A DNA stretch of 64,000 bases, taken from NCBI GenBank assembly GCA_047284725.1, contig JBJBEO010000001.1:1784203-1848202 (forward strand), read 5' to 3'. Positions 1-64,000 of this stretch are shown here, in pieces. The translations under genes were made by a program, and so were the position numbers. This DNA is from Synechococcus sp. (GTDB lineage: Bacteria; Cyanobacteriota; Cyanobacteriia; PCC-6307; Cyanobiaceae). The notes beneath the pieces were generated by a model that was not told the origin of the DNA, did not search any database, and saw nothing but the letters and a program-made list of their open reading frames with translations. Within the stretch, counting starts at the first letter, position 1, and every line of letters begins with the position of its first letter.

Positions 1-651
1 AGCCCGTTCAAGGCCGATGTGTTCTTTGTGGCACTACGCTGCTTCACCAACATCAAATGGGGAACCCGGCATCCCTGGATCCTTCGCGACCCCGAGCTCG
101 GACCGGTCCGGGTTCGGGGTTTCGGCAGTTTCTGCGTTCAGGTGACTGATCCCGTCAGCCTGATCCGTCATCTCAATGGCAGCAACGCGACCTTCACCCT
201 TGAAGGCATCCAGGAACAGTTGCGCAATCTGGTGGTCAGTCGCCTGGCCGACCAACTGGGAGAAAACAGAATCCCCGTCCTCGACCTGGCGTCGTCGTAT
301 GACGAGATCGCGGCAACATTGGAAGAATCGCTGAGCAAGACAAGGCATGACTTCGGCCTGGTCATCAGCAAGCTTCTGATTGAGAGCCTCACCCTGCCGC
401 CTGAAGTGGAAGCGGCGATCGACCGCCGCGCAGCCATCGCCCTCACCGGGGATCTGGCCGCATTCCGCACCTATCAGGAAGGCATTGCCCTGGAGAAAGC
501 AGCCGCCAACCCTGGCGGGACCGGCGCAGCGGGTGCCGGTCTGGCGATGGGTTTCGCTCTCGGTGAGCGGCTCAGTCCGCCGGCGAACACCCCAGCTGAG
601 CAGGCAGACAACGACACACCCACCAACCCGGACAACGCTGAGACGCCATGA
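1..651 (+). CDS. SPFH/band-7 domain protein (YdjI-like), 5'-truncated by window edge
   Basis: Frame open from window start; KWGT...LRDPELGPVRVRGFGSF, IESLTLPPEVEAAIDRR and AANPGG-GAGLAMG motifs typical of this SPFH subfamily. Confidence 0.8.
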   Translation, partial: SPFKADVFFVALRCFTNIKWGTRHPWILRDPELGPVRVRGFGSFCVQVTDPVSLIRHLNGSNATFTLEGIQEQLRNLVVSRLADQLGENRIPVLDLASSYDEIAATLEESLSKTRHDFGLVISKLLIESLTLPPEVEAAIDRRAAIALTGDLAAFRTYQEGIALEKAAANPGGTGAAGAGLAMGFALGERLSPPANTPAEQADNDTPTNPDNAETP

Positions 652-1373
652 GTTGCCCCTGCTGCGCAGCCCCGCTCCCCGCAACCGATGTGGTGTGTCG
701 TTACTGCGGCCACCGCATCGACTTCGATCTGAAGGACTGGCGAAGCATGCGGAGTGCAGCGGCCGGCGGCCCCTTGCAATGCCCCGATTGCCGGACGGAT
801 CTCGAGCACCTTGAGATCGGAGACGCCAAGGCGGGCGACCCTGCCATCAGGCTGGCGCGATGTGCCGCCTGTCTTGGACTGTTTCTGCCCCTCGGCACCC
901 TTGAACAACTGCTGGACAGCAGTCCTGTGCAAGCCACGAGCGTGAACCACCGTGTGCTCGACAACCTGCTGAAGGCGAATCACTCAGCCGCATCCACGCC
1001 GCGTTACCGCCGATGCCCATCGTGCAGCACCTTGATGCACCGCAAATTGCACGGCAAACGCAGCGGTGTGATTGTCGACAGCTGCCGCGACCACGGTCTC
1101 TGGCTCGATGCCGGTGAACTCCGGCAGCTGATGGAGTGGTGCCAAGCCGGTGGACGGCTGTGGGATGAGAAGAGACGCGCCATGGAGCGCAGCGAGCAGG
1201 AGCGTCGCGACCGCCTGGACAACCGGGAGCAGGCCGAGCAACGCCTCTTGATGGAAGCGGAGCTGACCATGGAACATCGCAACCGAGGTCATCGGCGAGA
1301 AACCGACATGGTGGAAGACCTGGTGATGGCGTTGGTGGAGGCGGTGGGGGAGGCCCTGTTTTCACGCTCCTAG
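648..1373 (+). CDS. Multi zinc-ribbon protein (zf-TFIIB-like repeats)
   Basis: CPCC..CRYC, CPDC..CAAC, CPSC..VDSCRDHGLWLDAGEL; ATGA overlap with SPFH stop. Confidence 0.8.
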   Translation: MSCPCCAAPLPATDVVCRYCGHRIDFDLKDWRSMRSAAAGGPLQCPDCRTDLEHLEIGDAKAGDPAIRLARCAACLGLFLPLGTLEQLLDSSPVQATSVNHRVLDNLLKANHSAASTPRYRRCPSCSTLMHRKLHGKRSGVIVDSCRDHGLWLDAGELRQLMEWCQAGGRLWDEKRRAMERSEQERRDRLDNREQAEQRLLMEAELTMEHRNRGHRRETDMVEDLVMALVEAVGEALFSRS

Positions 1374-1382
1374 ACCCAACGA

Positions 1383-1886
1383 TCAGTTCATGCGGTCATC
1401 CAGTCGTTGTTTCAGCAGCTCGATTTCAGCCTGCAGTTCAGCATTGGACGCGTCGCCGGCCCCCGGAGCTGACGCCTGCCGGCCCTCCGAGTCATAGGCC
1501 CTGAGCCCACGAAACATCAGACCACCACCAGCAGCGATCATCACGACATACACCGCGAGCTGCCACAGCGTGGTGGGGCGAAACACCATCCGCACGCTGT
1601 TAAGCACACCAACGAACAAGGCCGCCAGGGAGGCCCAGATCAGCAGGTTGGCCCAACGGCGAACACCACCGGTAAACAGCAAACAGACGCCGATGCCCAG
1701 GGGCACCATCAGCAGACCCATGCCCGGCTCTCCGAGGGGAAAGGCAACACCGCCGCCCCAGCCTCTGGCGATGCCGATCTGAGAGCGGACCATCACCTGA
1801 TTGGCCAGCAGGAAGCCTCCGGCCCCGAACAGACACCCCCCGATCAGGAACTGACTGAAATCACCAGCGGCACGACGTCGACCCAT
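1383..1886 (-). CDS. Hypothetical 4-TM membrane protein with C-terminal coiled coil
   Basis: Four hydrophobic segments and ELQAEIELLKQRL tail. Confidence 0.7.
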   Translation of the reverse strand: MGRRRAAGDFSQFLIGGCLFGAGGFLLANQVMVRSQIGIARGWGGGVAFPLGEPGMGLLMVPLGIGVCLLFTGGVRRWANLLIWASLAALFVGVLNSVRMVFRPTTLWQLAVYVVMIAAGGGLMFRGLRAYDSEGRQASAPGAGDASNAELQAEIELLKQRLDDRMN

Positions 1887-1982
1887 GGCAGGCGATCACA
1901 GCAGTGTCCCCACGATCGTCGTGAATCGCGTGGCTGTCATCCAAGCCAGTGGGCAACGGGTCTCAGGGCAGCCAATGCCCCC

Positions 1983-2258
1983 TTAAAACTCCTCCTCATC
2001 AAGAAGAAACAGATCGCCCAGGAAAGGCTCGTTACCGGCTGGCGCGTCGTTCTCCATCACCATCTCACGAATGGCATCATCGGCCTTGAACACAATCAGA
2101 TCGTGATCAGCACCATCCACGCCCTGCATCTCTGGGTGGCCACCAATCATCCGGCGTACACTGCGCCATTCATCAAATTGGCCATAAAACCGCCTTGCAA
2201 CAACATCAAGAAGCAGCAAATCAGCCAGAATCAAAAAGACAATTATGAGGAATGTCAT
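1983..2258 (-). CDS. Hypothetical protein with N-terminal TM helix
   Basis: ATG preceded by AGAGGAGG; hydrophobic N-terminus. Confidence 0.55.
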   Translation of the reverse strand: MTFLIIVFLILADLLLLDVVARRFYGQFDEWRSVRRMIGGHPEMQGVDGADHDLIVFKADDAIREMVMENDAPAGNEPFLGDLFLLDEEEF

Positions 2259-2448
2259 TAGGCCTCCTCTTGGCTTTCTGAAGCCTATCTTCAGCAGCAA
2301 TTAACGTAAATCGTGACACCACGACAGCAAGAATACTCAGGTTCGAAAGCCAGACTGGCCATCACAAGCCTCAGTAAAGAACGGTTGTCTCTGCTGTGAA
2401 ATTCAAAGCAAACCACCTAGACCAGAAAGAGAGACGAAGGTGGCCGAC

Positions 2449-2577
2449 ATGTTCAACACCCTTGCCTGGTCCGCGCTCATCATGGTGACGATGGTGGCGT
2501 TTCTCGCCTTGGTCGTCGGCGAGGTTCAGCTACTGAGCCAAGATTCAGACACAAGCCAATCAGACGCAACTCGCTGA
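2449..2577 (+). CDS. Small single-TM protein (42 aa)
   Basis: Read manually: MFNTLAWSALIMVTMVAFLALVVGEVQLLSQDSDTSQSDATR*; GAAGGTGG upstream. Confidence 0.5.
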   Translation: MFNTLAWSALIMVTMVAFLALVVGEVQLLSQDSDTSQSDATR

Positions 2578-2584
2578 CCAAAGC

Positions 2585-2902
2585 TCAGATCTCCCGGCTG
2601 ATCCAACTCTCCTGGCCAAGCCCATCGAGCCCATGCACAACATGGGCGATCAGATCAGCCTGAATCAAACGAATATCACCCGAGTCAACGTCCCAGACCC
2701 GAAGCAACGAAGGTGCAGCCGACTGCTGATCACCGCCTTCACAAAAGAGAATCTGACCCATCCACCAATCTTCCGACCCACGCCGATCCACCTGATCGGG
2801 CAAGCGAACAATCACATATTGACCAGGCAACACGGCCAAAGCCCCAGGCGATGAGCCAGCCCCCGAGCACATCCGAACGGCGCCTGGAGAGTCGGAGTCC
2901 AT
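2585..2902 (-). CDS. DUF3104-like protein
   Basis: VLPGQYVIV..DWWMGQILFCEGG..VWDVDSGDIRLIQADLIAHV pattern typical of this picocyanobacterial family. Confidence 0.7.
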   Translation of the reverse strand: MDSDSPGAVRMCSGAGSSPGALAVLPGQYVIVRLPDQVDRRGSEDWWMGQILFCEGGDQQSAAPSLLRVWDVDSGDIRLIQADLIAHVVHGLDGLGQESWISREI

Positions 2903-3314
2903 TCCTAGTACGCACGCACTAATCACGTTCTAACGCACCTTTCCGGAGAAGAAATGAGCAAGACCGCGCACTCCACTCTTAATCCCCACAATCACTCACG
3001 CAACCTTCACCCCACTCCCTCCAACGGAAGGGGTCCGAAACGCCAAACCATCCCTCTTCATGGCCACCATTCAGCGATCACAGCACCGAGGCGCTGCCAA
3101 TCAGGCCAGGTCAGATGCACACGCGATGCCAAGGCAGAGGAGACTCGCCGACCCCGAGCCGGGCACAACGCAGTGCATCACTGATTCGAAGCGATCGGAA
3201 CGAAATCATGGAACAACAATCGCCCAGGAGTCATCAACAACGTCACAGTCAGACAAGACAGGATTGAAGCGTGCTGATCGAGCATGCTCGGGGCTGCTCA
3301 ATCACGATTGCGAC

Positions 3315-3803
3315 CTAAACCTCGTTCCACTTCGCATAAACCGTGAAGGCACCCCTTGGCGAAGGCACGATTCCGATCGTCAAATGCTCACCAGGCTTCG
3401 ACCAAAAACTGGCACCGACGAATTGCTTTCCTTTGACATCCCACCACTCCGGGCTGTCGGACTCCATCAATCCACAGGTGCCGCATTCTCTGAATCCCGA
3501 CAGTGGTACATACTCATGAAGAAAGATCTGATCAATCGAGTCAACATACGCAACAAATTTAAATTGCATTGAATCATCCAAAAAGCCTGGAAAATATCTC
3601 AAACCAATTGGCGTGATACGTGCATTGGGTTGGACACCCACAAGCTGACGCGCATTGGAGACTTGCGCACTGCTCAGACTTGTAGTCTCCTCGGGCATAA
3701 AGATGACTGACATAACTGCCACGGCGAACAGACCAGCAAGATATTCATAGGGTTTATAGATCAGCCAATACAAGAATTGCAGCAGCACAGGATGGGGGAT
3801 CAT
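3315..3803 (-). CDS. Hypothetical membrane-anchored protein
   Basis: Long ORF with one TM segment; no family recognised. Confidence 0.55.
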   Translation of the reverse strand: MIPHPVLLQFLYWLIYKPYEYLAGLFAVAVMSVIFMPEETTSLSSAQVSNARQLVGVQPNARITPIGLRYFPGFLDDSMQFKFVAYVDSIDQIFLHEYVPLSGFRECGTCGLMESDSPEWWDVKGKQFVGASFWSKPGEHLTIGIVPSPRGAFTVYAKWNEV

Positions 3804-3984
3804 GGCGGTTGAAGATGGGCTCCCGGCCTGAGAGAGGGCAGTCAAGAGGAGCGATTCATGTTGACCCTAGGTGACCTGTCTGGGACGACTGAAGCGAGAA
3901 GAGACAACGATCACGAATCCGCCGCCGAAACACCAACAAGCAAACCGAACGGCAGTTCGCACCGTCCGTCGCGGATCTTTCCAT

Positions 3985-4668
3985 TCACGGTGAACGCCGC
4001 TCCAGATAGAGGAGGTAATTGTTGAACTCTTGCTTGCTCATCGTCTCCGTTGTGCCGATCAGCCATCGACCGCCAGGCGTTTTGGCACGGTCACTCAAGA
4101 TGTACCAGGGTTGCCTAGGCTTCAGATAGTTGGGGTTGGGGGCATCAACCTTCACGGTGACGGTCTTGAATCCATAGGTGAAGTCGCGTCCTTCCTCCAT
4201 CAACGGATAGGGAGGCCGGCCCTCCCAGCCAGGCTCCGGTAGACAGAGATCAGCGACACACCTTCCAAAGGAGTGCGTGCCCCTTGATCGGAGCGTGCCA
4301 TTACGGGCTTGCCGCTTCAACCACTCTCGATCAGCTTTGTGATAAGCCGCGAGCCTGGCCTCTCCGGCCAAGGTGTATCGCTTCACAGTCACATCGTTCT
4401 GTTGAACGTCCCGATCGACCTTGATGGTCTTTTCGCGGTCCAATGGCGTGACTCTGACAGTCGGGTCGTTGTCGTTGTATTGGCTCACCCGCCAGAAACC
4501 ATCCTGTTGCTCGACCGCATAGACACTGGCTTGAGCAGGCGCGGCGATCACCATCACCACAAACGCGGTCACAGTGGAGTGAATCACGGCAGAACAATGG
4601 TTGAACGATGCACAATCACGCTTGCATTCACACGTCAGAGTCATCGCATCACACGCATGATCGATCAA
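3985..4668 (-). CDS. Hypothetical secreted protein (true start probably downstream of 4668)
   Basis: Signal-like AFVVMVIAAPAQA; protein-like composition. Confidence 0.55.
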   Translation of the reverse strand: MIDHACDAMTLTCECKRDCASFNHCSAVIHSTVTAFVVMVIAAPAQASVYAVEQQDGFWRVSQYNDNDPTVRVTPLDREKTIKVDRDVQQNDVTVKRYTLAGEARLAAYHKADREWLKRQARNGTLRSRGTHSFGRCVADLCLPEPGWEGRPPYPLMEEGRDFTYGFKTVTVKVDAPNPNYLKPRQPWYILSDRAKTPGGRWLIGTTETMSKQEFNNYLLYLERRSP

Positions 4669-4994
4669 GCATCACAGCCATGCCTTTGGAGCGCGAATCA
4701 TGATGTCTGCCAATCAAGAGTTTCACCTATTGGTCGCGCTGGTCGCTTTGCAGACACGGATCCGGTGCGCCATGCCAATCGACACTCCACTGCACCGCCT
4801 GACGCACTTCGCTCAAACAAGGGAACCCGGCCCGCATCAGCACGACTGACCCCTGGACACAACGCCTCCAGGTCGGCCAACGCCTGAATGCTTCGCCCCG
4901 CTCGCTCCTGAACAAGACGCGGCAGGCCTGGAGCTCACAGAAAATAGCCATATAACACAAAAAGCCAGCAAAGACAATCAAACCGCCCAAATTG

Positions 4995-5032
4995 GTGACA
5001 CCTCGAAACACGGTGTTACGATCCTTAACAGT
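4995..5032 (+). promoter_or_regulatory. Four HLR1-like (RpaB) half-sites upstream of ocp
   Basis: GTGACA(4995), GAAACA(5005), GTTACG(5015), TTAACA(5025) at exact 10-bp spacing, resembling (G/T)TTACA(T/A)(T/A)NN repeats. Confidence 0.5.
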
Positions 5033-5045
5033 TTTTGCACCGCGG

Positions 5046-6002
5046 ATGTACACGCTCGACAAAGCTCGTCAGATCTTTCCAGAGACCAAGACTGCTGATG
5101 CTGTTCCAGCGATTACAGCCCGCTACAAACTGCTCAGCGCTGAAGACCAGCTGGCTCTGATCTGGTTTGCCTACCTCGAAATGGGGCAGAGCATCACCAT
5201 TGCAGCTCCCGGTGCCGCTCGCATGGCACTCGCCCAGCCCACCCTCGACGAGATCGTGGCGATGAGCTTTGACGAGCAGACCAAAGTGATGTGCGATCTG
5301 GCAGCGAAGATCGAATCGCCGATCTCAACGCTTTATGCCTACTGGTCGGTCAACGTGAAGCTGGGCTTTTGGTACGAGCTCGGTGAATTGATGCGCCAAG
5401 GCAAAGTGGCTCCGATCCCTCAGGGCTACAAGCTTTCCGCGAATGCGTCGTCTGTGCTCGACGCCGTGAAAAAAGTGGAGCAGGGACAGCAGATCACACT
5501 GCTGCGTAACTTTGTTGTCGACATGGGCTTCGATCCGAATCTTGATGACGACAAGGTGATGTCTGAGCCCATCGTTGCTCCGACTCCCATCGAGCAGCGT
5601 GAGCAGATCTTCATCCCCGGAGTGCTCAATGAGACGATCCTGAGCTACATGCAGCTCTTGAATGCCAACGATTTCGATCAACTGATCGACCTCTTCCTCG
5701 AAGATGGAGCCTTGCAGCCTCCCTTCCAGCGTCCGATTGTTGGTCGAGACGCCATTCTCAAGTTTTTCAAGCGCGATTGCCAGAACCTGAAGCTGATGCC
5801 CCAAGGCGGATTCGGGGAGCCCGCTGAAGGAGGGTTCAATCAGATTAAAGTCACCGGCAAAGTACAAACCCCGTGGTTCGGCCGTGAGGTCGGCATGAAT
5901 GTTGCTTGGAGGTTCCTGCTCGACGACAACAACAAGATCTACTTTGTTGCCATCGACTTGCTTGCTTCTCCAGCCGAGCTGCTCAAACTTGGCGCCAAAT
6001 GA
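5046..6002 (+). CDS. ocp: Orange carotenoid protein
   Basis: MYTLDKARQIFPET..SAEDQLALIWFAYLEMG N-terminal domain; NTF2-like C-terminal domain with KVQTPWFG, AIDLLASPAELL. Confidence 0.97.
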   Translation: MYTLDKARQIFPETKTADAVPAITARYKLLSAEDQLALIWFAYLEMGQSITIAAPGAARMALAQPTLDEIVAMSFDEQTKVMCDLAAKIESPISTLYAYWSVNVKLGFWYELGELMRQGKVAPIPQGYKLSANASSVLDAVKKVEQGQQITLLRNFVVDMGFDPNLDDDKVMSEPIVAPTPIEQREQIFIPGVLNETILSYMQLLNANDFDQLIDLFLEDGALQPPFQRPIVGRDAILKFFKRDCQNLKLMPQGGFGEPAEGGFNQIKVTGKVQTPWFGREVGMNVAWRFLLDDNNKIYFVAIDLLASPAELLKLGAK

Positions 6003-6753
6003 AGTAACACCTGAGCCCAACAAGGGATTAAAACTTGCATGCCTGATTGGGGCCTGTTGGTTTGTGTCCCTTGTGGTTTGCCTGTGTTTCCCTGTTCAAC
6101 AGGAATGCCTTTCTGTGGTGATAGCACTGGTCCTGATTCGCAGTTTTCTGCACACAGGTCTTTTCATTGTCGCCCACGATGCAATGCACCAAAGCCTGGC
6201 TCCAAAATCTTTACCTCTCAACCATAGAATCGGGAATTGGTGCTTGATAGCCTATGCAGGCCTGTCATACAAGAGATGCACACTCAATCATCATCTCCAT
6301 CATCAAAGCCCTGAATCAAAGTCAGATCCCGATTACCACCATACAGATGATCAATCAATCTTAGGTTGGTACATTCATTTTCTCGGCAATTACATCGGGA
6401 AGCTTCAGATCATTCGCCTTGCCGTGATCTGGTTATTCTTGTTTCTAATAAGCCTGAGCTTTCAGGAGTTTGCCGCAAGAGCCGTTGTTCTCTTCGCCAT
6501 TCTTCCTCTGATCATCAGTTCTTGGCAGCTTTTCTTGATCGGGACCTGTCTACCGCACAGGAAACGATGCGATCACAACAAAACTTCCAATCATCCCCGC
6601 AGCCTCAGACTTCCTGCAGCGTTATCATTCGCAGCTTGCTATCACTTTGGCTACCATTGGGAACATCACCAGTTTCCATCAACCCCTTGGTATCAGCTTC
6701 CAAGCCTGAACGTTGCTTATCAACAACACCAAAAAAGTAATCATCATCGATAA
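6001..6753 (+). CDS. crtW: Beta-carotene ketolase CrtW-like (start codon unresolved)
   Basis: Desaturase His boxes HTGLFIVAHDAMH, HHLHH..DPDY, CYHFGYHWEHH..PWYQLP; located between ocp and frp. Confidence 0.85.
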   Translation, partial: EVTPEPNKGLKLACLIGACWFVSLVVCLCFPVQQECLSVVIALVLIRSFLHTGLFIVAHDAMHQSLAPKSLPLNHRIGNWCLIAYAGLSYKRCTLNHHLHHQSPESKSDPDYHHTDDQSILGWYIHFLGNYIGKLQIIRLAVIWLFLFLISLSFQEFAARAVVLFAILPLIISSWQLFLIGTCLPHRKRCDHNKTSNHPRSLRLPAALSFAACYHFGYHWEHHQFPSTPWYQLPSLNVAYQQHQKSNHHR

Positions 6754-6774
6754 AAAAATCCAACTCTCCACCAC

Positions 6775-7095
6775 ATGATTTCAGCCGATTGGACCCAAGA
6801 CGAATTAACGATCGCCCGCACAGCTTTTGAAACAGGCAAGCGGCGCTCCATTGAAGCATTGATCAAGACACTTCAAGAGAGCGTTGGAGCACTCGAAAGC
6901 CCTGAATCAATCTGGTCACTTCACGATTATTTGAGTACTGAGCGCTACCAATACGAAGGTCGCGCCGATTTCGAAACAAGCAATATCCTTTTCACATTGG
7001 CTGACATGCTAAAACAAAAATTGATTTCCCCAGAAGACCTCACTGGCCTCGACCAGAAAAAGCTAAGCAAAGTAAAGGCAATGTCGATGTTTTAA
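6775..7095 (+). CDS. frp: Fluorescence recovery protein
   Basis: WTQDE..IARTAF..WSLHDYLSTERY.YEGR motif; synteny with ocp. Confidence 0.93.
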   Translation: MISADWTQDELTIARTAFETGKRRSIEALIKTLQESVGALESPESIWSLHDYLSTERYQYEGRADFETSNILFTLADMLKQKLISPEDLTGLDQKKLSKVKAMSMF

Positions 7096-7294
7096 TCGTA
7101 AACCTGCAGAGACTAATCAGCGCCAACGATCCTCACCCTGACAAAACGCAAAAGCGGTTAATACCTTTTCTATTTTACCAAAATTCTTGTGTTGTTGGTC
7201 TGAATCCCCCAGCGAATGTTCAAGTTCAAAGTCTGTTCATGGTTTCGCTTGAACAACGAGGAGCAGACTGATCGTTGAGAGCCGCGCCTTCCCC

Positions 7295-7561
7295 TTGACC
7301 AGCAGAGCAGCGATCCGAGCGGTGTACGACGATCCTCAGGTTGAGGGCATGGAGCTGCTCTACACCGCAATTGGGGAACAACTGCAGCAGGGCATCAGCT
7401 TTGACAACGCCTATGCCAACACCATCGCGGCAGGTGGTGCGGCTGCAACCACCTGGATCCGCTTCTGCGTGCAGTGCTCAACGCGGTTCGATGAACCACC
7501 CGCGGAAGACGACTTTCTCTCGGTGCTCCATGAGATGTGCCGCGAACCCATGAAACGCTGA
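7295..7561 (+). CDS. Conserved hypothetical protein
   Basis: WIRFCVQCSTRFDEPPAEDDFL; protein-like composition. Confidence 0.65.
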   Translation: MTSRAAIRAVYDDPQVEGMELLYTAIGEQLQQGISFDNAYANTIAAGGAAATTWIRFCVQCSTRFDEPPAEDDFLSVLHEMCREPMKR

Positions 7562-7592
7562 ACCGAGCCAAGTGTCGAAACAGTCACTCGGA

Positions 7593-7997
7593 TCACCAAT
7601 AGAAGATGTCGGGAACCCCCTCTGCGCAGCGCCGCAACTGACGCTCCGCCTTCTGGCGCTTCTCCGCACTGAGCGGAGGTTGATCCGGACCCAACAACGC
7701 TGACACCTCCTCGCAAACCTGCAACGTGCGTTGATGCACCGCTTCCTGCACCCGCAGCTCAATGCCCTTGCAGGCTGCAGGGGTGTCGCGCACCAACGGC
7801 ACATCCAAAGGATCGTTGTCGTACAGCGTCGGCACCTTGCCTCCCGTCTGCTCAAGGCAACGGTCCACTCTGGCTTCAAGGGCAGCGACCTCCGCTTGCC
7901 TGGCTGACTCCTGCCGGATCTCGGAGCCGCAACCAGCCATCAGCAGACTGACCCCCCACAAGGCCCACCAACGGTTCCCCCTCGATGCGGTGTTCAC
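7593..7997 (-). CDS. Putative lipoprotein
   Basis: Signal peptide ending LLMAGC. Confidence 0.6.
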   Translation of the reverse strand: MNTASRGNRWWALWGVSLLMAGCGSEIRQESARQAEVAALEARVDRCLEQTGGKVPTLYDNDPLDVPLVRDTPAACKGIELRVQEAVHQRTLQVCEEVSALLGPDQPPLSAEKRQKAERQLRRCAEGVPDIFYW

Positions 7998-8074
7998 AGC
8001 AACAGCCGGCGCCCCCTGTCTGCAACGCTAGAGATCTCCACCAGCTCCGCAAGGCGGTTCTCCATTCAGCCCCG

Positions 8075-8452
8075 ATGGCGACAACCCCGGAAGGCCCCTC
8101 CGACATGAACTCCAGCTGCCGCGACCTCAACCTGCCGATCAATGCCGCCCTGCGGGAACGGTTTGAAGCCCACGCACTGGCACAGAACAGCAGTCTCCAG
8201 GCCAGCCGCGGCCCCGCTGCAGCACAGGATGCCGGTGCCCGTGAAGCCCTCACCAAGCTGAAACAACGCACCGAAGCGCTGGAGAGTCTCACCCGCCAAA
8301 TGACCACCCACATGCGCATGCTCCAGGAGGAGGTCGACCAGCTCAAAACGCCTGCAGCCATCAGTGAACAGCAACAGATCAGCGAGATGCTGCCGGCCCT
8401 CGCCGATGACTTCGCCGATGACTTCGCCGATGACTTCGCGGCAGACTTCTGA
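8075..8452 (+). CDS. Hypothetical coiled-coil protein with ADDF-repeat tail
   Basis: Heptad pattern; C-terminal ADDFADDFADDFAADF. Confidence 0.55.
   Translation: MATTPEGPSDMNSSCRDLNLPINAALRERFEAHALAQNSSLQASRGPAAAQDAGAREALTKLKQRTEALESLTRQMTTHMRMLQEEVDQLKTPAAISEQQQISEMLPALADDFADDFADDFAADF
8401..8448. repeat. 12-bp tandem repeat (CGCCGATGACTT x3 plus one degenerate copy)
   Basis: Directly visible. Confidence 0.95.
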
Positions 8453-8487
8453 GCTGGCTGCGAGGCGCGCAGCACAGGTCGCTGGAA

Positions 8488-9312
8488 TCAGCGGTTGATC
8501 ATGCGCTGTCGTACCAGGGCATCCCAGAGACGCGTCGGCATGAAGCGTTGCACCAGCACCGCCTCCGATTCACTGCCACATCGATAGCGCGGCTGGGGGT
8601 CGGAGGCCTCCAGCGCCATCGCGATCGTGCGAGCCACCACCTCCGGCTCCGAGCCCCGGCGGAAACCTTCAGCCCAACTCGAGGCCACCTTGCGCATCAT
8701 CGGGCCCCACACCGGATCGCTGGCTCCTTGGTCCATGGAGACCGCCGATGCCGCTTCAAAGCCGGTGCGGATCAAGCCGGGCTCCACCAGCACCACCTGC
8801 ACACCAAACGCATGAAGCTCCAGGCGCAGGGCATCACTGAGCCCTTCAAGAGCATGCTTGCTGGCGCCATACCAACCCGCACCGGGCGTAACGAAGCGAC
8901 CAGCAATCGACGACAGGTTGACGATGCGACCCCGTCGCCGCTCGCGCATCGCGGGCAGCAAGAGCTGGGTCAGCCCCATCAGACCGAACACATTCACCTC
9001 AAACATGGCCCGGGCCCGCTCGAGCGTCGTCGTTTCCAGGGGACCCACCTCGCCACAGCCAGCGTTGTTGACCAGCGCATCGAGGGCCCCGATCCGCTCC
9101 TGCAACGTGGCCGCCAACTGCTCACGGGAAGCGGCATCGGCCACATCCAGCGGGAGCACCTGGGCACCTCGACTCTGAAGAGATGCCATCGCCTCCACCC
9201 GCCGTGCAGCGGCAAACACCTGCCAGCCACGATTCAACAGGTGATGGGCTGTCGCCAGACCAATACCGCTTGAAGCACCAGTGATCAACACACTGCGACC
9301 CGACATCGCCAT
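8488..9312 (-). CDS. Short-chain dehydrogenase/reductase
   Basis: TGASSGIG, NNAG and YGASK motifs. Confidence 0.92.
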   Translation of the reverse strand: MAMSGRSVLITGASSGIGLATAHHLLNRGWQVFAAARRVEAMASLQSRGAQVLPLDVADAASREQLAATLQERIGALDALVNNAGCGEVGPLETTTLERARAMFEVNVFGLMGLTQLLLPAMRERRRGRIVNLSSIAGRFVTPGAGWYGASKHALEGLSDALRLELHAFGVQVVLVEPGLIRTGFEAASAVSMDQGASDPVWGPMMRKVASSWAEGFRRGSEPEVVARTIAMALEASDPQPRYRCGSESEAVLVQRFMPTRLWDALVRQRMINR

Positions 9313-9473
9313 CAGCTCCTCACCAACCTGTGCACTCTGGCAACAGCCCTCAACCAACGACGACCACGGCGACGCCTGACCTCCCCTGGGGCGATCAACC
9401 CTGAAACCTTTCCGCAACCCCTTGACCCCCACCCCGATTCGGCTTAGTACAGATGTACTGTTGCAGACGGGCT

Positions 9474-9704
9474 ATGGAAGAGTGGGATTTCGTGGACGAT
9501 CACGACCTGACCAACTGGAAGGGAGCCTGCATCTGCATGACCTGCCAGCATTTCGCCTACGGCGTTGATCGGCACTGCCACACCATCGTTGGCTGCAACC
9601 TCAGGAGACGACAGCTCCAGCAGGGGCAGCACCTGACCAAGCGCTGCATTGAATGGGCTCCAACGTGGCAGAAAGAGATGGGCTGGGCCCCCGAAGCAGG
9701 GTGA
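9474..9704 (+). CDS. Small Cys-rich conserved picocyanobacterial protein
   Basis: CICMTCQHF..CHTIVGC..HLTKRC..W; possibly metal-binding. Confidence 0.7.
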   Translation: MEEWDFVDDHDLTNWKGACICMTCQHFAYGVDRHCHTIVGCNLRRRQLQQGQHLTKRCIEWAPTWQKEMGWAPEAG

Positions 9705-9729
9705 CGCCGATGCACCTGGAAGCCGATGC

Positions 9730-10215
9730 CTAGAACGCTGCAGCCATCAGACCGTCGGGACTGCCTGCTGCGCTCGCGTCCTGCCCGACCCCACTGGGGA
9801 TGGTCAACAACATGTTCCCAGCCAGGCACAGGCTTCCATCGCTGCCACGCACGAGATGCGACGAGATCTCTTCATCGAAACGGATTCCCAAGCCACAATC
9901 CGACTGACCGAACATGGAGCCGGGATTGGTGTATTTGATGACGCCCGTTACAACGACATCGTCTTGCTCACGATTGTCATGCAGATGAATCGTGATGCTT
10001 TCACCCTGGGCTGGCTTCCACTGTCCAGCCACCACGACGACGTAAATGCCAGACAAGCTGATGTCCAGCAAATCCGCATAAAAGATTTCACAATCAGCCG
10101 TCATGATCTTGATGACGTAATCGCTTTGAATCACGAAACGCTTGCGAGCCCTTCGTCCATCACCACCTGCTTCTCTTCGGCTCTTACGCCTGTCAGGAAT
10201 CCTGGTGTAGCTCAT
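9730..10215 (-). CDS. PilZ-domain protein (putative c-di-GMP receptor)
   Basis: RxxxR (RARKR), DxSxxG (DISLSG) and C-terminal GLGIRF. Confidence 0.75.
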   Translation of the reverse strand: MSYTRIPDRRKSRREAGGDGRRARKRFVIQSDYVIKIMTADCEIFYADLLDISLSGIYVVVVAGQWKPAQGESITIHLHDNREQDDVVVTGVIKYTNPGSMFGQSDCGLGIRFDEEISSHLVRGSDGSLCLAGNMLLTIPSGVGQDASAAGSPDGLMAAAF

Positions 10216-10472
10216 ACACTCTCTAAATGAAGTTGACTGAACAACGAAGCAATCGCCTAAATCAATAGGCAAATAGGCAAGAATTCCTACTGCAAAAACC
10301 CTGCATAAATCAAGTATGTGCCTTAACGAGAAGCCACAGGTCCACTGCAAGTGAAAAAAGACTGAGAATATGACTAAAGCCCCCACAGAAGACTGGACGT
10401 CTCCATCAACGGGTCTGCGGCAGCCGACACAGGGCTGCCAACACGTCACACCTGGCCACTAAGCGACTTCAA

Positions 10473-11072
10473 TCATCGCTGTTCACTTGAACGTTCCCTC
10501 GGAAACCGATACCAACGAAGCGCATAGCCAAGCTTGACCGCCTCTCCATCAACCTTGATCTCCAGCATGTCCGGACGGCCTGGGTAAAGTTCAAACCCCT
10601 CGGGCAGCGTCAGACTGAGCGATTTTCCCTGTTTGAGGATGCCTTCATACAACGTTTTTGCGGACAGATCGCGGATTTCCATCCAGCAATCGCTTTTCGC
10701 CAGGATCGTTGCTGAAATCAGGTTGCTGGCAGGGGAGACGCTCTCGATTGGCTGATCATCCTGACTCCGTGACCCTTGGCGCAGATGGTTGTAAGCGAGA
10801 AGACTCCCCACTGCCGCAGTGAAGACAACCATCAGAATGACGACCCGTTGGCGATGACGGGCCAGAAACGATCCAAGACCTGCCAGATCAGGAAAGTCCA
10901 GTCTTGGACGCTTTCTCGACTGCGCATCCGGTGACTTTGGCAAGCTTTTCTGCTCAGGCTTCGGCCTTGATTTGGACCAATTCAAGAGATCTTTTTCGGT
11001 GATTCCCAGAAGCCGATCAATCTCTCCGGGCTTATTCAGCAGTCGTTCAATTTCATGATCTTTTGGATCCAT
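10473..11072 (-). CDS. Membrane protein with RodZ C-terminal-like (DUF4115) domain
   Basis: Single TM, then DCWMEIRD...LYEGILKQG...GRPDMLEIKVDG. Confidence 0.75.
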   Translation of the reverse strand: MDPKDHEIERLLNKPGEIDRLLGITEKDLLNWSKSRPKPEQKSLPKSPDAQSRKRPRLDFPDLAGLGSFLARHRQRVVILMVVFTAAVGSLLAYNHLRQGSRSQDDQPIESVSPASNLISATILAKSDCWMEIRDLSAKTLYEGILKQGKSLSLTLPEGFELYPGRPDMLEIKVDGEAVKLGYALRWYRFPRERSSEQR

Positions 11073-11249
11073 CCATACCACCCAAACGACCAATCAAGGC
11101 GATGATCTTACATCCCAAGCCAAGCACGGAAGGCCAGGATGTTGACTATCTGGGCTGACCATAGCCCTCGGTGCAGGGCCATCTGCGTCATGGCTCGTCT
11201 GCTTGCATTGATGATTGCTCATCAAGCAAAGCCACGAGGTTGGGGCACC

Positions 11250-11915
11250 TCACCAAGGCAGCACCTCACCATTGGCATGCCAGAAGGTGCCGCTGGTGGC
11301 CAGCGTGAGGGCATCGATGCGAGCCAGCAATCCCTGTACGGACTGTTCTGGACTGATGCCGTTGGGATTGAACTTGATCATGCGGGTCCGAACCAACCCC
11401 GGATGCAGAATCGCCACGGCAATCCCTTTGGGGGCCAGATCATGGGCCAGTGACTTGCCAGCGATGTTCAGCGCCACCTTCGACATGCGATAGCCATAGG
11501 AGCCGCCTGAGGTGTTGTCATCGATGGATCCCATCCGGCTGGTCATCAAGGCCAACTTGCTGCCATGGCCCATCCTCTCCAGCAGGGCGCGGGCCAGGAG
11601 CAGGGGGGCCAGGGCGTTCACCTCGAACTGACGACGGATGCCCTCGGCATCGAGGTCCTCAAGCCCCATCGACTGCAGGATGCCGGCATTGAGAATCACA
11701 CCGTCGAGAACAACGCCCTCAAGACGCTGCACCAGTGCATGGATGGCGGTCTCACTGCTGAGCTCCACCCCTGCTTCCACGCGCACGTCGAGGGCATCGA
11801 GCTCCGGTGAGCCCTGCCGGCACACCGCAATCACCGCGTCACCGCGGCCCTGCAACTGCCTGCAGTACTCCAACCCAATCCCCCGATTGGCACCGGTCAC
11901 CAGAAAGGTCGCCAT
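11250..11915 (-). CDS. SDR oxidoreductase (C-factor/CsgA-like subfamily)
   Basis: TGANRGIG, SRMGSIDDNTSGGSYGYRMSK, HPGLVRT. Confidence 0.9.
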   Translation of the reverse strand: MATFLVTGANRGIGLEYCRQLQGRGDAVIAVCRQGSPELDALDVRVEAGVELSSETAIHALVQRLEGVVLDGVILNAGILQSMGLEDLDAEGIRRQFEVNALAPLLLARALLERMGHGSKLALMTSRMGSIDDNTSGGSYGYRMSKVALNIAGKSLAHDLAPKGIAVAILHPGLVRTRMIKFNPNGISPEQSVQGLLARIDALTLATSGTFWHANGEVLPW

Positions 11916-12000
11916 CGCGAGCACTGCACTGAAGCAGACGCCATCCTGATGCCAACGGATCGCCGAAGCTCGCCATAATCTCGCCAATCAGAGGCGCCCC

Positions 12001-12783
12001 ATGCAGAACGTCACCCCCAACCAACCGGGTGCCCAGGCAAGCCTGACCATCATTGCCGCCTTCACAGCTCTGATCATCGCGGTGGCCTCAGTCTTCGTCG
12101 TGCCAGCCGGAGAAGTCGCCGTGATCACAACGCTGGGCAAAGTGAGCGAAGCACCGCGGGTTCCAGGCCTCAACCTCAAAGCGCCCTTCCTGCAATCCGT
12201 GCACTTCTTCAATGTGCGCACCCAGGTGCGACCGGAGGAATTTTCCAGCCTCACCAAGGATCTGCAGGTGATCGAAGCCACGGCCACGATCAAATACGCC
12301 GTCAAACAAACGGAAGCACCTCGGGTCTACAGCACGATCTCCACGGGCAATGAGGGGATCTACGCCCGCATCATTCAGCCCTCACTGCTCAAGTCTCTGA
12401 AATCGGTGTTTTCAAAGTACGAACTGGTGGAAATTGCCACCGACTGGAACACCATTTCCTCCATTGTTGAAACGAGTGTGGCCAAGGAACTGGAAAAATT
12501 TGACTACGTCGATGTGAAGGGTCTGGATCTCACTGGCCTCAAGATTGCTGAGGAATACCGTTCAGCCATCGAGCAGAAGCAAATCGCCGAACAGCGTCTA
12601 CTGAAGGCCGAAACCGAAGTGAAGATCGCTGAGCAGGAAGCGATCAAATTTGAAACACTCAACAAGGGCCTCAACGAACGGGTGCTCTACAAACTCTTCC
12701 TCGACAAATGGGATGGGCAGACACAAGTGGTGCCTGGCCTATCCGGTGCAGGAACCCCGCCGGTGATCGTGGGGCGGTCGTGA
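12001..12783 (+). CDS. Prohibitin/SPFH family protein
   Basis: TM, VVPAGEVAVITTLG, TKDLQ, AIEQKQIAEQ, KWDG. Confidence 0.92.
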   Translation: MQNVTPNQPGAQASLTIIAAFTALIIAVASVFVVPAGEVAVITTLGKVSEAPRVPGLNLKAPFLQSVHFFNVRTQVRPEEFSSLTKDLQVIEATATIKYAVKQTEAPRVYSTISTGNEGIYARIIQPSLLKSLKSVFSKYELVEIATDWNTISSIVETSVAKELEKFDYVDVKGLDLTGLKIAEEYRSAIEQKQIAEQRLLKAETEVKIAEQEAIKFETLNKGLNERVLYKLFLDKWDGQTQVVPGLSGAGTPPVIVGRS

Positions 12784-12809
12784 TACGGGCCTGACATCCC
12801 CTCACACCA

Positions 12810-13052
12810 ATGGCTATGACTGGATCAGCCATGACAGATCCGATGCGCTGGGTTGGTCTTCTCGCTTTACCCCTGCTGGCCATGCCAGCGATCGCAGGTT
12901 CAGCGACCGGTGGCGCCAGCACCGAACAGATGGCCACTGCAGAAGCAGAGCGCCAGGTTCCCCGAGGCGCCACGATCACCAAAACCGTGTGCAAAGCCAT
13001 CGGCGCCGCCGGCAATAACGACAACTACCGCTGCACGGTGCACTGGGACTGA
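12810..13052 (+). CDS. Small secreted protein with a Cys pair
   Basis: Signal peptide; C...YRCTVHW. Confidence 0.6.
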   Translation: MAMTGSAMTDPMRWVGLLALPLLAMPAIAGSATGGASTEQMATAEAERQVPRGATITKTVCKAIGAAGNNDNYRCTVHWD

Positions 13053-13085
13053 GCCACCATCCTTGAACGACGCGGAAGCAACCGT

Positions 13086-14456
13086 TCAGAAGCGATCCAG
13101 CCGTCCGGCAGCAGGGAGCCAGAGAGCATTCACCACGGCACGCGACGCATCGGTGCGCAAGGCGAGGGTGTCGGCATCAATCCAGCCGATGCTCCCAGGC
13201 GAGCGGCGCGAGCTGATCAGCGTGAGCAGCAACTGATCAGCCACTGGATCGAAATGCAACCCGGAATTGGGGGCCAACCGCCAGGGGCCAAGGGTGCGTT
13301 GCCGCACCACCGTGCCATCACGATCGAGTTGCAACAGGGTATCCACCGCCTCAGGCCGCGTCTCGCGCAGGATCACCCACAGCCGTTCACCACCGTTGTC
13401 GCAGGCGACGGCCATCACCGCCTGCTCCCCGAGCCAGATCTGCCGGGGAGGAAGGCCAGGAATCACCAGCTCCACAGAGCGGCGATAGTCGGGCCAATGC
13501 CGCACCAGCAGTGCCCGGCCGGAACCCGTGCAGAACGCCCGCAGATCTCGGCTGCCGGGGAGCACCTGACGCTTGCTGGCATCGCCTTGCACTGCGGCGA
13601 GAGACAGCAATTCAAGACCGTTGTAGCCAGGCACCACCATCCCCGTCCCATCAGGCAGGAGGCGAACCGGACCCGCCAGTTGGAGGTTCAGGTCTCTGCG
13701 TTGGCCGTCGGCACTGCGTAACCAGAGCTGATCGCTTCCGGGTTCAATGCGCCCAGCCTGCACGATCAGATCACCGCGCAGGTTGCTGCTCACATGGGCA
13801 TATAACTGTCCCGTGTCCGTGAGCTGCTCGAGATCCCCGAGTCGCGGCGTGCCGAGGGAGGCGACATCGACACCCAGGGCACGGGGAGTGAGTGTGCGAA
13901 GCCCGACGGCCTGATCGCCCTGGGCATCAACCGCCACAAAGGCAACGCCACGGCCGTTCCCCAGAGGCTCCATCTGAACGATGCTCGGCCAAACATCCGT
14001 GAGAGCCAGCCAACGGCCATCACGACCTTGCATCTGCACCTGCTCACCGCCATCGCTCTGAACCACGGCCAACAGCGTGGGACGCGGATCCCAGAACAGC
14101 GAGTGGGGTGGCAAGGACAGACCACGCACATCGGAACCCGCCAGCCTCACCTCGATCGGCGCCTCCAATCCATCAGCCTGATTCAGGAGCAGACGCCAGG
14201 CGTTGTCGGCTCCGAACCAGAGGTGCGCCAGCGATGGGCTCAGAGCACTCTGTGATTCCAGCGAGCGCAGGCGCATGGGGCGACTGAAGCGCAGATCCAG
14301 GGCTGCCGCACTGGAACGAAGCGGCTGAATCGCCACCTCCCGCAATCGAGGAGAGCGACGCAGCAACACCTGTTGCTGAATCAGCGCCAGCAGCGTCAGC
14401 CCCCCCAGGGCCAGCAGGAGAGAGCGCGGCCAGGCCCGCAGATTGAATCGACTCAT
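13086..14456 (-). CDS. Periplasmic Ig-like/beta-propeller-type protein of the permease operon
   Basis: N-terminal TM, LRFSRPM; ATGA overlap with the TIGR03943 gene. Confidence 0.7.
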   Translation of the reverse strand: MSRFNLRAWPRSLLLALGGLTLLALIQQQVLLRRSPRLREVAIQPLRSSAAALDLRFSRPMRLRSLESQSALSPSLAHLWFGADNAWRLLLNQADGLEAPIEVRLAGSDVRGLSLPPHSLFWDPRPTLLAVVQSDGGEQVQMQGRDGRWLALTDVWPSIVQMEPLGNGRGVAFVAVDAQGDQAVGLRTLTPRALGVDVASLGTPRLGDLEQLTDTGQLYAHVSSNLRGDLIVQAGRIEPGSDQLWLRSADGQRRDLNLQLAGPVRLLPDGTGMVVPGYNGLELLSLAAVQGDASKRQVLPGSRDLRAFCTGSGRALLVRHWPDYRRSVELVIPGLPPRQIWLGEQAVMAVACDNGGERLWVILRETRPEAVDTLLQLDRDGTVVRQRTLGPWRLAPNSGLHFDPVADQLLLTLISSRRSPGSIGWIDADTLALRTDASRAVVNALWLPAAGRLDRF

Positions 14457-15163
14457 GGTTCCAACGGACGCGCAGGTCTGGGGATGGCCGTGATCTGTGT
14501 GGGCTTCACCGCATTGCGCACCTCGCCGTTGACCTCCTCCACCACCATCGTCCCTTTGATCTGCAACCAGGTGTCGGTGTTCGGAGTGAAATCCTGCGGC
14601 CATACCACCGGCAATCCCGATGGGGAAGCATCCGCCAGACAGCAACGAACCATCAGGCGCGCCAGCTGTGGAGGCCCCTCCGCAGGCTGAAACACGAACC
14701 CACTGATGGAGAGTGGCGCACCCTCATGCAACGAAGGGTCGGGTTGCGTGCGCAGCAAGCGCACCCACTCGGTCAGAGTGCGCTGTTCCGGCGGCAGGAC
14801 GAAAGCCAGCTGTGGCGCCTCTGGAAGACTTGAGGGTCGGCTGCTAGCCAGATCACTGAAGGAGGGTTCAGGGGGCAGAAGCAACACCAGGACGGCCATC
14901 AGCACACTGAGCCACCAACCCCTGGGAAGCGGTTGCGACAGAAGGCGATCGCTCGCCCTGCCCTGCCAGACAACCAGGCACTGCAGGAGGCCAAGCGCCA
15001 TCAGCAAAGCACCACCAATCCCCACCACTGGGTGATAGATGGCCCGCAACAACAGATCGAGCCGACCGGACACCGTGCTCCACACCATCACCCATCCCCA
15101 CAGCACCAATTGCAGGGGCAGGCCCAGGGCTTGCCATCGACGACGAAACGACATCAGCTTCAC
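14453..15163 (-). CDS. TIGR03943/DUF1980 putative permease subunit
   Basis: LARLMVRCCLADA..GLPV..DTWLQIKG. Confidence 0.85.
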   Translation of the reverse strand: MKLMSFRRRWQALGLPLQLVLWGWVMVWSTVSGRLDLLLRAIYHPVVGIGGALLMALGLLQCLVVWQGRASDRLLSQPLPRGWWLSVLMAVLVLLLPPEPSFSDLASSRPSSLPEAPQLAFVLPPEQRTLTEWVRLLRTQPDPSLHEGAPLSISGFVFQPAEGPPQLARLMVRCCLADASPSGLPVVWPQDFTPNTDTWLQIKGTMVVEEVNGEVRNAVKPTQITAIPRPARPLEP

Positions 15164-16122
15164 ATCTGCACGAAATTGACCCATTGCCCGATCAGCAGCA
15201 CCAGCAACGACGCCGCCAGCGCTGTCACACCAATCGCTTTTGGGCGTAACAGCACGGTGAAGAGACCCGCCAGCTTGAGGTCAACCACCGGGCCCAGCAG
15301 CAGAAAAGCGAGCAAGGCCCCCGGGGTCACCTGGGCGGCAAACCCGAGCGCCAGAAAGGCATCAACGCTGGAGCAGACCGACACCACCAGGGCCAGCAGC
15401 ATCAAGGCCAGCACCGAGAGGGTTGGGGCTGAGCCCACCGCCAGCAACCAGGCCCGCGGCAGCCAAGCCTGAACAGCGGCAGCCAGGCCACAACCAACCA
15501 GCAAAAGCACCAGCAAACCGAGAAATTCTCGGCTGCTGTGGTGGAGCACCTCCACCAATGACAGTTTGGATGCGCTGGTTGACGCAGAAGAGAACGGAGC
15601 GGACTCCGCCCCGAGGACGCCGCTGCCACGCTCCAAAAGCCCCACCTCAGCAAGGGGCTGACTCAACCTGCGCTCCTCAAGCAACGCAGGGACCAACAGA
15701 GCCCTTTCGCCCAGGAGCCCCAGCAGAGCACTGAGGGCCAGAGCAATCAGAAAAGCCCCCAGGGGGCGAGCCACCAACAGCCAGGGTTGATCCGGGAAAG
15801 CAGCCCAAGTACTGGCCAACACGATCGGATTGAGCACCGGTGCAGCAAACAGGAAGCCGAAACCGGTGCCGAGCGGAGCACCGCTGGCCAGTAAACGCCG
15901 TGCGACAGGCACATTGCCGCACTCACACGCGGGCAACGCAAAGCCCAGGAGAGCGCCGACAACCGGGGCCAGGAGTGGATTCCGCGGCAATCGGCGCACC
16001 CAGGCGGCCTGAGGCACAAGCCAGCGCGCCAGGGCCGCGATCGCCACCCCCAACAACAGAAACGGAAGCGACTCAATCAGCAAACCCTGAAAGATCGCCC
16101 ATGTATTGGCCAGTCGCTGCAT
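15160..16122 (-). CDS. Predicted permease (DUF318/ArsP_1 family)
   Basis: ESLPFLLLG, PACECGNVPVARRL, SVCSSVDAF, GPVVDLK. Confidence 0.9.
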   Translation of the reverse strand: MQRLANTWAIFQGLLIESLPFLLLGVAIAALARWLVPQAAWVRRLPRNPLLAPVVGALLGFALPACECGNVPVARRLLASGAPLGTGFGFLFAAPVLNPIVLASTWAAFPDQPWLLVARPLGAFLIALALSALLGLLGERALLVPALLEERRLSQPLAEVGLLERGSGVLGAESAPFSSASTSASKLSLVEVLHHSSREFLGLLVLLLVGCGLAAAVQAWLPRAWLLAVGSAPTLSVLALMLLALVVSVCSSVDAFLALGFAAQVTPGALLAFLLLGPVVDLKLAGLFTVLLRPKAIGVTALAASLLVLLIGQWVNFVQM

Positions 16123-16190
16123 CTCAGTCGCTTCTCGCCTTGATCATGACGCGCCCGAACGGGCACGCAACGGGATGCATGGCACCCGGA

Positions 16191-16207
16191 ATGAGAACGA
16201 TTATCAT
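16191..16207. promoter_or_regulatory. Zur box
   Basis: A-TGAGAAC-G-ATTATCA-T, 2 mismatches to the cyanobacterial TGATAATnATTATCA palindrome, between divergent permease and znuA-like genes. Confidence 0.75.
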
Positions 16208-16238
16208 CCCTTCGGAAAACCGATGCTTCGCCCCTGAC

Positions 16239-17159
16239 TTGGCACGACCAACAACGTTCTTCCTGCCAGTGCTCACAGCGCTTGTTATCGCATCGCTCCC
16301 CCCGGCCGCAGCGGCCGCGGTGCCAACCGTGGTGGCAGGCGATGGCGTGCTCTGTGATCTCACCCGCACCCTGTCCGGCGGTGCCACAGACGTGCGCTGC
16401 ATCCTGGCTCCCGGCACCGATCCCCACCATTTCCAACTGACACCCAGGAATCGGCGCGATGTCGGCGCAGCCGACCTGGTGCTGATCAATGGCTATGGAC
16501 TCACCCCCACATTGGCGCGTCTGAGCGGATCGTTCACCCTGGTTGCCGTTGGCGAGGAGGCGGTTCCCGGCAACCCCTCCCAGGACCCCCATCTCTGGCA
16601 CAGCCCCGTCAACACAAGCGCCATGGCCGCTGTGGTGTCGCGCAGGCTGCAAGACCTCCCTGTCAGTCGTGAATCGAAAACCGGCTTGCAACGACGCCAA
16701 CAAGCCGTGACCGGCATTCTTCGTGATCTGGACCAATGGAATCGTCGACAGATCGCGACGATTCCGTCAGCCCATCGTGCCTTGGTGTCCGAACACCTTG
16801 CCTTTGGCTTTTTCGCCGACCGCTACGGCTTGAACCATGTCGCCATGATCGACGATTACGCGACAGGAGGACAACTGCGCCCCTCCAGCCTGAACCGCAT
16901 CAGTGATGCCGTGAAAGCATCCAACACAAAGGTTTTATTTGCAGAACAACGCCCTCCATCCAAAACCCTGCGACGGATCAGCAAGCGCTCTGGTAAACCC
17001 ATTGCCTCGACAATTCTTTTCGCCGATGGCACTGCACCCAACAAGAGTTTGATCGAGACAGCAACTGCAAACACCTGTAATCTCGTGAAAGCCCAGGGTG
17101 GAACCTGCGACCAGACAGGTGCGAATTCCCTTCAACAGCGCTGGGAAGCGGTGCGCTGA
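16239..17159 (+). CDS. znuA: Metal (Zn) ABC transporter substrate-binding protein, ZnuA-like
   Basis: DPHHF, DPHLWHSP, EHLAFGFFADRYGL; TTG start inferred from the signal peptide. Confidence 0.85.
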   Translation: MARPTTFFLPVLTALVIASLPPAAAAAVPTVVAGDGVLCDLTRTLSGGATDVRCILAPGTDPHHFQLTPRNRRDVGAADLVLINGYGLTPTLARLSGSFTLVAVGEEAVPGNPSQDPHLWHSPVNTSAMAAVVSRRLQDLPVSRESKTGLQRRQQAVTGILRDLDQWNRRQIATIPSAHRALVSEHLAFGFFADRYGLNHVAMIDDYATGGQLRPSSLNRISDAVKASNTKVLFAEQRPPSKTLRRISKRSGKPIASTILFADGTAPNKSLIETATANTCNLVKAQGGTCDQTGANSLQQRWEAVR

Positions 17160-17203
17160 AAAGCCGAACCTTTCTCATTGCAATTCTTCGATTTCCTCAG
17201 ACC

Positions 17204-18241
17204 ATGATCCGCTTCAATCTCTCATCGTCAGCCCTGACGTTTCTTGGACTTCTCACACCTTTAGGGCTCACTGTCGCCTATCCACTGTCCGCCGAAGCAG
17301 GTGCTGGCCACAACCACGGTGGAGGCTCCGAGGAAGAACTTGAGAGCGGCGAATTTCGTTCCATGCCGGTGATCACCCTCGAAGGCCATGGTGGTTATGA
17401 AAACAACCTCGAAGGCAAACCAGCCCACTACGCCATTGATGGGATGTTCGGCGCAGTGATGGAATGGGGGCTTCCAAATCAGGGCAGTTTCGCGATTGAG
17501 GCCGCCATCGGACCAGCCTTGGTCTGGGGTGAAGCCGAGCACTTCTATGGCCGGGTTGAACTGGAAGAAGAGGAAGGCGAGGAAGCCCATGGCGACGAGG
17601 ACCATGGTGATGAGGACCATGGCGACGAGGAGCATGGTGACGAGGATCACGCCGAACACGGCGAGGAGGGGCATGGCCACGCAGAGGGCCAGCCGTACCG
17701 ACGCATCGACATGAAGGGCATGCTTCAGGCCCGTTACCAACCCAACGATCGGCTGGCCATTTCAGCCACTTGGAAGCCTTACTTCGTCACCAAATCCCAG
17801 GGGGAAGACATTCAAGGCGTCAAGCACGAAGTGTCCGCCGACATCACCTATGCCTTCGGAGATGGAGACGTCAACTTTGCTCTGGGTGATGGCCTGGAAT
17901 CAGTGATCGATGGAGTTTTTGTGTCGGTCAGCAACCACTCGGGCTGGGAGAGTGATGGCGTTTACCTCGGCAACTACACCGACACCAGGGCAGGGTTTGG
18001 CTTCAATTACGACCAGCTCAACGTCACCCTGACCGGTGGGCCACGCTTCTATACACCCGGCTCCTATTCAGGCCTCTCTCAACGCACGGACTGGGGCGGC
18101 GAGATTGCCCTGGAATACCCCATTTCTGATTCGGTCATTGCGTTCGCCCACTGGGAAGCGGTTTACAGCACCGCCTCCGGCGAGGGTTGGGGCAAAGGAT
18201 TCCAAAACCACGTCGGCACTGGATTAACGTTCCGCTTCTAA
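17204..18241 (+). CDS. His/Asp/Glu-rich predicted outer-membrane beta-barrel protein
   Basis: Signal peptide, amphipathic beta pattern, C-terminal Phe (GLTFRF), HGDED repeats. Confidence 0.75.
   Translation: MIRFNLSSSALTFLGLLTPLGLTVAYPLSAEAGAGHNHGGGSEEELESGEFRSMPVITLEGHGGYENNLEGKPAHYAIDGMFGAVMEWGLPNQGSFAIEAAIGPALVWGEAEHFYGRVELEEEEGEEAHGDEDHGDEDHGDEEHGDEDHAEHGEEGHGHAEGQPYRRIDMKGMLQARYQPNDRLAISATWKPYFVTKSQGEDIQGVKHEVSADITYAFGDGDVNFALGDGLESVIDGVFVSVSNHSGWESDGVYLGNYTDTRAGFGFNYDQLNVTLTGGPRFYTPGSYSGLSQRTDWGGEIALEYPISDSVIAFAHWEAVYSTASGEGWGKGFQNHVGTGLTFRF
17588..17647. repeat. 15-bp in-frame tandem repeat x4 encoding HGDE[DE]
   Basis: CATGG(C/T)GA(C/T)GAGGAN units. Confidence 0.9.
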
Positions 18242-18248
18242 GTGCTTA

Positions 18249-18277
18249 AGGGTGATCACGTTGATCGTGATCACCCT
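18249..18277. terminator. Hairpin between convergent genes (likely terminator)
   Basis: Perfect 12-bp inverted repeat AGGGTGATCACG-TTGAT-CGTGATCACCCT. Confidence 0.7.
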
Positions 18278-18283
18278 CCCTTT

Positions 18284-18694
18284 TCAAGCAGAGGGTTGGC
18301 CGGCTTGGGGTCTGCAACGGCCACACAACCCGTAAAACTCCAGGGTGTGGAACAACACCTCATAGCCATCCTGCTGATCCGCAGGAATGGTGATCGAATG
18401 GAGGGGACAGGTGGCAAGCTGCTGTGTCTCACCACAGCTCACACACGTGAGGTGATGGCGGTCACGGGCCACCGGCGCGTAAAGGGCTTCCCCCGTTGGC
18501 AGCTGACGGCAACGCACCAGACCCATCTGCTGCAGGTGCCGCAGATGGCGATAAACCGTAGCGAGGCCCATCGCCTGATCGGCCTTGAGGAGGGCCCGAT
18601 GCAGCTGCTGACCACTGAGCTCGTCGTCGTTCGCTTCCAACAGAGCGATCAATCTCTGTTGCTTGTCACTGATGTCGACCTGAGAACCGGCCAT
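18284..18694 (-). CDS. zur: Zinc uptake regulator (Fur family)
   Basis: SGQQLH, MGLATVYR, LPTGEALYAPV.RDRHHLTCVSCG, FHTLEFYGLCGRC resemble marine Synechococcus Zur; context is Zn uptake genes. Confidence 0.88.
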   Translation of the reverse strand: MAGSQVDISDKQQRLIALLEANDDELSGQQLHRALLKADQAMGLATVYRHLRHLQQMGLVRCRQLPTGEALYAPVARDRHHLTCVSCGETQQLATCPLHSITIPADQQDGYEVLFHTLEFYGLCGRCRPQAGQPSA

Positions 18695-19088
18695 TACAAG
18701 GATCTGACCTCTCCATCATCCATCGCCACAGCGCCTCTGCACAAGCCTGGCGAGTGGATCCCGAGGCACTGGCATCCGATCCCTCGAAGGAGGACAATCA
18801 TGCTCAACAGACCCTTCATTGAAGGCAAGCACCTGCCCCTATGCCTGGCGTCATCACAGCATTGATCGCGCTGTATCTCCACTGCTGGTGGTGCGTGCGC
18901 ACCAGTAATTCCGCGGCACTCAAACGAAGCTGGCCCTATCCCCGCGCCTTGAAGGTGAATGGCGATCTCTACCGACGGCCCAGACGACGGGTCGGCCGCA
19001 GTCACGCCCGCATCAAAGCCCGCACGGCATGGATGCAGTCCTGATCTGACGGCAGCCCCAAGCCGATGCAAGCCTGGCGTTGAGACAC

Positions 19089-19120
19089 AAAAAACCCCCG
19101 GGTGTCTCACGCCCGGGGGT
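19089..19120 (-). terminator. Rho-independent terminator (possible 3' end of an sRNA)
   Basis: ACCCCCGGG/CCCGGGGGT stem followed by a U-run on the minus strand. Confidence 0.8.
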
Positions 19121-19256
19121 GGAAGGTTTTGCAGCAGCCCGTGTCCTGGACTGCGATTGTTCTAAGGCAGTTCGATGCTCGAGGCGTGACTGAATCCGTT
19201 GGCAGATGTGACCGGAGATGACTGACACGCCGATGGCCTGAAGCAAATCCTTCCAC

Positions 19257-19472
19257 TCAGAGACGCACGCATGCGGGGCTGTCCACGTTCAGACCTGCAC
19301 CACGGGCATCCGACAACAGGGCCGACATGCAGGACTGATTGAACACCGCACGCCCCGAAAGGAGGTCATCCCATTCTTCGGCAGGGAAATGGGCTTGCAA
19401 CCAGAACAGGCCCAGGGCACTGGCGGCACGAACACCGAAAACGGAGTCAACCTGCTCGATGGAGAGATCCAA
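19257..19472 (-). CDS. Conserved small hypothetical protein
   Basis: GLFWLQAHF..EWD.L..LLSDARGAGL. Confidence 0.65.
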   Translation of the reverse strand: MDLSIEQVDSVFGVRAASALGLFWLQAHFPAEEWDDLLSGRAVFNQSCMSALLSDARGAGLNVDSPACVRL

Positions 19473-19631
19473 GCTGCTTTTCCTGACTGACTCTATTCAG
19501 CCAACACAGCCGCAACTCAACTGTACGCATTGATACAAAACCGACGTTCATGCGCCAAGGTCCCCAGCCGTTCAGACCCGCGATCCAGTTGGATTAACTT
19601 GACGAAATCAGAAACCGCGACAGGCATCTCG

Positions 19632-20375
19632 TTGGTTCTTCATCGCTTCAAACGCTGTCATTGCCACACCCAGCAGCGGGGGTTCAGCACCCAGCAGGTC
19701 CTCCTCATTCTGCTGGTGGTGTTTCCCCTGGGATGCATCGCCCTGGGACTGATCCTCAACGGGGTGATGCAACGCAGCAAGACGTCAGAAGCGACGGAAC
19801 CAGAACCCCCATCAACCATCGCTGCCAAACCGGAACCGATGGAAGCCGCCGGTGATCCGGATCCAAGCCAGGTTGAAACAGCCCAGCAGGACGCTCCACA
19901 GGCAGCACCAGCAGCGAGCGACACAGTGGAGCTCGGGGCCTCCGTGACGGGTGTTCCAATCCGGTTGCTGATGCAAAGCATCAACACGCGCGACAGGCAA
20001 TTCCGGGACTTTCAATATCAGCTCGGCAGCAGCACCGTTGCGGCGATGGCCAACTGCACCGATCAAAGCTGGACGAGTTACCCGGAGCGCCAGCTGAATC
20101 GGCCCCAGTCCCCCGCGACGGAGCGCATGCTCAGGCTGGTGTGCGGGACAACCAACGAGGCCGACCCGCCAGCCCCATTACCAGACCCTGCTTTTCCCGG
20201 GGTGGCGATCGTGTTCGACCCACCCAGCAATGTGCGCAGGAGCCCAGGCGGAGCCTTTCTTTGCACCGTCAACAACCCGCGCAGCATCCGCGTCGGTCAG
20301 GCCCAGGGTGAGTGGTACCCCACCTCGGCGTGTGGACCCCAGGGGTTCATCCATCGCAGCCAGGTGCGCTTCTGA
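19632..20375 (+). CDS. Membrane-anchored protein with pilin-like N-terminus and C-terminal SH3-like domain
   Basis: RGFSTQQVLLILLVVFPLG; DPPSNVRRSPGG...GEWY...GFIHRSQV; start uncertain (ORF open from 19530). Confidence 0.75.
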   Translation: MVLHRFKRCHCHTQQRGFSTQQVLLILLVVFPLGCIALGLILNGVMQRSKTSEATEPEPPSTIAAKPEPMEAAGDPDPSQVETAQQDAPQAAPAASDTVELGASVTGVPIRLLMQSINTRDRQFRDFQYQLGSSTVAAMANCTDQSWTSYPERQLNRPQSPATERMLRLVCGTTNEADPPAPLPDPAFPGVAIVFDPPSNVRRSPGGAFLCTVNNPRSIRVGQAQGEWYPTSACGPQGFIHRSQVRF

Positions 20376-20401
20376 TCAACACCTCCCCTGCAGGGCTTCC
20401 T

Positions 20402-20968
20402 ATGCCGATGCTCCCTCTCCGCCACCCCTCCACAGCAGGCTTCTCCAATCAACAGGCCCTTCTCGCCCTGCTGGTTGTCTTTCCGCTCGGAATGATGTGC
20501 ATCGGGATGGTGGTCACCCTGGCCCTGCGATCCACCTCCGCCTCCACAGCCCAGGCACCGGCGCCAGCAATCCAGACACCAGCCCCGAGTGCATCTCCAG
20601 CATCCGAGCAGCCAGAGACCGTCAGACCGGCCCCTGCCCCATCGACGCCCGTCAAACCCCTGGCGAATCCGGGATCGGCCAATCCAACTCCCAGCAGCGC
20701 CAACACCTGCTGGTTCCAGATGCAACGGGGAGGACCTCTGATCGGTGATCGTTGCAGCGTGACGCTACGGGTCAATGTCAACGGAGACCGGGTCTTTGAT
20801 GTGATTGAGCCTTCGGGCTTGAAGCGATCCGTGGTGCTGTGGGAGAACGATGACGTGGAAGTGTTCCTGAACGAACAGCGCTACACGGGAAGCTGGCTTG
20901 TGGATGATGAGGGCGATGTTCGCGTCAGCCTGGCCGGAGGCACCTTTGCATTTACGCCTCCTCGCTAG
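20402..20968 (+). CDS. Membrane-anchored protein with pilin-like N-terminus and Pro-rich linker
   Basis: AGFSNQQALLALLVVFPLG; beta-rich C-terminal domain with a Cys pair. Confidence 0.75.
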   Translation: MPMLPLRHPSTAGFSNQQALLALLVVFPLGMMCIGMVVTLALRSTSASTAQAPAPAIQTPAPSASPASEQPETVRPAPAPSTPVKPLANPGSANPTPSSANTCWFQMQRGGPLIGDRCSVTLRVNVNGDRVFDVIEPSGLKRSVVLWENDDVEVFLNEQRYTGSWLVDDEGDVRVSLAGGTFAFTPPR

Positions 20969-21002
20969 AGCGTCAGGCTCATGCCGTCTGGAGAGCGACC
21001 GT

Positions 21003-21557
21003 TCAGCAATCCTCCTCACCCTGCTGCCTGATCAGCAGGATGAATCCAGACAGAATCGACACCAGGGCCAGACACGCCACCACTGCGATCACGGGAGTCG
21101 CCGCAGGGGTTCCTGAGGCTGGAGACAACGCAGGCTCTTGCGGTGGCCGAGGCAACGACTGGTTGTCAGCCGGCAAGGGCTCAGCCATGGGCTGGCCTGG
21201 CTGCATCCGGACATAACGCACCAAGCCATGAAGCCCCACCAACACGGACTGATCAGACGACACATCCAGAATCAGTCCGGAGCCTGTTGATTGAGCCACA
21301 AAGTGAATTCTGTTCTGCTCAAGAAACTCCCAGCGTGCATCAGAGCTGACACCAAACATCGTCACGGTCGCGCGACCGTCAGGCTGAAGATAAAGACAGG
21401 ACATCTGACTCTCAGACTGATCAGATCCGAGCCCCTCCAAACAGTACTTGCCATGTAGCCGCGACCCTGGCGACGCAAAACAAGCCTGAAGCAGAACACA
21501 CCCAACGAAACAAGCCGCGACACGACTGCGCAGAGAAGACAGCCGTCGTTGGCTCAT
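21003..21557 (-). CDS. Exported protein with Pro-rich linker and C-terminal TM anchor
   Basis: N-terminal signal (possible lipobox LQAC); C-terminal hydrophobic helix. Confidence 0.6.
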   Translation of the reverse strand: MSQRRLSSLRSRVAACFVGCVLLQACFASPGSRLHGKYCLEGLGSDQSESQMSCLYLQPDGRATVTMFGVSSDARWEFLEQNRIHFVAQSTGSGLILDVSSDQSVLVGLHGLVRYVRMQPGQPMAEPLPADNQSLPRPPQEPALSPASGTPAATPVIAVVACLALVSILSGFILLIRQQGEEDC

Positions 21558-21573
21558 GATGCGGCTTGCAACA

Positions 21574-22458
21574 TCACAAGCCGGCCTGTCCATTGTCGAA
21601 GCGCTCAAAACCACAGAGACGCGCCGCCGCTTGATACTCAGGGTCGAAGCGATCCCAACGGAAACTGCGGGGATCGTAGCGACTATGGCTGCGGTCAATC
21701 GCCTGATGGGTCGTCAGGCGTGTCAGAGGAATTCCGAACTTGGCCTGCCACAGCAACACCTGGCCAGCCAGATTGCGGTATTGCGCAGAGGTGTAGCCCG
21801 AGTGGCCACTGCGATCATCCCGACCATCAACTGGCGAAACAAGACTGATATGCAAAGCGATGTTATTCACCGAGCCAACACTGGACGCTTTGGTGCGCTG
21901 GGTGACATCACCAAACGCCGACATGCCAGCACCGTAGGCGCGCTTTTCATCGGGGACGATGCGCAACCGTGCGCCATCGCGTGCAATCAACATGTGATAA
22001 CTGGCCTGATCAGCATCGTTGGGATGCGGCGTCTGAAAGAAGGCCACCGTGGCTTTCTCACTGATCACGGTTTCATGCAGCACGATCAGCAACGGCTCAG
22101 CCTGAAGAGCACGGTTCCAGGCATCGACAACTTTGCGTTCGCCGAAATTCGTGGCATCGGCCAGTTGATCCATCTCTGCTGTCAGCGCGAGCGTCTTGGC
22201 ACAGCTGGCGATCTCCTGCGCCGACGCAGGAGGCAAACCAGCATCGGCCAGTGTCATCACAGGCGGAAGGGTCAGACCCTGTTTCGGGCTTTGCCCCTTG
22301 CCCCGGACTGAGCCGTCGTCGTTGGGATTGGTATGCCCGCTGATGGAGGGATGCTGCGGATCACCCGCCCCTTGCCAGGGGAAACGAAACGGCAACGACG
22401 TGCAGCCGCTGAGCAGGATCAGAGCTGCGGCAACAGACAACGAACGAACAAGAGTCAT
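21574..22458 (-). CDS. N-acetylmuramoyl-L-alanine amidase (Amidase_2), lipoprotein
   Basis: Lipobox LSGC; IVLHET, ASYHMLI, RAYGAG, SVNN, TTH, RYDP. Confidence 0.85.
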   Translation of the reverse strand: MTLVRSLSVAAALILLSGCTSLPFRFPWQGAGDPQHPSISGHTNPNDDGSVRGKGQSPKQGLTLPPVMTLADAGLPPASAQEIASCAKTLALTAEMDQLADATNFGERKVVDAWNRALQAEPLLIVLHETVISEKATVAFFQTPHPNDADQASYHMLIARDGARLRIVPDEKRAYGAGMSAFGDVTQRTKASSVGSVNNIALHISLVSPVDGRDDRSGHSGYTSAQYRNLAGQVLLWQAKFGIPLTRLTTHQAIDRSHSRYDPRSFRWDRFDPEYQAAARLCGFERFDNGQAGL

Positions 22459-23118
22459 TTACTGCTTGCGATAGTCCCAGATTTTCCAGCGACCAGACTC
22501 TTCTTTGAGGGTGTAAATCCAGTCTTTGGTACTTGAGGACGTTTCACTGCCCTTGGGCGAGTGCAGATTGGAAACCTCGGTCACCGACACGACAATCGAA
22601 GGCATCGAAGGGGACGGCAAATAGCGGATCACCCGATTCACCTTGATAGTGGAATAGCTGTAATAGCTGTTGTTGTTCTTGAGCCACTGGATGGATCCAT
22701 CCGGCTTGGTTAAATCGGTCCATAAAGGTCCAGCCGCCACCACCTGATCAGCCAGATCGGTGTTGAAAGGCGGAGCGAAGATCTGAGATTTCACCGTCAA
22801 CCACTCCTCCACGATGGCTCTGGCTTGCTCCTGGGTGAGACCAGATGGCTGAGGAGCCGGCTGCTTCTGCGGGGGCAGCGGCTGAATCGTGGTGGATCGC
22901 TCAGAGGACTCCGGTCGCTCCACCGGCTGGGGAGCTGGAGCAGGGGCGGGGGCCGTCGCCACCGTGCTCTGACGCTGCAGCAGCACGATCACCAGCCCCA
23001 GCGCCACCAGGCCGAGGGGAAACAGCAGCAGCAGAACCAGCAGGGCTTGCTGGTTACTGAATCCTTGATCACCGCGCAGCCGATGGCGGAAGCGGCTGAT
23101 TGGCGTTGAGCGACTCAC
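22459..23118 (-). CDS. Membrane-anchored protein with pilin-like N-terminus and ARC6/IMS (DUF4101-like) domain
   Basis: QGFSNQQALLVLLLLFPLG; A..IVEEWLTVKSQIFAPPF..WLKNNNSYYSY..VTE..Y.L..GRWKIWDY. Confidence 0.75.
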   Translation of the reverse strand: MSRSTPISRFRHRLRGDQGFSNQQALLVLLLLFPLGLVALGLVIVLLQRQSTVATAPAPAPAPQPVERPESSERSTTIQPLPPQKQPAPQPSGLTQEQARAIVEEWLTVKSQIFAPPFNTDLADQVVAAGPLWTDLTKPDGSIQWLKNNNSYYSYSTIKVNRVIRYLPSPSMPSIVVSVTEVSNLHSPKGSETSSSTKDWIYTLKEESGRWKIWDYRKQ

Positions 23119-23241
23119 AGAATGACCTCCGGGAACAACGTGGTCAAAGCAGCTGCACCGTGCCTGTCGTGCCACACCCAAAGCAAGGCCATTGGACAAA
23201 CGGTCACAATGATGCACTGATCAGGATCGGAACCAGGGTGA

Positions 23242-24132
23242 TTGAAGCAGGTGCCATCAACCAGAGCCGGCGTGTCTCCTGATCCAAAGCGTCAACCCGG
23301 ACCATGGCCAGCACTGGGTTCCTGGGCTGCGATTCAGCTCCTGCATCAGGCTCCAGCCCAGGCAGCATGGGACCTGCGCCACGCAGCGGCTGTTGAAGAT
23401 CTCCTGAACGACTACATCAAGACGCTGCCTGAGGGAGCCAGCATGCCGGCGCCGAGGCTCTTCCTCTACAAAGGCACTGCGTTTTCAAGGGCCTGCCCAG
23501 GATCCGGCATCGAGGCCCCCGCCTACTGCCCTGGGGATCACACCGTTTATCTGGAAATGGGGCTGGGCGATCAAGTGGCCACCATGTACGGAGATTTCGG
23601 AGCCCTGTCGATCCTGTCGCATGAATTCGGCCACGCCTACATGAGTCAACGCCAGCTGCATCCCCCGGGCAAACAGGGAGAGCTGGCCGCTGATGGTTTC
23701 GCCGGAGGGTTCGCCCGTTATGTCGAGCAACTGGGGCTTCTGGAAGCCGGTGACATCGATGAAGCCCGCGCCACCTTTGCCGCCGTTGGCGACTATCAGG
23801 TGTATCACCATGATCACCACGGCACCCCCAACGAGCGCCGTCAGGCCTTTGAGGCCGGCTACCAGCAAGGGTTCCGTCTGCCGGGGGAGCCACCCACAGC
23901 TCAACCGCCCACAGTTCAATCACCAACCGCTCAACCACCGAGAGCACAACCCCAGCAACCCGCGCCCCAACCCGACCAACCGGCGATCGTTCCCTCTCCG
24001 ATTCCTGGTCAGGCCAACCAGGTCAGCGCCGTTGGTCCCGTCCTTGGCCTCGGCCTCGGCGTTGTTTTCATCGCCTTGATGTTGATCGCCGTTGTCACGC
24101 TGATCAACAGGGCCCGTGATGAAGAGTTTTAA
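23242..24132 (+). CDS. Neutral zinc metallopeptidase (YpfJ-like) with C-terminal TM
   Basis: AYCPGDHTVY, HEFGH, ELAADGFAG, HGT..R..AF..G. Confidence 0.85.
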   Translation: MKQVPSTRAGVSPDPKRQPGPWPALGSWAAIQLLHQAPAQAAWDLRHAAAVEDLLNDYIKTLPEGASMPAPRLFLYKGTAFSRACPGSGIEAPAYCPGDHTVYLEMGLGDQVATMYGDFGALSILSHEFGHAYMSQRQLHPPGKQGELAADGFAGGFARYVEQLGLLEAGDIDEARATFAAVGDYQVYHHDHHGTPNERRQAFEAGYQQGFRLPGEPPTAQPPTVQSPTAQPPRAQPQQPAPQPDQPAIVPSPIPGQANQVSAVGPVLGLGLGVVFIALMLIAVVTLINRARDEEF

Positions 24133-24637
24133 AACCACAGTTCCAACCCCCACAGGGTTCAGCAACCAGCACGCCCTGCTGGTGCTGTTGATTCTGTTTC
24201 CTCTGGGCTTGATGGCCATCGGCAGCCTCGCCGTTCTGTGGTTGAAACAGCCGTCCGTTGTTGCTGACACCCCTTCCAAACCAACCGCCACCGAACCCAA
24301 CCAACCTCAGGCCAGGACCAATGCCAATTCCAATTCCAACGATCACAACAAGACCACCCCAGTCCCTGATCTGATCGCGTTGCAGGAGCAACGCCTGAAT
24401 GACCTTGCCGATGCCATTTTCTGGCGGCGCCATCCATCCCTGCAAGGCGTCAAATTGAGTGGTCAAACAGGCGACTTAGCCCGTGAATGGAGCCGGATCC
24501 GCCACTGCGACGCCATCGTTGATGATCGTTTTTATCGCCTCCATCCACACATGCGCGGACGCACGATCCAGCCGAACCAGACGGAGCTGGCGGCGAGCTG
24601 GCAACGCTTGCGCGATCAAGTCGAGGGTTGCTCCTGA
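24119..24637 (+). CDS. Membrane-anchored protein with pilin-like N-terminus and duplicated helical repeat
   Basis: TGFSNQHALLVLLILFPLG; internal repeat DAIFWRRHPSLQG..LAREW / DDRFYRLHPHMRG..LAASW. Confidence 0.75.
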   Translation: MKSFKTTVPTPTGFSNQHALLVLLILFPLGLMAIGSLAVLWLKQPSVVADTPSKPTATEPNQPQARTNANSNSNDHNKTTPVPDLIALQEQRLNDLADAIFWRRHPSLQGVKLSGQTGDLAREWSRIRHCDAIVDDRFYRLHPHMRGRTIQPNQTELAASWQRLRDQVEGCS

Positions 24638-25551
24638 ACGCTCGCACGCGTCGAGCGCGGCCGCAGAACCACGACACCGATCGATGCAGGAACCGAGCGC
24701 ACATACGCAGCAAACGGATGCGAGCGGATCACCCCCTTCCCAGGCACGGCATGGATGGCTGACACGCCATCGGCATCACGCACCACAACACCCATATGCG
24801 TGACATCAAGCCCAGGAACGGACGTGGCAATCGCAAACAGATCACCATTCTGGAAGGAACGACTCGCCAGTTCCAGACCATCATTGGGGAGATAGATCTG
24901 TTCAATCGTCAGACGACGCTCCTTCTCTTGAATGCAGCGGAGCGTTGAAGGCGTCTGCAACGGGGAATAGAGAGACGGATGGTCCGACATATAGGTGAGA
25001 TTCAAGACGCGTCGCTGATGACCGGCCACCTCATCCGTGACATCCTCAACCCATCCCTGATCAGCGGCCGATGCCGCCCAGCTCTGGAAATAATGATGAC
25101 GCGAGCAGTAATCAACACGGCCCGCCTCGTATCGCATGGTTTGCGTTGTCGCCACAAACGATGGCCAATCGGATGACACAGCCAGCGCCAGAAGTTGCTC
25201 AACCAACAACATGCAATCAAAACGTGTCAGATCAACGCGCAATCGCTCTGCGCCCCCTTCATCCAGGGAAAAGGCGACATAGGGAGTGCCGAGAAACGAC
25301 TGAGCCAGGGAAGCGACGGTCTGAGCAGGCTCGAGCTCACGCATCCATCCCTTGATCTCGGAATACAACTCCTCACTGCCGGGAGCGACCTGCACCTGCG
25401 GATCCGACGCAGGACGATCCGACGCCAGGGCCGATGGCCCGATCGCACGCTGACGCTGCGGGTTGAACGGCTGATCGGCGGCAAGGCCACCTGCCGCCGA
25501 AAGAGAGACCACCAAACCCGCAAGCCCCATCCACCGGCGTGCACGCATCAC
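24616..25551 (-). CDS. AmiA-like NlpC/P60-fold amidase (DUF1460)
   Basis: FLGTPY, FDCMLLVE, RY..G.V.YCSRHHYF, GLDVTHMG, IHA. Confidence 0.87.
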   Translation of the reverse strand: MMRARRWMGLAGLVVSLSAAGGLAADQPFNPQRQRAIGPSALASDRPASDPQVQVAPGSEELYSEIKGWMRELEPAQTVASLAQSFLGTPYVAFSLDEGGAERLRVDLTRFDCMLLVEQLLALAVSSDWPSFVATTQTMRYEAGRVDYCSRHHYFQSWAASAADQGWVEDVTDEVAGHQRRVLNLTYMSDHPSLYSPLQTPSTLRCIQEKERRLTIEQIYLPNDGLELASRSFQNGDLFAIATSVPGLDVTHMGVVVRDADGVSAIHAVPGKGVIRSHPFAAYVRSVPASIGVVVLRPRSTRASVQEQPST

Positions 25552-25626
25552 CCTTGATCAACCACAGACAACCTGGCATGAGCAACCACGCCGCGTAGGC
25601 TGAAATCGGCGATCACAGCAACTGGA

Positions 25627-26919
25627 TTGACTCCGAAATCGTTCTGCCTATCGCTGCGATGCGGACTCTCAACGACGGCCATCGCCATGGTGATCAGCGG
25701 CTGCGCCTCCGCACAACTGCCCAGTTGCGTGATCGGCCTGGAGGCACCCACCCCAGAGCAACGTCAGCGCTGGGAGGCTGCTCCTCAGGTCACCAGCCTC
25801 GACCTGGGCATTGATGGCAGCAGTTCCATGTTGGGGCTCACAGGCTCAGCCGACAGCGCACGGGCCTGGAAGGGCCTGCTCAAAGGCGTCAGCCTGGGTG
25901 CCGCGGCCAACGGGCTCAGCCTGAAGACCCAACGCATCGGCAGCGGTCGCGGCAGCACGGTCTCCAGCCCGATGCAAGCCGCCGACGCCTGTTTCTTTCA
26001 GGGGTGTGGTGCCTTTGCAGCGGTGACCTCCAGCCTTGAATCGCTCTGGAGCAGCCCAGGCCTCAGCCAGGGCAAGCCACCTCTTCGCCTCGCCATCAGC
26101 GATCTGGAGGTGAACGATGGCGACATCGCCAACCTCGTGGGAGCCATCCGACCACATGTGGAGCAGGGAGCCGTGATCGGCGTGCTTGCCGTTCGGCTGC
26201 CATTCGCAGGCAGGGTGTACAACAGCCAGGGCACCGTGATCCACGAGGGCACAGCGGAACGCCCCACCTACCTGCTGGCGACAGGGCCGCGCTCCCAGGT
26301 GCACAACCTGCTCAAAGACGTGAAAACGAAAGCAGCCCTGGCGGGGGTGCCGACAGGCTCCATGCACCTCACCCTGCTGGATGAGCAGGCCAATGCACCC
26401 ACCCTGGTGGCGAAGAGCATCGCGGGCGACAACAGCGGTTACGGCCAGCCGTTGCGTCTCGGAACAACCACCTTCAGCCCGAGTGGCAATGGAAAGTACC
26501 AATTCGCAAGGCTGTTTGAGGGAGCCAATCGTGTCGTTCTCAGCAGCGGAGTGGGCGTCAGCGCCCAAGCGCCGCTGCTGCCCGACCTCGGCCTGATCAA
26601 TGTGCTGCCGGTGGCCTTGCCTGGCACCTCAAGCCACAGCAGCGGCGTGGATGTGGATGGATTCCAGGTGAACGGCACTGACTTGAGCGTGGGCTTGGGG
26701 ATCGCCGACACCACCATCGGCGGGGCCGTGCGGGCGACGGTTGCTCGCGGCCAACTTCCGGAAAGCTGGTGGGTGCGTTGGAATCGCCTGACCCCCAAAG
26801 CAGAGGACGCACGGAATCAAACTGACGGATTATTGCTGTTGCTCACAAGTTTGAGCCAGTTGATGGTTCAAAATGGCACCACTCCAGCCGCGTCTCTCTG
26901 CCTGGCTTTCAGTCGGTAA
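25627..26919 (+). CDS. vWA-like lipoprotein
   Basis: Lipobox ISGC; LGIDGSSSM (DxSxS MIDAS-like) and downstream AISDL. Confidence 0.7.
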   Translation: MTPKSFCLSLRCGLSTTAIAMVISGCASAQLPSCVIGLEAPTPEQRQRWEAAPQVTSLDLGIDGSSSMLGLTGSADSARAWKGLLKGVSLGAAANGLSLKTQRIGSGRGSTVSSPMQAADACFFQGCGAFAAVTSSLESLWSSPGLSQGKPPLRLAISDLEVNDGDIANLVGAIRPHVEQGAVIGVLAVRLPFAGRVYNSQGTVIHEGTAERPTYLLATGPRSQVHNLLKDVKTKAALAGVPTGSMHLTLLDEQANAPTLVAKSIAGDNSGYGQPLRLGTTTFSPSGNGKYQFARLFEGANRVVLSSGVGVSAQAPLLPDLGLINVLPVALPGTSSHSSGVDVDGFQVNGTDLSVGLGIADTTIGGAVRATVARGQLPESWWVRWNRLTPKAEDARNQTDGLLLLLTSLSQLMVQNGTTPAASLCLAFSR

Positions 26920-26934
26920 TTCCTGACCAGAACG

Positions 26935-27471
26935 ATGCGAATTCTGCAGTTCATCACCCTTGCCCTGTCGGTTGCTCTTGGCATGGTGTGGATTTTTATT
27001 GTTCAAAACTCGATCTTTCTGCATGTTTTGGCTGGTCCCTTGAGTGGACCTGGCATGAATGTTGTTGACTTCCTGCAGATCGGCAGCAGTCCCGCCTTCA
27101 CCGTGTTCTGGGCTGGCTGCATCTCAGCGCTGCTGATCTGGTTTGTGATCACGCTGAGCTCGCGCCCCCGCAGCTCCGCCCAGACCCGGGGCATGCAACC
27201 GATGTGGTGGCTGGCAGCGGCCCTGCTCACCCTGTTCGGCTGGCTGTGCCTGGGCTGGTTCACAGCATTCAGCTGGACCATGAGTGGTGTCAGCCCGATC
27301 GCAGGCTCTGCTCAACTCTTTTTTCCACTTCCCCCGGGTGGGTGGCTGATGCTGATGGGATTTGTGATGCTCGATGTGATCCTGCTGTTCTGGTTACCCA
27401 CCCTGGTCGCGTCGCCTCGCACCTACCGCTTCGTGGTGCCCGGAGCCGTCACCCTTCTGGGCAGTCGCTGA
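26935..27471 (+). CDS. 4-TM membrane protein
   Basis: Four hydrophobic helices; tightly linked within the operon. Confidence 0.8.
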   Translation: MRILQFITLALSVALGMVWIFIVQNSIFLHVLAGPLSGPGMNVVDFLQIGSSPAFTVFWAGCISALLIWFVITLSSRPRSSAQTRGMQPMWWLAAALLTLFGWLCLGWFTAFSWTMSGVSPIAGSAQLFFPLPPGGWLMLMGFVMLDVILLFWLPTLVASPRTYRFVVPGAVTLLGSR

Positions 27472-27472
27472 G

Positions 27473-28972
27473 ATGAAACAGATTTTCGCCATCGGCGTCG
27501 GCGGCACCGGCGCTAAATGCATCGAGGCGCTGGTGCATCTCCATGCCTGCGGATTGCTCACCGATCAAGACGGCAACCCAGCCCGATTGGGGGTGTTTCT
27601 GGTGGAGCCGGATCAGCAGAGTGCTCTGCTGCTCCGTGCCCAGACAGCGATCAACCGCTACGGCTCCCTGCGCCGGGCCGTGGGACGTCAAAGCGACCGG
27701 TTTGCCCGCGCCGAACTGCGGGATTACGGCCAGTGGAGTCCACTGAGCACAGCCTCCGGTGCCATCAGCCTCGATCAGGTCTTCCCCAAGGCGGTGCTGC
27801 GCACCCAGGCGCCAGGGGTGGCGGCTTTGTTTGATTGCCTCTTCCCCCCCGAGGAGCAGAGTGCCGACCTGGAAGTGGGGTTCCGCGGCCGACCACCGAT
27901 CGGATCGGCAGTGATGAGCCGCATCAGCCTCGAGCAGGAGGCTCAGGTGGGCCAATGGCAGCAGATGCTGAGCGACATCCAGACCGCCGCCGGCAGCGGC
28001 GAAGCACCGGTGGTGCATCTCTTCGGCAGTGTGTTCGGCGGCACCGGCGCCTCCGGGGTCCCCACCCTCGGCCAGCTGCTCAAAAACTGGCTGAAGCGAC
28101 AGGGGCTCACCAGCGTCCAGGTGCAGGCGTCACTGCTGCTGCCCTACTTCGATTTCGAGGGGATGGCCGACGACGACACCGGTGTGCACGCCGAATCACG
28201 CAACTTCCAGCTCAACACGGACGCCGCCCTGCAGTACCTCCGCACCAGCGGTCGCGCCTGCTTCGATCGGGTCTATCTGGTGGGGAGCGACATCAAGGCG
28301 CGCTACGGCTTCAGCATCGGTGGCACGTCCCAATCGAATGCCGCCCACATGGTGGAACTGCTGGCGGCCCTCGGGGTGTGTCATCCCGGCACGACAAGCA
28401 ATGGCTATGCCCATGTGCTCAGCCGGACGGAGCAGCAGAGCATGGGCTGGGAAGACCTGCCCGACAACGAGATGGTGGGCGATGCCCTGGCCCGCGGCGC
28501 TCGCTTCGCCGTGGCATGGCGCAACAACATCACCCGTGAGATCAATGAGGCCCAGAAGGTGCCGATGCGCACCTTCCTCAGTGGTGCGCCATGGGCGCGG
28601 CGCTTCTTCCATCCTTCCGGGTCGGGCACCGACCGAGGCATGCGGCCTGGCATCCGTGACAAGGAACAGCTCACGGTGCAGAACGCCATTGATCAGTACT
28701 GCGACACACTGCTGCAGTGGCTCAACCAGGTTTCGAGCAACCTCGGCAGTGGATTCCGCCAGGAGCTGTTCACCGCCTCACTGCTAAGGCCCAGTGACCG
28801 CTTCGAGAACAACCTCAGCCGCGTGGTGAAAGGCAAGGCGAGGCCCCGCCGCCCCGAAGCCTCCGACACGGTGGAAGCGATCAAGGTGCGGATGGATCAG
28901 CTCAAGAGTGATGCCATCTCCCATCGCGGCATGGCCGGCCTTGCCGATTGTCTCTGGTCTCTTGTGGTCTGA
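27473..28972 (+). CDS. Tubulin/FtsZ-like GTPase (Tubulin_2-like)
   Basis: IGVGGTG, GFRGRPPIG, GSVFGGTGASG signature, LLPYF. Confidence 0.87.
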   Translation: MKQIFAIGVGGTGAKCIEALVHLHACGLLTDQDGNPARLGVFLVEPDQQSALLLRAQTAINRYGSLRRAVGRQSDRFARAELRDYGQWSPLSTASGAISLDQVFPKAVLRTQAPGVAALFDCLFPPEEQSADLEVGFRGRPPIGSAVMSRISLEQEAQVGQWQQMLSDIQTAAGSGEAPVVHLFGSVFGGTGASGVPTLGQLLKNWLKRQGLTSVQVQASLLLPYFDFEGMADDDTGVHAESRNFQLNTDAALQYLRTSGRACFDRVYLVGSDIKARYGFSIGGTSQSNAAHMVELLAALGVCHPGTTSNGYAHVLSRTEQQSMGWEDLPDNEMVGDALARGARFAVAWRNNITREINEAQKVPMRTFLSGAPWARRFFHPSGSGTDRGMRPGIRDKEQLTVQNAIDQYCDTLLQWLNQVSSNLGSGFRQELFTASLLRPSDRFENNLSRVVKGKARPRRPEASDTVEAIKVRMDQLKSDAISHRGMAGLADCLWSLVV

Positions 28973-29016
28973 ACCCACAACAGTCGTTCGATCACTCCCC
29001 AGCACCCTCTCAAGCC

Positions 29017-32000
29017 ATGACCTCCTCTCCCTCGCAGGACATCGTTCAGATTCCCTGGTTCCCGAAAACCGATCCACCCCTCGGAGGCGGAGCCCAGGCT
29101 GGGGAATGGCAGGGGCGTGACCAGCAGAGCCTCGGCACGATCGCCAAGAGCCTCGTCTACGAGGTGGCGACATCACGGGTGAATTCACTGCCATCGCCCT
29201 GGTCACGGGCACTGCAGTTCGAGCAGGCGGTGCTGAACTCGCGCTACCCCACGCGCGATTCCCTGCTGGAGGAGCTGTTTGGGGGCATGGCCTGTCTCGG
29301 CCTCTGGGAGATGTTTGGCCTGCGCCTCGATGCCCAGCGGGTCTCCCTGCTGGACCATGCCGACCTGCAGGACGATGCGGTCGGGCCGTTCTCCCGCAGC
29401 CTGGCCGCCTCGCTCCCTGATGGACGCAACGCCCTGTCACGCCAACCGGAGGGACGGAACCCCTGGGAAGTGGTGTATGTGTTCACCCTGCAGGGAAGCG
29501 TGGTGGGCTTCAGCTCCCCCAGCACGCTGTTCTGCCCGGCCGTTCACCTGCCTCAGCCGATTCAGGGGATGGGCTGGACCAACAGCGGACGCTTCACCTC
29601 CCCCGTGGATTTTCTGGGTGCTCCCCAGCGCCAGGCCCTGGGGGATTGGTTCAGCCACGTGAAAAACGGCATGCTCAATGCGAGCGATCTGCACAGTCAG
29701 ACCAGCGCTGGACAGATGGCCGAAGTGCTGGATCTGTTCATTCACCGGCTCACCGCGGGCCGGCTCGGCACGCCCACCCTGTCCGACACCGGACGGGTCG
29801 CCAATCTTCCCTCCAATCCGGTGGCCCTGTCGCTGCTGGCCAGGCCGGCCAAAGGCGGCGTCAGCGCCAGCCAGGCAACGCTGGAACTGGGCGATCGGCT
29901 CCAGGCACCGCTCGGTGACACCCCCGCCAGCCAGCCGGTGGTGCTGGTGGACCCCGACATGCCCAACAAGCTTGGGGTGAGCGCGGCCGACATCTGCCTC
30001 TACAAATCGGCGACGTTGGAGTCGATCGGCTTCGATCCAGGCCAGCTCGATCGCCAGTACGGCAAAGAGATCACGGTGCTCACCCCTGATCAGATCTTTC
30101 TGGATGAGCTCTATCTGGTCGCAGGAGAACAAGCGCTTCAGAACTCCTGGCTTCCCAGCCGGCTGGAGGGCGTGCCGCGGGTGAACGGCGAGGCTGTCAC
30201 CCCCCTGCTCCCCCTGCGTCCGGAGATCCGCCGACTGTTCAGCAGCCGTGAGCTCAGGGAGCGCTGCCAGCTGCGGGTGATGCAATCCAGCGTCAGCAAT
30301 GAGGTGGAAGTGAGGCTCAGCCTTCCCCTGCAAGGCCAGCGTGAGGGCTATTCGCTGGCTCGCTCCTACCCCCTGAAGGAGCAGAACCTGGTGGCGGAAG
30401 ACCTGCCCGTGATCACCCTCTGGCCCTACGTCAGCGATGAACGCTGGCGCCTCTATTACCTGTTCTGCGAAGACAGTCCGTCGGCGCTGACCGTGGATGG
30501 CTTCAGCGATTACGACCGCAAGCTGGGCCGAGATAACCAGCAGGTGGTGAAGTATTTCACCACCCAGCACTTCCCCGACCTGGTGCGCCTGAGCGAGCGC
30601 GGTCAGGATCGAGGCCTGCTGCCGGTGACCCCGCCGGCCTCGTGCCCGGATGTGGGCACCCAGTGGCAGGTCGGCATCGACTTCGGCACCTCCTTCACCA
30701 ACTTCTTCATCGATGAGGGGGGCGGGCCGGAGCGCCGGCACCTCGAGACACGGGTGATTTCCCTCACCCTGTCGCAGAAGGAAGAACGTCAGCGACTGCT
30801 CAACCAGTACTTCGTTCCCGAGGAAATGCTGCCCAACACCGACAGGGCCAGCAATCCCCCCACCGCCACGGCCATCAGCCTGCGCGGCTGGCAGGAAGTG
30901 CTCGGTCAGGTGCCTGAGCTCTTCCATGAGGCCCGGCTGCGGGTGCCCAGCCCCGGTGAATTCGGTGGGGCTGAATTACGCACGGGCTTCAAATGGGAGC
31001 AGATGCAGTACCAGAAACCCTTCCTTAAAGAGGTGGCGCTGCTGGTCAGTGCCAACGCCGCTGCCAACGGTGCCCAGGAACTGCAGTGGTCGGTGTCGTA
31101 TCCCAGCGCCTTCTCCCCCAATGAAGTGGCCCGCTACCGGCGGGTGTGGGTCGAGCTCTGCGATGACCTCAACCAACTCACCGGCCTGCGCCATGCCCTC
31201 AATGCCAAAGCCGGAGAGGGGGGACTGCAAACCGAGGCTGTGGCCTTCGCCAGCTACTTCGGCAACTTCCAGAACCGCCAGATGGTGCACACCTCCTGCC
31301 TCGACGTGGGTGGAGGCACCACCGACATCTCGATCTGGCAAGACAACCGACTGATCCATCAGGTGTCTGTGCCGTTTGCAGGGCGCGACATCAGTTCGCA
31401 GCTGCTGCGCCGCAAACCGTCGTTCCTCAAGTCGCTGTTTCCACCGAGCCTCACCGCCGACATCAGCGACGACGAAGCCAAAGCCCGTCAGGACCGCAAC
31501 TTCACCAGCCGCCTCGACAACATCATGCGCTACGGCTCCGATGAGCTGCTCGCCGGCCGGCTCGACATGCTGGTGAATCAGGAGTCGACCCTTCAGGAAC
31601 CGCTGCAGCAATTCCTCAGTCTGCTGTCGGTGAGTTTTGCGGGGATCTACCACTACCTGGGTCAGGTGCAGCAGGTGCTGCGCGACGAAGGCAAACTGAC
31701 CCGTCGCACGCCGACGCCGGTCTACATCGGTGGCAATGGCGGACGTTTGATCAACTGGATTGATGCCAGTTCTCGTTTCCAGAAGGGGGGCGATCCCGAC
31801 CGCCTGATGGAGCGGATGCAGATCAAGGCCTCCGGATGCGACGCCGGCAACGCCTGCACCACCCTGTCGGATGCCTACAAGGATGAAACCGCCTGCGGCC
31901 TGATCAGTTCGGGCGTGAATCTGATCGGCGACTTTGATCCCCGTGACGACGTCATGGTCTGCGGGGCCAGTCTGGTGGTGAATGACCTGCACTTCGCGTG

Positions 32001-32313
32001 CGGTGATCGCGTGCAGCTTCCCCACACGCTGTCGCGAATTGATCGCTATGAGCTGCCCGATCTCGATGCGATCCGCACCTTTGTGGAGCACTACGACGAC
32101 AGCATCGCCGAACTGCGCATTGGAAGCCTGCTGCCGATTGGGGAGCTGTGCGACCTCGACACCCTCTGGGCTGAAGTGGAAACGGAAGTGCGCTCCCTCT
32201 GCCTGGCCAAGGTGGGGCAGGACGCCAAGGACCTCGAACCCGAACCCGGATTCATCCTCGGATTGCGGGCACTCACCAACACGCTCGGCCGGCTCTGGGC
32301 CGAACGCTTCTGA
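29017..32313 (+). CDS. Large protein with C-terminal actin/Hsp70-fold ATPase domain
   Basis: VGIDFGTSFT (phosphate 1), SYPSAFS, TEAVA (connect 1), DVGGGTTDIS (phosphate 2), IGGNGGR (adenosine); N-terminal SLPSPWSRA. Confidence 0.87.
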   Translation: MTSSPSQDIVQIPWFPKTDPPLGGGAQAGEWQGRDQQSLGTIAKSLVYEVATSRVNSLPSPWSRALQFEQAVLNSRYPTRDSLLEELFGGMACLGLWEMFGLRLDAQRVSLLDHADLQDDAVGPFSRSLAASLPDGRNALSRQPEGRNPWEVVYVFTLQGSVVGFSSPSTLFCPAVHLPQPIQGMGWTNSGRFTSPVDFLGAPQRQALGDWFSHVKNGMLNASDLHSQTSAGQMAEVLDLFIHRLTAGRLGTPTLSDTGRVANLPSNPVALSLLARPAKGGVSASQATLELGDRLQAPLGDTPASQPVVLVDPDMPNKLGVSAADICLYKSATLESIGFDPGQLDRQYGKEITVLTPDQIFLDELYLVAGEQALQNSWLPSRLEGVPRVNGEAVTPLLPLRPEIRRLFSSRELRERCQLRVMQSSVSNEVEVRLSLPLQGQREGYSLARSYPLKEQNLVAEDLPVITLWPYVSDERWRLYYLFCEDSPSALTVDGFSDYDRKLGRDNQQVVKYFTTQHFPDLVRLSERGQDRGLLPVTPPASCPDVGTQWQVGIDFGTSFTNFFIDEGGGPERRHLETRVISLTLSQKEERQRLLNQYFVPEEMLPNTDRASNPPTATAISLRGWQEVLGQVPELFHEARLRVPSPGEFGGAELRTGFKWEQMQYQKPFLKEVALLVSANAAANGAQELQWSVSYPSAFSPNEVARYRRVWVELCDDLNQLTGLRHALNAKAGEGGLQTEAVAFASYFGNFQNRQMVHTSCLDVGGGTTDISIWQDNRLIHQVSVPFAGRDISSQLLRRKPSFLKSLFPPSLTADISDDEAKARQDRNFTSRLDNIMRYGSDELLAGRLDMLVNQESTLQEPLQQFLSLLSVSFAGIYHYLGQVQQVLRDEGKLTRRTPTPVYIGGNGGRLINWIDASSRFQKGGDPDRLMERMQIKASGCDAGNACTTLSDAYKDETACGLISSGVNLIGDFDPRDDVMVCGASLVVNDLHFACGDRVQLPHTLSRIDRYELPDLDAIRTFVEHYDDSIAELRIGSLLPIGELCDLDTLWAEVETEVRSLCLAKVGQDAKDLEPEPGFILGLRALTNTLGRLWAERF

Positions 32314-32321
32314 GCAGAACC

Positions 32322-33257
32322 ATGATCACTCCATCACGCAAACTGACGCTGTCGGCACTGGCGCTCACCGGCCTGATTGGTGCGTTGTCGTGCTCCGCCG
32401 TCGTTCATGCCGAACCGCCGACGGCCACAGGAACACCAAACCAGGAGACAGCAGCCCCCGCAGAAGTCTCGCCCCAGCAACCGAGCCAACAAGAAGGCCA
32501 GCAACATCAGTCTCCACGCATGGACGCACAACCGACACCTCGGTCGGTTCCATTTGTCGGAACAGGTGGGATCCTTCTCCTCGCTGGAGGAGGGTTGGTG
32601 GTGGCCCTCGGCAGCCTGGCCACGGGGATCACCGCCCACCTGCAGCTGCGGCGCAGCCATCAGCGCCTGCGCCAGCAATCCGACACGCTGCAGACCCGGC
32701 TCAGCGAACTGGAGCTGCAAGTGGAGCAAGACCGGATTGCCCAGCTGGCGCGACGGACACCCCGCGCCGCCACACCCATGGCTCCACGCCCGGCACCTTT
32801 TGCCGCGAAACCGGTGCCTGCCGCCGCGCCACCACCACCGGCGCCACCGGCACCACAACCCGCGGTTCCAGCACCGGCTCCAGTGCCGGTCAGCAAGGCC
32901 GGCTTGATCGCAGCCCTGAACAGCGGCGATCGCCAGCCCCTGCGTGAGGCCGCCACCGCCGAACTGAACATCACCAGCGACTCGGAAAACGCCATCGCCA
33001 CCGGCAGAGCCGTGTCGACCGAACTGGAGGCGGTGGCCGGGGGGGGAAGCTACTGGTTGATTGCCATCGACCAGCACCATTGGCTGTTTCCAACGGATCG
33101 CACCCTGAAGGGGTTTGCCGCTGCGCAGCCCTCGAAAGGCCTGTTTCACTACGAGAAGCAGACCATCGCCCAACCGCAGCTGCTGGAGCCTGCACAGCTC
33201 AACCCCAATGGTGACCGCTGGATCGTGACCTCCATGGGCCGCATCGGCACACCCTGA
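32322..33257 (+). CDS. Membrane protein: signal, TM, coiled coil, Pro-rich linker, beta domain
   Basis: Architecture read from sequence; last gene of the operon. Confidence 0.8.
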   Translation: MITPSRKLTLSALALTGLIGALSCSAVVHAEPPTATGTPNQETAAPAEVSPQQPSQQEGQQHQSPRMDAQPTPRSVPFVGTGGILLLAGGGLVVALGSLATGITAHLQLRRSHQRLRQQSDTLQTRLSELELQVEQDRIAQLARRTPRAATPMAPRPAPFAAKPVPAAAPPPPAPPAPQPAVPAPAPVPVSKAGLIAALNSGDRQPLREAATAELNITSDSENAIATGRAVSTELEAVAGGGSYWLIAIDQHHWLFPTDRTLKGFAAAQPSKGLFHYEKQTIAQPQLLEPAQLNPNGDRWIVTSMGRIGTP

Positions 33258-33282
33258 AGGCGGGGCGGGCCGGGGCGGAGCG

Positions 33283-33987
33283 TCAGTCCAAGGCCTGAAG
33301 CCGCCGTTCCAGTGCTCGCAGCCGGGTTTCCAGGCTGTGCTGCAGTGGATCGGCAAGCAGGCCGATGCTGCCTTTCTGCTCGAGGTACCAACGACGACCG
33401 TGTTCAACCACGGTGGCGGTGCCGGCAGCCAGCAATTCCATCTCAGCTGGTAGCGGTGCCTCACAGGCGAGCTCAAACAAGCGCCCAAGGCTCTCCACCT
33501 GAGTCTGGCGTTGAAGCATTCCCGGTCGGGGCAGGAGAACCGAGCTGCCATCCTGCAGTTCCACCATCCATGTGGTGCCCTGAGCGAACACTTCGAGTTC
33601 GATCTCAGCGATCGCTCCACTCAAGGTGCGGCCACTCACACTGCAAGGACGGGCAAAGGGCTGCAGCAGGGCAGGGTTGTTGCGATAAACGTCCAGCAAC
33701 CCCTCCAGGGGAAGATTGAGCGCAGGGATGAGGGCTTCAGCAGAGTCTGGCCGCACCGGCAGCTCAGTCTCACGACGTGGCGCATCAGCACCAATCAGCT
33801 TTTGATCCCGCAGGATCTGCAACTCTTGTTCAATGCTTTCCAGGCGATCAGAAAGATCGGAAACGTCTTGCTTGACGCTCTCAAAGCTGCGAGAAATATT
33901 GTCATTCGTTTCAACGAAATGATCACTCAACTGCCGAACACTCTTCAGCAGAAACTTCACTGATTCAACAAGTTTTCGATCATCCAT
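33283..33987 (-). CDS. Coiled-coil protein with C-terminal domain resembling that of 32322-33257
   Basis: N-terminal heptads; ELE..G..W..L.P..LF..W...G.IG pattern shared. Confidence 0.78.
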   Translation of the reverse strand: MDDRKLVESVKFLLKSVRQLSDHFVETNDNISRSFESVKQDVSDLSDRLESIEQELQILRDQKLIGADAPRRETELPVRPDSAEALIPALNLPLEGLLDVYRNNPALLQPFARPCSVSGRTLSGAIAEIELEVFAQGTTWMVELQDGSSVLLPRPGMLQRQTQVESLGRLFELACEAPLPAEMELLAAGTATVVEHGRRWYLEQKGSIGLLADPLQHSLETRLRALERRLQALD

Positions 33988-34002
33988 CGATCCGTCTCCT
34001 GA

Positions 34003-34368
34003 TTATTGCTGGGTGCGCTTCACTGACTCCTGCGCTGCCCGCAGCAGCTGATCGAGCTCACCATCATCACTGGGCTCAGAGGGGGAAGATCCCCGCAGCG
34101 AAGCGGCACGATGCCCTGGTTCGTCAACGTCATCAAAGGAAGGCTGATCGGCAGGCAACAGGCCCCGATTCGCCTCCCTGACGGCATCAGGCAAGAGCAC
34201 AAGATCCAGCAACTGACCGAATCCGCAAAGGCCAAACGTGAAGAGCATCACCACGCCATACCCCACCTGCCCGAGATACATGCGTTGCACACCACAAACG
34301 CCAACAAACGAGAGGCACCAGAGCAGGTAGCCCAGGGATAACTCTTTTTGCTCTCGAGAGGGCTCCAA
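34003..34368 (-). CDS. TM2/NINE domain protein
   Basis: GYLLW...GVCGVQRMYLGQ...G..L.TFGLCGFGQLLDL.L.P. Confidence 0.88.
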   Translation of the reverse strand: MEPSREQKELSLGYLLWCLSFVGVCGVQRMYLGQVGYGVVMLFTFGLCGFGQLLDLVLLPDAVREANRGLLPADQPSFDDVDEPGHRAASLRGSSPSEPSDDGELDQLLRAAQESVKRTQQ

Positions 34369-34445
34369 TTAACGGCATCAATTTCCGATGTATTCTATCG
34401 CAAATCAACCAAAGCCCCCGAGCAGGCTCACGTCACACCACACCC

Positions 34446-35636
34446 ATGCTGGAGAGCTGGTCGGTCGTCATCAACGTGCTTTTGGTGGCATGGTCAGTGC
34501 GGACGTTGATCATCCTTCAACTGGCATTTCGGAACAGAACAGGCGACATCAAGTACAGCAAGGGCGAGCCAACCACAGCCACCAGATCCGACGATGCTCC
34601 GCTGGTCAGCATCATCATCCCTGCCTTCAACGAAGCAGCATCAATCAGCAAGACCGTGTTGTCTTGCCTTCAATCAATGGATGCCAACAAGGAACTCATC
34701 GTTGTTGACGATGGCTCAACCGACGGCACGCGAGCCGTTGCATTCAGCCTGCAACGCCAGCATCCAGAGCACAGGATTCAGGTCATCACCAGCGACCGCA
34801 ATCAAGGCAAGGCCAATGCTCTCAACCTTGGCCTGAACCGGGCCTCCGGTGACATCATCGTGACCGTTGATGCCGACACCCAATTCGAATCGGCCGACAC
34901 CCTCACAGCGTTAGTGCAGCCACTGATCACACAACCAGAGATTGGGGCAACCACAGCCAACCTGAAAATCGCCAACCCAACAACAATGCTGGGCACATTT
35001 CAGGCGATTGAATACGCGAAAATCATTCAGACCCACAAACGCGCGCAAAGCCAGACGCATGCGATTCTGATTCTCCCCGGCGCCTTGAGCTCCTTCAGGC
35101 TACACCTGCTTCGGGCGATCGGAGGGTTCTCCAAGGCGACGCTGGCGGAAGATGCCGATGCCACCATGGCCCTGCTGAAGCAGGGTCATCACGCCTGCCT
35201 CCAAACCCGCGCCTGCGGATTCACCACCGTGCCAACATCCGTTGCGGGCTTCATCAAACAGCGCATCCGCTGGCGTGTTGGTCAATGGCAATGCCTGTGG
35301 AAGCATCGTGCCCTTGCCAGACACTCCTGGGCGACGGGATTTTTCTATCTGGATGTTGTTGCCACGAATGGCATCACCGCTGCAACACCGGCCTTTGTTG
35401 TGATCTCACTCTGGCAAATCATCCATGCAGGCGATGGGCAATCCTGCATCTGGGCCCTCAGCGGATTCGTGGCCACCGACATCCTGGTGACAACCGCAAC
35501 CGCACAACTCGACAGAACCTTCAGGCCCAGCCCGAAGCACTATGCCAACAGCCTGCTCTTCTTTGTGGCCATCAACCCTGTGATCACCTGGCTCTGCCTG
35601 TTCAAATTCTTCACCCAGCGGCCCATTCACTGGTAA
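34446..35636 (+). CDS. Processive GT2 glycosyltransferase (PgaC/IcaA/cellulose-synthase-like)
   Basis: IIPAFNE, VDDGSTD, GKANALN, DAD, AED, QRIRW; C-terminal TMs. Confidence 0.88.
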   Translation: MLESWSVVINVLLVAWSVRTLIILQLAFRNRTGDIKYSKGEPTTATRSDDAPLVSIIIPAFNEAASISKTVLSCLQSMDANKELIVVDDGSTDGTRAVAFSLQRQHPEHRIQVITSDRNQGKANALNLGLNRASGDIIVTVDADTQFESADTLTALVQPLITQPEIGATTANLKIANPTTMLGTFQAIEYAKIIQTHKRAQSQTHAILILPGALSSFRLHLLRAIGGFSKATLAEDADATMALLKQGHHACLQTRACGFTTVPTSVAGFIKQRIRWRVGQWQCLWKHRALARHSWATGFFYLDVVATNGITAATPAFVVISLWQIIHAGDGQSCIWALSGFVATDILVTTATAQLDRTFRPSPKHYANSLLFFVAINPVITWLCLFKFFTQRPIHW

Positions 35637-35685
35637 AAGCTCCGAAAGTGATCACGCCACCGTCACAAGATGCCCGAAGGCACCA

Positions 35686-36054
35686 TCACGATGCACCGTC
35701 AATCCAACGGCAGGCCGTATCGGAATCAGAGCTGTAGGAAATCGAGCCATCGCTGTCCTTCCGCCCCGCAAGATTGATGCACCCCTGCTTGCCGCGCACA
35801 TCTTCAATCACGGCCATGAAATCGCAATAGTAATTATTGTTGTAGCTTCCACAACTGTGCGGATTGGAGAAGGTCACCTTGGTGCCGGTATCCCATTCCC
35901 CCTCGTTCAATTCCTTCGTCAGGCTGAAACCAAACTCCTCATAGTCAGCCAGCTCCTTGTAATTGACCGGCAGAGAGAATGTGCCACCCTCCAGCACGGA
36001 ACAGCCCGAAAGGATCAAGCCACAGAGAGCGCCACCAATCGCCAATCGCTTCAT
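35686..36054 (-). CDS. Putative lipoprotein
   Basis: MKR..LILSGC lipobox; four further Cys. Confidence 0.7.
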   Translation of the reverse strand: MKRLAIGGALCGLILSGCSVLEGGTFSLPVNYKELADYEEFGFSLTKELNEGEWDTGTKVTFSNPHSCGSYNNNYYCDFMAVIEDVRGKQGCINLAGRKDSDGSISYSSDSDTACRWIDGAS

Positions 36055-36155
36055 CTTCCTGTTGGAAAGACGCACAAAACTAGCAAACAGCAGTGATCAT
36101 CTTCCCTGTCGCGATTGGGATCTCACGTCCGGTCGGCGATGCGCAACGCAAGGGA

Positions 36156-36365
36156 TCACCGCCGTGCCAGCACCTGCCACACCAACCAGATGATCAGCCC
36201 CAACACCACCCAGGGGATCAGAGAGCGCAACACCAGCGCAGCCAGCAGCAACACGCCAACACTGATCACCGAGCGCGTGACCAGAGCCTTGCCCTGATCC
36301 GTCATGAACTGCCAGCGGGGCAACAGAGGCATGGAGGGAAGCGACGTGATCAATGCCGCCAGCAT
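36156..36365 (-). CDS. Small membrane protein
   Basis: Two hydrophobic helices; start uncertain. Confidence 0.55.
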   Translation of the reverse strand: MLAALITSLPSMPLLPRWQFMTDQGKALVTRSVISVGVLLLAALVLRSLIPWVVLGLIIWLVWQVLARR

Positions 36366-36402
36366 GTGGCAGAACCACCCCAGCCGCCACTGCCGCGCCG
36401 GC

Positions 36403-36573
36403 TCAACCGCCTCGAGGCAGGCACTGATGGCGGTCCACCGCAAATTCCACGTACAAACTGCGGGCATCCTGCGGTCGCTTCTGCGCCAGCAAAGCGCGAA
36501 CGCGATCGCGCCACCAGGCACTCACGGCGGCGCACTGACGGGGATCCGGCGCTCCGCTCAGAGAACACCCCAT
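36403..36573 (-). CDS. Small hypothetical protein
   Basis: WWRDRVRALL..DARSLYVEF. Confidence 0.5.
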   Translation of the reverse strand: MGCSLSGAPDPRQCAAVSAWWRDRVRALLAQKRPQDARSLYVEFAVDRHQCLPRGG

Positions 36574-36667
36574 GGCGCTTCCTCCGACTCGCTTCAAGCT
36601 ATGCAGCCCGCCTTAGGCTACTCAGCCAAATGCTGCACAGTGAGCTGATTCCCCTGCAGCCCGGTCC

Positions 36668-37102
36668 ATGTCTTCGCAGCTGCTCCAACTCTCCACCACG
36701 GGCTCCTTTCAGTGCCTGTCCGTCACTGAGGCGGTGCGCCGCTTCCTTCGCTCCCATGGCGAACAGGACGGGGCCGTGGTGATCGCCAGCCGCCACACCA
36801 CCACGGCGGTGATCGTGAATGAACTGGAGGAGAGACTGCTGCTCGACCTTGAACAGTGGCTGCAACAGCTGGCCCCACCCGCAGGCCCGTGGAAGCACAA
36901 CGACCTGGAGCTGCGTCCCAACATTCCCGCCGACGAGCCGCGCAATGCCCATGCCCACCTGCAGGCTCTGCTGCTGGGCAATCAAGTGGTGGTACCTGTG
37001 AGCAACGGCACACTGCAGCTCGGCCGCTACCAGGATGTGATCCTTGTGGAACTGGATGGTCCGCGGCAGCGCCAGGTGTCGCTGCAGTGGCTGTCCGCCT
37101 GA
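36668..37102 (+). CDS. yjbQ: YjbQ/UPF0047 secondary thiamine-phosphate synthase family
   Basis: HTTTAVIVNE, NAHAHL, LGRYQ..ELDGPRQR. Confidence 0.9.
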   Translation: MSSQLLQLSTTGSFQCLSVTEAVRRFLRSHGEQDGAVVIASRHTTTAVIVNELEERLLLDLEQWLQQLAPPAGPWKHNDLELRPNIPADEPRNAHAHLQALLLGNQVVVPVSNGTLQLGRYQDVILVELDGPRQRQVSLQWLSA

Positions 37103-37211
37103 TCAAACACCCCGACAGATCCGCAAACGCTCAAAAAGAGCGAGGGGTGTTGCGTTCACCACTGCCGCAACAAAACGAGAGCAGAACAATGGGCACAACG
37201 GCGTGAATCCC

Positions 37212-37400
37212 ATGACCACAGAAGAAGCGATGGCCCTGATCGAAGGCGCCGTGGATTACTGCACCCATCGCAGCAAGCTGCTGATCCACGCCCAGCGAAG
37301 CGCCGACGCCTCAGCCATTGATCACGAATTCGAGGAATGGCTGAACCCGCGCGGAGGGGTCTTGCCCTTGATGCCCTGCCCGAAACCGGAAGGCAGTTGA
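37212..37400 (+). CDS. Small hypothetical protein
   Basis: GAVDYC..DASAIDHEFEEWL. Confidence 0.55.
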   Translation: MTTEEAMALIEGAVDYCTHRSKLLIHAQRSADASAIDHEFEEWLNPRGGVLPLMPCPKPEGS

Positions 37401-37492
37401 TCGAGCATGCCTGCCCCCTGGCGCTCTGCCTGACGCATCAACGCCAGCAGCGAACGACGATCACCGAACACCCGCACCACAACCTGTCTTGC

Positions 37493-37545
37493 TGAGAACA
37501 AGTCTCAATTAACCACGGATCGCGGCCTGATGCAAGTGATTCTCA
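37493..37545. promoter_or_regulatory. Two Fur-family-like 7-1-7 boxes
   Basis: TGAGAAC-A-AGTCTCA (37493-37507) and TGCAAGT-G-ATTCTCA (37531-37545), both followed by ATT. Confidence 0.45.
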
Positions 37546-37546
37546 A

Positions 37547-37762
37547 TTGCTTCGAATTGCCCTGACCTTCTTGGCCGCTGCAGGCGAGCTAGAAGAGGCT
37601 CAGAGCCTGATCGATGCGGACTGGATGGAGACCTTCCCCCTCAGAACAGTCCTCGGAGCCGGTGCCGTGTTGATCCTGGCCCAGATGTATTGCTCCTTCA
37701 TGACCCCATGGATCCTTCTGCTCTTCCTTGCATGGGTGATCGGCGGCAGCCGATTGACTTAA
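37547..37762 (+). CDS. Small membrane protein (start possibly later)
   Basis: Two hydrophobic segments. Confidence 0.4.
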   Translation: MLRIALTFLAAAGELEEAQSLIDADWMETFPLRTVLGAGAVLILAQMYCSFMTPWILLLFLAWVIGGSRLT

Positions 37763-38008
37763 TCAGCTTGAAACGGGGCCGTCTTCAGCGCTTGTGATCA
37801 ATGAATGGAGAATGCCTCTTCTCAGGGGCATGTCGTGCTGCAAAAGCTGCGTGGACGCAATCATCCATCAGCAACCTTGATCAATTAGCTTTGTCGACAA
37901 AACTGCAGGATTATTTCTTTTATTAGCCAAGAATAAATACCAGAAGGCAGCGGTTAGAAGCGAGCCAAAAAGCTCATTAAGGGACCTTTATCACTTAGGC
38001 AGCCAGAA

Positions 38009-38026
38009 GCCCTGCCGAAGCAGGGC
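38009..38026 (-). terminator. Hairpin downstream of the RTX-like gene
   Basis: GCCCTGC-TTCG-GCAGGGC on the minus strand; weak U-tract. Confidence 0.6.
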
Positions 38027-38061
38027 ATTGACCATTTACTTAGCAGCCTTTGACATTCTTT

Positions 38062-39096
38062 TTATACTACAGTCACAATGCCATCTGTAATCATAAAGGT
38101 ATCTGCAACTAAGCCTATGGTAGTACCTCCAATACCACCGATAAGCTCAAAACTATCAAGATTCATAGAACCTGGACTTGGATCACCAGCAGCTGTCAAA
38201 ACACCAGTGCCATCACCATTATCATCATAGACATACGTACCATCGGAAAGAAGAATCGTGTCAACACCCATGCCACCCTTGAAAACAATGGTGGATCCGA
38301 ATCCGCCACCGATCAGGGTGTCATTATCTTCACCCAAGTCGATTAGCCCAGCACCAGCAAATCCACCCTTTTCTGCATTAACTGTATCTTCTCCAGCACC
38401 GGTCGATAGTTCTGAACCAACGGAGACAGAAATTCCAGCATTAACCCCATCGCCTGCTACAGAGTCATTTCCGTCACCCGTATAAATGAAGCCAGAATTC
38501 AAAAGACCACCAAGTTGGATACCAATTCCTCCACTAAAATTACCCGGGTCAAGAGGATTGGGAACGCCTAGGGAGGTTCCCGTAATGGAATCATTACCAG
38601 ACCCATCGTCAGAATCAGTATAAATTGCGCTTCCAAACAAAACAGCAATACCAGCTTGGCCTCCGGATCCATTAATTGTGTCGTTATCGGGGCCAGTATC
38701 AGAGCCAGTATTGATCAAGGCACCACTCAAAAAGATGCCATAGCCGGTATTCTCACCCCCAGTTCCATTTAAGGTATCGTTACCCCCATTCGTAGAGATA
38801 GACGTGCCTTCACCTAAGGCAATCCCGGTTAAATTACCAGAACCGATGATGGTGTCACTTTTATCACCAGTTGTTAGGCTTCCAGTCGTGAGCTCAATAC
38901 CAACACCAGCTGGAACGGGACCCAGGAGAGTGCTGGAAAATTCCTCCGATTCTCCAATCAGGGTGACTTTCTGACTTGCTCTTTGGCCTACGGCAGTGTT
39001 AACTTCAGCATCAATCAGCCAACCACTGCTGGATTTGAGAGACTTTCTCTGCTTCGGAGTCAGCTCATCGTAAACAGATTGATTAAGGACAGCCAT
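38062..39096 (-). CDS. Gly/Asp-rich RTX-like calcium-binding surface protein
   Basis: Repeated I.TG.GND.(I/L).G units and GGMGVDTI; no signal peptide; AT-richer than flanks. Confidence 0.78.
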   Translation of the reverse strand: MAVLNQSVYDELTPKQRKSLKSSSGWLIDAEVNTAVGQRASQKVTLIGESEEFSSTLLGPVPAGVGIELTTGSLTTGDKSDTIIGSGNLTGIALGEGTSISTNGGNDTLNGTGGENTGYGIFLSGALINTGSDTGPDNDTINGSGGQAGIAVLFGSAIYTDSDDGSGNDSITGTSLGVPNPLDPGNFSGGIGIQLGGLLNSGFIYTGDGNDSVAGDGVNAGISVSVGSELSTGAGEDTVNAEKGGFAGAGLIDLGEDNDTLIGGGFGSTIVFKGGMGVDTILLSDGTYVYDDNGDGTGVLTAAGDPSPGSMNLDSFELIGGIGGTTIGLVADTFMITDGIVTVV

Positions 39097-39523
39097 TGCA
39101 CCAAAGACGTGATGTCGCCTTTATCAATAGGCACGCCACACAGCAATGGTTCCATAGGAACATGAGCCCTTGGTGAGAGAACGCGAAGAAATAAATGAAC
39201 GCCCTGCCGGCTGAGCGCATCGAAAGACCGGCATCTTCCAGTCATCTCAGGCTGTCTGGCCACTGCCCAGGCATTGGGATCGAGCGAACACTGCAGGGGG
39301 TGATCCGTGGATCAAGGGCTCAAGGGATGAGGGCAGAGCAGCGACGACTGGTCAGACGCAAGGGCAAGCCAGGCAAAAGTCCCCCATGCCAACGATCACC
39401 TGTGGTGCTTGTGAAAACGCTCGGCCAGGCCGAGCACTCTTTGTTGAGGCAGTGCTACAGAGCCGCTTGATAGTGCGATGGGGGGCTGGCCTTGGGTTTT
39501 CGCGAGGCTGGGCCAATGAAGCA

Positions 39524-39667
39524 TTACTTGGCGATCAGCCTGAAGTAGATCAACAGGATCAACTGCACGGCCACCATCGTCCACAGGGTCTCTGCCTGCC
39601 GGTTGATGAGGAAGGCGGTGAGGCCGATCACCAGAACAACCAGTTGAAGCAGGTCACAAAGTCTCAT
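39524..39667 (-). CDS. Small 2-TM protein (47 aa)
   Basis: Read manually: MRLCDLLQLVVLVIGLTAFLINRQAETLWTMVAVQLILLIYFRLIAK*. Confidence 0.5.
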   Translation of the reverse strand: MRLCDLLQLVVLVIGLTAFLINRQAETLWTMVAVQLILLIYFRLIAK

Positions 39668-39690
39668 GGCGAGCGGTTGAAACGGCAGCG

Positions 39691-39861
39691 CTAGGGCGAC
39701 GGGAGATCGCCACCATCACCGATCCGGCCCACCACCACAAAGGCACGCCCAGGGTGCGCTTCTGCCGCCTGCCGGCAGGCATCACTCCGACTGGAAGCGC
39801 GCACCACAAAACGCTGCAGGCCACGGGGAGACTCCAGTCTCACTTCATAGGTAGAACGCAT
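39691..39861 (-). CDS. Small hypothetical protein
   Basis: MRSTYEVRLES..VRASSRSDA..A...HPG. Confidence 0.5.
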   Translation of the reverse strand: MRSTYEVRLESPRGLQRFVVRASSRSDACRQAAEAHPGRAFVVVGRIGDGGDLPSP

Positions 39862-40028
39862 CGCAACCGAGCAGTCCCTCTGTTCTGGCCCAACTGCCCC
39901 TGGAATCTCCAGTGTTGAAACGCTGATCGGCCCCACGATCCGTAGCAATGCTCACTTCGAAGCGCGTCTGGGCAAGGGATAACTGGTTCACCGAAGCGAA
40001 GAGCGTCGGTACTCCTGTTGGGGGGACG

Positions 40029-40056
40029 AGGCGGGCCTGGAGACCCCGCCTTTTTT
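40029..40056 (+). terminator. Rho-independent terminator upstream of the GH57-like gene
   Basis: AGGCGGG/CCCGCCT stem with T6 run. Confidence 0.75.
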
Positions 40057-40143
40057 ATGGCCCGGTTTGATGGCGCGATGCCTGGGGCTGCCAGATCCCA
40101 GCCTTTCGGCCAGGTTGGGTGCAGACGATGGGAGACCTCCGGC

Positions 40144-41646
40144 ATGGGGAGCACCACAGGCCGCCCCGAGGGGGTGAGGCCAGCGATCGCCGGTGGGGAG
40201 GAAGCGCTGCGCCACCTGATGCAAACCGACGATCCGGTGTGGCTGGAGCACACCGACCGGGATCTGGCGACGCTCCGCTCCGGCTTTGCCTGTGCCCTGC
40301 ACATGCATCAGCCCACCATCCCCGCGGGCCGCGACGGCGCGTTGATCTCCCATCTCCAGTTCATGCTGGAGCACCCCGATGAGGGCGACAACCACAACGC
40401 CGAACCGTTTGCGCAGTGCTACCGCCGCATGGCGGATCTGATCCCGCGCCTGATCCACGACGGCTGCAGTCCGCGGATCATGCTCGATTACTCCGGCACC
40501 CTGCTGTGGGGGGTCGAGCAGATGAGGCGCCACGACATCACCGGCGCCCTCCGGTTTCTGGCCTGTGATCCCACCATGCAACGGCATGTGGAGTGGCTCG
40601 GCAGTTTCTGGGGCCATGCCGTGGCCCCCTCCACGCCGATCCCCGATCTGATCCTGCAGATCCAGGCCTGGCAGCACCAGTTCGCGGCCCTGGCCGGCGA
40701 GGCAGCCCTGCAGCGGGTGCGCGGCTTCTCCCTGCCGGAGATGCATCTGCCCAACCATCCCGACACGCTCTACACCCTGATCCAGGCCCTGAAGCAGTGC
40801 GGCTACCGCTGGCTCCTGGTGCAGGAGCACAGCGTCGAAACCCTGCGGGGTGAACCGTTACCGCGCCCGCACACCCTGCTGCCCAACACCCTGATGGCCC
40901 GCAATGCCGATGGCGACACCATCAGCATGCCGGCACTGATCAAGACCCAAGGCTCCGACACCAAACTGGTGGGCCAGATGCAGCCCTGCTACGAAGCGCT
41001 CTCGCTCGACCGCCAACGCCTGGCCGGCACCACCGTGCCGGCTCTGGTGAGCCAGATCGCCGACGGTGAAAACGGCGGCGTGATGATGAATGAATTCCCC
41101 GCGGCGTTCGAGCAGGCCCATCGGCGGATCCAGGCCGATGGCTCAGCCACCGTGGCCATCAACGGCAGCGAATACCTTGAGCTGATCGCTGCGGCAGGCA
41201 TCGATGAAGCCGACCTGCCGAGGATTCAGGCCTCTGGCCAGCACCGGCTCTGGCAACAGCTGGGGGCCGACCGCGGAGCAGACGCCGTCCATGCCGCCAT
41301 CGAGGCGTTGCAGCAAAGCGATCCCGGCTTTGCCATGGAAGGTGCGTCCTGGACCAACAACCTCAGCTGGGTGAAGGGGTACGACAACGTTCTGCAGCCG
41401 ATGCAGCAGCTCAGCGCCCGCTTTCACCAACGCTTCGACGCGGAGCTGCTCGCCAACCCCCTGCGCAGCCGCGATGACGACTATCAGCAGGCTCTCCTCC
41501 ACCTGCTGCTGCTGGAAACCAGTTGCTTCCGCTACTGGGGGCAGGGCACCTGGACCGACTACGCCCGCACCATTCACCAACGCGGAGAGGCCCTGCTGGA
41601 GATGCCTCCACCCTTTGAGGCATGCGCCAGCGATCAAGCCGGTTGA
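40144..41646 (+). CDS. Glycoside hydrolase family 57-like protein
   Basis: ALHMHQP, GFSLPEM, ADGENGG, LLLETSCFRYWG. Confidence 0.85.
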   Translation: MGSTTGRPEGVRPAIAGGEEALRHLMQTDDPVWLEHTDRDLATLRSGFACALHMHQPTIPAGRDGALISHLQFMLEHPDEGDNHNAEPFAQCYRRMADLIPRLIHDGCSPRIMLDYSGTLLWGVEQMRRHDITGALRFLACDPTMQRHVEWLGSFWGHAVAPSTPIPDLILQIQAWQHQFAALAGEAALQRVRGFSLPEMHLPNHPDTLYTLIQALKQCGYRWLLVQEHSVETLRGEPLPRPHTLLPNTLMARNADGDTISMPALIKTQGSDTKLVGQMQPCYEALSLDRQRLAGTTVPALVSQIADGENGGVMMNEFPAAFEQAHRRIQADGSATVAINGSEYLELIAAAGIDEADLPRIQASGQHRLWQQLGADRGADAVHAAIEALQQSDPGFAMEGASWTNNLSWVKGYDNVLQPMQQLSARFHQRFDAELLANPLRSRDDDYQQALLHLLLLETSCFRYWGQGTWTDYARTIHQRGEALLEMPPPFEACASDQAG

Positions 41647-41885
41647 AACCAGCTGCGCAGGCGCGTGATCAGCATCTGCAACAGCTCCACCAGCCCCAGA
41701 CGCGGGCGCGGCGGCCTGGGCCGAGCCAGCACGGCATGGTCAGGATGCTGAAGCGGCGCGGCGTACCCCTCAAAAGCGCGCGTCACCGACACCTCCCCCT
41801 GAAGTTCCTCCGCCAGGGTGCGGGCGTTGATGCGTGACCCACAGCCGGGGGAATGCCGGCCGGGCTGTGGTGATGGTCTCGTCAT
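41634..41885 (-). CDS. Hypothetical protein
   Basis: ATG with GGAGGA upstream. Confidence 0.5.
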   Translation of the reverse strand: MTRPSPQPGRHSPGCGSRINARTLAEELQGEVSVTRAFEGYAAPLQHPDHAVLARPRPPRPRLGLVELLQMLITRLRSWFQPA

Positions 41886-41934
41886 CGTTCAGTCCTCCCG
41901 AATGCAACAAGCAAGCCTGGGGCTGCAACCCCTC

Positions 41935-42174
41935 TCAGTCGGCCACCGACTCCCCATCGTCTCGCTGACGACAGGATTTCTCCCGCCATGCTGACGCCGC
42001 CAACAGGATCACTAGCACCGTGGGTTCTGCCGCACGGCCTGGATCGGCGAGCACCGTCTCCATCAGAGCGAAGGAGCCGACAGCAACGCCACCACCCATC
42101 ACTGTCGCGGTCAGCACCGAGGCGATGCCGCAGGCAATCGGGTTGGTCTTCAGCACGGTGTTCATCACAGCCAC
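41935..42174 (-). CDS. Small membrane protein
   Basis: Hydrophobic ORF. Confidence 0.4.
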   Translation of the reverse strand: MAVMNTVLKTNPIACGIASVLTATVMGGGVAVGSFALMETVLADPGRAAEPTVLVILLAASAWREKSCRQRDDGESVAD

Positions 42175-42331
42175 GCCGCTGCCTTCACCATGGCCTCAGT
42201 CCCGCGCAAAGAACAGGTCTTTGGCGGAGAAGGACGGAATCTCTTCCGGTTCTCCACACCCGATCCTCCGCTCTGGGTAGAACTCCTGCTGCGATTGTCC
42301 GTGCGAGACAGCCGCTGTCTGCACTGAGTTG

Positions 42332-43654
42332 ATGGCCTCCCCCTCCCAAGTCCAGCCCCTACCGAGCACAGGCGCCCGCTTGGGCTTGCTTGAGGGACTG
42401 GCCTTTTTTCGCGATCCCCTCTTCGCCCAGACACGCTTCGCGCGGTTCGGTGATGTGTTTGAAACATCGCTCATGGGCCAGCGCTTGGTGTTCATCCGTG
42501 GTGATGCCGCCATCAGCGAGCTGCTCAGCCAGTCCGACGCCCTGGAGGGCTGGTGGCCCGACAGCGTTCGTCGCCTGCTGGGCAGCCATTCGCTCGCGAA
42601 CCGCAGCGGTGCTGCCCACAAAGCGCGGCGCAGGGTGGTGGGGCAACTGTTTTCAGCCGCAGCCCTTCAGCGCTACAGCCCGGCGATCATTGCGCTGGTG
42701 AACGAACTGGCCGCCGAACTCAACGCCAGCCCGTTGCCGATCCCTCTGGCGGATCGGATGCGTCGGTTCGCCTTCTCCGTGATTGCGTCGGTTGTGCTGG
42801 GGCTCGACGACCACGACCGCGACGCTCTCTTCGGCGACTTTGAGATCTGGACCAAGGCCCTCTTTTCAGTGCCTGTGGCCATCCCTGGCAGCCCCTTCGC
42901 CAGAGCCCTGAAAGCCCGCAGTCGTCTACTGAAGCGCCTCAAAGGCGTCCTTCAGCGTGCCGACTGCAGCCGTGGCGGCCTCGATCTCCTCGCCGGCGGA
43001 CTCGACGAAGCCGGCATTCCCCTCAGCGATGACGATCTGGTGGAACAGCTGCTGCTGCTGCTGTTTGCGGGCTACGAAACAACGGCATCATCGCTGAGCT
43101 GCCTGATGCTGGAGCTGTTGCAGCAACCAGCCCTCGCCACCTGGTTGCGCGAGGAAACCGATCCGCTGCCATGGCCCCCAGCTGGCGATCAGGCCCCAGG
43201 GGCCTACGACCGCAACCGAGCTCCCCGGCTCGAGGCCCTCGTGCAGGAGGTGATGCGGATGACGCCTCCGGTGGGCGGCTTTTTCCGGCGCACCACCAGG
43301 CCCATCACCCTGGCCGGTGTGACCGTGCCCACCGATCGGGTGATCCAGGTCTCCCTCGCGGCCTCCAACCGCCACGGCCCAGGCGACCTGGAGGTCTTCC
43401 GTCCCCAACGCCATCTGGAGACCACGGGCGATCTGCCGATGCTGATGCCCTTTGGAAGTGGCGAACGGATCTGCCTGGGTAAGGCTCTGGCCGAACTGGA
43501 AATCCGCCTGATGGTGGTGGGGCTCTTGCATCAGGTGGATCCAACCCTCACGCCCGATCAGGATGTAACGCTGCAACTGATTCCCAGCCCCATCCCCCGG
43601 GACGGATTGAAAGTGCAAGCATCTACGGGTGGTTCGGGGCGAGCGGATGCATGA
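42332..43654 (+). CDS. Cytochrome P450
   Basis: FAGYETT, EVMR (ExxR), FRPQR, FGSGERICLG. Confidence 0.95.
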   Translation: MASPSQVQPLPSTGARLGLLEGLAFFRDPLFAQTRFARFGDVFETSLMGQRLVFIRGDAAISELLSQSDALEGWWPDSVRRLLGSHSLANRSGAAHKARRRVVGQLFSAAALQRYSPAIIALVNELAAELNASPLPIPLADRMRRFAFSVIASVVLGLDDHDRDALFGDFEIWTKALFSVPVAIPGSPFARALKARSRLLKRLKGVLQRADCSRGGLDLLAGGLDEAGIPLSDDDLVEQLLLLLFAGYETTASSLSCLMLELLQQPALATWLREETDPLPWPPAGDQAPGAYDRNRAPRLEALVQEVMRMTPPVGGFFRRTTRPITLAGVTVPTDRVIQVSLAASNRHGPGDLEVFRPQRHLETTGDLPMLMPFGSGERICLGKALAELEIRLMVVGLLHQVDPTLTPDQDVTLQLIPSPIPRDGLKVQASTGGSGRADA

Positions 43655-43838
43655 CCTGCGCTGGTTGCTGCTGGCCTGGGGTGTCCTGGCCCTGGCAGCG
43701 GCCGTGAAATTTGCCCGTTTGGCTCGGCAGATGCGCGGCAGCCTCGGAGCCGGCGCCACCGGTCTCCGTCCAGACCGCCCGCTCGAAGACAGCCAGAAGG
43801 TGAGGGAACAGCTGGAAAGGGCCTGGCTGCGCAAGTGA
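43647..43838 (+). CDS. Small single-TM protein
   Basis: Overlaps the P450 stop; TM plus REQLERAW. Confidence 0.6.
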   Translation: MHDLRWLLLAWGVLALAAAVKFARLARQMRGSLGAGATGLRPDRPLEDSQKVREQLERAWLRK

Positions 43839-43991
43839 TGCCCTGGAAGGGAGACGAGTGAAGCGGCACTGACGGCTGCAACCCGTGGTCTGACCCCAAC
43901 CCAGGCCGCGATCCTTCTGCCGTGATCTCAAGACATGGTGGTCAGTTCCCCTTACTGCTCTTAACTTGATCTTTACCTGCTGTTGTCCTGG

Positions 43992-44147
43992 ATGGACGGA
44001 GCCCACAGCCGACTCGTCAAGCTTGAAGCCAAGGCCTATCGCTGCCTCTCGCGCCAGGAAGCCCAGCGCATCCTGCGTGAAGCCGACCAGCTCAGGGGCT
44101 CCCTCAGCGCGAGCACTGGCCACGCGAACGCAAACGACGTCGCCTGA
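43992..44147 (+). CDS. Small hypothetical protein (51 aa)
   Basis: Read manually: MDGAHSRLVKLEAKAYRCLSRQEAQRILREADQLRGSLSASTGHANANDVA*. Confidence 0.55.
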   Translation: MDGAHSRLVKLEAKAYRCLSRQEAQRILREADQLRGSLSASTGHANANDVA

Positions 44148-44227
44148 GGCGCTTCACCAACAACGTTGACAAAGGTCTGACAAGGCTGCCGTCGTTGTCT
44201 ATTGCTGGGATCAGCACGACCAAGCCC

Positions 44228-44995
44228 ATGCGCCGCACCGTTTCCTCCCTCGCCGTTGCGGGTTTGCTACCCGTTGCCTTGGGAGTTCAGTCGCCCGCTC
44301 TGGCGCAGGTGGGTGGCGTGGCCCCCCGCCAGCCCGTCACGGTCGCCGTCAAAGAGATCACCAATTCTGCGTCAGGCGTGTGGTGGTGGAGCCCGTCGGT
44401 GTCGAAAAAACTCACCGACATGCTCGCCAATGAGCTGAAGTCGAGCGGCAATTTCACCCTAGTGGAGCGACAGAGGCTCAATCAGGTGCTGAGCGAGCAG
44501 GAACTGGCGGAGCTGGGAATCACCCGCCAGAGCACAGCCCCGAAGCGAGGCATGATGACCGGCGCCAAGTACTACGTACTGGGCAGCGTCAGTGACTACC
44601 AGGAGAACGTCGAAACCAAGAGCGGTGGCGGCGGCTTCAACATCATGGGCTTCGGTCAGCGCAAGACCTCGAATCAGAGCAAGGCCTACGTGGCCCTTGA
44701 TATCCGCGTGGTCGACACCACAACAGGAGAGATTGCCTATGCCCGCACCATCGAGGGCAAAGCCACATCAACGTCCACCTCCACCTCGTCCAGCGGCGGC
44801 CTCTACGGCCTTTCCTTCAGCGATTCCCAGTCTTCATCCAACAAAGTGCCAGCATCCAAGGCCGTACGTGCCGCGATGATCGAAGTGGGCGACTATCTCA
44901 ATTGCGTGCTCTATCTGCGCAACAGCTGCATCGCTGACTACGACCGCAAGGAACGCAACCGCCGGGAGGCCACCAGAGACGTTCTCGAATTCTGA
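44228..44995 (+). CDS. CsgG/HfaB family exported protein
   Basis: FTLVERQRLNQVLSEQEL, GAKYYVLGSV, LDIRVVDTTTGEI. Confidence 0.88.
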   Translation: MRRTVSSLAVAGLLPVALGVQSPALAQVGGVAPRQPVTVAVKEITNSASGVWWWSPSVSKKLTDMLANELKSSGNFTLVERQRLNQVLSEQELAELGITRQSTAPKRGMMTGAKYYVLGSVSDYQENVETKSGGGGFNIMGFGQRKTSNQSKAYVALDIRVVDTTTGEIAYARTIEGKATSTSTSTSSSGGLYGLSFSDSQSSSNKVPASKAVRAAMIEVGDYLNCVLYLRNSCIADYDRKERNRREATRDVLEF

Positions 44996-45552
44996 TGGCG
45001 CCCTCACCACGCCTGAAACTCAGGCCACTGCTGATGGCCCTGCTGTTGCCTCTGCTTTGCCATGGCGGCAACGGTGCTCCCGGACGACCGGCGTCCGCAT
45101 CAGCCTTGCTGACGGAGGCCCCAGCAGCACCGTCCGTCAGGAGCCAAGAGGCCCTGCAGGACTTCCTGCGTCAGCTCGATCGAGCTGAAGATCTCTACAA
45201 CCTCCTGATGATTGAGGAGGCCGACCGCGTCAGCGACCTCACCGTGATGCGCATCAACGCCTTCCTCGAGAGCCATCGCCATCTCAAGGGAGTGGAGGAC
45301 ATCGAGGCGGTGCTGCAGGCCCGCACCAGCCAGCTGCGCGACCTGCGGGCACTGAAGCAGGTCGATCGGAGGCTGGAGGAAGTTCAAGCAGCCGACCGCT
45401 ATGACCGGCTCCAGCCTGAACGGCTCAGGCGACAGAGAGAACGACAGGAACAGGCCTATCGCCTGGCGGTGGAGCTGCGTCGTGCCGCGGAAGCCAGAGC
45501 AGCCCGCTGGTGGCCGCTCTGGTATGGCAGTCCTCTGCTTCGGATGCGCTGA
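44995..45552 (+). CDS. Hypothetical exported helical protein
   Basis: 1-bp overlap with the CsgG-family gene; signal-like N-terminus. Confidence 0.65.
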   Translation: MAPSPRLKLRPLLMALLLPLLCHGGNGAPGRPASASALLTEAPAAPSVRSQEALQDFLRQLDRAEDLYNLLMIEEADRVSDLTVMRINAFLESHRHLKGVEDIEAVLQARTSQLRDLRALKQVDRRLEEVQAADRYDRLQPERLRRQRERQEQAYRLAVELRRAAEARAARWWPLWYGSPLLRMR

Positions 45553-45732
45553 CACTGCCGATAAGCATGAATACCTGTTGCCACGGCTGCCGGGCCTCAC
45601 AACAGTGAATGCAACCGCACGCTGGCCATGCAAGTCCGCAAGCCCGGATTGCCCAGGATCGCCAGACCCCACACCAGCAGCCAGCCATCAACGCTGCCAG
45701 CGGTCGACGGCCTCGCTGGCCATGAGTGTCGG

Positions 45733-45969
45733 ATGCGCAACGACCGGCAGAGCTACTTCAAGCTGGTGCGCGCTCTGGTGCATGCCCAGTTCAATCTGGA
45801 AGACCAGGAACTCAGCTCCCGCCTCTGGCAGGACGTGGCCGATCGAGACCTGGATCGCGGACGCATCCTTCATCTCCTCTACAGCTGCCACGACCTCCAT
45901 GACGATGACGAGATGATGCGGTGCAGCGACGAAGCGTATGTAGCCCTCGTGGATCCGAGAGACCCCTAG
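45733..45969 (+). CDS. Conserved hypothetical protein
   Basis: YFKLVRALVHAQF..LWQDVADRDLD..RILHLLY. Confidence 0.65.
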   Translation: MRNDRQSYFKLVRALVHAQFNLEDQELSSRLWQDVADRDLDRGRILHLLYSCHDLHDDDEMMRCSDEAYVALVDPRDP

Positions 45970-45987
45970 GTCTGTCTCTACTGACCG

Positions 45988-46266
45988 TCACCATCGCCGT
46001 ACGTTGTTGCGGAGTCGTTGAACCCAGGGCGTGGCATTGCGCATCGAGCCTGAGGAGTGGCGATGCTGGCCCTGCGACTGCTCGATCGCTTCCAAATCGC
46101 GGCGAAGTTGTCGTAACACAGGCAGCAGCAACAGGCCGGCGATCAGTGCCACCAGCAACAGCACGGGCAGCAGTGTGAGCATCCAGATGGTGGCCACCAC
46201 TGCAGCCACGCCAGTGGCGAGCTGCTGACGCCAACGCCGTGGCCGCCCCCCGGGAAGTTGTTTCAC
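45988..46266 (-). CDS. Small membrane protein
   Basis: GTG start with GAGGA upstream; long hydrophobic segment. Confidence 0.6.
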   Translation of the reverse strand: MKQLPGGRPRRWRQQLATGVAAVVATIWMLTLLPVLLLVALIAGLLLLPVLRQLRRDLEAIEQSQGQHRHSSGSMRNATPWVQRLRNNVRRW

Positions 46267-46269
46267 TCC

Positions 46270-46425
46270 TCAGAGTTCGAACACCGTGCCCAACAGGCTG
46301 GCCGGATGCGCGAAGTCTTCGACCCGCCGGCGCTCAAGCTGAAAAAGCATGGCCGCATTCGCCATGAAACGCACCGCCGACAGCACAGCCAGACCGATGC
46401 AGAGAGGGCAGTGTGTGATTCCCAT
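46270..46425 (-). CDS. Small CxxC-containing protein (51 aa)
   Basis: Read manually: MGITHCPLCIGLAVLSAVRFMANAAMLFQLERRRVEDFAHPASLLGTVFEL*. Confidence 0.6.
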   Translation of the reverse strand: MGITHCPLCIGLAVLSAVRFMANAAMLFQLERRRVEDFAHPASLLGTVFEL

Positions 46426-46537
46426 CCAACGAGCATCTCCGCTCCTTCGCGGCTGCGATCACGCCCGTTCCATTTCTTGATCATCCAGGGATGAAGACGA
46501 CCCGAGGCCGGGGCCCCGAATCGCCACTTCATTGGGG

Positions 46538-46711
46538 CTACTGATGCTCCCGTTGCCAGCGGGTGAGATTGGCCGGCGAAAACTTATGGCCATGGCGCAT
46601 GGCCACTTTGGCCACGCAGGTGTTGTCTTTGCCGCAGGCCTCCACTTCGCGGCGAAGGGAATCGTTGCTCTGGGCTTTGGAGAGGAACGTCTCCAGTTGC
46701 TTCATCGACAT
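46538..46711 (-). CDS. Nif11-like leader-domain protein (no core peptide)
   Basis: MSMKQLETFLSKAQSNDSLR..V.KVAMRHGHKFS. Confidence 0.8.
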   Translation of the reverse strand: MSMKQLETFLSKAQSNDSLRREVEACGKDNTCVAKVAMRHGHKFSPANLTRWQREHQ

Positions 46712-46818
46712 GGGTGAAACCTCGCGATGGGTTACTGCACCGCTAAACAGCACATCACCGAGCCCCCTGCAGCCATCCGCTTTTCTTCCACATCCGCCTG
46801 CATTGGGGCAGGCGATGC

Positions 46819-47211
46819 TCAAGCACCGGTGGCGGGTGGAGCATCCGGATCCGGCGACAACCCCTGACATCCGAGGGCCCAACGGCGCGCCAGCAACAGC
46901 CCGGGGTAGAGCCTTCGTGCCCGACGACGGTCGCGAAACAGCAGCTGAAGCAGCTGGAGCAAGGGCTCACTGGCACGCATCCGTCGGCTCAGTTCGGCAA
47001 TGGCGGCGCTGCCATGCCAGGCCTTATCACCGTCCAACAGCACTGCACCATCCGTCAGGTCAAGACCCCTTTGCCGCAGCTGATGGCGCAGTTGATGCGC
47101 TTCGCGGCCATCCACGATGCAGAGGTCCGGCAACCCGGCGGCCACCTCGCTGCGCAGCGCGAAGTGTCTGCAAAACGGGCAGCCTCCGTCGTACACGAGC
47201 GTGAGGGGCAT
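46819..47211 (-). CDS. DCC1-like thiol-disulfide oxidoreductase (DUF393)
   Basis: LVYDGGCPFC. Confidence 0.85.
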   Translation of the reverse strand: MPLTLVYDGGCPFCRHFALRSEVAAGLPDLCIVDGREAHQLRHQLRQRGLDLTDGAVLLDGDKAWHGSAAIAELSRRMRASEPLLQLLQLLFRDRRRARRLYPGLLLARRWALGCQGLSPDPDAPPATGA

Positions 47212-47297
47212 CAGTCAGCACGTTCCGGTGCCGATAGGCTGGCCCAGGACACGTCAGCATGCAGGCGTTGACCTCCGCCACATGGCGTTTCGATTCG

Positions 47298-47729
47298 ATG
47301 CAGCACTGGTATCGCGGGTTGATCCAACAACTGGCCAGGCGTGCGGTGCGACAAGGCTGGAAAGGTTTGATCAGCCTGGTGATGATTCTTGCCCTGGGAG
47401 GTGCCGCCTGCGCCTCCACGGAGATGGATGCGCAATGGAGCTGTGATGGCGAGCCCCTCAGCGTCAGCCTCACGTCCGGAGCCGTTGATCTGCGCGGCCT
47501 GCCGCCAAACGTGCCCAACACGGAAGGCAATACCGCACCAGGCGATGGCGTGCTGATCAAGTGGGGAGGGCAGACCTTGCAACTCCCCCGCACCAACAAT
47601 GCCGGCACCCCCAGCTACACCGATGGCCACTGGTGGTGGCGTGTCCTCACCCCAGGCCAAGCCGAATGGAAAGAACGACGAGGACAGATCATCAGCTACA
47701 CATGCCAAGCGATGGAGACGGAGCCATGA
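47298..47729 (+). CDS. Exported protein, MliC-like C-terminal domain
   Basis: Cys pair; LQLPRTNNAGTPSYTDGHWWW resembles the MliC SG.RY..W pattern. Confidence 0.55.
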   Translation: MQHWYRGLIQQLARRAVRQGWKGLISLVMILALGGAACASTEMDAQWSCDGEPLSVSLTSGAVDLRGLPPNVPNTEGNTAPGDGVLIKWGGQTLQLPRTNNAGTPSYTDGHWWWRVLTPGQAEWKERRGQIISYTCQAMETEP

Positions 47730-48202
47730 CCCCACCCATGCTCTCCGCACTAACGTTGCGCCAGTGCGATTTTGACCGCTTCGGCACCGCGCTTCTGCCG
47801 GTGGACGACATGGTTCCCCACAGTGATCGGGATGCCGAGCTGCAGTTCGCAGGAGACAACCTGCGGTACTACGTGATGCGTCTCAAACGACGACCTGCCG
47901 TGGTTGGCAGCATGACCCGCCATCTCAAAGCCACGCAATGCCTGGGTTCAGCCGATGCCAACCCCTGGTGGCTCGCGGTTGCCAGTGCAACCCTGCTGCC
48001 TGAGCAACTCGATGCCTCCAGCGTGAAGCTGGTGAAAGTGATGCCAGGCGAAGGCGTGAAACTGCATCCAGGCACCTGGCATGCCGGTCCCTTTTTTGCA
48101 GCCGACACCGCCCTGTTCTTCAATCTGGAACTGAGCGACACCAACCTCAACGACCACAACTGCCAACAGCTGGGTACACCGCTCAGACTGCGTCTGGACT
48201 GA
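47726..48202 (+). CDS. Ureidoglycolate lyase-like cupin
   Basis: FDRFG, MTRH..TQCL, GVKLHPGTWHAGP. Confidence 0.8.
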   Translation: MTPPMLSALTLRQCDFDRFGTALLPVDDMVPHSDRDAELQFAGDNLRYYVMRLKRRPAVVGSMTRHLKATQCLGSADANPWWLAVASATLLPEQLDASSVKLVKVMPGEGVKLHPGTWHAGPFFAADTALFFNLELSDTNLNDHNCQQLGTPLRLRLD

Positions 48203-48429
48203 TTGGCAACTGACACGCCAGACGAGACCAAAATTCGGATTGGTGTGTGTTGTGAGAACGACGCGTTGCGATCAGCGTCGGTGGCGCCTGGAACGATGAC
48301 GCAAGGCTTTGATCATGCGCCTTGGTTTCGAGAGAACACGCTCCACCTCGATCCGGTTCGACGCCCACAGCAGCACGGAGCACAACAGGATGACGCCAAC
48401 AAGACCGATGTAAAACCCGAGCACTGAGC

Positions 48430-48618
48430 TCAGGCCGCCAGAGAGATCGCATCGTGATCGTCCACGTTTGTCTGCAGATCGGCGAACGTTTCACCCTCGT
48501 CGATGGCATAAAGCTTGAACAAGGCCATGGCGGCTTCATCCCAGCGCTCAGCCTCCACCGCCTCCAACATCTGCTGGAAGCACATCACATTCACCACTTC
48601 CAGATCGAGCGCGTCCAT
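48430..48618 (-). CDS. Small acidic hypothetical protein
   Basis: Protein-like ORF. Confidence 0.5.
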   Translation of the reverse strand: MDALDLEVVNVMCFQQMLEAVEAERWDEAAMALFKLYAIDEGETFADLQTNVDDHDAISLAA

Positions 48619-48822
48619 CTCAGCCAGGCAGCTGGGTGAAAGCTATCAACCCCCAGCACGAAAAACAACGACAACCACAAACAATCGATGCGTTTGGCTT
48701 GAGGCAAGTCGACTGACAAGGGCCATGGCGAACCATGGCCCCAGAGATGAGCAATGCAACAAAGGAAGGTTGGCGGTGGATCATCGGGCTGCTAAGACGT
48801 CCAGGGAGACCTCGAACAATCA

Positions 48823-49020
48823 ATGACACCAACCACGCGCATGCACGTGTTGCGCCGTTCTCGCGAGATCGTCAACGACATTCTCACAGAACAGGAAAAA
48901 CAGGAGTATCAGATCATCAGCCAGCTGGACGAGGTAATTGCTAAAATCTCATCTGGAGTAGAAGAAGCCAACAAAAAAGAAAGCACAAGCAGCGCCAAAG
49001 CAGACGGGTCGAATTCATAA
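48823..49020 (+). CDS. Small hypothetical protein
   Basis: Helical ORF. Confidence 0.45.
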   Translation: MTPTTRMHVLRRSREIVNDILTEQEKQEYQIISQLDEVIAKISSGVEEANKKESTSSAKADGSNS

Positions 49021-49581
49021 GACTGCAATTCCACAAACAACAATGCCATGCGCCGATATTTCATCCATCGCAATGTGTCATCAAATCGCCAAAGACAAAA
49101 CCAATTCCAAAGCAGAGTAAAGACGACACGAAAAAGTAAGAAGTCACCCAACTTTACCCAAATGACTTCGATTCATTTAAAACAATCAGCCTGAAAAAAA
49201 TATTCAAGCGAAAATGTAAATTCGAACAGACAAAGGTCAGCGAAGAGGCCAATCCCATTAACTACGACTTACCACAGAAACGAAGCCTATCTCCTTAGCA
49301 ATTCCTAAAGCGACTGGGCCAAGAGACTCTCAAGCGAAATATTAAATCATTCGCCAAAACCAGGAAAATTTAGAAACTTGCATTAAAATTATTTTTTAAT
49401 TTAGGTGCAGCTTAATCCAAAATCGATAAATTCACTATAACAAAATGACCAGGGGTTGATGGCACAAGCTCAAGAAGCGGATGACAGAGGCGGGCACGGC
49501 TACACTGGGTCCGATAAACCATGAAAATCTCAGAAGACGCTTGGACTGCTCTCCATGCAATGCAAATAAAAATTCAAAATC

Positions 49582-51387
49582 ATGCCCAGATACGTTAATA
49601 ACATTTTTAAAGTGTTTTCTGGTAGCCATCGCCAGGAAAGCGTATCCAGGTCCAAGGCGATTGTATCCTTGTCTCCGATCATTCTAGTTATGTCAGCAGG
49701 GATGTTATCGGTAGATAGCCTACATAAACAATATGTTTTTACCTCCAAGGAGATTCAAGGGACCTACGACATTGAATACTTAATTCATCTAAGGACAGTG
49801 CTTAAAGAAACTCGTGGCCTTAGACAGTTTCCCAATGAATACTTATCTAAAAACATCAAGTTGCATTGGGATTTTGGCACACACTTTGCAGAAAAAGAGA
49901 CGCATGGAGAGCATCATCCACAGCATGAGCATGAGCATGAGCATGAGCATGAGCATGAGCAGAATACTCAAACTGAGAACGCAGAATCCGACAAAATTGC
50001 ATCGACCATTATCGAAAAAAATAGAGATGACATTACCTCGTCTCTCTCACATCGCAAATGGCTCGAAATCAAGAAGCGTTATGGATTTCACTTGGGTGAC
50101 ATCAAGATAGATCTCGTAAGGCCGCCTTCGTCTGGGATCCCTTTTGACTATAAAAGCGACTACGAACGTTACACTGAGCGTCTTGATGAATTAAATGAAT
50201 ACTTTGCTCTTGTTGCCGACAACTCAAATCTCATTCTAGATCCTGAGATTAGCACTTATTATTTGATGGACTTAACGGCCTCGACGTTGCCCATAATCAT
50301 TGACTTGATTGCAGAAAGTCGGGGCAGGCGCATAGCTCTTGAGACAGGAAGAGAAGAAAGGGATATCAGTAAAAACAAAAATGATACATCAGAGGAACTG
50401 GAAAAATTAGCCACATTAATCGACTTTAATCTAAGAAAACTAAATCGGACAATCAATATTCTAAGCTTCTCCAGTCCCTCCGCATACGAAAGCCTAGGGA
50501 TTGATCGCCTTGAGCTAGTTGACAAGATTGACCAACTAAAAAATGTTCTTACCGCCGAACCTATCGGCAACAAAGAAGCAACGATAAAAGACTGGAATAA
50601 AACCACTATGCTAATTGCATTTTTGCAAGAGATTCAAAACAAAGGCCTACAAATATTAAGGACAAAACTAGAGGAGAGACGTGATAAAATAGCTATGCAA
50701 ATTGCTATCATAACAAGCCTGTTGATATCAGGCTCTGTTCTGATCTACTATATCAATAATCGGCTTTTTGGAAGACTCTCAAGAGCTCTTGACGATATTA
50801 AAGAGTTAGCTAATACAGACTCGCTGACCAAATTATTATCCAGGAGAAGTCTGCCTTACTTATACAGGAGGGCTGTCAATGAATCCAGCAACTTTGGTGG
50901 CCTTGCGGTGTGCCTCCTTGACATTGATTTTTTTAAAGCCTTTAATGATACGTATGGGCATGCTCAAGGTGATGACGCGCTCGTTAAAGTTTCGGCGTTG
51001 TTAAAAGAATCACTCCTGAGAGATACTGATTACGCATTTCGCTATGGGGGCGAGGAATTCCTTCTCATTTTTGCCGCTTCTGAACTAAATAAAATGGACT
51101 ACTTTTTGCAGTCAATTCGCAGAGGTGTTGAAAATCTAAAAATTCCACATCATGCAAGCGATGTTGCTGATCATTTAACAATATCGATGGGAGCAGTCTT
51201 TATTCCTGAGTCCATCATGCCCATTGAATTAGAGACAGCTCTCTTGCAAGCAGATCGAGAGCTTTACAAAGTGAAAAAGAAATCCAGGAATGCTGTCTCC
51301 GTTGTCACGCTATCAACTCAAATGAAAGTTACTCTACGCGAAGAAATAAATTCAAAAAAAGATCGTCGGGTAAGCGACATAAATTAA
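49582..51387 (+). CDS. Membrane-bound diguanylate cyclase with periplasmic sensor
   Basis: Two TMs; DSLT, DIDFFKAFNDTYGHAQGD, RDTD I-site, GGEEF. Confidence 0.93.
   Translation: MPRYVNNIFKVFSGSHRQESVSRSKAIVSLSPIILVMSAGMLSVDSLHKQYVFTSKEIQGTYDIEYLIHLRTVLKETRGLRQFPNEYLSKNIKLHWDFGTHFAEKETHGEHHPQHEHEHEHEHEHEQNTQTENAESDKIASTIIEKNRDDITSSLSHRKWLEIKKRYGFHLGDIKIDLVRPPSSGIPFDYKSDYERYTERLDELNEYFALVADNSNLILDPEISTYYLMDLTASTLPIIIDLIAESRGRRIALETGREERDISKNKNDTSEELEKLATLIDFNLRKLNRTINILSFSSPSAYESLGIDRLELVDKIDQLKNVLTAEPIGNKEATIKDWNKTTMLIAFLQEIQNKGLQILRTKLEERRDKIAMQIAIITSLLISGSVLIYYINNRLFGRLSRALDDIKELANTDSLTKLLSRRSLPYLYRRAVNESSNFGGLAVCLLDIDFFKAFNDTYGHAQGDDALVKVSALLKESLLRDTDYAFRYGGEEFLLIFAASELNKMDYFLQSIRRGVENLKIPHHASDVADHLTISMGAVFIPESIMPIELETALLQADRELYKVKKKSRNAVSVVTLSTQMKVTLREEINSKKDRRVSDIN
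49924..49959. repeat. (CATGAG)6 in-frame microsatellite encoding (HE)6
   Basis: Directly visible. Confidence 0.97.
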
Positions 51388-51542
51388 TTATTGAGCCCCT
51401 AGAGTCACAGAAGAAGAATAAACACTTGAAAAAGATTCAAGAATCAAACCAGAAGAATGCAGATACGCTTGGACGCCAAACAATAGTTTTTAGCCAAGAA
51501 TAAAGCACGAAAATGCCACACCTCGCACTTAGAGTACATTAT

Positions 51543-53210
51543 CTATTTGATTAACACTTTTGTCATTATTTCCTTCTTGCTTAAAGGCGCTGATTTATGG
51601 AATCCCTGAAAATACTTGCAGCCATGAGAGTCTAAATAATCAATCTGATCATCACTTTCCACGCACTCTGCGCAGACCTCTAGGCCTAATTCGGTAGCCA
51701 TGGAGATCGTGCCATTGGTGATGGCAGTATTAGAAATATTTGCGGGAATATCTTTAATAAAACTCCCGTCGATTTTGATAGTTTTTATGGGTAATGCTTG
51801 CATAATTGACAATGAGGAAAAGCCAGTACCGAAATCATCAATGCAGAGAGCCACCCCTAACTTAGAAAGATCTTCAAACAACTCTTTCGCAGCCAGGAGA
51901 TCCTTTAGGAAAGAAGTCTCGGTCAGCTCAATTTTAAGCAGGCTAGGTGAGACATTATAGTGCTGACAAGCCGTTTTGATTTGCTGAGTATATGAAAAAT
52001 GTGTATTCATATAATATTCAATTTGTACAGCTGAAAAATTAATAGAGATGGGAACAGGGTTGATACCATCATTTTTCCAATCGTGAAGTGTCTTCAATAC
52101 TTCATCAAGAGACCAGTCCCAAATGCGATGAATTAAGTCAGTAGTTTCAGCAAGGGGGATAAAAGTAGAAGGGGAGATGTGTTTGTCATCATGTGTCCAG
52201 CGACTCAACGCTTCAATCCATGCGATGGCACCTTTATGATCAAAAATTGGTTGATAAGCCAGACTAAGCTCATTTTTTTTTATTGCGACAGCGAGATCGG
52301 CCATCATCTCGATCTCTTGATCAGTCTTGGTCTTCCGCAAGACCTTTGGAAAAGACTGGTGAATAAAGCTATCTTTATTTCGTTGCATTTTTTTCGAAGC
52401 CAACATCATAGCGTCCGCTTTTCTATAAACATCGAGCAACCGATCTCCGCTCTTTGACATGCAAACGCCGATAGAGGCATTGAGTCCGGATGCTATCAGC
52501 TCATTACTTAGCCGATAGGAAATGCCTGGAGCAATATCAATGTCACTATTAGATTCAAAAATCATGCAAAATTCATCACCACCAGTTCGAAAAATACTGT
52601 CTTGTTCACTGCGAATCAACCTTTGAAGGGTCTCACCAACTCTTTTGAGAACACGATCGCCAGCTTCATGACCAAAATCATCATTGATGATTTTAAAATC
52701 ATTGAGGTCGACAACAGCTACACAATAGAAGCATGACCGATAAAGAGAATTCTGATCGTTTTCTATCTTTGCATCCCATTCTCTTCTGTTCAAACATCCA
52801 GTAAGGCTATCTAAGTTATGATTTTTTTCTTTTGTAATGTCCCGAAAGATCCATGCCCGCGAACGTAATTCTGACGGGCCATCTGTTGCGAGACTAGATC
52901 GTGCAAACAAACGACCATCATTAAAATGGATTTCATCCTTTAATGAAAGATCTGTCCCATGGAGGGATTCAACTTTTTCGATAAACTCTTGCGGATCCTT
53001 AACTTGAGACAACACGCTATTTAAGAGCTCATGATCGTCACCTCGCTCAACGATGCTAAGAGGAATATTCCACATTTTAATAAATTTCTTATTGCAATAA
53101 GCTACTTTTCGAGTTTGATCATTAACGATCAGGATTCCATCCACCAGCTGATCCATAACGAGATCAAGAAGCTCGGCCAACCTTTCCTTCGTGTGGGATA
53201 TAAAATGCAT
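51543..53210 (-). CDS. PAS-GGDEF-EAL diguanylate cyclase/phosphodiesterase
   Basis: PAS (N.KF..MW, FRDIT), GGDEF, IEALSRW, ELTET, DDFGTGFSS, KIDGSF. Confidence 0.93.
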   Translation of the reverse strand: MHFISHTKERLAELLDLVMDQLVDGILIVNDQTRKVAYCNKKFIKMWNIPLSIVERGDDHELLNSVLSQVKDPQEFIEKVESLHGTDLSLKDEIHFNDGRLFARSSLATDGPSELRSRAWIFRDITKEKNHNLDSLTGCLNRREWDAKIENDQNSLYRSCFYCVAVVDLNDFKIINDDFGHEAGDRVLKRVGETLQRLIRSEQDSIFRTGGDEFCMIFESNSDIDIAPGISYRLSNELIASGLNASIGVCMSKSGDRLLDVYRKADAMMLASKKMQRNKDSFIHQSFPKVLRKTKTDQEIEMMADLAVAIKKNELSLAYQPIFDHKGAIAWIEALSRWTHDDKHISPSTFIPLAETTDLIHRIWDWSLDEVLKTLHDWKNDGINPVPISINFSAVQIEYYMNTHFSYTQQIKTACQHYNVSPSLLKIELTETSFLKDLLAAKELFEDLSKLGVALCIDDFGTGFSSLSIMQALPIKTIKIDGSFIKDIPANISNTAITNGTISMATELGLEVCAECVESDDQIDYLDSHGCKYFQGFHKSAPLSKKEIMTKVLIK

Positions 53211-53795
53211 CGCTTTCGGAGGAGTTGCAGCTCTACACACCCAACTGAATATTAGCCACCAAAAGAGAGTTAAATCCTTCAGGAAACACTCAGAATGATT
53301 AATTTACGTATCAACGACTACCAAAAAAGCAAGGGTGAAGAGCCTTGCATCGTTGGTGTGGATGACTCAAGCGACCAGTGGAGTGAATCCTGGTTCCTGC
53401 CTTGATACGTCCCAGCGACCTTCTGGTGAGGTTGAAGCCATAAGGCGCAAACACTGAAGGGCCTATGCGGATTGAAACGGGAGAAGCTCAGTATTGGCAG
53501 ACACGACATCCATTCAGATGACTGATGTTCAGCAAAAGTACGATGATGCACGAATTTAAAACGAACGTAGCCATCTGGATACCGAAAACAAGACGAATCA
53601 ACGTATCAATCGAGAGCGCATTAGAGAGGGACATTGACAATAAAACAAATTCAACCCTGGTTGTTGCGATGAGGATTCAATCCATCCAAGTAATCTGGAT
53701 GTAGGAGTCGCAAGCTTTCACCATGGATCAAGAGGCAATGACAGATAGCACGAGTATTGCCAGAATGTACCAGACACTGGGGCAAATCTCCAAAG

Positions 53796-54776
53796 ATGCA
53801 GAAAGCTAAGAGTACCTTCGGGAAGATTTTTAGTGAGCTACCGGCCATAAGCCTGATGATTTATCCTTTAATTGTATTACTTTTAGGCCACCTATTATTT
53901 GATAAACTTGGTTCTCTTTTTGCGGTCCATGGGTTGAGAGCATCTGAATCTCTCCTCTCGAGAGAAAACCACCACGAAGCGATTTCAAGCGGACATGTCT
54001 GGGCAGCAACTGCACATGCCTATATACTCGTTCAATTGTTTACGATGCTGATCCTGTTCATGTGGATCCGGTCGAAAACAAAAGGGCTTCAAACCACTTT
54101 TTACTTTTTTGCCGTAGGGATACTGATCGCTTCAGGATTGGCACACTTGCATTATGTAATCATCCATAGTCGACCTTTGAGCGCAATCTTCCAGATTACA
54201 TTCCAAAGTTTACAGCTTAATGATCACCTAGAGGTAAGACCAATACTCCCATCGATCTTTAGCGCATTGGTGATCATCAATGTGCTGAGTATAGTTGTCA
54301 TTGCTACTCTTATTCCATTCTTACCACTGATAGTGCGGGAACCAAACGGTGGTTGGAGAGAAAAAGACCTGTTAAATCGAGTCCAGGATTTGCGTCTGTT
54401 TACCGTCTTGGCATCCGTCTTTTTGATCGCGGGCACACTGCATATGTACGCCTGGATGACATGGGCGACAGAGCTTCTGAACAAAACGGCGTTGGAAGAT
54501 GTTGTGGGAAGCGTCTGCTTCTATTGGGGTTCCGTTTGGACAATCACGCTGGCGGCTTGTTATCTGCCAGTTCTCCTAACACTGAAGAATCGAGCCGAGA
54601 TCGTGATGGAAGCTCAGCATGTGCAACTGATCGATCGAGACGAATGGTTGAAGAGGCGTGGGCTTTCATTGCGAGTGGTCGATCAAATGCCCCAGGTCAT
54701 CGGGATTCTGGCCCCTCTTGCCGCGGCTCCTGTCGGACAGTTTCTGACCAGTCTCAGCACCCTGGTACCGAGCTGA
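53796..54776 (+). CDS. Multi-pass membrane protein of unknown function
   Basis: About 6-7 hydrophobic helices; start uncertain. Confidence 0.7.
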   Translation: MQKAKSTFGKIFSELPAISLMIYPLIVLLLGHLLFDKLGSLFAVHGLRASESLLSRENHHEAISSGHVWAATAHAYILVQLFTMLILFMWIRSKTKGLQTTFYFFAVGILIASGLAHLHYVIIHSRPLSAIFQITFQSLQLNDHLEVRPILPSIFSALVIINVLSIVVIATLIPFLPLIVREPNGGWREKDLLNRVQDLRLFTVLASVFLIAGTLHMYAWMTWATELLNKTALEDVVGSVCFYWGSVWTITLAACYLPVLLTLKNRAEIVMEAQHVQLIDRDEWLKRRGLSLRVVDQMPQVIGILAPLAAAPVGQFLTSLSTLVPS

Positions 54777-55019
54777 TTGATCGTGTGAATGCTCAGTGGC
54801 TCAAGCAATGTGATAGCCGGTGATAAGAGATTGATTTTGAAGCGATCAAAATCAATCAAAAACACAAAGAAGAAAGAAACTCACATCACTCTCGTAGTCT
54901 TTGTTACTTTTCAGTGGTCTTTAGAGCTCTCTCTCGGCTTCGTCTTTCCACAGCATGAAAAAATATAGCCAGATCACTTAGAACTCTTACAATCAGATAG
55001 TTGACGCTGCTTCGCTTGA

Positions 55020-56282
55020 GTGGAAACATCACAAGATCACTTAATCAGAACGATTAGACGGAGATACAAAACAGCTCTTCTTCTCATTGGACTATCGACA
55101 TTTGCAGCATGCTTATGCTTACGATTTTCTCTAGCCAGGTCTGAAAGTACTGCGTTGATTGTGAATATCTCAGGGAGACAACGAATGCTTAGTCAGCGGA
55201 TTGGCCTTGACGCATTAAAGGTCAACAATCTTTTGCAAGACTCAGACATACGCTTAGCTCGTGAAGCATCAAAGAGTTTACTTAAACACTCTGAAGAGAT
55301 GCAGGCTGCCAACAAGAAACTCTCGTCAGGTAATTTATCCAGTTCTCGTTTTGTTGTTCTTTCAAGCAAAATACGCGCTCTCTACTTTGGGCCAAAAAAC
55401 TTATCGCAGCGAGTGAATGACTACACAGAACTTGGAAGCCGTCTTTCAAAAATCTCTGATAGCGATCAAGCCACTCCCCTGGCCATGGAGATTATTGCAC
55501 TTGCTCCAGGTCTATTAAGTGATTTAAACGATGCAGTCGCCGTATACCAAACAGAAGGTGAACAAAATATTGAATTTTCTGAATACGTTGCCTGGGCAGC
55601 CATTTCGATTATTATCATTCTCCTGTTTATTGAAGCTAGATTTATTTTTAGGCCGATACTACGCATTGTAGAAGAAAGCAGAATGATGGAGGAGAAGCGA
55701 ATTGATGAGTTATCAGAACAGGTTGAGCTGCGAACGATCAAGCTGGAAAAAGCGAATCTAAGACTGCGAGAGATGGCGACTTGTGATCCGTTGACGGGGT
55801 TAAAAAATAGAACAACACTCTTCGATGAGATTGCGTTGCTGATTGGAATGTATCGAAAAAATCAAGTGCACTTTGCTCTTGCCTACCTCGACATTGATTT
55901 TTTCAAGAGCATCAATGATTGCCATGGCCACGCCTTCGGCGACTTTATCTTGAAAGAATTTTCTAGAATTATTCAAAGCAATCTAAGAGAATCTGACGAC
56001 TTTTATCGTGTTGGAGGAGAAGAGTTTGTGATTCTATTCAAGCGTGGCCCCCTGAGTGGAGTCGTCTCAAAGCTTGAGTATTTACAGCAATACTTAAGGG
56101 ATCACCTATTCTCAAAAGATACAACCAGCGCGAAAATAACTTTCAGTTGTGGAGTATTCCACACCAGCCAGTTTGAAAAGTTTGATATTGATCAGGCTTT
56201 GAATCTGGCCGACCAAGCCTTGTATGTGTCAAAAACATCTGGTCGTGACAAGATCACTATTGCAGAGAACAATAGAGGCTGA
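55020..56282 (+). CDS. Diguanylate cyclase with NarX/PilJ-type sensor domain
   Basis: P-box-like IVNISGRQRMLSQRI; RESD I-site; GGEEF. Confidence 0.92.
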   Translation: METSQDHLIRTIRRRYKTALLLIGLSTFAACLCLRFSLARSESTALIVNISGRQRMLSQRIGLDALKVNNLLQDSDIRLAREASKSLLKHSEEMQAANKKLSSGNLSSSRFVVLSSKIRALYFGPKNLSQRVNDYTELGSRLSKISDSDQATPLAMEIIALAPGLLSDLNDAVAVYQTEGEQNIEFSEYVAWAAISIIIILLFIEARFIFRPILRIVEESRMMEEKRIDELSEQVELRTIKLEKANLRLREMATCDPLTGLKNRTTLFDEIALLIGMYRKNQVHFALAYLDIDFFKSINDCHGHAFGDFILKEFSRIIQSNLRESDDFYRVGGEEFVILFKRGPLSGVVSKLEYLQQYLRDHLFSKDTTSAKITFSCGVFHTSQFEKFDIDQALNLADQALYVSKTSGRDKITIAENNRG

Positions 56283-56650
56283 AGCCCCAAATGCTTGCTG
56301 CCAGCACATTTCTTCTACTCAATCGAGCCGAGGTATTAAAGCACAGATTATCTTTTTTATATTTTAAATTAGAGAAGCATTTCCCCAACCTCTTGCGATT
56401 GAGTTGAAAATTCAGCAACGCAATCGATTCGATCGCCATTTTAATCGAATGCCAATAGCGACATGTTGCAGGTTCTAGTGCCTTAATCTCTATGGGATGA
56501 ATCGATCACTGTTTGAACAATATGAAATTACATGTCCCATGAATTGTCCCATTTTCCTACTGTGATCATTCAGGTTGTACCCAACGGAGCGATAGCAATC
56601 GCATGTCGACAACAATCGCTGTCATTGCTTGATCGATCCTGAGCCTTCAC

Positions 56651-56905
56651 TCATCGACCCTCACAGTGCTTCACAGCCTTGAGATAAATCAACTTCCCGG
56701 GCCCGTCCTGGCCTTCGAGTACAGCTCTGCGTAACTCCACTTGCTGATCGATACAACGGTTGTAGCGATGGTCTTTAACAGCCGTAGGGATCTGGAGCAC
56801 CGCAATCATCACAAGACTGCAACTTCCCATCAACGCCAGCACGGGATAAGCATGCGCTCTAACCATGTCGCGGGCTGTGAGCGATTGCTTGTTGTGGTCA
56901 ACCAT
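56651..56905 (-). CDS. Small membrane-anchored conserved protein
   Basis: RAHAYPVLAL..IP..YNRCI..AVKHCEG. Confidence 0.65.
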   Translation of the reverse strand: MVDHNKQSLTARDMVRAHAYPVLALMGSCSLVMIAVLQIPTAVKDHRYNRCIDQQVELRRAVLEGQDGPGKLIYLKAVKHCEGR

Positions 56906-56982
56906 CAGCACTGTCCCCAGCCATATGTCACTGCATGAATCATGCAGGGTCGGAGGCACGATTCGCCACCAACGACACGCCG

Positions 56983-57225
56983 TTAGTGGTGCTGCGCCCT
57001 GAACCCCTTCAACTTGTCGAGATCCTTGGACTGATCCAGCTTGAAATCGGTGAGGATCAGCGCCTTGCCAATCGTTCCGATGGCATCCTCCATGCGTTGC
57101 ATCGCTGCAGCACCTGCCTCCGATTGACGTGCTGAGCGAATCACAGCGGGTGTCAAAGCCGCCGCCCCCTCTTCCATCGAGGCTGCGATCTGCTCGACCA
57201 AGACCAACGCTTCATCGTTGCCCAT
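56983..57225 (-). CDS. Small hypothetical protein
   Basis: Helical ORF with typical codon usage. Confidence 0.6.
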   Translation of the reverse strand: MGNDEALVLVEQIAASMEEGAAALTPAVIRSARQSEAGAAAMQRMEDAIGTIGKALILTDFKLDQSKDLDKLKGFRAQHH

Positions 57226-57267
57226 GACATTGCTGCACCTTGTCATCCAGTGTGCAACGCAAACACT

Positions 57268-57489
57268 TCAGCGAAGGCCCGTTTCACCAAAGGTGACTTC
57301 CAGAATCGCCGCCTTCAGCAGCGTCTGCATGCGCTGCAGGTCGGCTTGCTCACCGGGGTCACCCCCAGGCCAGCGCTCGAGCCTGTAGCTGACCGAGTCG
57401 AGCAGCAGTCGCAGACCGCCTGCATCGAGGGAGAACTCAACGGTTGGCTCGGAAGGATGCGTGCCATCGCCATGATCGACGTCAGCCAT
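57268..57489 (-). CDS. Conserved small protein
   Basis: LRLLLDSV..LERWPGGDP.EQ..L..L..AILE. Confidence 0.7.
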   Translation of the reverse strand: MADVDHGDGTHPSEPTVEFSLDAGGLRLLLDSVSYRLERWPGGDPGEQADLQRMQTLLKAAILEVTFGETGLR

Positions 57490-57613
57490 CGACAGAAACA
57501 ACCGCTGCCAACAGTCTGGCTAAGGTGCCGTTAGACGACAGCCATGGCTCAGGGGCTCACGCGCTGGTGCAGATCGCCGAGCCGTTCGTCTTAAGACAAG
57601 TGAGAAGACCGCC

Positions 57614-58063
57614 TTGACGCATCGACGTTTCACCACTGTTGCCCTGTTGTTCATGGCCATCACCTCCGTCACACGACCTGGATACAGCGCTGAGTGGAAA
57701 CCGCCGCAGGAGCCTGAGATGTGGCAACAGATCAGGCAGACCCTGCAAACCAAGGGCATAATCGCCGAGTCCGCCTGGATCTTTTTCGGCTCGCTCGAAA
57801 ACGACACCAAGTTGGCCGCTGAGTACCTCAGCAACCCCAGAGCGACCGACAACGGCACCGCCTTCGATGGGCTACTGCTGCTCAAGCGCAGTCAGACCAA
57901 GGAAGGAACACCCCCTGGGTGGACTACGCGCCCCCTAAGCATGCGCGCCATCTGCTCCGAGGGTCGTCTGGAACGACAGGGAGCCGATGGTGCCTGGACT
58001 GACTATTCAGGCCGACCGGACACGGCCGCCAAAGTGAGCTGGATCTGTCAGCAAGCCCTTTGA
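57614..58063 (+). CDS. Hypothetical secreted protein
   Basis: Signal peptide; Cys pair ending SWIC. Confidence 0.65.
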   Translation: MTHRRFTTVALLFMAITSVTRPGYSAEWKPPQEPEMWQQIRQTLQTKGIIAESAWIFFGSLENDTKLAAEYLSNPRATDNGTAFDGLLLLKRSQTKEGTPPGWTTRPLSMRAICSEGRLERQGADGAWTDYSGRPDTAAKVSWICQQAL

Positions 58064-58066
58064 CCT

Positions 58067-58336
58067 TCAGCCTGAAGGTTGATGGTCACCCGCTTCATCG
58101 CTGGCAGGAGCATGGCCTGAGCGTTTAATCAATTCGGCCAGCATGTTGAGCTTGGCATTTTCAGAATCAGAGGCCCGTGCTGCCAACCAAGAGCTGGCCG
58201 TTTTTTGCTGATCCAGTTGTTGGACCAGCGCCAACGCTGCTTGGCGCAACTCCTCGATGTTCTGGCAGTCACGAATCCAGCGAGACAACCGCTCACTTTC
58301 AAAAGACTGCTCAAGGCCTTTCTGCAATGGATCCAT
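58067..58336 (-). CDS. Small helical protein, possibly NblA-like
   Basis: LEQSF..IRD..EEL..LVQQ pattern; overlaps the end of the carboxypeptidase gene. Confidence 0.6.
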   Translation of the reverse strand: MDPLQKGLEQSFESERLSRWIRDCQNIEELRQAALALVQQLDQQKTASSWLAARASDSENAKLNMLAELIKRSGHAPASDEAGDHQPSG

Positions 58337-59873
58337 CCAAGCTCTCGCTCACAGTGTTCAGTCTGTCGAGTTTGGCCTCGAGATACGCCAGAAACGCAGC
58401 GCTGCTCAACGGCTCACCACTCACCCGTTCCACCAGTTGTTCCGCATTCAAGGCACGCCCGATCGGATGCACATGCTCGCGCAACCAGGTCAGCAGGGGG
58501 GCAACATCCCCGGCTGCTACATGCTCTTCCGGAGATCCAATCGCCGCCGCCATGGCCTCACTGAGCTGAGCACTCACCAGATGCCCCAGCAGATAGGAAG
58601 GGAAATACCCGAAGAGCCCCTCCGACCAGTGCACATCCTGAAGGCAGCCCTCAGCATCATTGGCAGGCACCACGCCGAGCAACTCCCGGTAGCGGCGGTT
58701 CCATTCCTGGGGAAGATCATCCACGCCGAGTCCCTGTTCCAGCAGAGCGAGCTCCAGATCCGTGCGGATCATGATGTGCAGGCCGTAGCTGAGCTCATCG
58801 GATTCCACCCGATTCGTGCCCGGGGCAATCGGGTTCATCGCTTGCCAGAGCATGCCGGCGGAGTCAATCGCAGCGCCTTCAGACTGGAAACGCTGCCACC
58901 ACTGTTGGGCGAATGGCTGACTGCGGGCCACACGGTTTTCCCAGAACAAGGACTGGCTTTCATGCACCGCCATGGACGTGGCCTGCCCCAGGGGCCAGGC
59001 AAACCACTGATGGCTGGCGTCAGGCAATCCCTGCTCATAAAGGGAATGCCCCCATTCGTGGGCTGTCGCCAGAAAACAGGACAGGGGCTGTCCTGGCACC
59101 ACCCTGGTGGTGAGCCTGAAGTCGTGAGGACCGAGCGTGATCGAGAACGGATGGGGTGACTCCGCCACACAGGTGATCGCCTCATCCCGTCCCCAGGCCT
59201 GAAGCAACTGATCGCAGAGCCGCTGCTGCTGAGCAGGGCTGAGATCCCAGCTGAGCCGGCGTGGACGCGGAACGGTCTGGACCTGATCAAGCAGTTCAGG
59301 CAGACGCTGGCGAAGGGGCGCAAACAGAGCCTGGAGGCGGTCAAGGCGGAGATCAGGCTCGAAGGGTTGCGCCAGGGTTTCCCAACAACTGCGACCTTCA
59401 TCCAGCTGCCGGGCCTGCTCCTGCCGCAGGCTGATCAAACGACGAAGGGCGGGAGCAAACAGTGAAAAATCACTGGCAGCACGCGCTTGCTGCCAGACGT
59501 CGTACCCCTCGGCCTTCGCCGTGGCCAGGGCAGCGACCAACTCAGGATCCTGCCGTCGCTGGCGCCTCAGTTCCTGCTCCAGCAGATCGAGATTGCGACC
59601 GTGCGCATCGATCAACGCAGGAGCACGATCGGCGCGATCTCTCTGCTGCTGCCACTCGGAACGGGCCTCAGCGACAAGCTCTGCATAGACATCAGAACTC
59701 TGGCGCTGATGCAGCTGTCTGGCCAGCAGCGTCAGCTGCTCGCCACGCCAGGGAGCGCCACCTGAAGGCATCCGGGTGTTCTGATCCCAGTAAAGGGTGC
59801 TTTGAACACTGCCCAGCAGCTTCGTCTCCCTGAGATAGCTACCGAGCCGGGACCAGGCCTGTTCACCGCTCAC
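58311..59873 (-). CDS. Carboxypeptidase, family M32 (Taq)
   Basis: WDQNTRMP, HPFS, HEWGH, HESQS, GCLQDVHW, GYFPSY. Confidence 0.95.
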   Translation of the reverse strand: MSGEQAWSRLGSYLRETKLLGSVQSTLYWDQNTRMPSGGAPWRGEQLTLLARQLHQRQSSDVYAELVAEARSEWQQQRDRADRAPALIDAHGRNLDLLEQELRRQRRQDPELVAALATAKAEGYDVWQQARAASDFSLFAPALRRLISLRQEQARQLDEGRSCWETLAQPFEPDLRLDRLQALFAPLRQRLPELLDQVQTVPRPRRLSWDLSPAQQQRLCDQLLQAWGRDEAITCVAESPHPFSITLGPHDFRLTTRVVPGQPLSCFLATAHEWGHSLYEQGLPDASHQWFAWPLGQATSMAVHESQSLFWENRVARSQPFAQQWWQRFQSEGAAIDSAGMLWQAMNPIAPGTNRVESDELSYGLHIMIRTDLELALLEQGLGVDDLPQEWNRRYRELLGVVPANDAEGCLQDVHWSEGLFGYFPSYLLGHLVSAQLSEAMAAAIGSPEEHVAAGDVAPLLTWLREHVHPIGRALNAEQLVERVSGEPLSSAAFLAYLEAKLDRLNTVSESLDGSIAERP

Positions 59874-60156
59874 TCCAGATTCCACGTACCGGATACACCA
59901 CGATCGCAAACCTCAAAACGCAGCGCGAGCTCAAGCCAAGACCTTCAGGACCCTAACGACAGCCGCCAAGCCAACTACCATCCAACGGCCAACCAACCTT
60001 GATCGAATGACTGACAATCAGAAAGCCCACATCCGGCTCAACACCCGGTTGCAACGCATCATCACGTTGTGGGCGCACAACGAACAGACATCGCACTCCA
60101 AGGCCTCTTTAAAACGAGTGAATAAGACCTAGAATCAGCACATCCGCGCCGCAAAA

Positions 60157-60738
60157 GTGCAAGAAGCCGACTACAGCAAGAGCGCGAAGATCGGAGAGAT
60201 TGATCGACTGCTAACTAAACCCGGAGAAATCGACCGACTCCTTGACCACATCGATCAAGACATCGTCAAATCCAAAGCCAGAAAAAAGACTCGGACCACA
60301 AACCAGCCAATCAAACAGCGCCATCATGCCCGGAGCGATCGAACAAACCTCCTCAAGATCGGCAGCCTCTCCTTCCTCCTCGGAGGAGTGATCGCAACAG
60401 GGCACTTCTACAGTCAAAACTCGTCCGCCAGTTCCGAGCCTGCACAACTGAAAAACCGCGAATTGGAAGCGAGTCTGCAACCAACAACCCCTGTCATCAT
60501 CGAGGCCACTGACGACTGTTGGATCTCAGTTCGCAGTGCCTCCAGGTCAATCCTTTATGAAGATGTTCTTCAAGAGGGCAAATCCTTACGTTTGATCCTT
60601 CCCAGTGGCTTTGAGATCTACGCAGGCCGGCCGGAGTCCCTGACGGTCAAGATCAACGGAACCGAAAGCAGCCTCAGTCCTCAGCTGCGCTGGCATCCAT
60701 TTCCAGGACAGGAATCAGAAGAGCATTCACGCCTCTAA
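60157..60738 (+). CDS. Membrane protein with DUF4115-like domain; paralog of 10473-11072
   Basis: EIDRLLTKPGEIDRLL, TM, DCWISVR..LYEDVLQEG..GRPESLTVKING. Confidence 0.75.
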   Translation: MQEADYSKSAKIGEIDRLLTKPGEIDRLLDHIDQDIVKSKARKKTRTTNQPIKQRHHARSDRTNLLKIGSLSFLLGGVIATGHFYSQNSSASSEPAQLKNRELEASLQPTTPVIIEATDDCWISVRSASRSILYEDVLQEGKSLRLILPSGFEIYAGRPESLTVKINGTESSLSPQLRWHPFPGQESEEHSRL

Positions 60739-60992
60739 CAGCAGCGTCGCGCAGATCCCATCCAGGCCCTCTCACTGAGCACAAGAACTCATCACAGAAC
60801 GTCGATCTGCGCTTAGACCATCAGTACGACCGAGGGGGCGACACCAGCCGTCAGGTCGCAGGTGGGGCTGTCGAGCGGCCTCACTGTCAGGTCATTTCTC
60901 CTGGGAGTAGGACCGGGGGAAATGACCCCTGTTGATCAGTCAGGGGAACTGACGGATGCACACGCACCCAAACCTGGCAAAGCCGGTCCGGA

Positions 60993-61160
60993 TCAGTCGA
61001 GCTTGAAAAACAACTTCGACTCGATCGCAAGCTCATCGTGTTCGTCCACACCGTCACCTTCGACGAGCTCAATCGCAAAGTCTTTGTCGGTGAGCTCGTG
61101 GACGATTTTCTGACCTTCGAGAAGGTTATGAACAATCAGAATGCGTTTCATTGCAAACAT
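60993..61160 (-). CDS. Small acidic protein (55 aa)
   Basis: Read manually: MFAMKRILIVHNLLEGQKIVHELTDKDFAIELVEGDGVDEHDELAIESKLFFKLD*. Confidence 0.5.
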   Translation of the reverse strand: MFAMKRILIVHNLLEGQKIVHELTDKDFAIELVEGDGVDEHDELAIESKLFFKLD

Positions 61161-61187
61161 GTGGAGGTTGACCAGGCCAGCAACGCC

Positions 61188-61502
61188 TCAGCCTCCTGAA
61201 TCTTCCACATCGGAGCCGGAACCAACAGAGCCCTCCATCTCCTGACCAGGCCGCCATCCCTGCGACCAGAGTCCTCGACACTTGGCGTTGAGGGCGTCGC
61301 GGTCAAGCCCCCAGTGCTTCATCGCGCGTTCGATGTCGTCCTGAATATCGGGCGATCCCGGGAAGCCTTCGTAACGCATCAGCAGCCTTGCAGCGTGCGT
61401 GAGTTGTTCAGGTCCCGGTTTACCATCATGCCCGAGCAGAGAGTCAACAACCTCTCGATCCGTCGCGTACAGGGGATGGGTCTGAGAGGTGTCGTCTGCC
61501 AT
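61188..61502 (-). CDS. DUF3288 family protein
   Basis: QTHPLYATDR..ARLLMRYEGFPG..WGL. Confidence 0.85.
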   Translation of the reverse strand: MADDTSQTHPLYATDREVVDSLLGHDGKPGPEQLTHAARLLMRYEGFPGSPDIQDDIERAMKHWGLDRDALNAKCRGLWSQGWRPGQEMEGSVGSGSDVEDSGG

Positions 61503-61553
61503 GGGGAAAGTGTGCCACCAGACAACGTCCCTCGCCGCCAGGTGGACGGCTGC

Positions 61554-61859
61554 TCAGCCCCCATCCACCTGGCACCCGATCAGCACACCGGCCGCACCAC
61601 CGATCGGAACACCGATCCAGCGACCGTTTCCCCGAGACAGCATCGCTCCGAGGCCTGCCCCCAGCAAGCCCCCGATCACACTGCCTTCGATGCAGCTGTT
61701 GGTGTCAGCGGGCGCCGCAGGTCCACGCTCACGCACAAAACCCACTTCGGCATCATCACCCCGGTCAAGCCAAACAGGGTCGTAGCGATGATCAGCCAAC
61801 ACGGGTGGCATTCCCCAGGCACCGACAACCAGAGATGCAGCAACAATCCTTGTGAACAT
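61554..61859 (-). CDS. Glycine-zipper 2TM protein
   Basis: DTNSCIEGSVIGGLLGAGLGAMLSRGNGRW..GCQVDGG. Confidence 0.85.
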   Translation of the reverse strand: MFTRIVAASLVVGAWGMPPVLADHRYDPVWLDRGDDAEVGFVRERGPAAPADTNSCIEGSVIGGLLGAGLGAMLSRGNGRWIGVPIGGAAGVLIGCQVDGG

Positions 61860-62120
61860 GGCAGGGCCAGCAACACATCAAGGCTGCTGGGCTTTGGTGC
61901 CGCCAGATGACTGAACGACGATGCAACTCTGAGCAGATGTGACTGCCCCGTCCATCGTCTTCGCCACCGGTCGATGGTCAGGACCTCACAATCTTCCCTG
62001 TCATGCACCACCCACCGCAGGACGCAAACGCTCGACCGCTGCCACGTGAAGAAGCGCGAAGCGTGCTCCCAGTTGCTCCCAGCATTGTCAGACTTTGTTG
62101 ACATAAACGGAGGGTGTGGG

Positions 62121-62342
62121 ATGAGCAACCCGATCAAGGCACCGGCTTGCCATTTGAGCTGGACTGTGACCAAGGTGTCTCGCCAGCTCTTTGCCGTTGC
62201 CGCCACCTTGAACGGTGCTGACTATGACTTCGTTGGCAACTTCCGGTCTTTGCGGGAAGCCCATGCCGCTGGAAGGCTTTATGCCCACAACCTTGCCCAT
62301 CAGCAGGTGAGTGCCACCCGTGAGAGGGTGCAGGCGGCTTGA
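62121..62342 (+). CDS. Small hypothetical protein
   Basis: GGAGG upstream; W.V..VG.F.SL.EAHAAGR. Confidence 0.6.
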   Translation: MSNPIKAPACHLSWTVTKVSRQLFAVAATLNGADYDFVGNFRSLREAHAAGRLYAHNLAHQQVSATRERVQAA

Positions 62343-62354
62343 TTCAGGTCGGCT

Positions 62355-63266
62355 GTGCTGCCGCTGGTCTATCACCCCCTCTATTCCGCCCCACTCCCCA
62401 GCAGCCATCGCTTTCCGATGGCGAAGTTCAAGCTGCTGCATCAACTCCTACAGGCGCGGAACCTGGTTCAAGATCAGCAGATCCATCGCCCTTTGAGCAT
62501 CAGTCGACGGGATCTGGAAACCATCCACCGCCCTGATTATCACCGCGACTTCTGCCGAGGAAGCCTCAGCCGCGAGGCCCAGCGCCGCATCGGACTGCCG
62601 GCCACACGTCCCTTGGTCCACCGCACCTGGCTTGCGGTCGGAGGCACCTTACTCACGGCGCAGTTGGCCCTGAAGACAGGTCTTGCCTGTCACCTCGCCG
62701 GTGGGACCCACCACGCGCATCCAGGCTTCGGAAGCGGCTTCTGCATCTTCAACGACTGCGCCGTCGCAGCAGCCGTCCTGCTGATGCAGACCAGCGTGCA
62801 GCAGGTGCTGATCATCGACCTCGACGTGCATCAGGGAGACGGAACAGCGGCCTGCTTCAACGCCGACCCACGGGTCTTCACGCTGTCGGTGCATGCCCAG
62901 AGCAATTTCCCCCTGCGCAAGGTGAGCAGTGATCTCGACATCCCCCTAGCGGATCAAACGGGTGATGCCGCCTACATGGCAGCCATCGGCGATCAGCTCC
63001 CGGATCTGCTCGACCGTTTGCAACCGGATTTAGTGCTCTACAACGCGGGGGTGGATCCGCACCGTGATGACCGACTGGGAAGGCTGTGCCTCACCGACCA
63101 CGGCCTCCTGCAGCGCGATCGGCTTGTGCTGGATGCCTGCCTTCGCCGCAACATTCCTGTTGCCACCGTGATCGGCGGCGGCTACGACGACCTCCTTCCT
63201 CTCGTTGAGCGCCATGCCCTGGTGTTTCGCGCTGCGCTGGAACAGGCTCGGCTCTATGGAATCTGA
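62355..63266 (+). CDS. Histone deacetylase family protein
   Basis: HRFPMAKF, GGTHHA, GFCIFND, DLDVHQGDG, AGVD, GGGY. Confidence 0.93.
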   Translation: MLPLVYHPLYSAPLPSSHRFPMAKFKLLHQLLQARNLVQDQQIHRPLSISRRDLETIHRPDYHRDFCRGSLSREAQRRIGLPATRPLVHRTWLAVGGTLLTAQLALKTGLACHLAGGTHHAHPGFGSGFCIFNDCAVAAAVLLMQTSVQQVLIIDLDVHQGDGTAACFNADPRVFTLSVHAQSNFPLRKVSSDLDIPLADQTGDAAYMAAIGDQLPDLLDRLQPDLVLYNAGVDPHRDDRLGRLCLTDHGLLQRDRLVLDACLRRNIPVATVIGGGYDDLLPLVERHALVFRAALEQARLYGI

Positions 63267-63297
63267 AGCCAGAACAGTGCGGACAGCGCCGAGACGG

Positions 63298-63543
63298 TCA
63301 GAAACCGCGGCTGTCGTTTTGACGCATCTCCAGACGCAGACGCTGATAGCGGAGCACGGCGCGCTCCCGGTCAAGGTGGGGAAACAGCCAACAGGCCTCC
63401 TCAGCGTTCACAGGCTCGAGCAACCAGTCGTGAGCTGGATCCGGTGCCACCTGCTGGGGCGAGCGATCCCAGATCCGTTGGAGCGGAGAGGAGCAACTGA
63501 ACCAGACACGCCTGAAGCGATCAAACAAATCGAGAGGGTGCAC
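63298..63543 (-). CDS. Small hypothetical protein
   Basis: Protein-like ORF. Confidence 0.5.
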   Translation of the reverse strand: MHPLDLFDRFRRVWFSCSSPLQRIWDRSPQQVAPDPAHDWLLEPVNAEEACWLFPHLDRERAVLRYQRLRLEMRQNDSRGF

Positions 63544-63552
63544 GGCGTCGGC

Positions 63553-63819
63553 TCAGTGTTTGCGGCAATAGCCGCCATCGGCATTGACCCATCCGGTGGG
63601 ACAGGGCGCGCCCCGAGAAGGACGCAGCGTGTACGTCATCAACCCCAGGGTGCTGCACTCCCTCTGGGCGACTGCGACGTAGCCGCGAGGACACGTGTCC
63701 TCCAGCTTGGGCACGACGCGTTGAGCCCAGGCGGCCGGGGCTCCGACCCAACCTGCAAGAGCACCGATCAACCCCACCGCCACGGCACTGCAAGCATTCC
63801 TCCCAGGCTGAAGCACCAC
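63553..63819 (-). CDS. Small secreted Cys-rich protein
   Basis: Signal ending AWA; duplicated CP.G(Y/W)V....C motif; start uncertain. Confidence 0.55.
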   Translation of the reverse strand: MVLQPGRNACSAVAVGLIGALAGWVGAPAAWAQRVVPKLEDTCPRGYVAVAQRECSTLGLMTYTLRPSRGAPCPTGWVNADGGYCRKH

Positions 63820-63905
63820 TGCGGCATGGCAACACGGTCTCAAGATAGGAAGCGCGTTCAAGTCCGTTCAACACCCACCACACTGGAGCCACCAGGATCC
63901 CGACC

Positions 63906-64000
63906 ATGGCCGCCACCCTGCTCAGCACAGACGAACTGAACAACCTTCACCAGACCCTTCCCCACTGGCAGTTGGTCAATGGCCAACTGGAGCGCCGCTG
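63906..64000 (+). CDS. Probable pterin-4a-carbinolamine dehydratase, 3'-truncated
   Basis: MAATLLS..L..L...LPHWQLVNGQLERR N-terminus. Confidence 0.55.
   Translation, partial: MAATLLSTDELNNLHQTLPHWQLVNGQLERR

Follow-up and report, generated by a model that had tools for sequence, protein, structure and literature searches.

Closest described systems

Operons built around the tubulin-like GTPase FtsZl1 were proposed by Makarova and Koonin (2010) to serve membrane remodelling (PMC2875224). In the sections of that paper dealing with the family, FtsZl1 is defined by a T1 motif GGxG and a T4 motif resembling GGGTG[ST]G, and most of the proteins are given as about 1000 aa long, with a 340-aa coiled coil and an alpha-helical C-terminal domain. 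Among the papers listed under the name 'FtsZl1', none reports a test of the family. Modules combining tubulin, vWA and HSP70 were classed as conflict systems by Kaur et al. (2020; PMC7159879); in the part of that text concerned with them, the tubulin theme is placed in firmicutes and actinobacteria, and tubulin and HSP70 are treated as separate themes.

The locus described here is a 16-kb block in a window of 64,000 nucleotides (the whole stretch of DNA analysed) from Synechococcus sp. The accessory cassette in it belongs to the computationally predicted FtsZl1-vWA systems, of which it represents a cyanobacterial variant. Set beside the published sections on FtsZl1, it shares a tubulin/FtsZ GTPase that is divergent and has glycine motifs of the T1 and T4 types, encoded in an operon with membrane proteins and a vWA protein whose metal-site motif is intact; relatives have OmpA-family partners, and the system is additional to the canonical division genes. 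It differs from that description in three respects. The GTPase is short (499 aa; homologs of 451–559 aa, n = 55) and, judged by length, leaves no room for a 340-aa coiled coil, so that the long coiled coil and helical tail are absent. The cassette lacks a separate P-loop GTPase and a separate protein kinase. Finally, the GTPase is obligately paired with an Hsp70/actin-fold protein of about 1100 aa, the two genes occurring together in 75 of 80 loci.

The GAP1-N2 DO-GTPase systems, in the sections describing them, likewise combine tubulin-family, vWA and Hsp70-family proteins and are sporadically distributed, and relatives of the present operon have similarly variable repeat, protease and FGE-sulfatase-type neighbours. 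Here, however, tubulin and HSP70 stand in one cyanobacterial operon. Pfam found no DO-GTPase or FNIII component in the window, and Pfam and NCBIfam found no GTPase family other than Tubulin_2 in the block, hence no DO-GTPase of the TRAFAC type.

Zorya resembles the system in that both are envelope-anchored and touch peptidoglycan, and a ZorA-like/ZorB-like pair adjoins the operon in 13 related loci, ten picocyanobacterial and three from Acidobacteriota/Nitrospirae. In two representative pairs the matches had E-values of 3e-13 and 1.3e-7 for ZorA and 6.7e-11 and 1e-17 for ZorB, which could reflect generic MotAB/ExbB likeness. The window itself differs: PADLOC assigned none of 16 window proteins to a family, so that the cassette is without a ZorAB pair, and no ZorC/D/E-type effector was seen.

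ZipN/ARC6 proteins are about 700–800 aa long, with a long cytoplasmic N-terminal region that is J-like and binds FtsZ. Like ZipN/Ftn2/ARC6, one window protein carries a C-terminal IMS domain (PF13355) behind a membrane anchor, but at 252 aa it consists of anchor, linker and IMS only, with no other domain in Pfam. IMS proteins of 727–840 aa are encoded elsewhere in cyanobacterial genomes; the 727-aa copy of genome G000 is presumably the true ZipN.

Gene content of the block

The block is probably a mosaic of an accessory cassette and independent wall genes and not one machine. It occupies a hypervariable chromosomal slot which, in the arrangement we consider the likeliest, holds three parts: resident envelope genes, a cassette of about 11 kb and a strain-specific GT2 gene (Table 1). 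In the resident part, four paralogs share a 'GFS(N/T)QQ' anchor, and one of these carries the IMS domain; DUF1460 and the gene pair IMS–Amidase_2 complete it. This part is present with or without the operon. The cassette (23242–34368) comprises an anchored Zn-peptidase, a vWA lipoprotein, a small polytopic membrane protein, the FtsZl1-type GTPase, a giant ATPase, two adaptors and a TM2 protein.

Table 1. Features of the 16-kb block, with positions counted from the first nucleotide of the window.
Feature	Position	Strand	Remarks
'GFSTQQ'-anchored protein, 281 aa	19530–20375	+	Pro/Ala linker; C-terminal domain possibly SH3b-like; resident slot, not cassette
'GFSNQQ'-anchored paralog, 218 aa	20312–20968	+	True start probably near 20400
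Amidase_2 lipoprotein, island-type paralog	21574–22458	-	Pfam E 1.4e-16; LSGC lipobox at N-terminus; second gene of IMS–amidase pair
'GFSNQQ'-anchored protein, C-terminal ARC6-like IMS domain, 252 aa	22459–23217	-	ARC6-like_IMS, Pfam E 1.7e-18; abuts amidase gene
Zn-metallopeptidase, YpfJ-type, putatively membrane-anchored	23242–24132	+	PF04228 E 4.7e-13; left edge of cassette
'GFSNQH'-anchored protein, 173 aa	24116–24637	+	Helical C-terminal domain, no named family
AmiA-like/DUF1460 amidase-like exported protein	24616–25551	-	Pfam E 3.6e-41
Operon gene 1, vWA-domain lipoprotein	25627–26919	+	Inserted beta-domain; DGSSS MIDAS-type motif
Operon gene 2, polytopic membrane protein, 178 aa	26935–27471	+	Hydrophobic segments read from sequence; 74/81 loci
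Operon gene 3, short FtsZl1/Tubulin_2-type GTPase, 499 aa	27473–28972	+	Pfam Tubulin_2 31.3 bits (cut-off 27)
Operon gene 4, giant Hsp70-like ATPase, 1121 aa	28948–32313	+	Overlaps gene 3 by 25 nt
Operon gene 5	32322–33257	+	Signal peptide, TM segment, coiled coil, Pro-rich linker, family-specific C-terminal domain of ~120 aa
Coiled-coil protein, 234 aa	33283–33987	-	Convergent; C-terminal domain as in operon gene 5 (hhalign probability 97.4, E 1.5e-11)
TM2-domain membrane protein	34003–34368	-	Pfam E 1e-12; right edge of co-inherited cassette
PgaC/NodC-like GT2	34446–35636	+	Pfam E 2.8e-31

Every domain assignment of an earlier note on this DNA except one proved real, with Pfam support (Table 1) for the Amidase_2 lipoprotein, the ARC6/IMS-like domain, DUF1460, TM2, the GT2, the tubulin and the anchored Zn-peptidase; the last shows the motif HEFGH and has its hydrophobic anchor at the C-terminus. 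The DUF1460 gene indeed diverges from the operon, with 75 bp between the two starts (25551 and 25627). The exception is the SH3-like domain, which is a possibility only: no Pfam match was found in the 19530–20375 protein at E<=1, and ESM-Atlas SH3b (SH3_3) clusters at 0.89 and 0.88, below the tool line of 0.9, are a weak lead.

The four anchors of the resident paralogs read G-F-S-[NT]-Q-[QH]. Canonical type IV pilin-like (class III) signals have the N-terminus G|F-[ST]-L-[IL]-E. A signal of this type was rejected for the four proteins, as the motif differs and Pfam N_methyl was not matched.

Core operon

Of the 81 loci, 77 have the tubulin-like gene and 76 the giant; the small membrane protein is encoded in 74, and a vWA gene adjoins the operon in 58. 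The Tubulin_2 match (PF13809) exceeds the curated cut-off, and precomputed PF13809 matches were present on nearly all homologs listed. Glycine-rich tubulin/FtsZ nucleotide loops (T1 and T4-like) were retained in an alignment of 54 sequences, with G10-G11-x-G13 and G189-G190-T191-G192-A193-x-G195 invariant.

The protein that the earlier note had called an actin matched Pfam FtsA below threshold (23.2 bits vs a cut-off of 31.8), yet in the predicted model (pLDDT 85.3) its C-terminal half has an Hsp70-NBD/MreB-type fold, with DnaK, BiP, MreB and BeeR among the Foldseek matches (E 2e-8 to 2e-6, best 2.4e-8, probability 1.00). In this two-lobed nucleotide-binding fold, invariant D578-F-G580-x-S582 and D786-x-G788...D793 supply the phosphate-1 and phosphate-2 motifs of ASKHA proteins. 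The layout is not that of a canonical Hsp70 such as DnaK, in which a substrate-binding domain and lid follow the NBD: Pfam found no PF00012 match in the giant, and the NBD-like part is C-terminal, after a region of about 570 aa of no named family.

A complex of the tubulin-like protein with residues 1–500 of the giant was predicted with a median ipSAE of 0.82, a score of model confidence and not a measurement, against 0.00 for the best of three controls. Of 157 solved complexes 116 attained this mark, as did 2 of 215 mismatched pairs, counts that hold only roughly here because own alignments were supplied. At least 90% of contacts were the same between runs, with a pLDDT of 83 or more for the partners. 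In the predicted complex the N-terminal half of the giant clasps the tubulin-like protein over its nucleotide-loop face, an arrangement suggestive of an NTP-driven switch or assembly and not of a plain filament.

The first gene of the operon encodes a vWA protein, modelled at a pLDDT of 93.7. The best 50 VIA matches were all vWA domains (Z 5.5–7.0), and BatB was the best Foldseek match (probability 0.97). D63 and S67 of the DxSxS metal site were invariant in 53 homologs, and G64 and M68 were at least 90% conserved. The identity of this lipoprotein was missing from the earlier note. The exported parts of the system diverge fast: vWA identity is 42–63% where that of the tubulin-like protein is 84–91%.

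The topology of operon gene 5 was read from sequence. The protein was aligned with the downstream 'c1' family by hhalign (probability 96.9, E 1.4e-10), and its C-terminal domain is common to the 33283–33987 protein and the universal downstream family.

Distribution of the operon and its neighbours

Phyletic counts were made on 36 congeners, which are kin and whose counts are thus not independent; five bear the operon (G007, G008, G026, G027 and G031), the tubulin-like and the giant gene both being present in each, and 31 do not. For the distant comparison, 80 related loci were retained from 532 confirmed stretches, and the core-conservation count covers 81 loci.

The 33283–33987 and TM2 genes were both found in exactly the five operon-bearing congeners, adjacent every time. 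The former, which is a cassette member, also occurs in 15 of the 80 related loci, and L030 and L041 have TM2 genes close to the operon. A Zn-peptidase ortholog (at least 61% identity) was present in four congeners (G007, G008, G027 and G031) and in none of the 31 operon-less ones; in G026 the contig ends at its position. The peptidase gene also adjoins the operon in L027, L030 and L034.

The resident genes behave differently. Island-type Amidase_2 (at least 60% identity) and DUF1460 were each found in 15 of the 36 congeners, 11 of the 15 lacking the operon in both cases; the DUF1460 protein is only 42–54% identical among operon-bearing strains. IMS orthologs are present in G008, G027 and G031 and in the operon-less G011 and G015. 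In operon-less strains the slot genes again lie between w19257 and w36156 with no cassette gene between: Amidase_2 and IMS only in G015, a 20312-like gene with Amidase_2 and IMS in G011, a 19530-like gene with Amidase_2 in G023, and Amidase_2 with DUF1460 in G002, G017 and G024. Homologs of the 20312–20968 gene were found further in G008, G031 and G026, and those of the 24116–24637 gene only in G008, G026, G027 and G031. Operon-bearing G007 had no match to island Amidase_2, IMS or DUF1460.

The GT2 gene is a strain-variable add-on outside the conserved unit, present only in G000, G026 and G027 (46% identity in the latter two) and in 1 of the 80 related loci; none was seen at the G007, G008 and G031 loci. 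A QRIRW motif can be read in its sequence. PgaC_IcaA was the best NCBIfam match, at 187.7 bits against an equivalog cut-off of 422.3, so poly-GlcNAc synthase identity (PgaC/IcaA) was rejected and general GT2 membership retained.

Since the amidases and the IMS gene are kept without the operon and the GT2 is confined to three strains, the cassette of about 11 kb is the real, co-inherited unit. Operon-less strains could alternatively be partial deletions. The check suggested in the earlier note, gain and loss of the block as a unit, thus failed for about half of it (Amidase_2, DUF1460, IMS and GT2) and held for the Zn-peptidase, the 33283–33987 gene and TM2; the amidases occur in congeners lacking the operon, the peptidase ortholog in none of these.

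Near the operon, Amidase_2 relatives were found in 4 and DUF1460 relatives in 2 of the 80 related loci, and 300 flank ORFs contained no amidase family; given these 4 loci, coupling of the NTPases to local wall hydrolysis, as the earlier note had proposed, is not general. What stands of that proposal is a looser envelope link, which is real because distant cyanobacteria repeatedly have IMS genes next to the operon or within it. In 10 of 81 loci an IMS-domain ORF is found no more than 10 kb from the operon; in L062 it immediately follows the vWA gene and in L098 it separates the vWA and membrane genes, against a background of 0–3 IMS matches per genome in 41 cyanobacterial genomes sampled. G008, G027 and G031 keep Amidase_2, IMS, Zn-peptidase and operon in one unbroken run, as do L030 and L034 despite different outer flanks. 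In the distant G042 (38–42% tubulin identity) an IMS-like ORF and then Amidase_2 stand directly upstream of the operon on one strand. A functional amidase link is therefore possible in some lineages. The IMS-anchored proteins are likely to be facultative periplasmic partners, with the amidases not required parts.

Functional class and alternative explanations

A single machine for making a pore, tube or bud, its two amidases cutting peptidoglycan locally under the direction of cytoplasmic filament-type NTPases, would agree with the contiguous arrangements and the G042 gene order, with the peptidoglycan-binding OmpA/ZorB-like protein carried instead by other lineages, and with the class A PBP gene that immediately precedes the vWA gene in L069. 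It is nonetheless very unlikely: the amidases mostly occur without the operon and are rare beside it, G007 has the operon without them, the GT2 is restricted to three strains, and the predicted heterodimer, covering the nucleotide-loop face, would disfavour simple filaments. The opposite extreme, a unit of only the five co-directional genes (25627–33257) with the peptidase, the 33283–33987 gene, TM2 and IMS as chance neighbours in a recombination hot spot, would explain a slot that is highly mosaic across congeners and distant-locus flanks made up mostly of housekeeping genes. We regard this as the least probable of the readings, given the strict co-occurrence of the 33283–33987 and TM2 genes with the operon, the C-terminal domain held in common with operon gene 5, the lack of a peptidase ortholog in operon-less congeners, and the IMS genes that several distant lineages have within or next to the operon.

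The cassette might also be no conflict system but a device of the housekeeping type, cytoskeletal or remodelling membranes, for example for vesicles or to shape the envelope. Membrane remodelling is what the relevant section of PMC2875224 predicts from vWA, TM and OmpA context. On the same side stand the spread of the operon over many cyanobacterial orders, the absence of PADLOC defence families among the core proteins, and the IMS domain, which otherwise belongs to the division protein ZipN/ARC6. Its patchy distribution (5 of 36 congeners, 2 of 24 other cyanobacterial families), its hypervariable slot and the fast divergence of its exported parts speak against such a device and make it somewhat unlikely, as do the neighbours of related loci: ZorAB-like pairs, the iSTAND-MoxR-vWA insert that L079 and L081 have within the operon, and downstream genes for FGE-sulfatase/TPR, WD40 and CHAT proteins. 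Envelope surveillance or conflict, at not quite an even chance, is favoured as the functional class over membrane or wall remodelling, which we place on the doubtful side; an envelope-spanning sensing/conflict system is thus slightly favoured over a division-like wall remodeller.

In such a sensing system, the periplasmic vWA lipoprotein would bind a ligand through its metal site and the membrane proteins would relay the signal to the cytoplasmic tubulin-like/giant heterodimer, which may act as an NTP-driven switch or assembly with the N-terminal half of the giant over the nucleotide-loop face of the GTPase; coiled-coil adaptors and the tethered protease would form the output. A more specific form, quite unlikely as it stands, is an undescribed abortive-infection-type envelope-surveillance system, in which the exported vWA sensor would switch on the tubulin-like/Hsp70-like heterodimer at the inner membrane. 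Its output in marine Synechococcus would be local opening of the wall by the tethered Zn-protease, acting jointly with the IMS-anchored protein and the amidase that partners it, and this arm would take the place that the ZorAB-like stator has in freshwater relatives.

New to these systems are the predicted binding of the tubulin-like protein to the N-terminal half of the Hsp70-like giant, the recurrence, among distant cyanobacteria, of IMS-domain proteins next to the operon or within it, and the ZorAB-like stators carried by sister variants.

Gene content of the block

The gene map of the 16-kb block was built from an ORF listing, a GC3-guided choice of genes and conservation among relatives. 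Searches of Pfam and NCBIfam bore out the domains that an earlier note had listed here, apart from an SH3-like domain, which is a weak lead only. An ORF of 231 aa (21003-21698, reverse strand) runs into the 3' end of the amidase gene; Pfam gave no family for it and tblastn nothing in relatives, and it is unlikely to be a gene, which leaves about 600 bp without one (20968-21574). The window contains no tRNA gene as integration-site marker, and PADLOC found no defence family among 16 window proteins. A drop in G+C content from about 0.62 to about 0.40 across some 9 kb (48000-57000) probably represents a separate horizontally acquired island.

Genes of the block and of related operon loci (window positions, or positions in a locus where an L number precedes)
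Feature	Position	Strand	Basis
Anchored protein, family not recognised	19530-20375	+	
Anchored protein, family not recognised	20312-20968	+	
Amidase_2 lipoprotein	21574-22458	-	Pfam/NCBIfam
Anchor and ARC6-like IMS domain	22459-23217	-	Pfam/NCBIfam
YpfJ-type Zn-peptidase with C-terminal anchor	23242-24132	+	Pfam/NCBIfam
Anchored protein	24116-24637	+	
AmiA-like/DUF1460	24616-25551	-	Pfam/NCBIfam
Operon gene 1, vWA lipoprotein	25627-26919	+	no Pfam match; predicted fold
Operon gene 2, small membrane protein	26935-27471	+	
Operon gene 3, Tubulin_2	27473-28972	+	Pfam
Operon gene 4, giant, 1121 aa	28948-32313	+	predicted fold
Operon gene 5	32322-33257	+	hhalign
Gene convergent with operon	33283-33987	-	hhalign
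TM2	34003-34368	-	Pfam/NCBIfam
GT2	34446-35636	+	Pfam/NCBIfam
ZorA/ZorB-like genes after operon	L031:16794-19700; L102:14702-18122		
iSTAND-MoxR-vWA insert	L079:11581-15550; L081:12282-14796		
Uma2 or HEPN/nucleotidyltransferase inserts	L045:11962-12351; L046:7226-7789; L048:9433-10089; L049:11495-12586		

Four proteins (genes 19530, 20312, 22459 and 24116, named by window position) have in common an N-terminal anchor, G-F-S-[NT]-Q-[QH] with a hydrophobic helix. The motif matches at 19680, 20438, 23064 (reverse strand) and 24155, and these are the only four matches to the pattern in the entire 2.58-Mb genome, all inside this block. Judged from its residues, this N-terminus looks like a degenerate prepilin-type signal. 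In relatives, copies of the anchor family are likewise found in the hypervariable slot between core genes w19257 and w36156, on either side of the operon; in genome G027 and at locus L027 they also lie to its right.

Distribution and synteny

The phyletic search covered 36 genomes of the same genus and 24 genomes of other cyanobacterial families. The tubulin-like and giant genes were found in the same five congeners (G007, G008, G026, G027 and G031) and in two distant genomes, and gene 33283 and the TM2 gene in exactly these five congeners. A Zn-peptidase ortholog (at least 61% identity) was present in G007, G008, G027 and G031, the contig of G026 stopping where the gene would be. The IMS ortholog occurred in G008, G027 and G031 and also in G011 and G015, which have no operon. 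G007, with operon, gave no match to the island Amidase_2, IMS or DUF1460. Besides the window, only G026 and G027 showed the GT2 gene (46% identity).

The core genes flanking the slot, w13086 to w19257 on the left and w36156 to w40018 on the right, are common to these genomes. Between them lie Amidase_2 and IMS only in G015, a 20312-like gene, Amidase_2 and IMS in G011, a 19530-like gene and Amidase_2 in G023, Amidase_2 and DUF1460 in G002, G017 and G024, and DUF1460 in G005, G030 and G034.

The earlier note had read the whole block as one division-like envelope-remodelling island and had proposed gain and loss as a unit as its test. Phyletic patterns and slot synteny together delimit the co-inherited unit to 23242-34368, and the single-island reading has partial support only: Amidase_2, DUF1460 and IMS also occur in strains without the operon. 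The island-type Amidase_2 (at least 60% identity) and DUF1460 were each found in 15 of the 36 congeners, four with the operon and 11 without, so that gain and loss of the block as a unit did not hold. The note had named amidases and peptidase as core genes of operon-less strains, without co-expression, as evidence against itself; presence in such strains was found for the amidases but not for the Zn-peptidase, whose ortholog was absent from all 31 operon-less congeners. What is inherited as a unit is an 11-kb cassette of FtsZl1-vWA-Hsp70-like type next to independently inherited wall genes, and the IMS-amidase pair is independent of the cassette and dispensable for it.

A second, core-type Amidase_2 paralog (about 43% identical), found in nearly all congeners, lies outside the window in this genome (G000), as does a 727-aa IMS protein, presumably ZipN; the positions given for the two are G000:C1:1236022-1236618 and 707183-707518.

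Between operon-bearing congeners, identity was 84-91% for the tubulin-like protein and 77-90% for the giant, and 42-63% for the vWA lipoprotein, 41-62% for gene 5, 37-58% for TM2 and 45-55% for DUF1460. By these identities, divergence is far faster in the exported parts than in the cytoplasmic NTPases. As to RNA, only short Logan contigs matched, from metatranscriptome-labelled and unlabelled runs. Over 19000-37000 they were scattered pieces of 150-480 nt at low depth, in operon and flanks alike, and uninformative on expression level, strand or co-expression. A contig joining 19756 to 32827 was discarded as unreliable, one side being only 20 letters long.

Operon proteins and predicted complex

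The Tubulin_2 family of gene 3 corresponds, according to PMC9871819 and PMC2875224, to the FtsZ-like proteins that Makarova and Koonin described in 2010; in PMC2875224 their operon partners are vWA, membrane and OmpA-family proteins. The model of gene 1 (pLDDT 93.7) shows a vWA domain into which a beta-domain is inserted. Its D..S metal-site motif is invariant in 53 homologs, and a profile search of PDB sequences with the vWA alignment returned nothing. In the model of the giant (pLDDT 85.3), residues ~572-1121 resemble the nucleotide-binding domains of Hsp70, MreB and BeeR upon structure comparison. The first ~570 residues matched no named family; in the ESM Atlas, the N-terminal half gave unnamed clusters at up to 0.89 and a lead to SrfB at 0.84. 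The PDB-sequence profile search with the giant alignment yielded marginal matches only (FtsA, E 0.0023).

Gene 5, gene 33283 and a multi-copy family standing after the giant gene in other cyanobacteria have a C-terminal domain of ~120 aa in common (hhalign probability 96.9 for gene 5 and 97.4 for gene 33283). It is visible by profile-profile comparison only, the BLASTP match between genes 5 and 33283 being weak (E 0.078).

For the tubulin-like protein and residues 1-500 of the giant, complex prediction gave a score of 0.82, against 0.00 for the best of three controls. The score mark was attained by 116 of 157 solved complexes and 2 of 215 mismatched pairs, counts that are rough for this case, as our own alignments were supplied. 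At least 90% of contacts agreed between runs, with a partner pLDDT of at least 83. The predicted interface includes a conserved, otherwise disordered N-terminal stretch of the giant (residues 33-89) and residues 187-205 of the tubulin-like protein, spanning the T4 glycine loop. From this model we infer that the two would form a heterodimeric switch, not a plain homopolymer.

Comparison of related loci

A one-genome-per-species scan gave 80 loci, most of them from cyanobacteria and a few from Acidobacteriota and Nitrospirae; clustering of their ORFs with those of the window showed a universal core. The tubulin-like gene was present in 77 of the 81 loci, the giant in 76, the small membrane protein in 74 and vWA in 58; the core genes are followed by one to six copies of a coiled-coil family. 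By tblastn, genes of the window type lay near the operon in 4 of the 80 loci each for Amidase_2 and Zn-peptidase, in 3 for TM2, in 2 for DUF1460 and in 1 for GT2. Flank ORFs were mostly housekeeping genes. No amidase family was found by Pfam among 300 of 313 selected flank ORFs, a selection omitting the window, L026, L028, L044, ORFs below 110 aa and members beyond two per cluster, and with a second batch scanned at E<=1e-8, where weak domains would escape.

L030 and L034 keep the order Amidase_2-IMS-Zn-peptidase-operon despite outer flanks unlike those of the window, and in G042, a distant genome, the vWA gene is closely preceded on its own strand by an IMS-like ORF and an Amidase_2 gene. Together with the right-side anchor genes of G027 and L027, these arrangements suggest that in some lineages the IMS-amidase pair may work together with the cassette. 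The IMS-like stretch of G042 (L018, 17123-17496), upstream of the amidase, is broken over two frames with only a 112-aa open frame, which may reflect either a frameshift or gene decay.

Of the 81 loci, 10 encode IMS-domain proteins no more than 10 kb from the operon, in the forms anchor-IMS, kinase-IMS, pentapeptide-IMS or a shared 200-aa N-domain with IMS. The IMS gene stands between the vWA and membrane genes at L098 and directly after the vWA gene at L062. IMS matches numbered only 0-3 per genome in the 41 cyanobacterial genomes sampled; the gene adjoining the operon is the second copy in both G000 and G042.

Pairs of ZorA/ZorB-like genes were present in 10 picocyanobacterial and three non-cyanobacterial loci. 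In freshwater picocyanobacteria and Acidobacteriota/Nitrospirae they directly follow the operon, with one further gene in addition, whereas the marine clade has TM2 and Zn-peptidase in their place. The iSTAND-MoxR-vWA insert between the tubulin-like and giant genes is a conflict-system-type module nested within the operon. Several Microcystaceae-type loci carry Uma2 nuclease-like or HEPN/nucleotidyltransferase genes at this position, and other neighbours of conflict-system type are CHAT, subtilase, FGE-sulfatase/TPR and WD40. In two Nostocales loci, a class A penicillin-binding protein gene (L069:4808-7096) or a subtilase gene (L066:6104-7615) lies immediately upstream of the divergent vWA gene.

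Relation to predicted systems

FtsZl1-vWA systems were predicted computationally in 2010, with membrane remodelling as proposed function (passages in PMC2875224); the combination of tubulin, vWA and HSP70 themes with DO-GTPases in NTP-dependent conflict systems is also a computational prediction (passages in PMC7159879). Full-text searches of the literature yielded no experimental study of the FtsZl1 family, and no paper was found joining 'tubulin-like', 'vWA' and 'anti-phage'. The cassette is a new variant of the FtsZl1-vWA kind, itself predicted only. The single-island reading was attractive but over-extended, neighbourhood in a hypervariable slot not being the same as co-inheritance.

The cyanobacterial version in the window is compact and well delimited, its host is a marine picocyanobacterium of culturable type, and close relatives without the cassette make natural knock-out comparisons possible. 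The analysis adds three new, testable leads: a confidently predicted heterodimer pairing a GTPase of the tubulin family with an ATPase of the Hsp70/actin family, a second role of the ARC6/ZipN IMS domain outside division, and alternative peptidoglycan-contacting accessory arms, either ZorAB-like or a peptidase with IMS and TM2.

Follow-up and report, generated by a model that had tools for sequence, protein, structure and literature searches.

A conserved N-terminal segment on four proteins with unrelated, putatively periplasmic domains beside a tubulin-like/actin-like operon in Synechococcus sp.

Introduction

In a 64,000-nucleotide stretch of DNA from Synechococcus sp., a small cyanobacterium of marine type, referred to here as the window, four neighbouring open reading frames (p1–p4) carry the same N-terminal segment, G-F-S/T-N-Q-Q ... 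F-P-x-G, hereafter the tag. The first-pass annotation of this DNA regarded the tag as an undescribed sorting or assembly module resembling a non-canonical prepilin signal and possibly serving an adjacent tubulin/actin system or a pilus. The distribution, conservation and genomic setting of the tag are described below, together with the explanations that they favour or disfavour.

Results and discussion

The tag and its four copies in the window

A six-frame regular-expression scan and a degenerate DNA pattern each returned exactly four copies of the tag, with Gly codons at 19680 (+), 20438 (+), 23064 (−) and 24155 (+), where the first-pass annotation had placed them. The DNA pattern gave no matches in any of 100 dinucleotide-preserving shuffles, and a tag HMM run against all six-frame fragments of the window recovered the same four copies and no fifth. 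Following the Gly, Phe occupies position +1 and S/T, N, Q and Q positions +2 to +5, with His at +5 in p4, and a hydrophobic run extends from approximately +6 to +28. The F-P-L-G motif, initially described as invariant, is identical in the four window copies, but across the wider tag family its third residue may be L, I or V. The leaders preceding the Gly, described as basic, contain four, one, five and two Lys or Arg residues in p1, p2, p3 and p4, respectively, against zero, zero, one and zero Asp or Glu, and the description therefore applies only weakly to p2. The reported Pro-rich linker is evident in all four proteins, Pro making up 12–23% of the 60 residues past the hydrophobic stretch. 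In AlphaFold2 models of p2 and p4, a single helix is predicted at residues 16–42/43 (with a pLDDT of only 50–60 for the tag helix itself), followed by 40–55 residues with pLDDT below 50 and then by a confidently modelled domain.

The four C-terminal domains

The C-terminal parts of p1–p4 had been described as unrelated, and in BLASTP comparisons they display no mutual similarity except for low-complexity linker matches. The first protein, p1 (19599..20375, +; tag from Gly to +33 at 19680–19781), has a conserved middle domain, a conserved Cys pair and possibly an SH3b-like C-terminus. Of its two candidate start codons, TTG 19599 is more likely than TTG 19632, since the gene calls of the relatives P0005 and P0007 begin there. 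Its designation as SH3-like is best treated as a lead, since p1 is related to SH3b clusters by Atlas scores (0.89 and 0.88) and has no Pfam match. The assignments proposed for the other three proteins held up. The second, p2 (20402..20968, +; tag at 20438–20539), likely starts at ATG 20402, 26 nt past the p1 stop, and its C-terminal part is modelled as an eight-strand β-domain with invariant Cys103 and Cys118. The fourth, p4 (24119..24637, +; tag at 24155–24256), likely starts at ATG 24119, overlapping the end of the preceding Zn-peptidase gene by 14 nt; its C-terminal part, a duplicated two-helix repeat, is modelled as four helices with an internal duplication (E = 2e-7), and Cys130 and Cys171 are invariant.

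The third protein, p3 (22459..23118, −; tag at 22963–23064), likely starts at GTG 23118, with a GGAGG a few bases upstream, which yields a protein of 219 amino acids with 18 residues ahead of the tag motif. Its ARC6-like IMS domain matches PF13355 with E = 1.7e-18 (67.7 bits, cut-off 22.8; residues 132–246 of the long open reading frame). As in ARC6/PARC6/ZipN-type proteins, the IMS domain lies behind a transmembrane helix, and relatives of p3 are named 'ARC6/PARC6 family protein' by NCBI. ARC6 and ZipN carry an extensive cytoplasmic part on the N-terminal side of their transmembrane helix; the short p3 lacks it, and no Pfam domain besides PF13355 was found in p3. The tag does not belong to the definition of the ARC6/PARC6 family and is found on unrelated domains as well. 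The tag is present in 71 of 85 further IMS-domain homologues, the remainder being truncated calls or having one of three other N-terminal architectures; the IMS domain is thus found with N-termini other than the tag.

Neighbouring genes and the tubulin-like/actin-like operon

Genes for putative cell-wall enzymes are interspersed with the tag genes. An Amidase_2-type N-acetylmuramoyl-L-alanine amidase with a lipoprotein-like N-terminus (21574..22458, −) abuts the p3 stop codon, and it lies directly downstream of p3 in all seven genomes showing p3 (the window and six other assemblies). Ahead of p4 is a putative neutral Zn metallopeptidase (YpfJ-like; 23242..24132, +) that contains a Pro-rich linker and ends in a hydrophobic anchor, and an AmiA-like amidase-like protein with a signal-peptide-like N-terminus (24616..25551, −) follows.

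The first gene of the adjacent conserved operon encodes a 430-residue lipoprotein-like protein (25627..26919, +) with a MIDAS-like D-x-S-x-S motif, of which Asp63, Ser65 and Ser67 are invariant in six of six orthologues; it may be a vWA domain, judging from this motif, although neither a Pfam vWA match at E ≤ 0.1 nor a PDB sequence match was obtained. It is followed by a 178-residue protein with four hydrophobic segments, as counted by eye (26935..27471, +; 64–71% identity across loci), a tubulin-like protein of the Tubulin_2 (FtsZl1) type (27473..28972, +; PF13809, 31.3 bits against a cut-off of 27, and found in 118 of the 120 homologues listed) and a 1121-residue protein (28948..32313, +) in which residues 784–818 weakly match an FtsA/actin-like ATPase. 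Downstream of the operon lies the gene for a conserved 311-residue protein (32322..33257, +) whose N-terminus is signal-like and which contains a hydrophobic segment internally; a fifth tag gene comes after this gene in two other genomes. Since an opposite-strand gene separates p4 from the operon, the tag genes are its neighbours and not its members. The tubulin-like protein has homologues in 478 clusters at E ≤ 1e-20, far more than the tag genes seen, so that some lineages probably have the operon but not the tag.

The arrangement recalls the FtsZl1–vWA operons predicted to function in membrane remodelling, in which a Tubulin_2/FtsZl1 gene likewise neighbours one for a secreted or membrane protein whose D-x-S-x-S motif is intact, along with several genes for membrane proteins. 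The account of these operons notes a cyanobacterial clade with vertical inheritance (Makarova and Koonin 2010, PMC2875224); a shared N-terminal tag, amidase neighbours and a giant actin-like partner go unmentioned in the available part of that account.

Rarity, conservation and linkage of the tag

The four N-terminal segments (49–53 residues) match no Pfam or NCBIfam family at E ≤ 10, in a search whose HMMER filters may drop very weak matches. In a profile search with the tag, 31 of 1,835,955,588 cluster representatives matched at E ≤ 0.001; 29 of these were judged real by eye, all of them with the tag at the N-terminus. Judged in the same way, the C-terminal parts that follow the tag fall into at least six types. 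The proposal of an undescribed modular tag is upheld: the tag is a discrete module carried by interchangeable domains of apparently periplasmic type.

In a codon table of 20 tag genes, Gly is present in 20/20 and is encoded by four codons, Phe is present in 20/20, Asn in 18/20 with two codons and Gln in 19/20 at both positions, while F14, P15, G17 and G22 are each found in 20/20. In the leaders, 63 synonymous pairwise differences stand against 858 non-synonymous ones. Codons vary while the protein sequence of the motif stays invariant, and codon usage shows translation of the motif and purifying selection on it. The true starts do not lie downstream of G-F, a placement that would have undone the original observation: every homologue has a start 6–27 codons upstream, and in 75 of the 77 tag matches listed the Gly comes after 6–27 residues. 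Among 68 unique tags, Gly is found in all 68 and Phe follows it in 64; column entropy is approximately 0.1–0.7 bits at +1 to +8, +10, +11, +14, +15, +17, +18 and +22, and 1.8–2.6 bits at +23 to +28. Conservation is thus strictest in the cytoplasm-proximal half of the tag, and the periplasm-proximal half of the helix varies freely. Its helical periodicity peaks at 100 degrees, a value reached by 341 of 5000 shuffles, for which reason a conserved packing face is not established.

The suspected co-occurrence with the tubulin-like operon takes the form of synteny. For ten of 16 tag genes in seven public assemblies, the surrounding ±10 kb includes the lipoprotein/4-TM/tubulin-like/actin-like operon; five are on short contigs with the same neighbours, and around one (L012) the 10 kb to either side contain none of the operon genes. 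In a complete 2.63-Mb chromosome and a 2.58-Mb contig, 3/3 pattern matches fall in this one cluster, the scan having used an exact degenerate pattern that would miss variant tags (one p1-type tag was seen by HMM only).

Alternative explanations

The tag could be a true non-canonical class III signal peptide, cut after the Gly by prepilin peptidase, with Phe-first helices that co-assemble in the manner of pilins or archaeal bindosome proteins and display the tethered domains, but this is quite unlikely. The general outline agrees: as in minor-pilin clusters, in which adjacent genes have a common N-terminus and unrelated C-termini, several neighbouring tag genes share a hydrophilic leader, an invariant Gly, a Phe and a long hydrophobic helix and differ in the remainder; an N-in topology is expected in both cases; conservation is greatest in the cytoplasm-proximal half, and a peptidase site would look just like the invariant Gly-Phe placed at the cytoplasmic face. 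The pilin fold, on the other hand, consists of an α1 helix of approximately 50 residues that continues into a globular head, whereas the helix modelled here stops at residue 42–43 and gives way to a disordered Pro-rich tether. In class III signals, approximately 21 mainly hydrophobic residues come directly after the Gly; the tag has Phe at +1, polar residues at +2 to +5 and its hydrophobic run at approximately +6 to +28. Neither of the curated models of prepilin N-termini (Pfam N_methyl and NCBIfam TIGR02532) matches any of the four segments at E ≤ 10, a Pfam scan of 78 window open reading frames turned up no prepilin peptidase, no traffic ATPase and no platform protein, and pilus or secretion genes are absent from the window. 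According to the accessible portion of a review of these signals (PMC4471445), leaders range from 6 to 26 residues, close to the range found here, the Gly is critical for processing while Glu5 is dispensable for it, and archaeal bindosomes provide a precedent for class III signals on non-pilin binding proteins; the same source (PMC4471445) reports that Glu5 mutants do not homopolymerise. At +5 of the tag, 64 of 68 unique sequences have Gln, p4 has His and none has Glu. The prepilin reading of the first-pass annotation is accordingly not sustained, although leader length and the invariant Gly do fit the class III outline. A looser variant, to which we attach little likelihood, is a class-III-like assembly signal in which the Gln-bearing helices, whether processed at Gly|Phe or not, co-polymerise in the membrane as a short fibre or raft templated by FtsZl1 and the actin-like protein; if true, peptidoglycan amidases would be positioned by what amounts to a bacterial 'bindosome', and an FtsZl1 system would have its first function.

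It is rather unlikely that the tag is a plain inherited anchor, left by serial duplication and C-terminal domain replacement and kept for insertion and topology without a shared partner. The tag genes form a cluster in which pairs share an orientation, the pattern expected of tandem duplicates, and tags of the same C-terminal type appear by eye to be more alike across genomes than to those of other types, which fits old duplications and vertical inheritance; yet insertion-only anchors usually keep hydrophobicity and not identity, whereas paralogues with unrelated linkers and domains have in common, with hardly any variation, the polar residues N3, Q4 and Q5 and the helix breakers P15, G17 and G22, the periplasm-proximal half of the same helix is free to vary and the same IMS domain also occurs with anchors of quite another kind. 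In cyanobacteria, proteins have to be distributed between two membrane systems, and all of the cargo domains look periplasmic (Cys pairs, the IMS domain and cell-wall enzyme neighbours), so that the tag might be read by general machinery, and not by the operon, as a signal for a compartment or site (plasma membrane and periplasm as opposed to thylakoids, or the division site). This is very doubtful, as a general signal should be widespread, while the tag is limited to 31 clusters of 1.84 billion and to one locus within complete replicons, and the N-termini of other envelope proteins encoded in the cluster are of the ordinary signal or lipoprotein-like kind. Removal of the tag by signal peptidase I as a cleavable Sec signal peptide, releasing soluble periplasmic proteins, is extremely improbable: p2 and p3 do have small residues (Ala, Ser, Thr) behind the hydrophobic stretch, but its approximately 23 residues correspond to a transmembrane length, typical signal-peptide cores being shorter, Q/K-R/Q-P lies just past it in most family members and no conserved cleavage motif is seen in the tag family.

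A proposed signal-anchor that may double as a docking module

We tentatively favour, somewhat short of regarding it as probable, an N-in/C-out signal-anchor with a second role in docking its carriers to a common partner, with topology, docking and the identity of the partner all inferred. The four genes would encode bitopic inner-membrane proteins with a lineage-specific N-terminal module, in which the short, variable, net-positive leader would remain in the cytoplasm, the near-invariant G-F-S/T-N-Q-Q would be placed at the cytoplasmic membrane face and some 23 hydrophobic residues with the invariant F14, P15, G17 and G22 would cross the membrane, leaving a flexible Pro-rich tether to carry a small, often disulfide-bearing domain in the periplasm. 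The net-positive leaders and the conserved Cys pairs of p1, p2 and p4 agree with such a topology. Docking of all carriers onto one partner is suggested because the tag, its cytoplasm-proximal half above all, is far more strictly conserved than a mere anchor would need.

The likeliest partner would be a product of the neighbouring operon (the lipoprotein, the 4-TM protein, the FtsZl1 tubulin-like protein or the giant actin-like protein). The occurrence of the tag in a conserved cluster beside cell-wall enzymes and a tubulin-like/actin-like system hints at gathering at one machine, and the paired enzymes (Amidase_2 after p3, the Zn peptidase before p4 and the AmiA-like protein) might thereby be placed where this cytoskeleton-like system acts. 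A cytoplasmic actin-like protein would then be coupled to a periplasmic domain by a short conserved peptide and one transmembrane helix. PilN, which pairs with PilM, and FtsN, which pairs with FtsA, are bitopic adaptors of this kind, in which a short conserved peptide at the cytoplasmic N-terminus binds an actin-like ATPase. The tag proteins resemble them in having a short, putatively cytoplasmic peptide, one transmembrane helix, a flexible linker and a periplasmic domain, and in the proximity of their genes to that of an actin-like ATPase. The likeness is one of architecture alone, the tag proteins having no sequence relation to PilN or FtsN and not belonging to their families, and, unlike in those adaptors, one N-terminal module here serves several different periplasmic domains.

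Tag copies and C-terminal domains

Four ORFs in the 15-30 kb part of the ORF listing of the window carry a common segment in their N-terminal regions, Gly-Phe-Ser/Thr-Asn-Gln-Gln followed by Phe-Pro-x-Gly (the tag, in which Gly is numbered -1 and Phe +1). Exactly four copies were returned by a six-frame regular-expression scan and again by a degenerate DNA pattern, with Gly codons at 19680 (+) in p1, 20438 (+) in p2, 23064 (-) in p3 and 24155 (+) in p4, which bears out the four copies listed in the first-pass annotation. The DNA pattern matched 0 of 100 shuffles, and a profile based on 68 unique tags recovered these four and no fifth tag in the window. Starts plausible from the DNA are TTG 19632 or TTG 19599 for p1 (19599 being the position used in the gene calls of its relatives), ATG 20402 for p2, GTG 23118 for p3, with GGAGG upstream, and ATG 24119 for p4. 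The start codon lies 6-27 codons 5' of Gly in every homologue, and therefore the true starts are not downstream of the Gly-Phe pair, a placement that would have told against the first reading. The leaders, described there as basic, are net positive in all four proteins (4, 1, 5 and 2 Lys and Arg residues in p1-p4), p2 only weakly, and the proposed Pro-rich linker was recovered, with 12-23% Pro in the 60 residues past the hydrophobic stretch.

Codons were compared in 20 tag genes, of which other genomes supplied 16 and the window four, and the motif was found to be invariant or nearly so as protein while its codons vary. Gly is present in 20/20 genes, with four codons in use, Asn in 18/20, with two, and Gln in 19/20 at each of its two positions; Phe14, Pro15, Gly17 and Gly22 each occur in all 20. 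The five codons before the motif accumulate 858 non-synonymous versus 63 synonymous pairwise differences. The tag is translated, and it constitutes a discrete module. No family in Pfam or NCBIfam matched the 49-53-residue N-terminal segments even at E<=10, and an Atlas look-up with the tag alone gave no usable match. Inspected by eye in the tag listing, the tags group by C-terminal type.

The C-terminal parts of p1-p4 match one another only through low-complexity linker, in agreement with their earlier description as unrelated. That of p3 is an ARC6-like IMS domain (E=1.7e-18). The p2 model displays an eight-strand beta domain (pLDDT about 90) and that of p4 four helices (pLDDT above 90), p4 also containing an internal duplication (E=2e-7); p2 and p4 each have two invariant Cys residues. 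The SH3-like assignment of p1 is kept as a lead only, with Atlas values of 0.89 and 0.88 to SH3b clusters, below 0.9, and no Pfam match. Searches of PDB sequences with family profiles of p1, p2, p4 and the neighbouring 430-residue lipoprotein-like protein gave nothing significant, the best match being TatA for p1 (E=0.83) and, for p2, capsid proteins aligned over its linker (E=0.028). In a Foldseek comparison with the PDB, the p4 model had no match of note (best E=1.4) and p2 only weak small-beta-barrel matches (best E=0.026), and no function could be assigned to either from this comparison.

Distribution and domain shuffling

A word-indexed profile search, in which 8000 candidates were scored, returned 46 proteins at E<=0.01; PF13355 was precomputed in 37 of them and no domain in the other nine. 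An exhaustive search of 1,835,955,588 representatives gave 31 matches at E<=0.001, two of which (P0072 and P0077) were spurious by eye; in the remaining 29 the tag is at the very N-terminus. The full-length tag proteins comprise, by eye, at least six C-terminal types, four of them those of the window, a fifth with a conserved domain of ~110 residues (P0051, P0067, P0069 and P0070) and a sixth seen in one protein, P0059. All named sources are Synechococcus-type picocyanobacteria.

A search with the IMS domain only added 85 proteins, 71 with the tag and 14 that are truncated calls or have other N-termini, namely an acidic region of ~80 residues with a different transmembrane segment, an N-terminal domain of ~180 residues, or a lipoprotein signal with a trypsin-like domain. 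The tag thus occurs on varied C-termini and the IMS domain behind varied N-termini, both halves being shuffled in nature. In ten proteins (P0101-P0106, P0150, P0151, P0162 and P0123), the IMS domain is 69-86% identical to its p3 counterpart and follows a quite different N-terminus, which suggests that domains have been shuffled around it.

Genomic context

The tag DNA pattern occurs in 17 stretches of the genome collection. Three matches resemble chance (tag HMM E of 0.015 or worse), a Clostridium contig carrying two of them and a Thorarchaeota contig the third; the others come from seven assemblies, including a Salipiger-labelled contig with picocyanobacterial genes, and with the HMM the tag genes in these assemblies number 16. 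Linkage to the operon that neighbours the window's tag genes (25627-32313, +), predicted to encode lipoprotein-like, 4-TM, tubulin-like and actin-like proteins, was judged by tblastn with the window proteins over 10 kb on either side. The operon was found within this distance of 10 of the 16 tag genes, in line with the co-occurrence anticipated at first; two short contigs, which stop ahead of its expected place and keep the window's other neighbours, carry five more, and for one, in locus L012, no operon gene was found within 10 kb. On a complete 2.63-Mb chromosome and a 2.58-Mb contig, 3/3 pattern matches fall in this one cluster, the pattern being exact, so that variant tags elsewhere would be missed. 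In two genomes a gene of the fifth type (9956-10531 in locus L003 and 8316-8891 in L015) comes shortly after the actin-like gene and a gene for a 311-residue protein, which shows that tag genes can be present on either side of the operon; a fifth-type tag gene is absent from the window. For the tubulin-like protein, 478 clusters were counted at E<=1e-20, more than for the tag, and the operon is therefore likely to exist also where the tag is absent.

An Amidase_2 gene directly follows p3 in all seven genomes with a visible p3, the start of p4 is overlapped by a Zn-peptidase gene in a conserved gene pair, and p1, upstream of p2, forms another. A 231-residue ORF between p2 and the amidase gene (21003-21698, -), at most a candidate gene, ends in a hydrophobic segment, contains a lipoprotein-like start internally, and had no tblastn match in any of the public loci compared. 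In locus L014, a 73-residue ORF (7837-8058) corresponds to the C-terminal half of the p2-type beta domain only, and the position expected for the missing part, the tag included, is overlapped by an unrelated ORF (7359-7943); the fragment is likely to be a gene remnant. The genes of L011, the locus labelled as a Salipiger MAG, are 57-78% identical to the picocyanobacterial genes of the window and arranged as they are there (amidase, p2, p1, FUR, 345-residue protein), and this contig is probably mis-binned. The metal-uptake neighbourhood of the window (15160-18694), syntenic with the tag genes in L011, consists of permease, ZnuA and FUR-family regulator genes and that of the 345-residue protein, which contains a repeat rich in His, Asp and Glu and weakly matches a cyanophage outer-membrane beta-barrel domain.

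The tubulin-like protein scores above the Tubulin_2 cut-off, the 1121-residue actin-like protein has a weak FtsA-like stretch, and the 430-residue lipoprotein-like protein has an invariant D-x-S-x-S motif and no match to a vWA model. FtsZl1-vWA operons, for which a vertically inherited cyanobacterial clade has been noted, have been predicted to be membrane-remodelling machines (Makarova and Koonin, 2010; PMC2875224). With its Tubulin_2 protein and D-x-S-x-S lipoprotein-like partner, the window operon resembles these and, as far as sequence can indicate, fits the predicted type. The literature searched gave no function to FtsZl1 operons since 2010. A known defence system or defence island is unlikely; no defence-system model matched, PADLOC returning 0 families for 12 cluster proteins.

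Possible processing and role of the tag

The tag was first interpreted as prepilin-like, which would imply class III-type cleavage between Gly and Phe. By the criteria in the review PMC4471445, the leader length, the invariant Gly and the Phe at +1 fit; the same source reports that processing does not require Glu5, which is absent from the tag, and that class III signals occur on bindosome proteins, and therefore cleavage is possible. However, positions +2 to +5 are polar, not hydrophobic, prepilin models do not match the tag, the predicted structures lack a pilin fold and the window contains no pilus genes, which speaks against the prepilin claim and makes Gly/Phe cleavage improbable. A prepilin-like N-terminus alone is thus insufficient to call a protein a pilin. 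A cleavable Sec signal peptide was also considered and judged unlikely.

The positive leaders, the hydrophobic run of ~23 residues, the disordered Pro-rich tether and the Cys-pair domains indicate that the tag proteins are probably N-in/C-out signal-anchor proteins. Residues Gly-1 to +22 are the most strongly conserved and those from +23 on only weakly so, which puts the conserved part at the cytoplasmic face and in the inner leaflet. The polar Asn3, Gln4 and Gln5 and the helix-breaking Pro15, Gly17 and Gly22 are kept across paralogues that otherwise share nothing; judged on these alignments, the conservation exceeds the needs of anchoring, which favours a docking module. The tag would dock its carriers onto one partner common to them all, the likeliest candidate being a product of the syntenic operon, and might thereby tie the paired cell-wall hydrolases to the operon system, in a manner analogous to PilN-PilM or FtsN-FtsA. 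The periodicity of conservation is alpha-helical, with a peak at 100 degrees, but this was reached by 341 of 5000 shuffles, is not significant and does not establish a packing face. When the p3 tag (residues 1-62, 34 aligned rows) was paired with the 4-TM protein (6 rows) in a complex prediction, the score was 0.01, below the mark of 0.32, a 'no answer' that speaks neither for nor against binding.

The tag appears to be undescribed, having no family model and carriers named by C-terminal domain only; the motif as a text string had no match in the literature searched, and a search for DUF4101 with cyanobacteria gave nothing relevant by title or abstract. In kind it represents a variant of N-terminal anchor and assembly signals that are already known. 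Annotation could gain from it where carriers are now named by their C-terminal domain or unnamed. A portable tag on putative periplasmic proteins that travel with the FtsZl1 operon offers concrete experimental handles and a testable entry into an uncharacterized cytoskeleton-like system, which the tag-marked proteins suggest may act on the cell wall.

Other features of the window

Two RodZ_C-domain proteins (10473-11093, -, and 60157-60738, +; Pfam E=5.8e-13 and 1.4e-10) have their own N-terminal motif, K-P-G-E-I-D-R-L-L, followed by a stretch of basic residues and then a hydrophobic segment, and form another paralogue pair with a common cytoplasmic N-terminal peptide. The stretch 48000-56000 has a low GC content (0.40-0.48 versus about 0.60 elsewhere), carries the c-di-GMP genes GGDEF (49582-51387), GGDEF-EAL (51543-53240) and PilJ-GGDEF (55020-56282), and may be an acquired island. 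Consecutive genes for orange carotenoid protein, a fatty-acid-desaturase-family protein and fluorescence recovery protein form a photoprotection cluster at 4992-7095, and a CsgG-family gene, resembling the curli secretion channel, lies at 44195-44995 (+).

Follow-up and report, generated by a model that had tools for sequence, protein, structure and literature searches.

A conserved bacterial gene module pairing a predicted tubulin-fold GTPase with a giant predicted ASKHA-fold ATPase

The pairing of a tubulin-fold GTPase with an actin-fold ATPase is known from the bacterial divisome, in which FtsZ and FtsA take these two parts. In tubulin and FtsZ, protofilament contacts are made by a C-terminal beta-sheet domain that carries the T7 catalytic loop. 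More divergent members of the superfamily, the FtsZl1 systems, have been proposed to act in membrane remodelling (Makarova and Koonin 2010, PMC2875224). In the parts of that paper drawn on here, FtsZl1 proteins are 763-1,208 aa long (typically ~1,000 aa) and consist of an FtsZ-like domain at the N-terminus, a long, extended coiled coil and a helical C-terminal domain; the neighbours stated there are vWA proteins (COG2304), P-loop GTPases, kinases and OmpA/MotA-type proteins, with no actin-fold ATPase among them, and the supplements hold no Synechococcus entry. Tubulin- and HSP70-bearing GTPase systems have also been predicted to be conflict systems (Kaur et al. 2020, PMC7159879). As described in the portions of that article used here, they centre on TRAFAC GTPases (GAP1-type) and FNIII proteins and include a tubulin theme and an HSP70+GrpE theme, which do not overlap and occur in Firmicutes and Actinobacteria.

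Layout and recurrence of the gene cluster

The window, a 64,000-nt stretch of Synechococcus sp. (GCA_047284725.1 JBJBEO010000001.1:1784203-1848202) from whose start all positions are counted, contains the following genes:

P1, 25627-26919, + strand: predicted lipoprotein, 430 aa, TTG start
P2, 26935-27471, + strand: small membrane protein, 178 aa
P3, 27473-28972, + strand: putative tubulin-fold GTPase, 499 aa
P4, 29017-32313, + strand: putative ASKHA-fold ATPase, 1,098 aa from the ATG at 29017, in a frame open from 28948
P5, 32322-33257, + strand: protein with a TM segment and a Pro-rich linker, 311 aa
P6, 33283-33987, - strand: soluble protein, 234 aa
P7, 34003-34368, - strand: TM2 protein, 121 aa

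P1 to P5 are co-oriented and separated by 15, 1, 44 and 8 nt, as the initial annotation had it (five co-oriented genes, 1-44 bp apart), and the motifs that it quoted for P1, P3 and P4 are all present in the translations. The stops of P5 and P6 converge, 25 nt apart. Hydropathy gives one N-terminal hydrophobic segment in P1, four in P2, two each in P5 and P7 and none in P3, P4 or P6. P1, P2, P4 and P5 reach no Pfam family threshold, none of the seven window proteins matches a PADLOC model, and a literature search returned no paper describing the P1-P5 cluster; no characterised system was matched, in keeping with the earlier statement that no functional characterisation is known in picocyanobacteria. 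Upstream in the window lie cell-wall amidases and a gene for an ARC6-like protein with an IMS domain, and CsgG-like, PilZ and GGDEF/EAL genes are also encoded.

A survey of gene neighbourhoods covered 80 related loci, 58 of them cyanobacterial and the others from Acidobacteriota, Poribacteria, Selenomonadaceae, one member of the Bacteroidaceae and one alphaproteobacterium, and the order was kept across cyanobacteria and other phyla. A homologue of P2 lies directly upstream of P3 and in the same orientation at 77 of the 80 loci (median gap 3 bp), P4 follows P3 at 76, a P1 homologue lies upstream of P3 at 63, and a P5-family gene comes after P4 at 59 of 76; median gaps in the module are 3 and 19.5 bp. 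Three natural P3-P4 fusion proteins were found (P0362, P0285 and P0348), and in the first, of 1,605 aa, P4 profile positions 5-1072 of 1079 align to residues 505-1597. A profile search with P3 recovered 1,776 cluster representatives (E<=1e-3), of which 384 remain at E<=1e-30; of 600 genome stretches matched, 574 could be confirmed as relatives. Among the best 120 relatives listed, identity ranges from 60 to 100%, and those bearing a name are picocyanobacterial. Because the gene order recurs at 80 loci of several phyla, the arrangement goes beyond chance: five protein families (P1, P2, P3, P4 and P5/P6) constitute a conserved module, passed on as one unit in cyanobacteria and in several further phyla. 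We hold the composition of this module and the partnership of P3 with P4 to be highly probable.

What surrounds the module is far less constant. The flanking genes are not conserved, even within picocyanobacteria; a staphylococcal-nuclease-type gene lies up to ~1.2 kb upstream of P1 at three loci (L003, L052 and L069), and ARC6-like or amidase homologues occur near the cluster at three others (L011, L022 and L049). P7 matches Pfam TM2 (E 1e-12), and tblastn found no homologue of it at any of the 80 related loci; the suggestion that this gene is a partner was therefore abandoned, and P7 is regarded as a mere neighbour. In the P3 tree, 54 of 55 cyanobacterial sequences fall into one clade (SH-aLRT 99), within which the branching conflicts with taxonomy: Synechocystis is sister to the picocyanobacteria, and none of Hapalosiphonaceae, Xenococcaceae and Nostocaceae holds together as one group. 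For Synechocystis salina, the P3 cluster at 90% identity contains no entry named PCC 6803, which hints, short of proving absence, that the gene cluster is accessory.

The putative tubulin-fold and ASKHA-fold proteins

P3 passes the gathering score of Pfam Tubulin_2 (PF13809; 31.3 bits against 27, E 1.7e-7), with a match confined to profile positions 143-232 of 356, and does not reach the threshold of Pfam Tubulin, the FtsZ-type GTPase domain; precomputed annotation places PF13809 on 118 of the 120 P3 homologues listed. An AF2 model of high confidence (pLDDT 92, pTM 0.94) retrieved 50 listed Foldseek PDB matches, all of them tubulin, CetZ, FtsZ, TubZ or OdinTubulin (E 2.6e-5 to 2.6e-4, probability 1.00), at modest target-normalised TM-scores of 0.23-0.42. 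The motifs GVGGTG (residues 8-13) and FGGTGASG (188-195) correspond to the glycine-rich T1 loop and the T4 signature GGTG-x-G, respectively. In an alignment of 61 diverse sequences G10, G11, G13, S186, G189 and G192 are invariant, as are Q287 and N289, which may be a functional equivalent of T7. Model and matches bear out the tubulin/FtsZ-like fold proposed earlier, and P3 is accordingly modelled as a GTPase-domain fold of the tubulin/FtsZ superfamily. Within Tubulin_2 it stands as a short branch of its own whose C-terminal half is all-helical, family members among the top 150 listed being mostly ~480-560 aa long. DSSP analysis of the model assigns only helices past residue ~330 and no C-terminal beta-sheet domain of the FtsZ/tubulin type, so that canonical protofilament assembly is not established.

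P4 comprises, in order, a conserved N-terminal peptide, an alpha/beta region of ~500 aa without assignment and a C-terminal actin/Hsp70-fold (ASKHA) domain, as predicted from its model. In the best 120 of 141, full-length homologues have ~1,087-1,112 aa, many of them exactly 1,098. With the AF2 model, likewise confident (pLDDT 82.7, pTM 0.72), the top 50 Foldseek PDB matches are all Hsp70/DnaK nucleotide-binding domains, which rank first, or MreB (E 6.6e-6 to 6e-5; target-normalised TM 0.25-0.49), and a viral library returned Hsp70 homologues only; the actin/Hsp70-like fold claimed at the outset is thus upheld, and the C-terminal half of P4 is modelled as an ASKHA nucleotide-binding domain. 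The phosphate-1, connect-1, phosphate-2 and adenosine motifs (DFGTS, TEAVA, DVGGGTTD and GGNGGR) are present, and 51 sequences from different phyla show no variation at G553, D555, F556, G557, E740, D763, G765, D770, G906 and N907. Three cyanobacterial loci carry additional P4 paralogues with degenerate motifs (pseudo-ATPases), and the degeneracy is limited to these extra copies.

Assignment of P4 to a named family was rejected in each case considered. At the sequence level its best Pfam and PDB matches are actin, MreB and FtsA, and the family scores stay below threshold for Pfam FtsA (E 9.2e-5, 23.2 bits vs 31.8), Pfam MreB (11.1 bits vs 27) and NCBIfam ftsA (17.9 bits vs 175.85), the FtsA and MreB matches spanning the phosphate-2 stretch only. 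Membership of the Hsp70/DnaK family proper was rejected for lack of a substrate-binding domain and of any Pfam HSP70 match, either in the window P4 (E<=1) or in 21 diverse orthologues (E<=0.1).

Compared with FtsZ-FtsA, the module likewise sets a tubulin-fold gene beside an actin-fold gene, has membrane-linked partners, and includes FtsA among the best Pfam and PDB sequence matches of P4. It differs in that P4 is three times larger and has an unassigned N-terminal region of ~500 aa, the two genes stand in the opposite order, the FtsZ C-terminal domain is missing from P3, and neither protein reaches the Pfam Tubulin or FtsA thresholds. The initial annotation had linked the locus to the FtsZl1 systems, and this link holds in part. 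P3 falls within Tubulin_2, keeps the T1 and T4 GTP-binding loops without a recognisable FtsZ/tubulin C-terminal domain, and has membrane-protein neighbours, as FtsZl1 does; some genomes in both cases add MotA/TolQ-type and OmpA/MotB-type genes (supplement 5 of PMC2875224; 20 of our 80 loci). However, at 499 aa and with no extended coiled coil seen in its model, P3 is well below the FtsZl1 size range, and instead of the vWA, P-loop GTPase and kinase partners given in the consulted parts of the 2010 paper, its neighbours are P1, which gives no vWA signal, P2, P4 and the P5 family. The cluster was therefore rejected as an FtsZl1 operon as those parts define it, and among systems of the Tubulin_2/FtsZl1 kind the module is regarded as a branch of its own, marked by a short protein. 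With the systems of Kaur et al. (PMC7159879), as far as the portions used here describe them, it shares tubulin- and HSP70-superfamily proteins in membrane-linked multi-gene systems enriched in multicellular bacteria, and peripheral repeat domains such as WD40; unlike them, it contains no P-loop GTPase and always pairs a tubulin-fold protein with an ASKHA-fold one.

Membrane partners, paralogues and stator genes

The N-terminal hydrophobic segment of P1 ends in a lipobox-like ...VISGC, and P1 is predicted from its sequence to be a periplasmic lipoprotein. It founds an unnamed family, in which the lipobox Cys and the motifs D-G-[ST]-x-S-M and V-T-D-L are conserved: in family alignment A4 (49 sequences) D63, S67, G70 and D159 do not vary, and conservation of C26 is at least 90%. 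The label of a vWA-like protein had been given on the strength of DGSSS at residues 63-67, a MIDAS-type DxSxS motif that does not by itself define a vWA domain, and this label did not survive. P1 has no match in Pfam, NCBIfam or a PDB profile search; Pfam VWA matches none of the 49 family members at a useful E (one reaches 0.22) and neither the window P1 nor eight orthologues, and none of 120 listed relatives bears any Pfam domain. A vWA identity is rejected on sequence similarity, and a very remote vWA fold is possible. P2, whose stop lies 1 nt ahead of the P3 start, is a small inner-membrane protein with its four hydrophobic segments and matches no family in Pfam or NCBIfam.

P5 is made up of an N-terminal hydrophobic segment, a Q/P-rich stretch, a TM segment, a putative coiled coil, a Pro-rich linker and a C-terminal domain of ~90 aa that is common to P5 and P6; the coiled-coil label on both proteins comes from the initial annotation, made from the sequence alone. 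By BLASTP the two proteins match at E 0.075 only, and first-round orthologue HMMs of each recover the other's C-terminal domain (i-E 2.9e-7 and 3e-10). The paralogy that had been proposed is thus real, though visible only by profiles. Neither Pfam nor the PDB gave a match to the domain, which occurs 153 times, in 133 proteins from 59 loci. The convergent pair, P5 on the plus and P6 on the minus strand, is retained at the picocyanobacterial loci L001-L005, L007 and L008, tandem arrays of P5 paralogues give up to six matches per locus, and the last array member bears a WD40 propeller in 6/6 tested.

A ZorAB/MotAB-like stator, not visible from the window sequence alone, is encoded in the operon or its immediate flank at 20 of the 80 loci: 6 of 11 picocyanobacterial, 13 of 18 non-cyanobacterial, 1 of 4 unlabelled and 0 of 47 other cyanobacterial loci. 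The pair, identified by Pfam MotA_ExbB and OmpA, consists of a MotA/ZorA-like channel protein with a tail of 350-500 aa, read as coiled-coil-like by Pfam and PADLOC, and an OmpA/ZorB-like peptidoglycan binder. PADLOC matches in the relatives reach E 8e-14 for ZorA and 2.6e-13 for ZorB; the same ZorA-matching proteins also match models of SMC type, JetC and LmuB among them, and the ZorA score stems in part from the long, compositionally repetitive tail. This likeness to Zorya is confined to the stator, as P1-P5 match no PADLOC model and no equivalent of ZorC, D, E, F or G accompanies it. By tblastn the 64-kb window contains no stator homologue and hence no ZorAB-like gene, and its identification as a Zorya system was rejected. 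A stator cannot, therefore, be essential to the activity of the window copy, which is probably a stator-less derivative.

Possible role in the cell envelope

By analogy with FtsZ-FtsA, P3 and P4 would form one cytoplasmic GTPase/ATPase complex, tethered to the inner membrane by P2 and P5/P6 and provided with a periplasmic arm by P1. A change in the envelope would be relayed through P1, P2 and P5 and, in complete versions, also by way of the wall-anchored stator, powered by protons, and its tail; the signal would switch GTP-dependent assembly of P3, which the ATP cycle of P4 would then remodel or reset. Such a membrane-anchored two-NTPase machine, which would fit the trans-envelope machine envisaged in the initial annotation (with vesicle, nanotube or cell-junction formation, secretion or envelope-based defence as its suggested roles), would serve either conflict and defence or envelope remodelling. 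We favour an envelope-triggered conflict or stress-response system of defence type over a housekeeping cytoskeleton, this being the least certain part of the reading; the proposal as a whole, from module through mechanism to role, is put forward tentatively, at slightly less than even confidence. Whether the module represents an undescribed, phylum-spanning class of machine, with an obligate P3-P4 complex, in some cases a single polypeptide, on the inner membrane, its own lipoprotein, 4-TM and coiled-coil partners and ancestral driving or gating by a ZorAB-type proton motor, seems to us evenly balanced. If so, it would be a new envelope cytoskeletal motor system or a new Zorya-like immunity system with a cytoskeletal-type polymer as effector.

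A conflict-type role is suggested by the unconserved flanks, even among picocyanobacteria, by the disagreement of the P3 tree with cyanobacterial taxonomy, by the P5 tandem arrays with WD40 on the last member, by the nuclease-type gene near P1 at three loci, and by what the consulted parts of Kaur et al. 2020 (PMC7159879) predict for tubulin/HSP70 systems. Against it, the core (window proteins and one acidobacterial set) matches no PADLOC model, the core contains no effector of the nuclease, protease, TIR or pore type, and Pfam recognises no restriction or other defence genes in the rest of the window. The near-monophyly of the cyanobacterial P3 sequences, moreover, points to largely vertical inheritance, as in housekeeping systems. 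It would suit a division-accessory or envelope-remodelling machine, in which an FtsZ-FtsA-like P3-P4 pair with P1 as outer arm organises inner membrane, wall and outer membrane for constriction, tethering or vesicle release. This alternative, which we consider somewhat unlikely, also gains from the retention of the cluster in a genome with a longest contig of ~2.6 Mb, the 60-100% identity of the best 120 relatives, the FtsA and MreB sequence matches of P4, the amidases and ARC6-like gene upstream in the window, the ARC6-like or amidase homologues near three other clusters, and the membrane remodelling that Makarova and Koonin (2010, PMC2875224) proposed for related systems of the FtsZl1 type. 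It sits poorly with flanks that are otherwise unconserved, with the incongruent tree, with the missing PCC 6803 entry (a hint only), with a stator whose tail and PADLOC matches resemble ZorA and not TolQ or MotA, and with variable paralogue arrays and WD40 fusions, which are unusual for a core cytoskeleton.

The Hsp70/DnaK nucleotide-binding domains that head the Foldseek list of P4 could instead indicate a dedicated chaperone pair, in which P4, as an Hsp70-like chaperone, acts on P3 or on membrane clients to fold, assemble or disassemble them, without any force-generating filament; the missing protofilament-contact domain of P3 and the HSP70-containing GTPase systems in the consulted parts of Kaur et al. 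(PMC7159879) are consistent with this. We nevertheless judge it improbable, as P4 has no Hsp70 substrate-binding domain, the cluster encodes no DnaJ or GrpE partner, no Pfam HSP70 match was found in the window P4 or 21 orthologues, actin, MreB and FtsA are the closest sequences, and no chaperone found resembles the 500-aa N-terminal region. For stator-driven surface movement, the model compared here is the Agl-Glt gliding complex. A motility or secretion apparatus of that kind, in which a proton-driven stator works with cytoplasmic NTPases to move a surface component or export it, would account for the MotA/OmpA-type stator at 20 of 80 loci, the lipoprotein and membrane partners, and the CsgG-like, PilZ and GGDEF/EAL genes of the window. 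It is very improbable, given that the module has no secretin, pilin, adhesin, ABC exporter or substrate gene conserved alongside it, that the window and all 47 non-picocyanobacterial cyanobacterial loci lack the stator, and that the taxa, from rumen Selenomonadaceae to sponge Poribacteria, share no motility type. Practically no credence is left for unrelated genes lying side by side: a gene order held across phyla and the existence of P3-P4 fusion proteins refute it, and bear out the functional linkage of the five genes and the P6 paralogue that had been proposed from the window.

Gene content and layout of the cluster

A six-frame ORF listing and translation of the window gave seven genes at 25627-34368, of which five (P1-P5) are co-oriented and separated by spacers of 15, 1, 44 and 8 nt, as the initial annotation had described; all the motifs it quoted are present in the translations.

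Genes of the cluster (window coordinates, strand, product)
25627-26919, +, P1, predicted lipoprotein, 430 aa
26935-27471, +, P2, four-transmembrane protein, 178 aa
27473-28972, +, P3, tubulin/FtsZ-fold GTPase, 499 aa
29017-32313, +, P4, giant actin/Hsp70-fold (ASKHA) ATPase, 1,098 aa counted from ATG (open frame from TTG at 28948)
32322-33257, +, P5, membrane protein, 311 aa
33283-33987, -, P6, soluble paralogue of P5, 234 aa, converging on the P1-P5 genes
34003-34368, -, P7, TM2-domain protein, 121 aa, converging on the P1-P5 genes

Full-length homologues of P4 measure about 1,087-1,112 aa, many of them exactly 1,098 aa (best 120 of 141). Hydropathy analysis gives P1 a single N-terminal hydrophobic segment with a lipobox-like end (...VISGC), P2 four such segments, P5 two (one N-terminal, the other at residues 78-96) and P3, P4 and P6 none. 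The cluster is not compositionally foreign, since its G+C content of 0.62-0.65 lies within the whole-window range of 0.40-0.66. A consensus scan counted one promoter-like site (1.4 expected) and 11 terminator-like sites (7.1 expected), and searches of the window for Rfam families and for tRNAs returned no match.

Database naming of these proteins is sparse. P1, P2, P5 and P6 have no significant match in Pfam or NCBIfam, and four of the five module families (P1, P2, P4 and P5) fall below every Pfam family threshold and carry no functional name. Named P4-like sequences are mostly 'hypothetical protein', as are nearly all named P3/P4-like sequences taken together, the three exceptions being one 'Tubulin-like protein', one 'tubulin-like domain-containing protein' and one P4-like 'cell division protein FtsA'. 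The earlier description of P1 as a von Willebrand factor A (vWA) protein found no Pfam support in the window protein, in eight diverse orthologues or in 49 family members; a PDB profile search gave the assignment no support either, the ESM Atlas returned unnamed clusters only, and among 5.8 G proteins searched by profile, the 120 relatives listed carried no Pfam domain. P7, a TM2-domain protein (Pfam, E 1e-12), has homologues in 0 of 80 related loci.

Folds and sequence motifs of the two NTPases

The two great engines of cytoskeletons are NTPases of the tubulin and the actin fold, and the cluster encodes one of each. P3 belongs to Tubulin_2 (PF13809; E 1.7e-7, 31.3 bits against a gathering score of 27), the match being limited to profile positions 143-232 of 356. 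Its AF2 model, built on a 61-sequence alignment (pLDDT 92.0, pTM 0.94), was searched against the PDB with Foldseek, and the best 50 matches listed are all tubulins, CetZ, FtsZ, TubZ or OdinTubulin (E 2.6e-5 to 2.6e-4, probability 1.00), so that the predicted structure bears out the tubulin fold proposed for this protein. The model contains a Rossmann-type GTPase domain and, past about residue 330, helices only, and P3 would therefore lack the beta-sheet C-terminal domain of FtsZ and tubulin. This domain is likewise absent from the FtsZ-like family FtsZl1, according to Makarova and Koonin (PMC2875224).

In Pfam and NCBIfam, P4 matches FtsA and MreB below threshold only, over the phosphate-2 motif. 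Its AF2 model, from a 32-sequence alignment (pLDDT 82.7, pTM 0.72), has as its best 50 Foldseek matches in the PDB only Hsp70/DnaK nucleotide-binding domains or MreB (E 6.6e-6 to 6e-5), a viral fold library returned Hsp70 homologues only, and a PDB profile search found actin, MreB and FtsA (best E 2.7e-6); together, the structure and profile searches confirm an actin/Hsp70 fold. The T1 and T4 glycines of P3 are invariant in 61 sequences, as are G553, D555, F556, G557, E740, D763, G765, D770, G906 and N907 of P4 in 51 sequences; judged by such alignments, the nucleotide motifs of both proteins are under selection. Second P4 paralogues occur inside the same operons as P4 in three loci (L025:17406-19598, L029:18317-20515 and L014:16922-19906). 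They lack the first ~330 profile positions, and their motifs are degenerate (DFGTS to DFRSD, E740 to Q, GGNG to GGIG), a pattern that probably marks them as pseudo-enzymes.

The first ~545 residues of P4 have no match in the viral fold library, and the top ESM Atlas score of this N-terminal region, 0.89, is to unnamed clusters. SrfB (PF07520) was considered for the region on the basis of an ESM Atlas cluster (score 0.82) with SrfB on 19% of its members, and was dropped as unsupported when hmmscan of 22 P4 sequences gave no SrfB match. Residues 1-59 are mostly of low model confidence, yet strongly conserved in sequence, with W31, P59 and W62 invariant across phyla, which would fit a partner-binding peptide.

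Conservation of the module and its accessory genes

Relatives of P3 are numerous. A word-indexed search returned 499 at E≤1e-3 (identity 60-100% in the best 120 of 499), and a profile built from 13 sequences and run on 50%-identity cluster representatives reached 1,776 of them at E≤1e-3, with 1,444 still matching at E≤1e-10 and 384 at E≤1e-30. Scanning a single genome for each species gave at least 600 pattern matches and at least 574 confirmed relatives, from which the best 80 loci were kept; ORFs were called in all of them, clustered and searched with profiles. Fifty-eight loci are cyanobacterial, from many families and including one Gloeobacterales row, and the others come from Pyrinomonadaceae and other Acidobacteriota, Candidatus Poribacteria, Selenomonadaceae, one Veillonellaceae row, one member of the Bacteroidaceae, one alphaproteobacterium and a few unlabelled metagenome-assembled genomes (MAGs). 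Carriers of the module include picocyanobacteria, the bloom formers Microcystis, Trichodesmium and Nodularia, and Arthrospira.

The five families (P1, P2, P3, P4 and P5/P6) are inherited together, and the neighbourhood survey across phyla found the order P2-P3-P4 common to most of the 80 loci. A P4 homologue lies 3′ of P3 on the same strand in 76 of 80; in L006 and L043 the locus sequence ends less than 300 bp after P3, and in the sister Selenomonadales L076 and L080 the 1.7-1.8 kb of downstream sequence contains no P4. P2 is directly 5′ of P3 in 77 of 80 (the remainder being L019, with P2 7.3 kb away, L076, without P2, and L078, at a contig edge), and the median gaps are 3 bp between P2 and P3 and 19.5 bp between P3 and P4. 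P1 homologues occur 5′ of P3 in 63 of 80 loci, 31 co-oriented and 32 divergent, the divergent cases mostly in non-picocyanobacterial cyanobacteria, and a P5-family gene adjoins P4 in 59 of 76. Synechococcus sp. RS9916 also has a homologue of P1.

P3 and P4 are also found as natural fusions, three among the 150 P3 representatives listed, each a single-member metagenomic cluster. P0362 (1,605 aa) carries P4 profile positions 5-1072 of 1079 on its residues 505-1597, P0285 (1,341 aa) spans positions 6-801, and P0348 (737 aa) is truncated. A shared assembly error is unlikely, since they are separate representatives of a 50%-identity clustering, and the fusions suggest that P3 and P4 may be in physical contact. 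The metagenomic P0245 (664 aa) is an apparent P2-P3 fusion with a degenerate T1 loop; decay of the copy or a sequencing artefact may account for it. The P3 homologues P0256 and P0263 (761-763 aa) have an additional, unassigned N-terminal extension of ~260 aa.

P5 and P6 match each other weakly by direct BLASTP (E 0.075), and first-round HMMs of their respective orthologues give reciprocal matches in the C-terminal domain (i-E 2.9e-7 and 3e-10); these profiles were used in place of an iterated P6 profile, which was contaminated by WD40 and matched WD40-only proteins. A profile of the C-terminal domain only picks up 153 copies, spread over 133 proteins from 59 loci; the domain itself matches nothing in Pfam or the PDB. 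Non-picocyanobacterial cyanobacteria carry tandem P5-family arrays of up to six matches per locus, the terminal member being fused to a WD40 beta-propeller in six of the six tested.

WD40-fused ends of P5-family arrays (locus and coordinates)
L044:18557-20668
L033:18488-20500
L046:19116-20948
L050:17616-19103
L047:17188-18828
L014:20034-21491

A quarter of the relatives (20 of 80) are associated with a stator gene pair. The product of the first gene, 540-800 aa long, combines a MotA_ExbB domain with a long tail that Pfam and PADLOC read as coiled-coil-like, and its top PADLOC match is ZorA (E 8e-14); the second gene encodes a 200-300-aa OmpA/MotB-like protein with ZorB matches down to E 2.6e-13. 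By group, the pair occurs in 6 of the 11 picocyanobacterial loci, 13 of the 18 non-cyanobacterial ones and 1 of the 4 unlabelled ones, and in none of the 47 other cyanobacterial loci; tblastn found no stator gene within the 64-kb window, which has the TM2 gene and a GT2 glycosyltransferase at the stator position. Two unnamed, conserved families lie 3′ of the pair, one of 226 aa in picocyanobacteria (L002:11620-12300) and one of 321 aa in Poribacteria (L060:19678-20643), both with no Pfam or PADLOC match. A staphylococcal-nuclease-family gene stands within about 1.2 kb 5′ of P1 in three loci, one picocyanobacterial and the other two acidobacterial (L003:6268-6945, -; L052:7192-7839, -; L069:2859-3443, +), with a fourth copy downstream in L068; it is possibly an effector or a coincidence.

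Published relatives, possible roles and genomic surroundings

In the available text of Makarova and Koonin 2010 (PMC2875224), FtsZl1 proteins of ~1,000 aa combine an FtsZ-like N-terminal part with a coiled coil and a C-terminal part made of helices, with vWA proteins, P-loop GTPases, kinases and OmpA/MotA-type proteins as stated neighbours. The cyanobacterial examples given there measure 910-1,127 aa, several in the order vWA-FtsZl1-B7-MotB(COG1360), and one Magnetospirillum locus lists a 1,626-aa COG0443 (DnaK) protein; the six supplements hold no Synechococcus entry. Tubulin_2 proteins were put aside as divergent and left out of the analysis in the accessible part of Santana-Molina et al. 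2023 (PMC9871819). The available portion of Kaur et al. 2020 (PMC7159879) describes GTPase-centric conflict systems 'with or without tubulin and HSP70', in which the tubulin theme and the HSP70+GrpE theme are non-overlapping, and both centre on TRAFAC GTPases and occur in Firmicutes and Actinobacteria. Full-text searches of a collection with few subscription journals found no description of a short Tubulin_2 protein with a giant ASKHA protein.

The P3 tree (79 rows, quick IQ-TREE search, LG+G4; two loci with P3 ORFs below 440 aa omitted) places 54 of the 55 cyanobacterial rows to the same side of a branch whose SH-aLRT support is 99. The row for Gloeobacterales groups with non-cyanobacterial rows beside a long branch, where a long-branch-join warning applies. 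Synechocystis and two unclassified MAGs are sister to picocyanobacteria, against taxonomy, and Hapalosiphonaceae, Xenococcaceae and Nostocaceae each appear in more than one place. Genes flanking the window cluster have almost no counterparts in other loci, flank synteny being essentially absent. No entry of the Synechocystis salina P3 90%-identity cluster is named PCC 6803, which hints weakly that the module is accessory.

As a working model, P3 and P4 would form one cytoplasmic GTPase/ATPase complex, tethered to the inner membrane by P2 and P5/P6, with P1 as a periplasmic arm. Envelope input would control P3 assembly, and P4 would remodel or reset that assembly; where the version is complete, the input would pass through a ZorAB-like stator driven by protons and anchored in the wall. 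A role in conflict or stress response is slightly favoured because of the ZorA-like stator, the variable flanks, the tree incongruence, the paralogue arrays with WD40 ends, the pseudo-enzyme paralogues and the occasional adjoining nuclease genes. Slightly behind it comes a housekeeping envelope or division machine, to which point the near-monophyly of cyanobacterial P3 sequences, a core without an effector domain, the lack of any PADLOC match for all seven proteins and the cell-wall genes close by. Under either role, the module is a distinct variant among systems of the Tubulin_2/FtsZl1 kind, previously uncharacterised and well defined on comparative grounds. An obligate coupling of tubulin and actin folds outside division, if true, would be a new entry on the short list of prokaryotic cytoskeletal systems, and the link to a ZorAB/MotAB-type 5:2 stator in relatives offers a testable route to envelope-signal transfer into cytoplasmic machinery. 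The carriers include ecologically dominant picocyanobacteria as well as bloom formers and Arthrospira, and the function, be it cyanophage defence, the release of vesicles or maintenance of the envelope, is relevant to the microbiology of oceans and lakes.

In the rest of the window, Pfam revealed no restriction or other recognised defence genes. Upstream of the cluster, 21574-25551 encodes an Amidase_2 protein, an ARC6-like IMS-domain protein, a Zn-peptidase and an AmiA-like amidase, and ARC6-like or amidase homologues are also near the module in L011, L022 and L049. SPFH proteins, ZnuA and a P450 are encoded elsewhere. At 4992-6753, the gene directly after that of an orange carotenoid protein (OCP; Carot_N + NTF2) belongs to the fatty-acid-desaturase family and is possibly a carotenoid ketolase, which would supply the OCP chromophore. 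The C-terminus of the protein at 17204-18241 matches the cyanophage outer-membrane-protein beta-barrel PF24653 (E 8.2e-6; 26.5 bits, just below the gathering score of 27). At 44195-45552, a lipoprotein gene of the CsgG family (E 8e-47) and the 185-aa ORF that follows it, which has no assignment, may form a curli-type secretion pair. The low-GC stretch at 48000-56300 (0.40-0.48 against ~0.6 elsewhere) is probably an acquired island and contains three c-di-GMP genes.

c-di-GMP genes of the low-GC stretch (window coordinates, product)
49582-51387, GGDEF protein
51543-53240, -, PAS-GGDEF-EAL protein
55020-56282, PilJ-GGDEF protein
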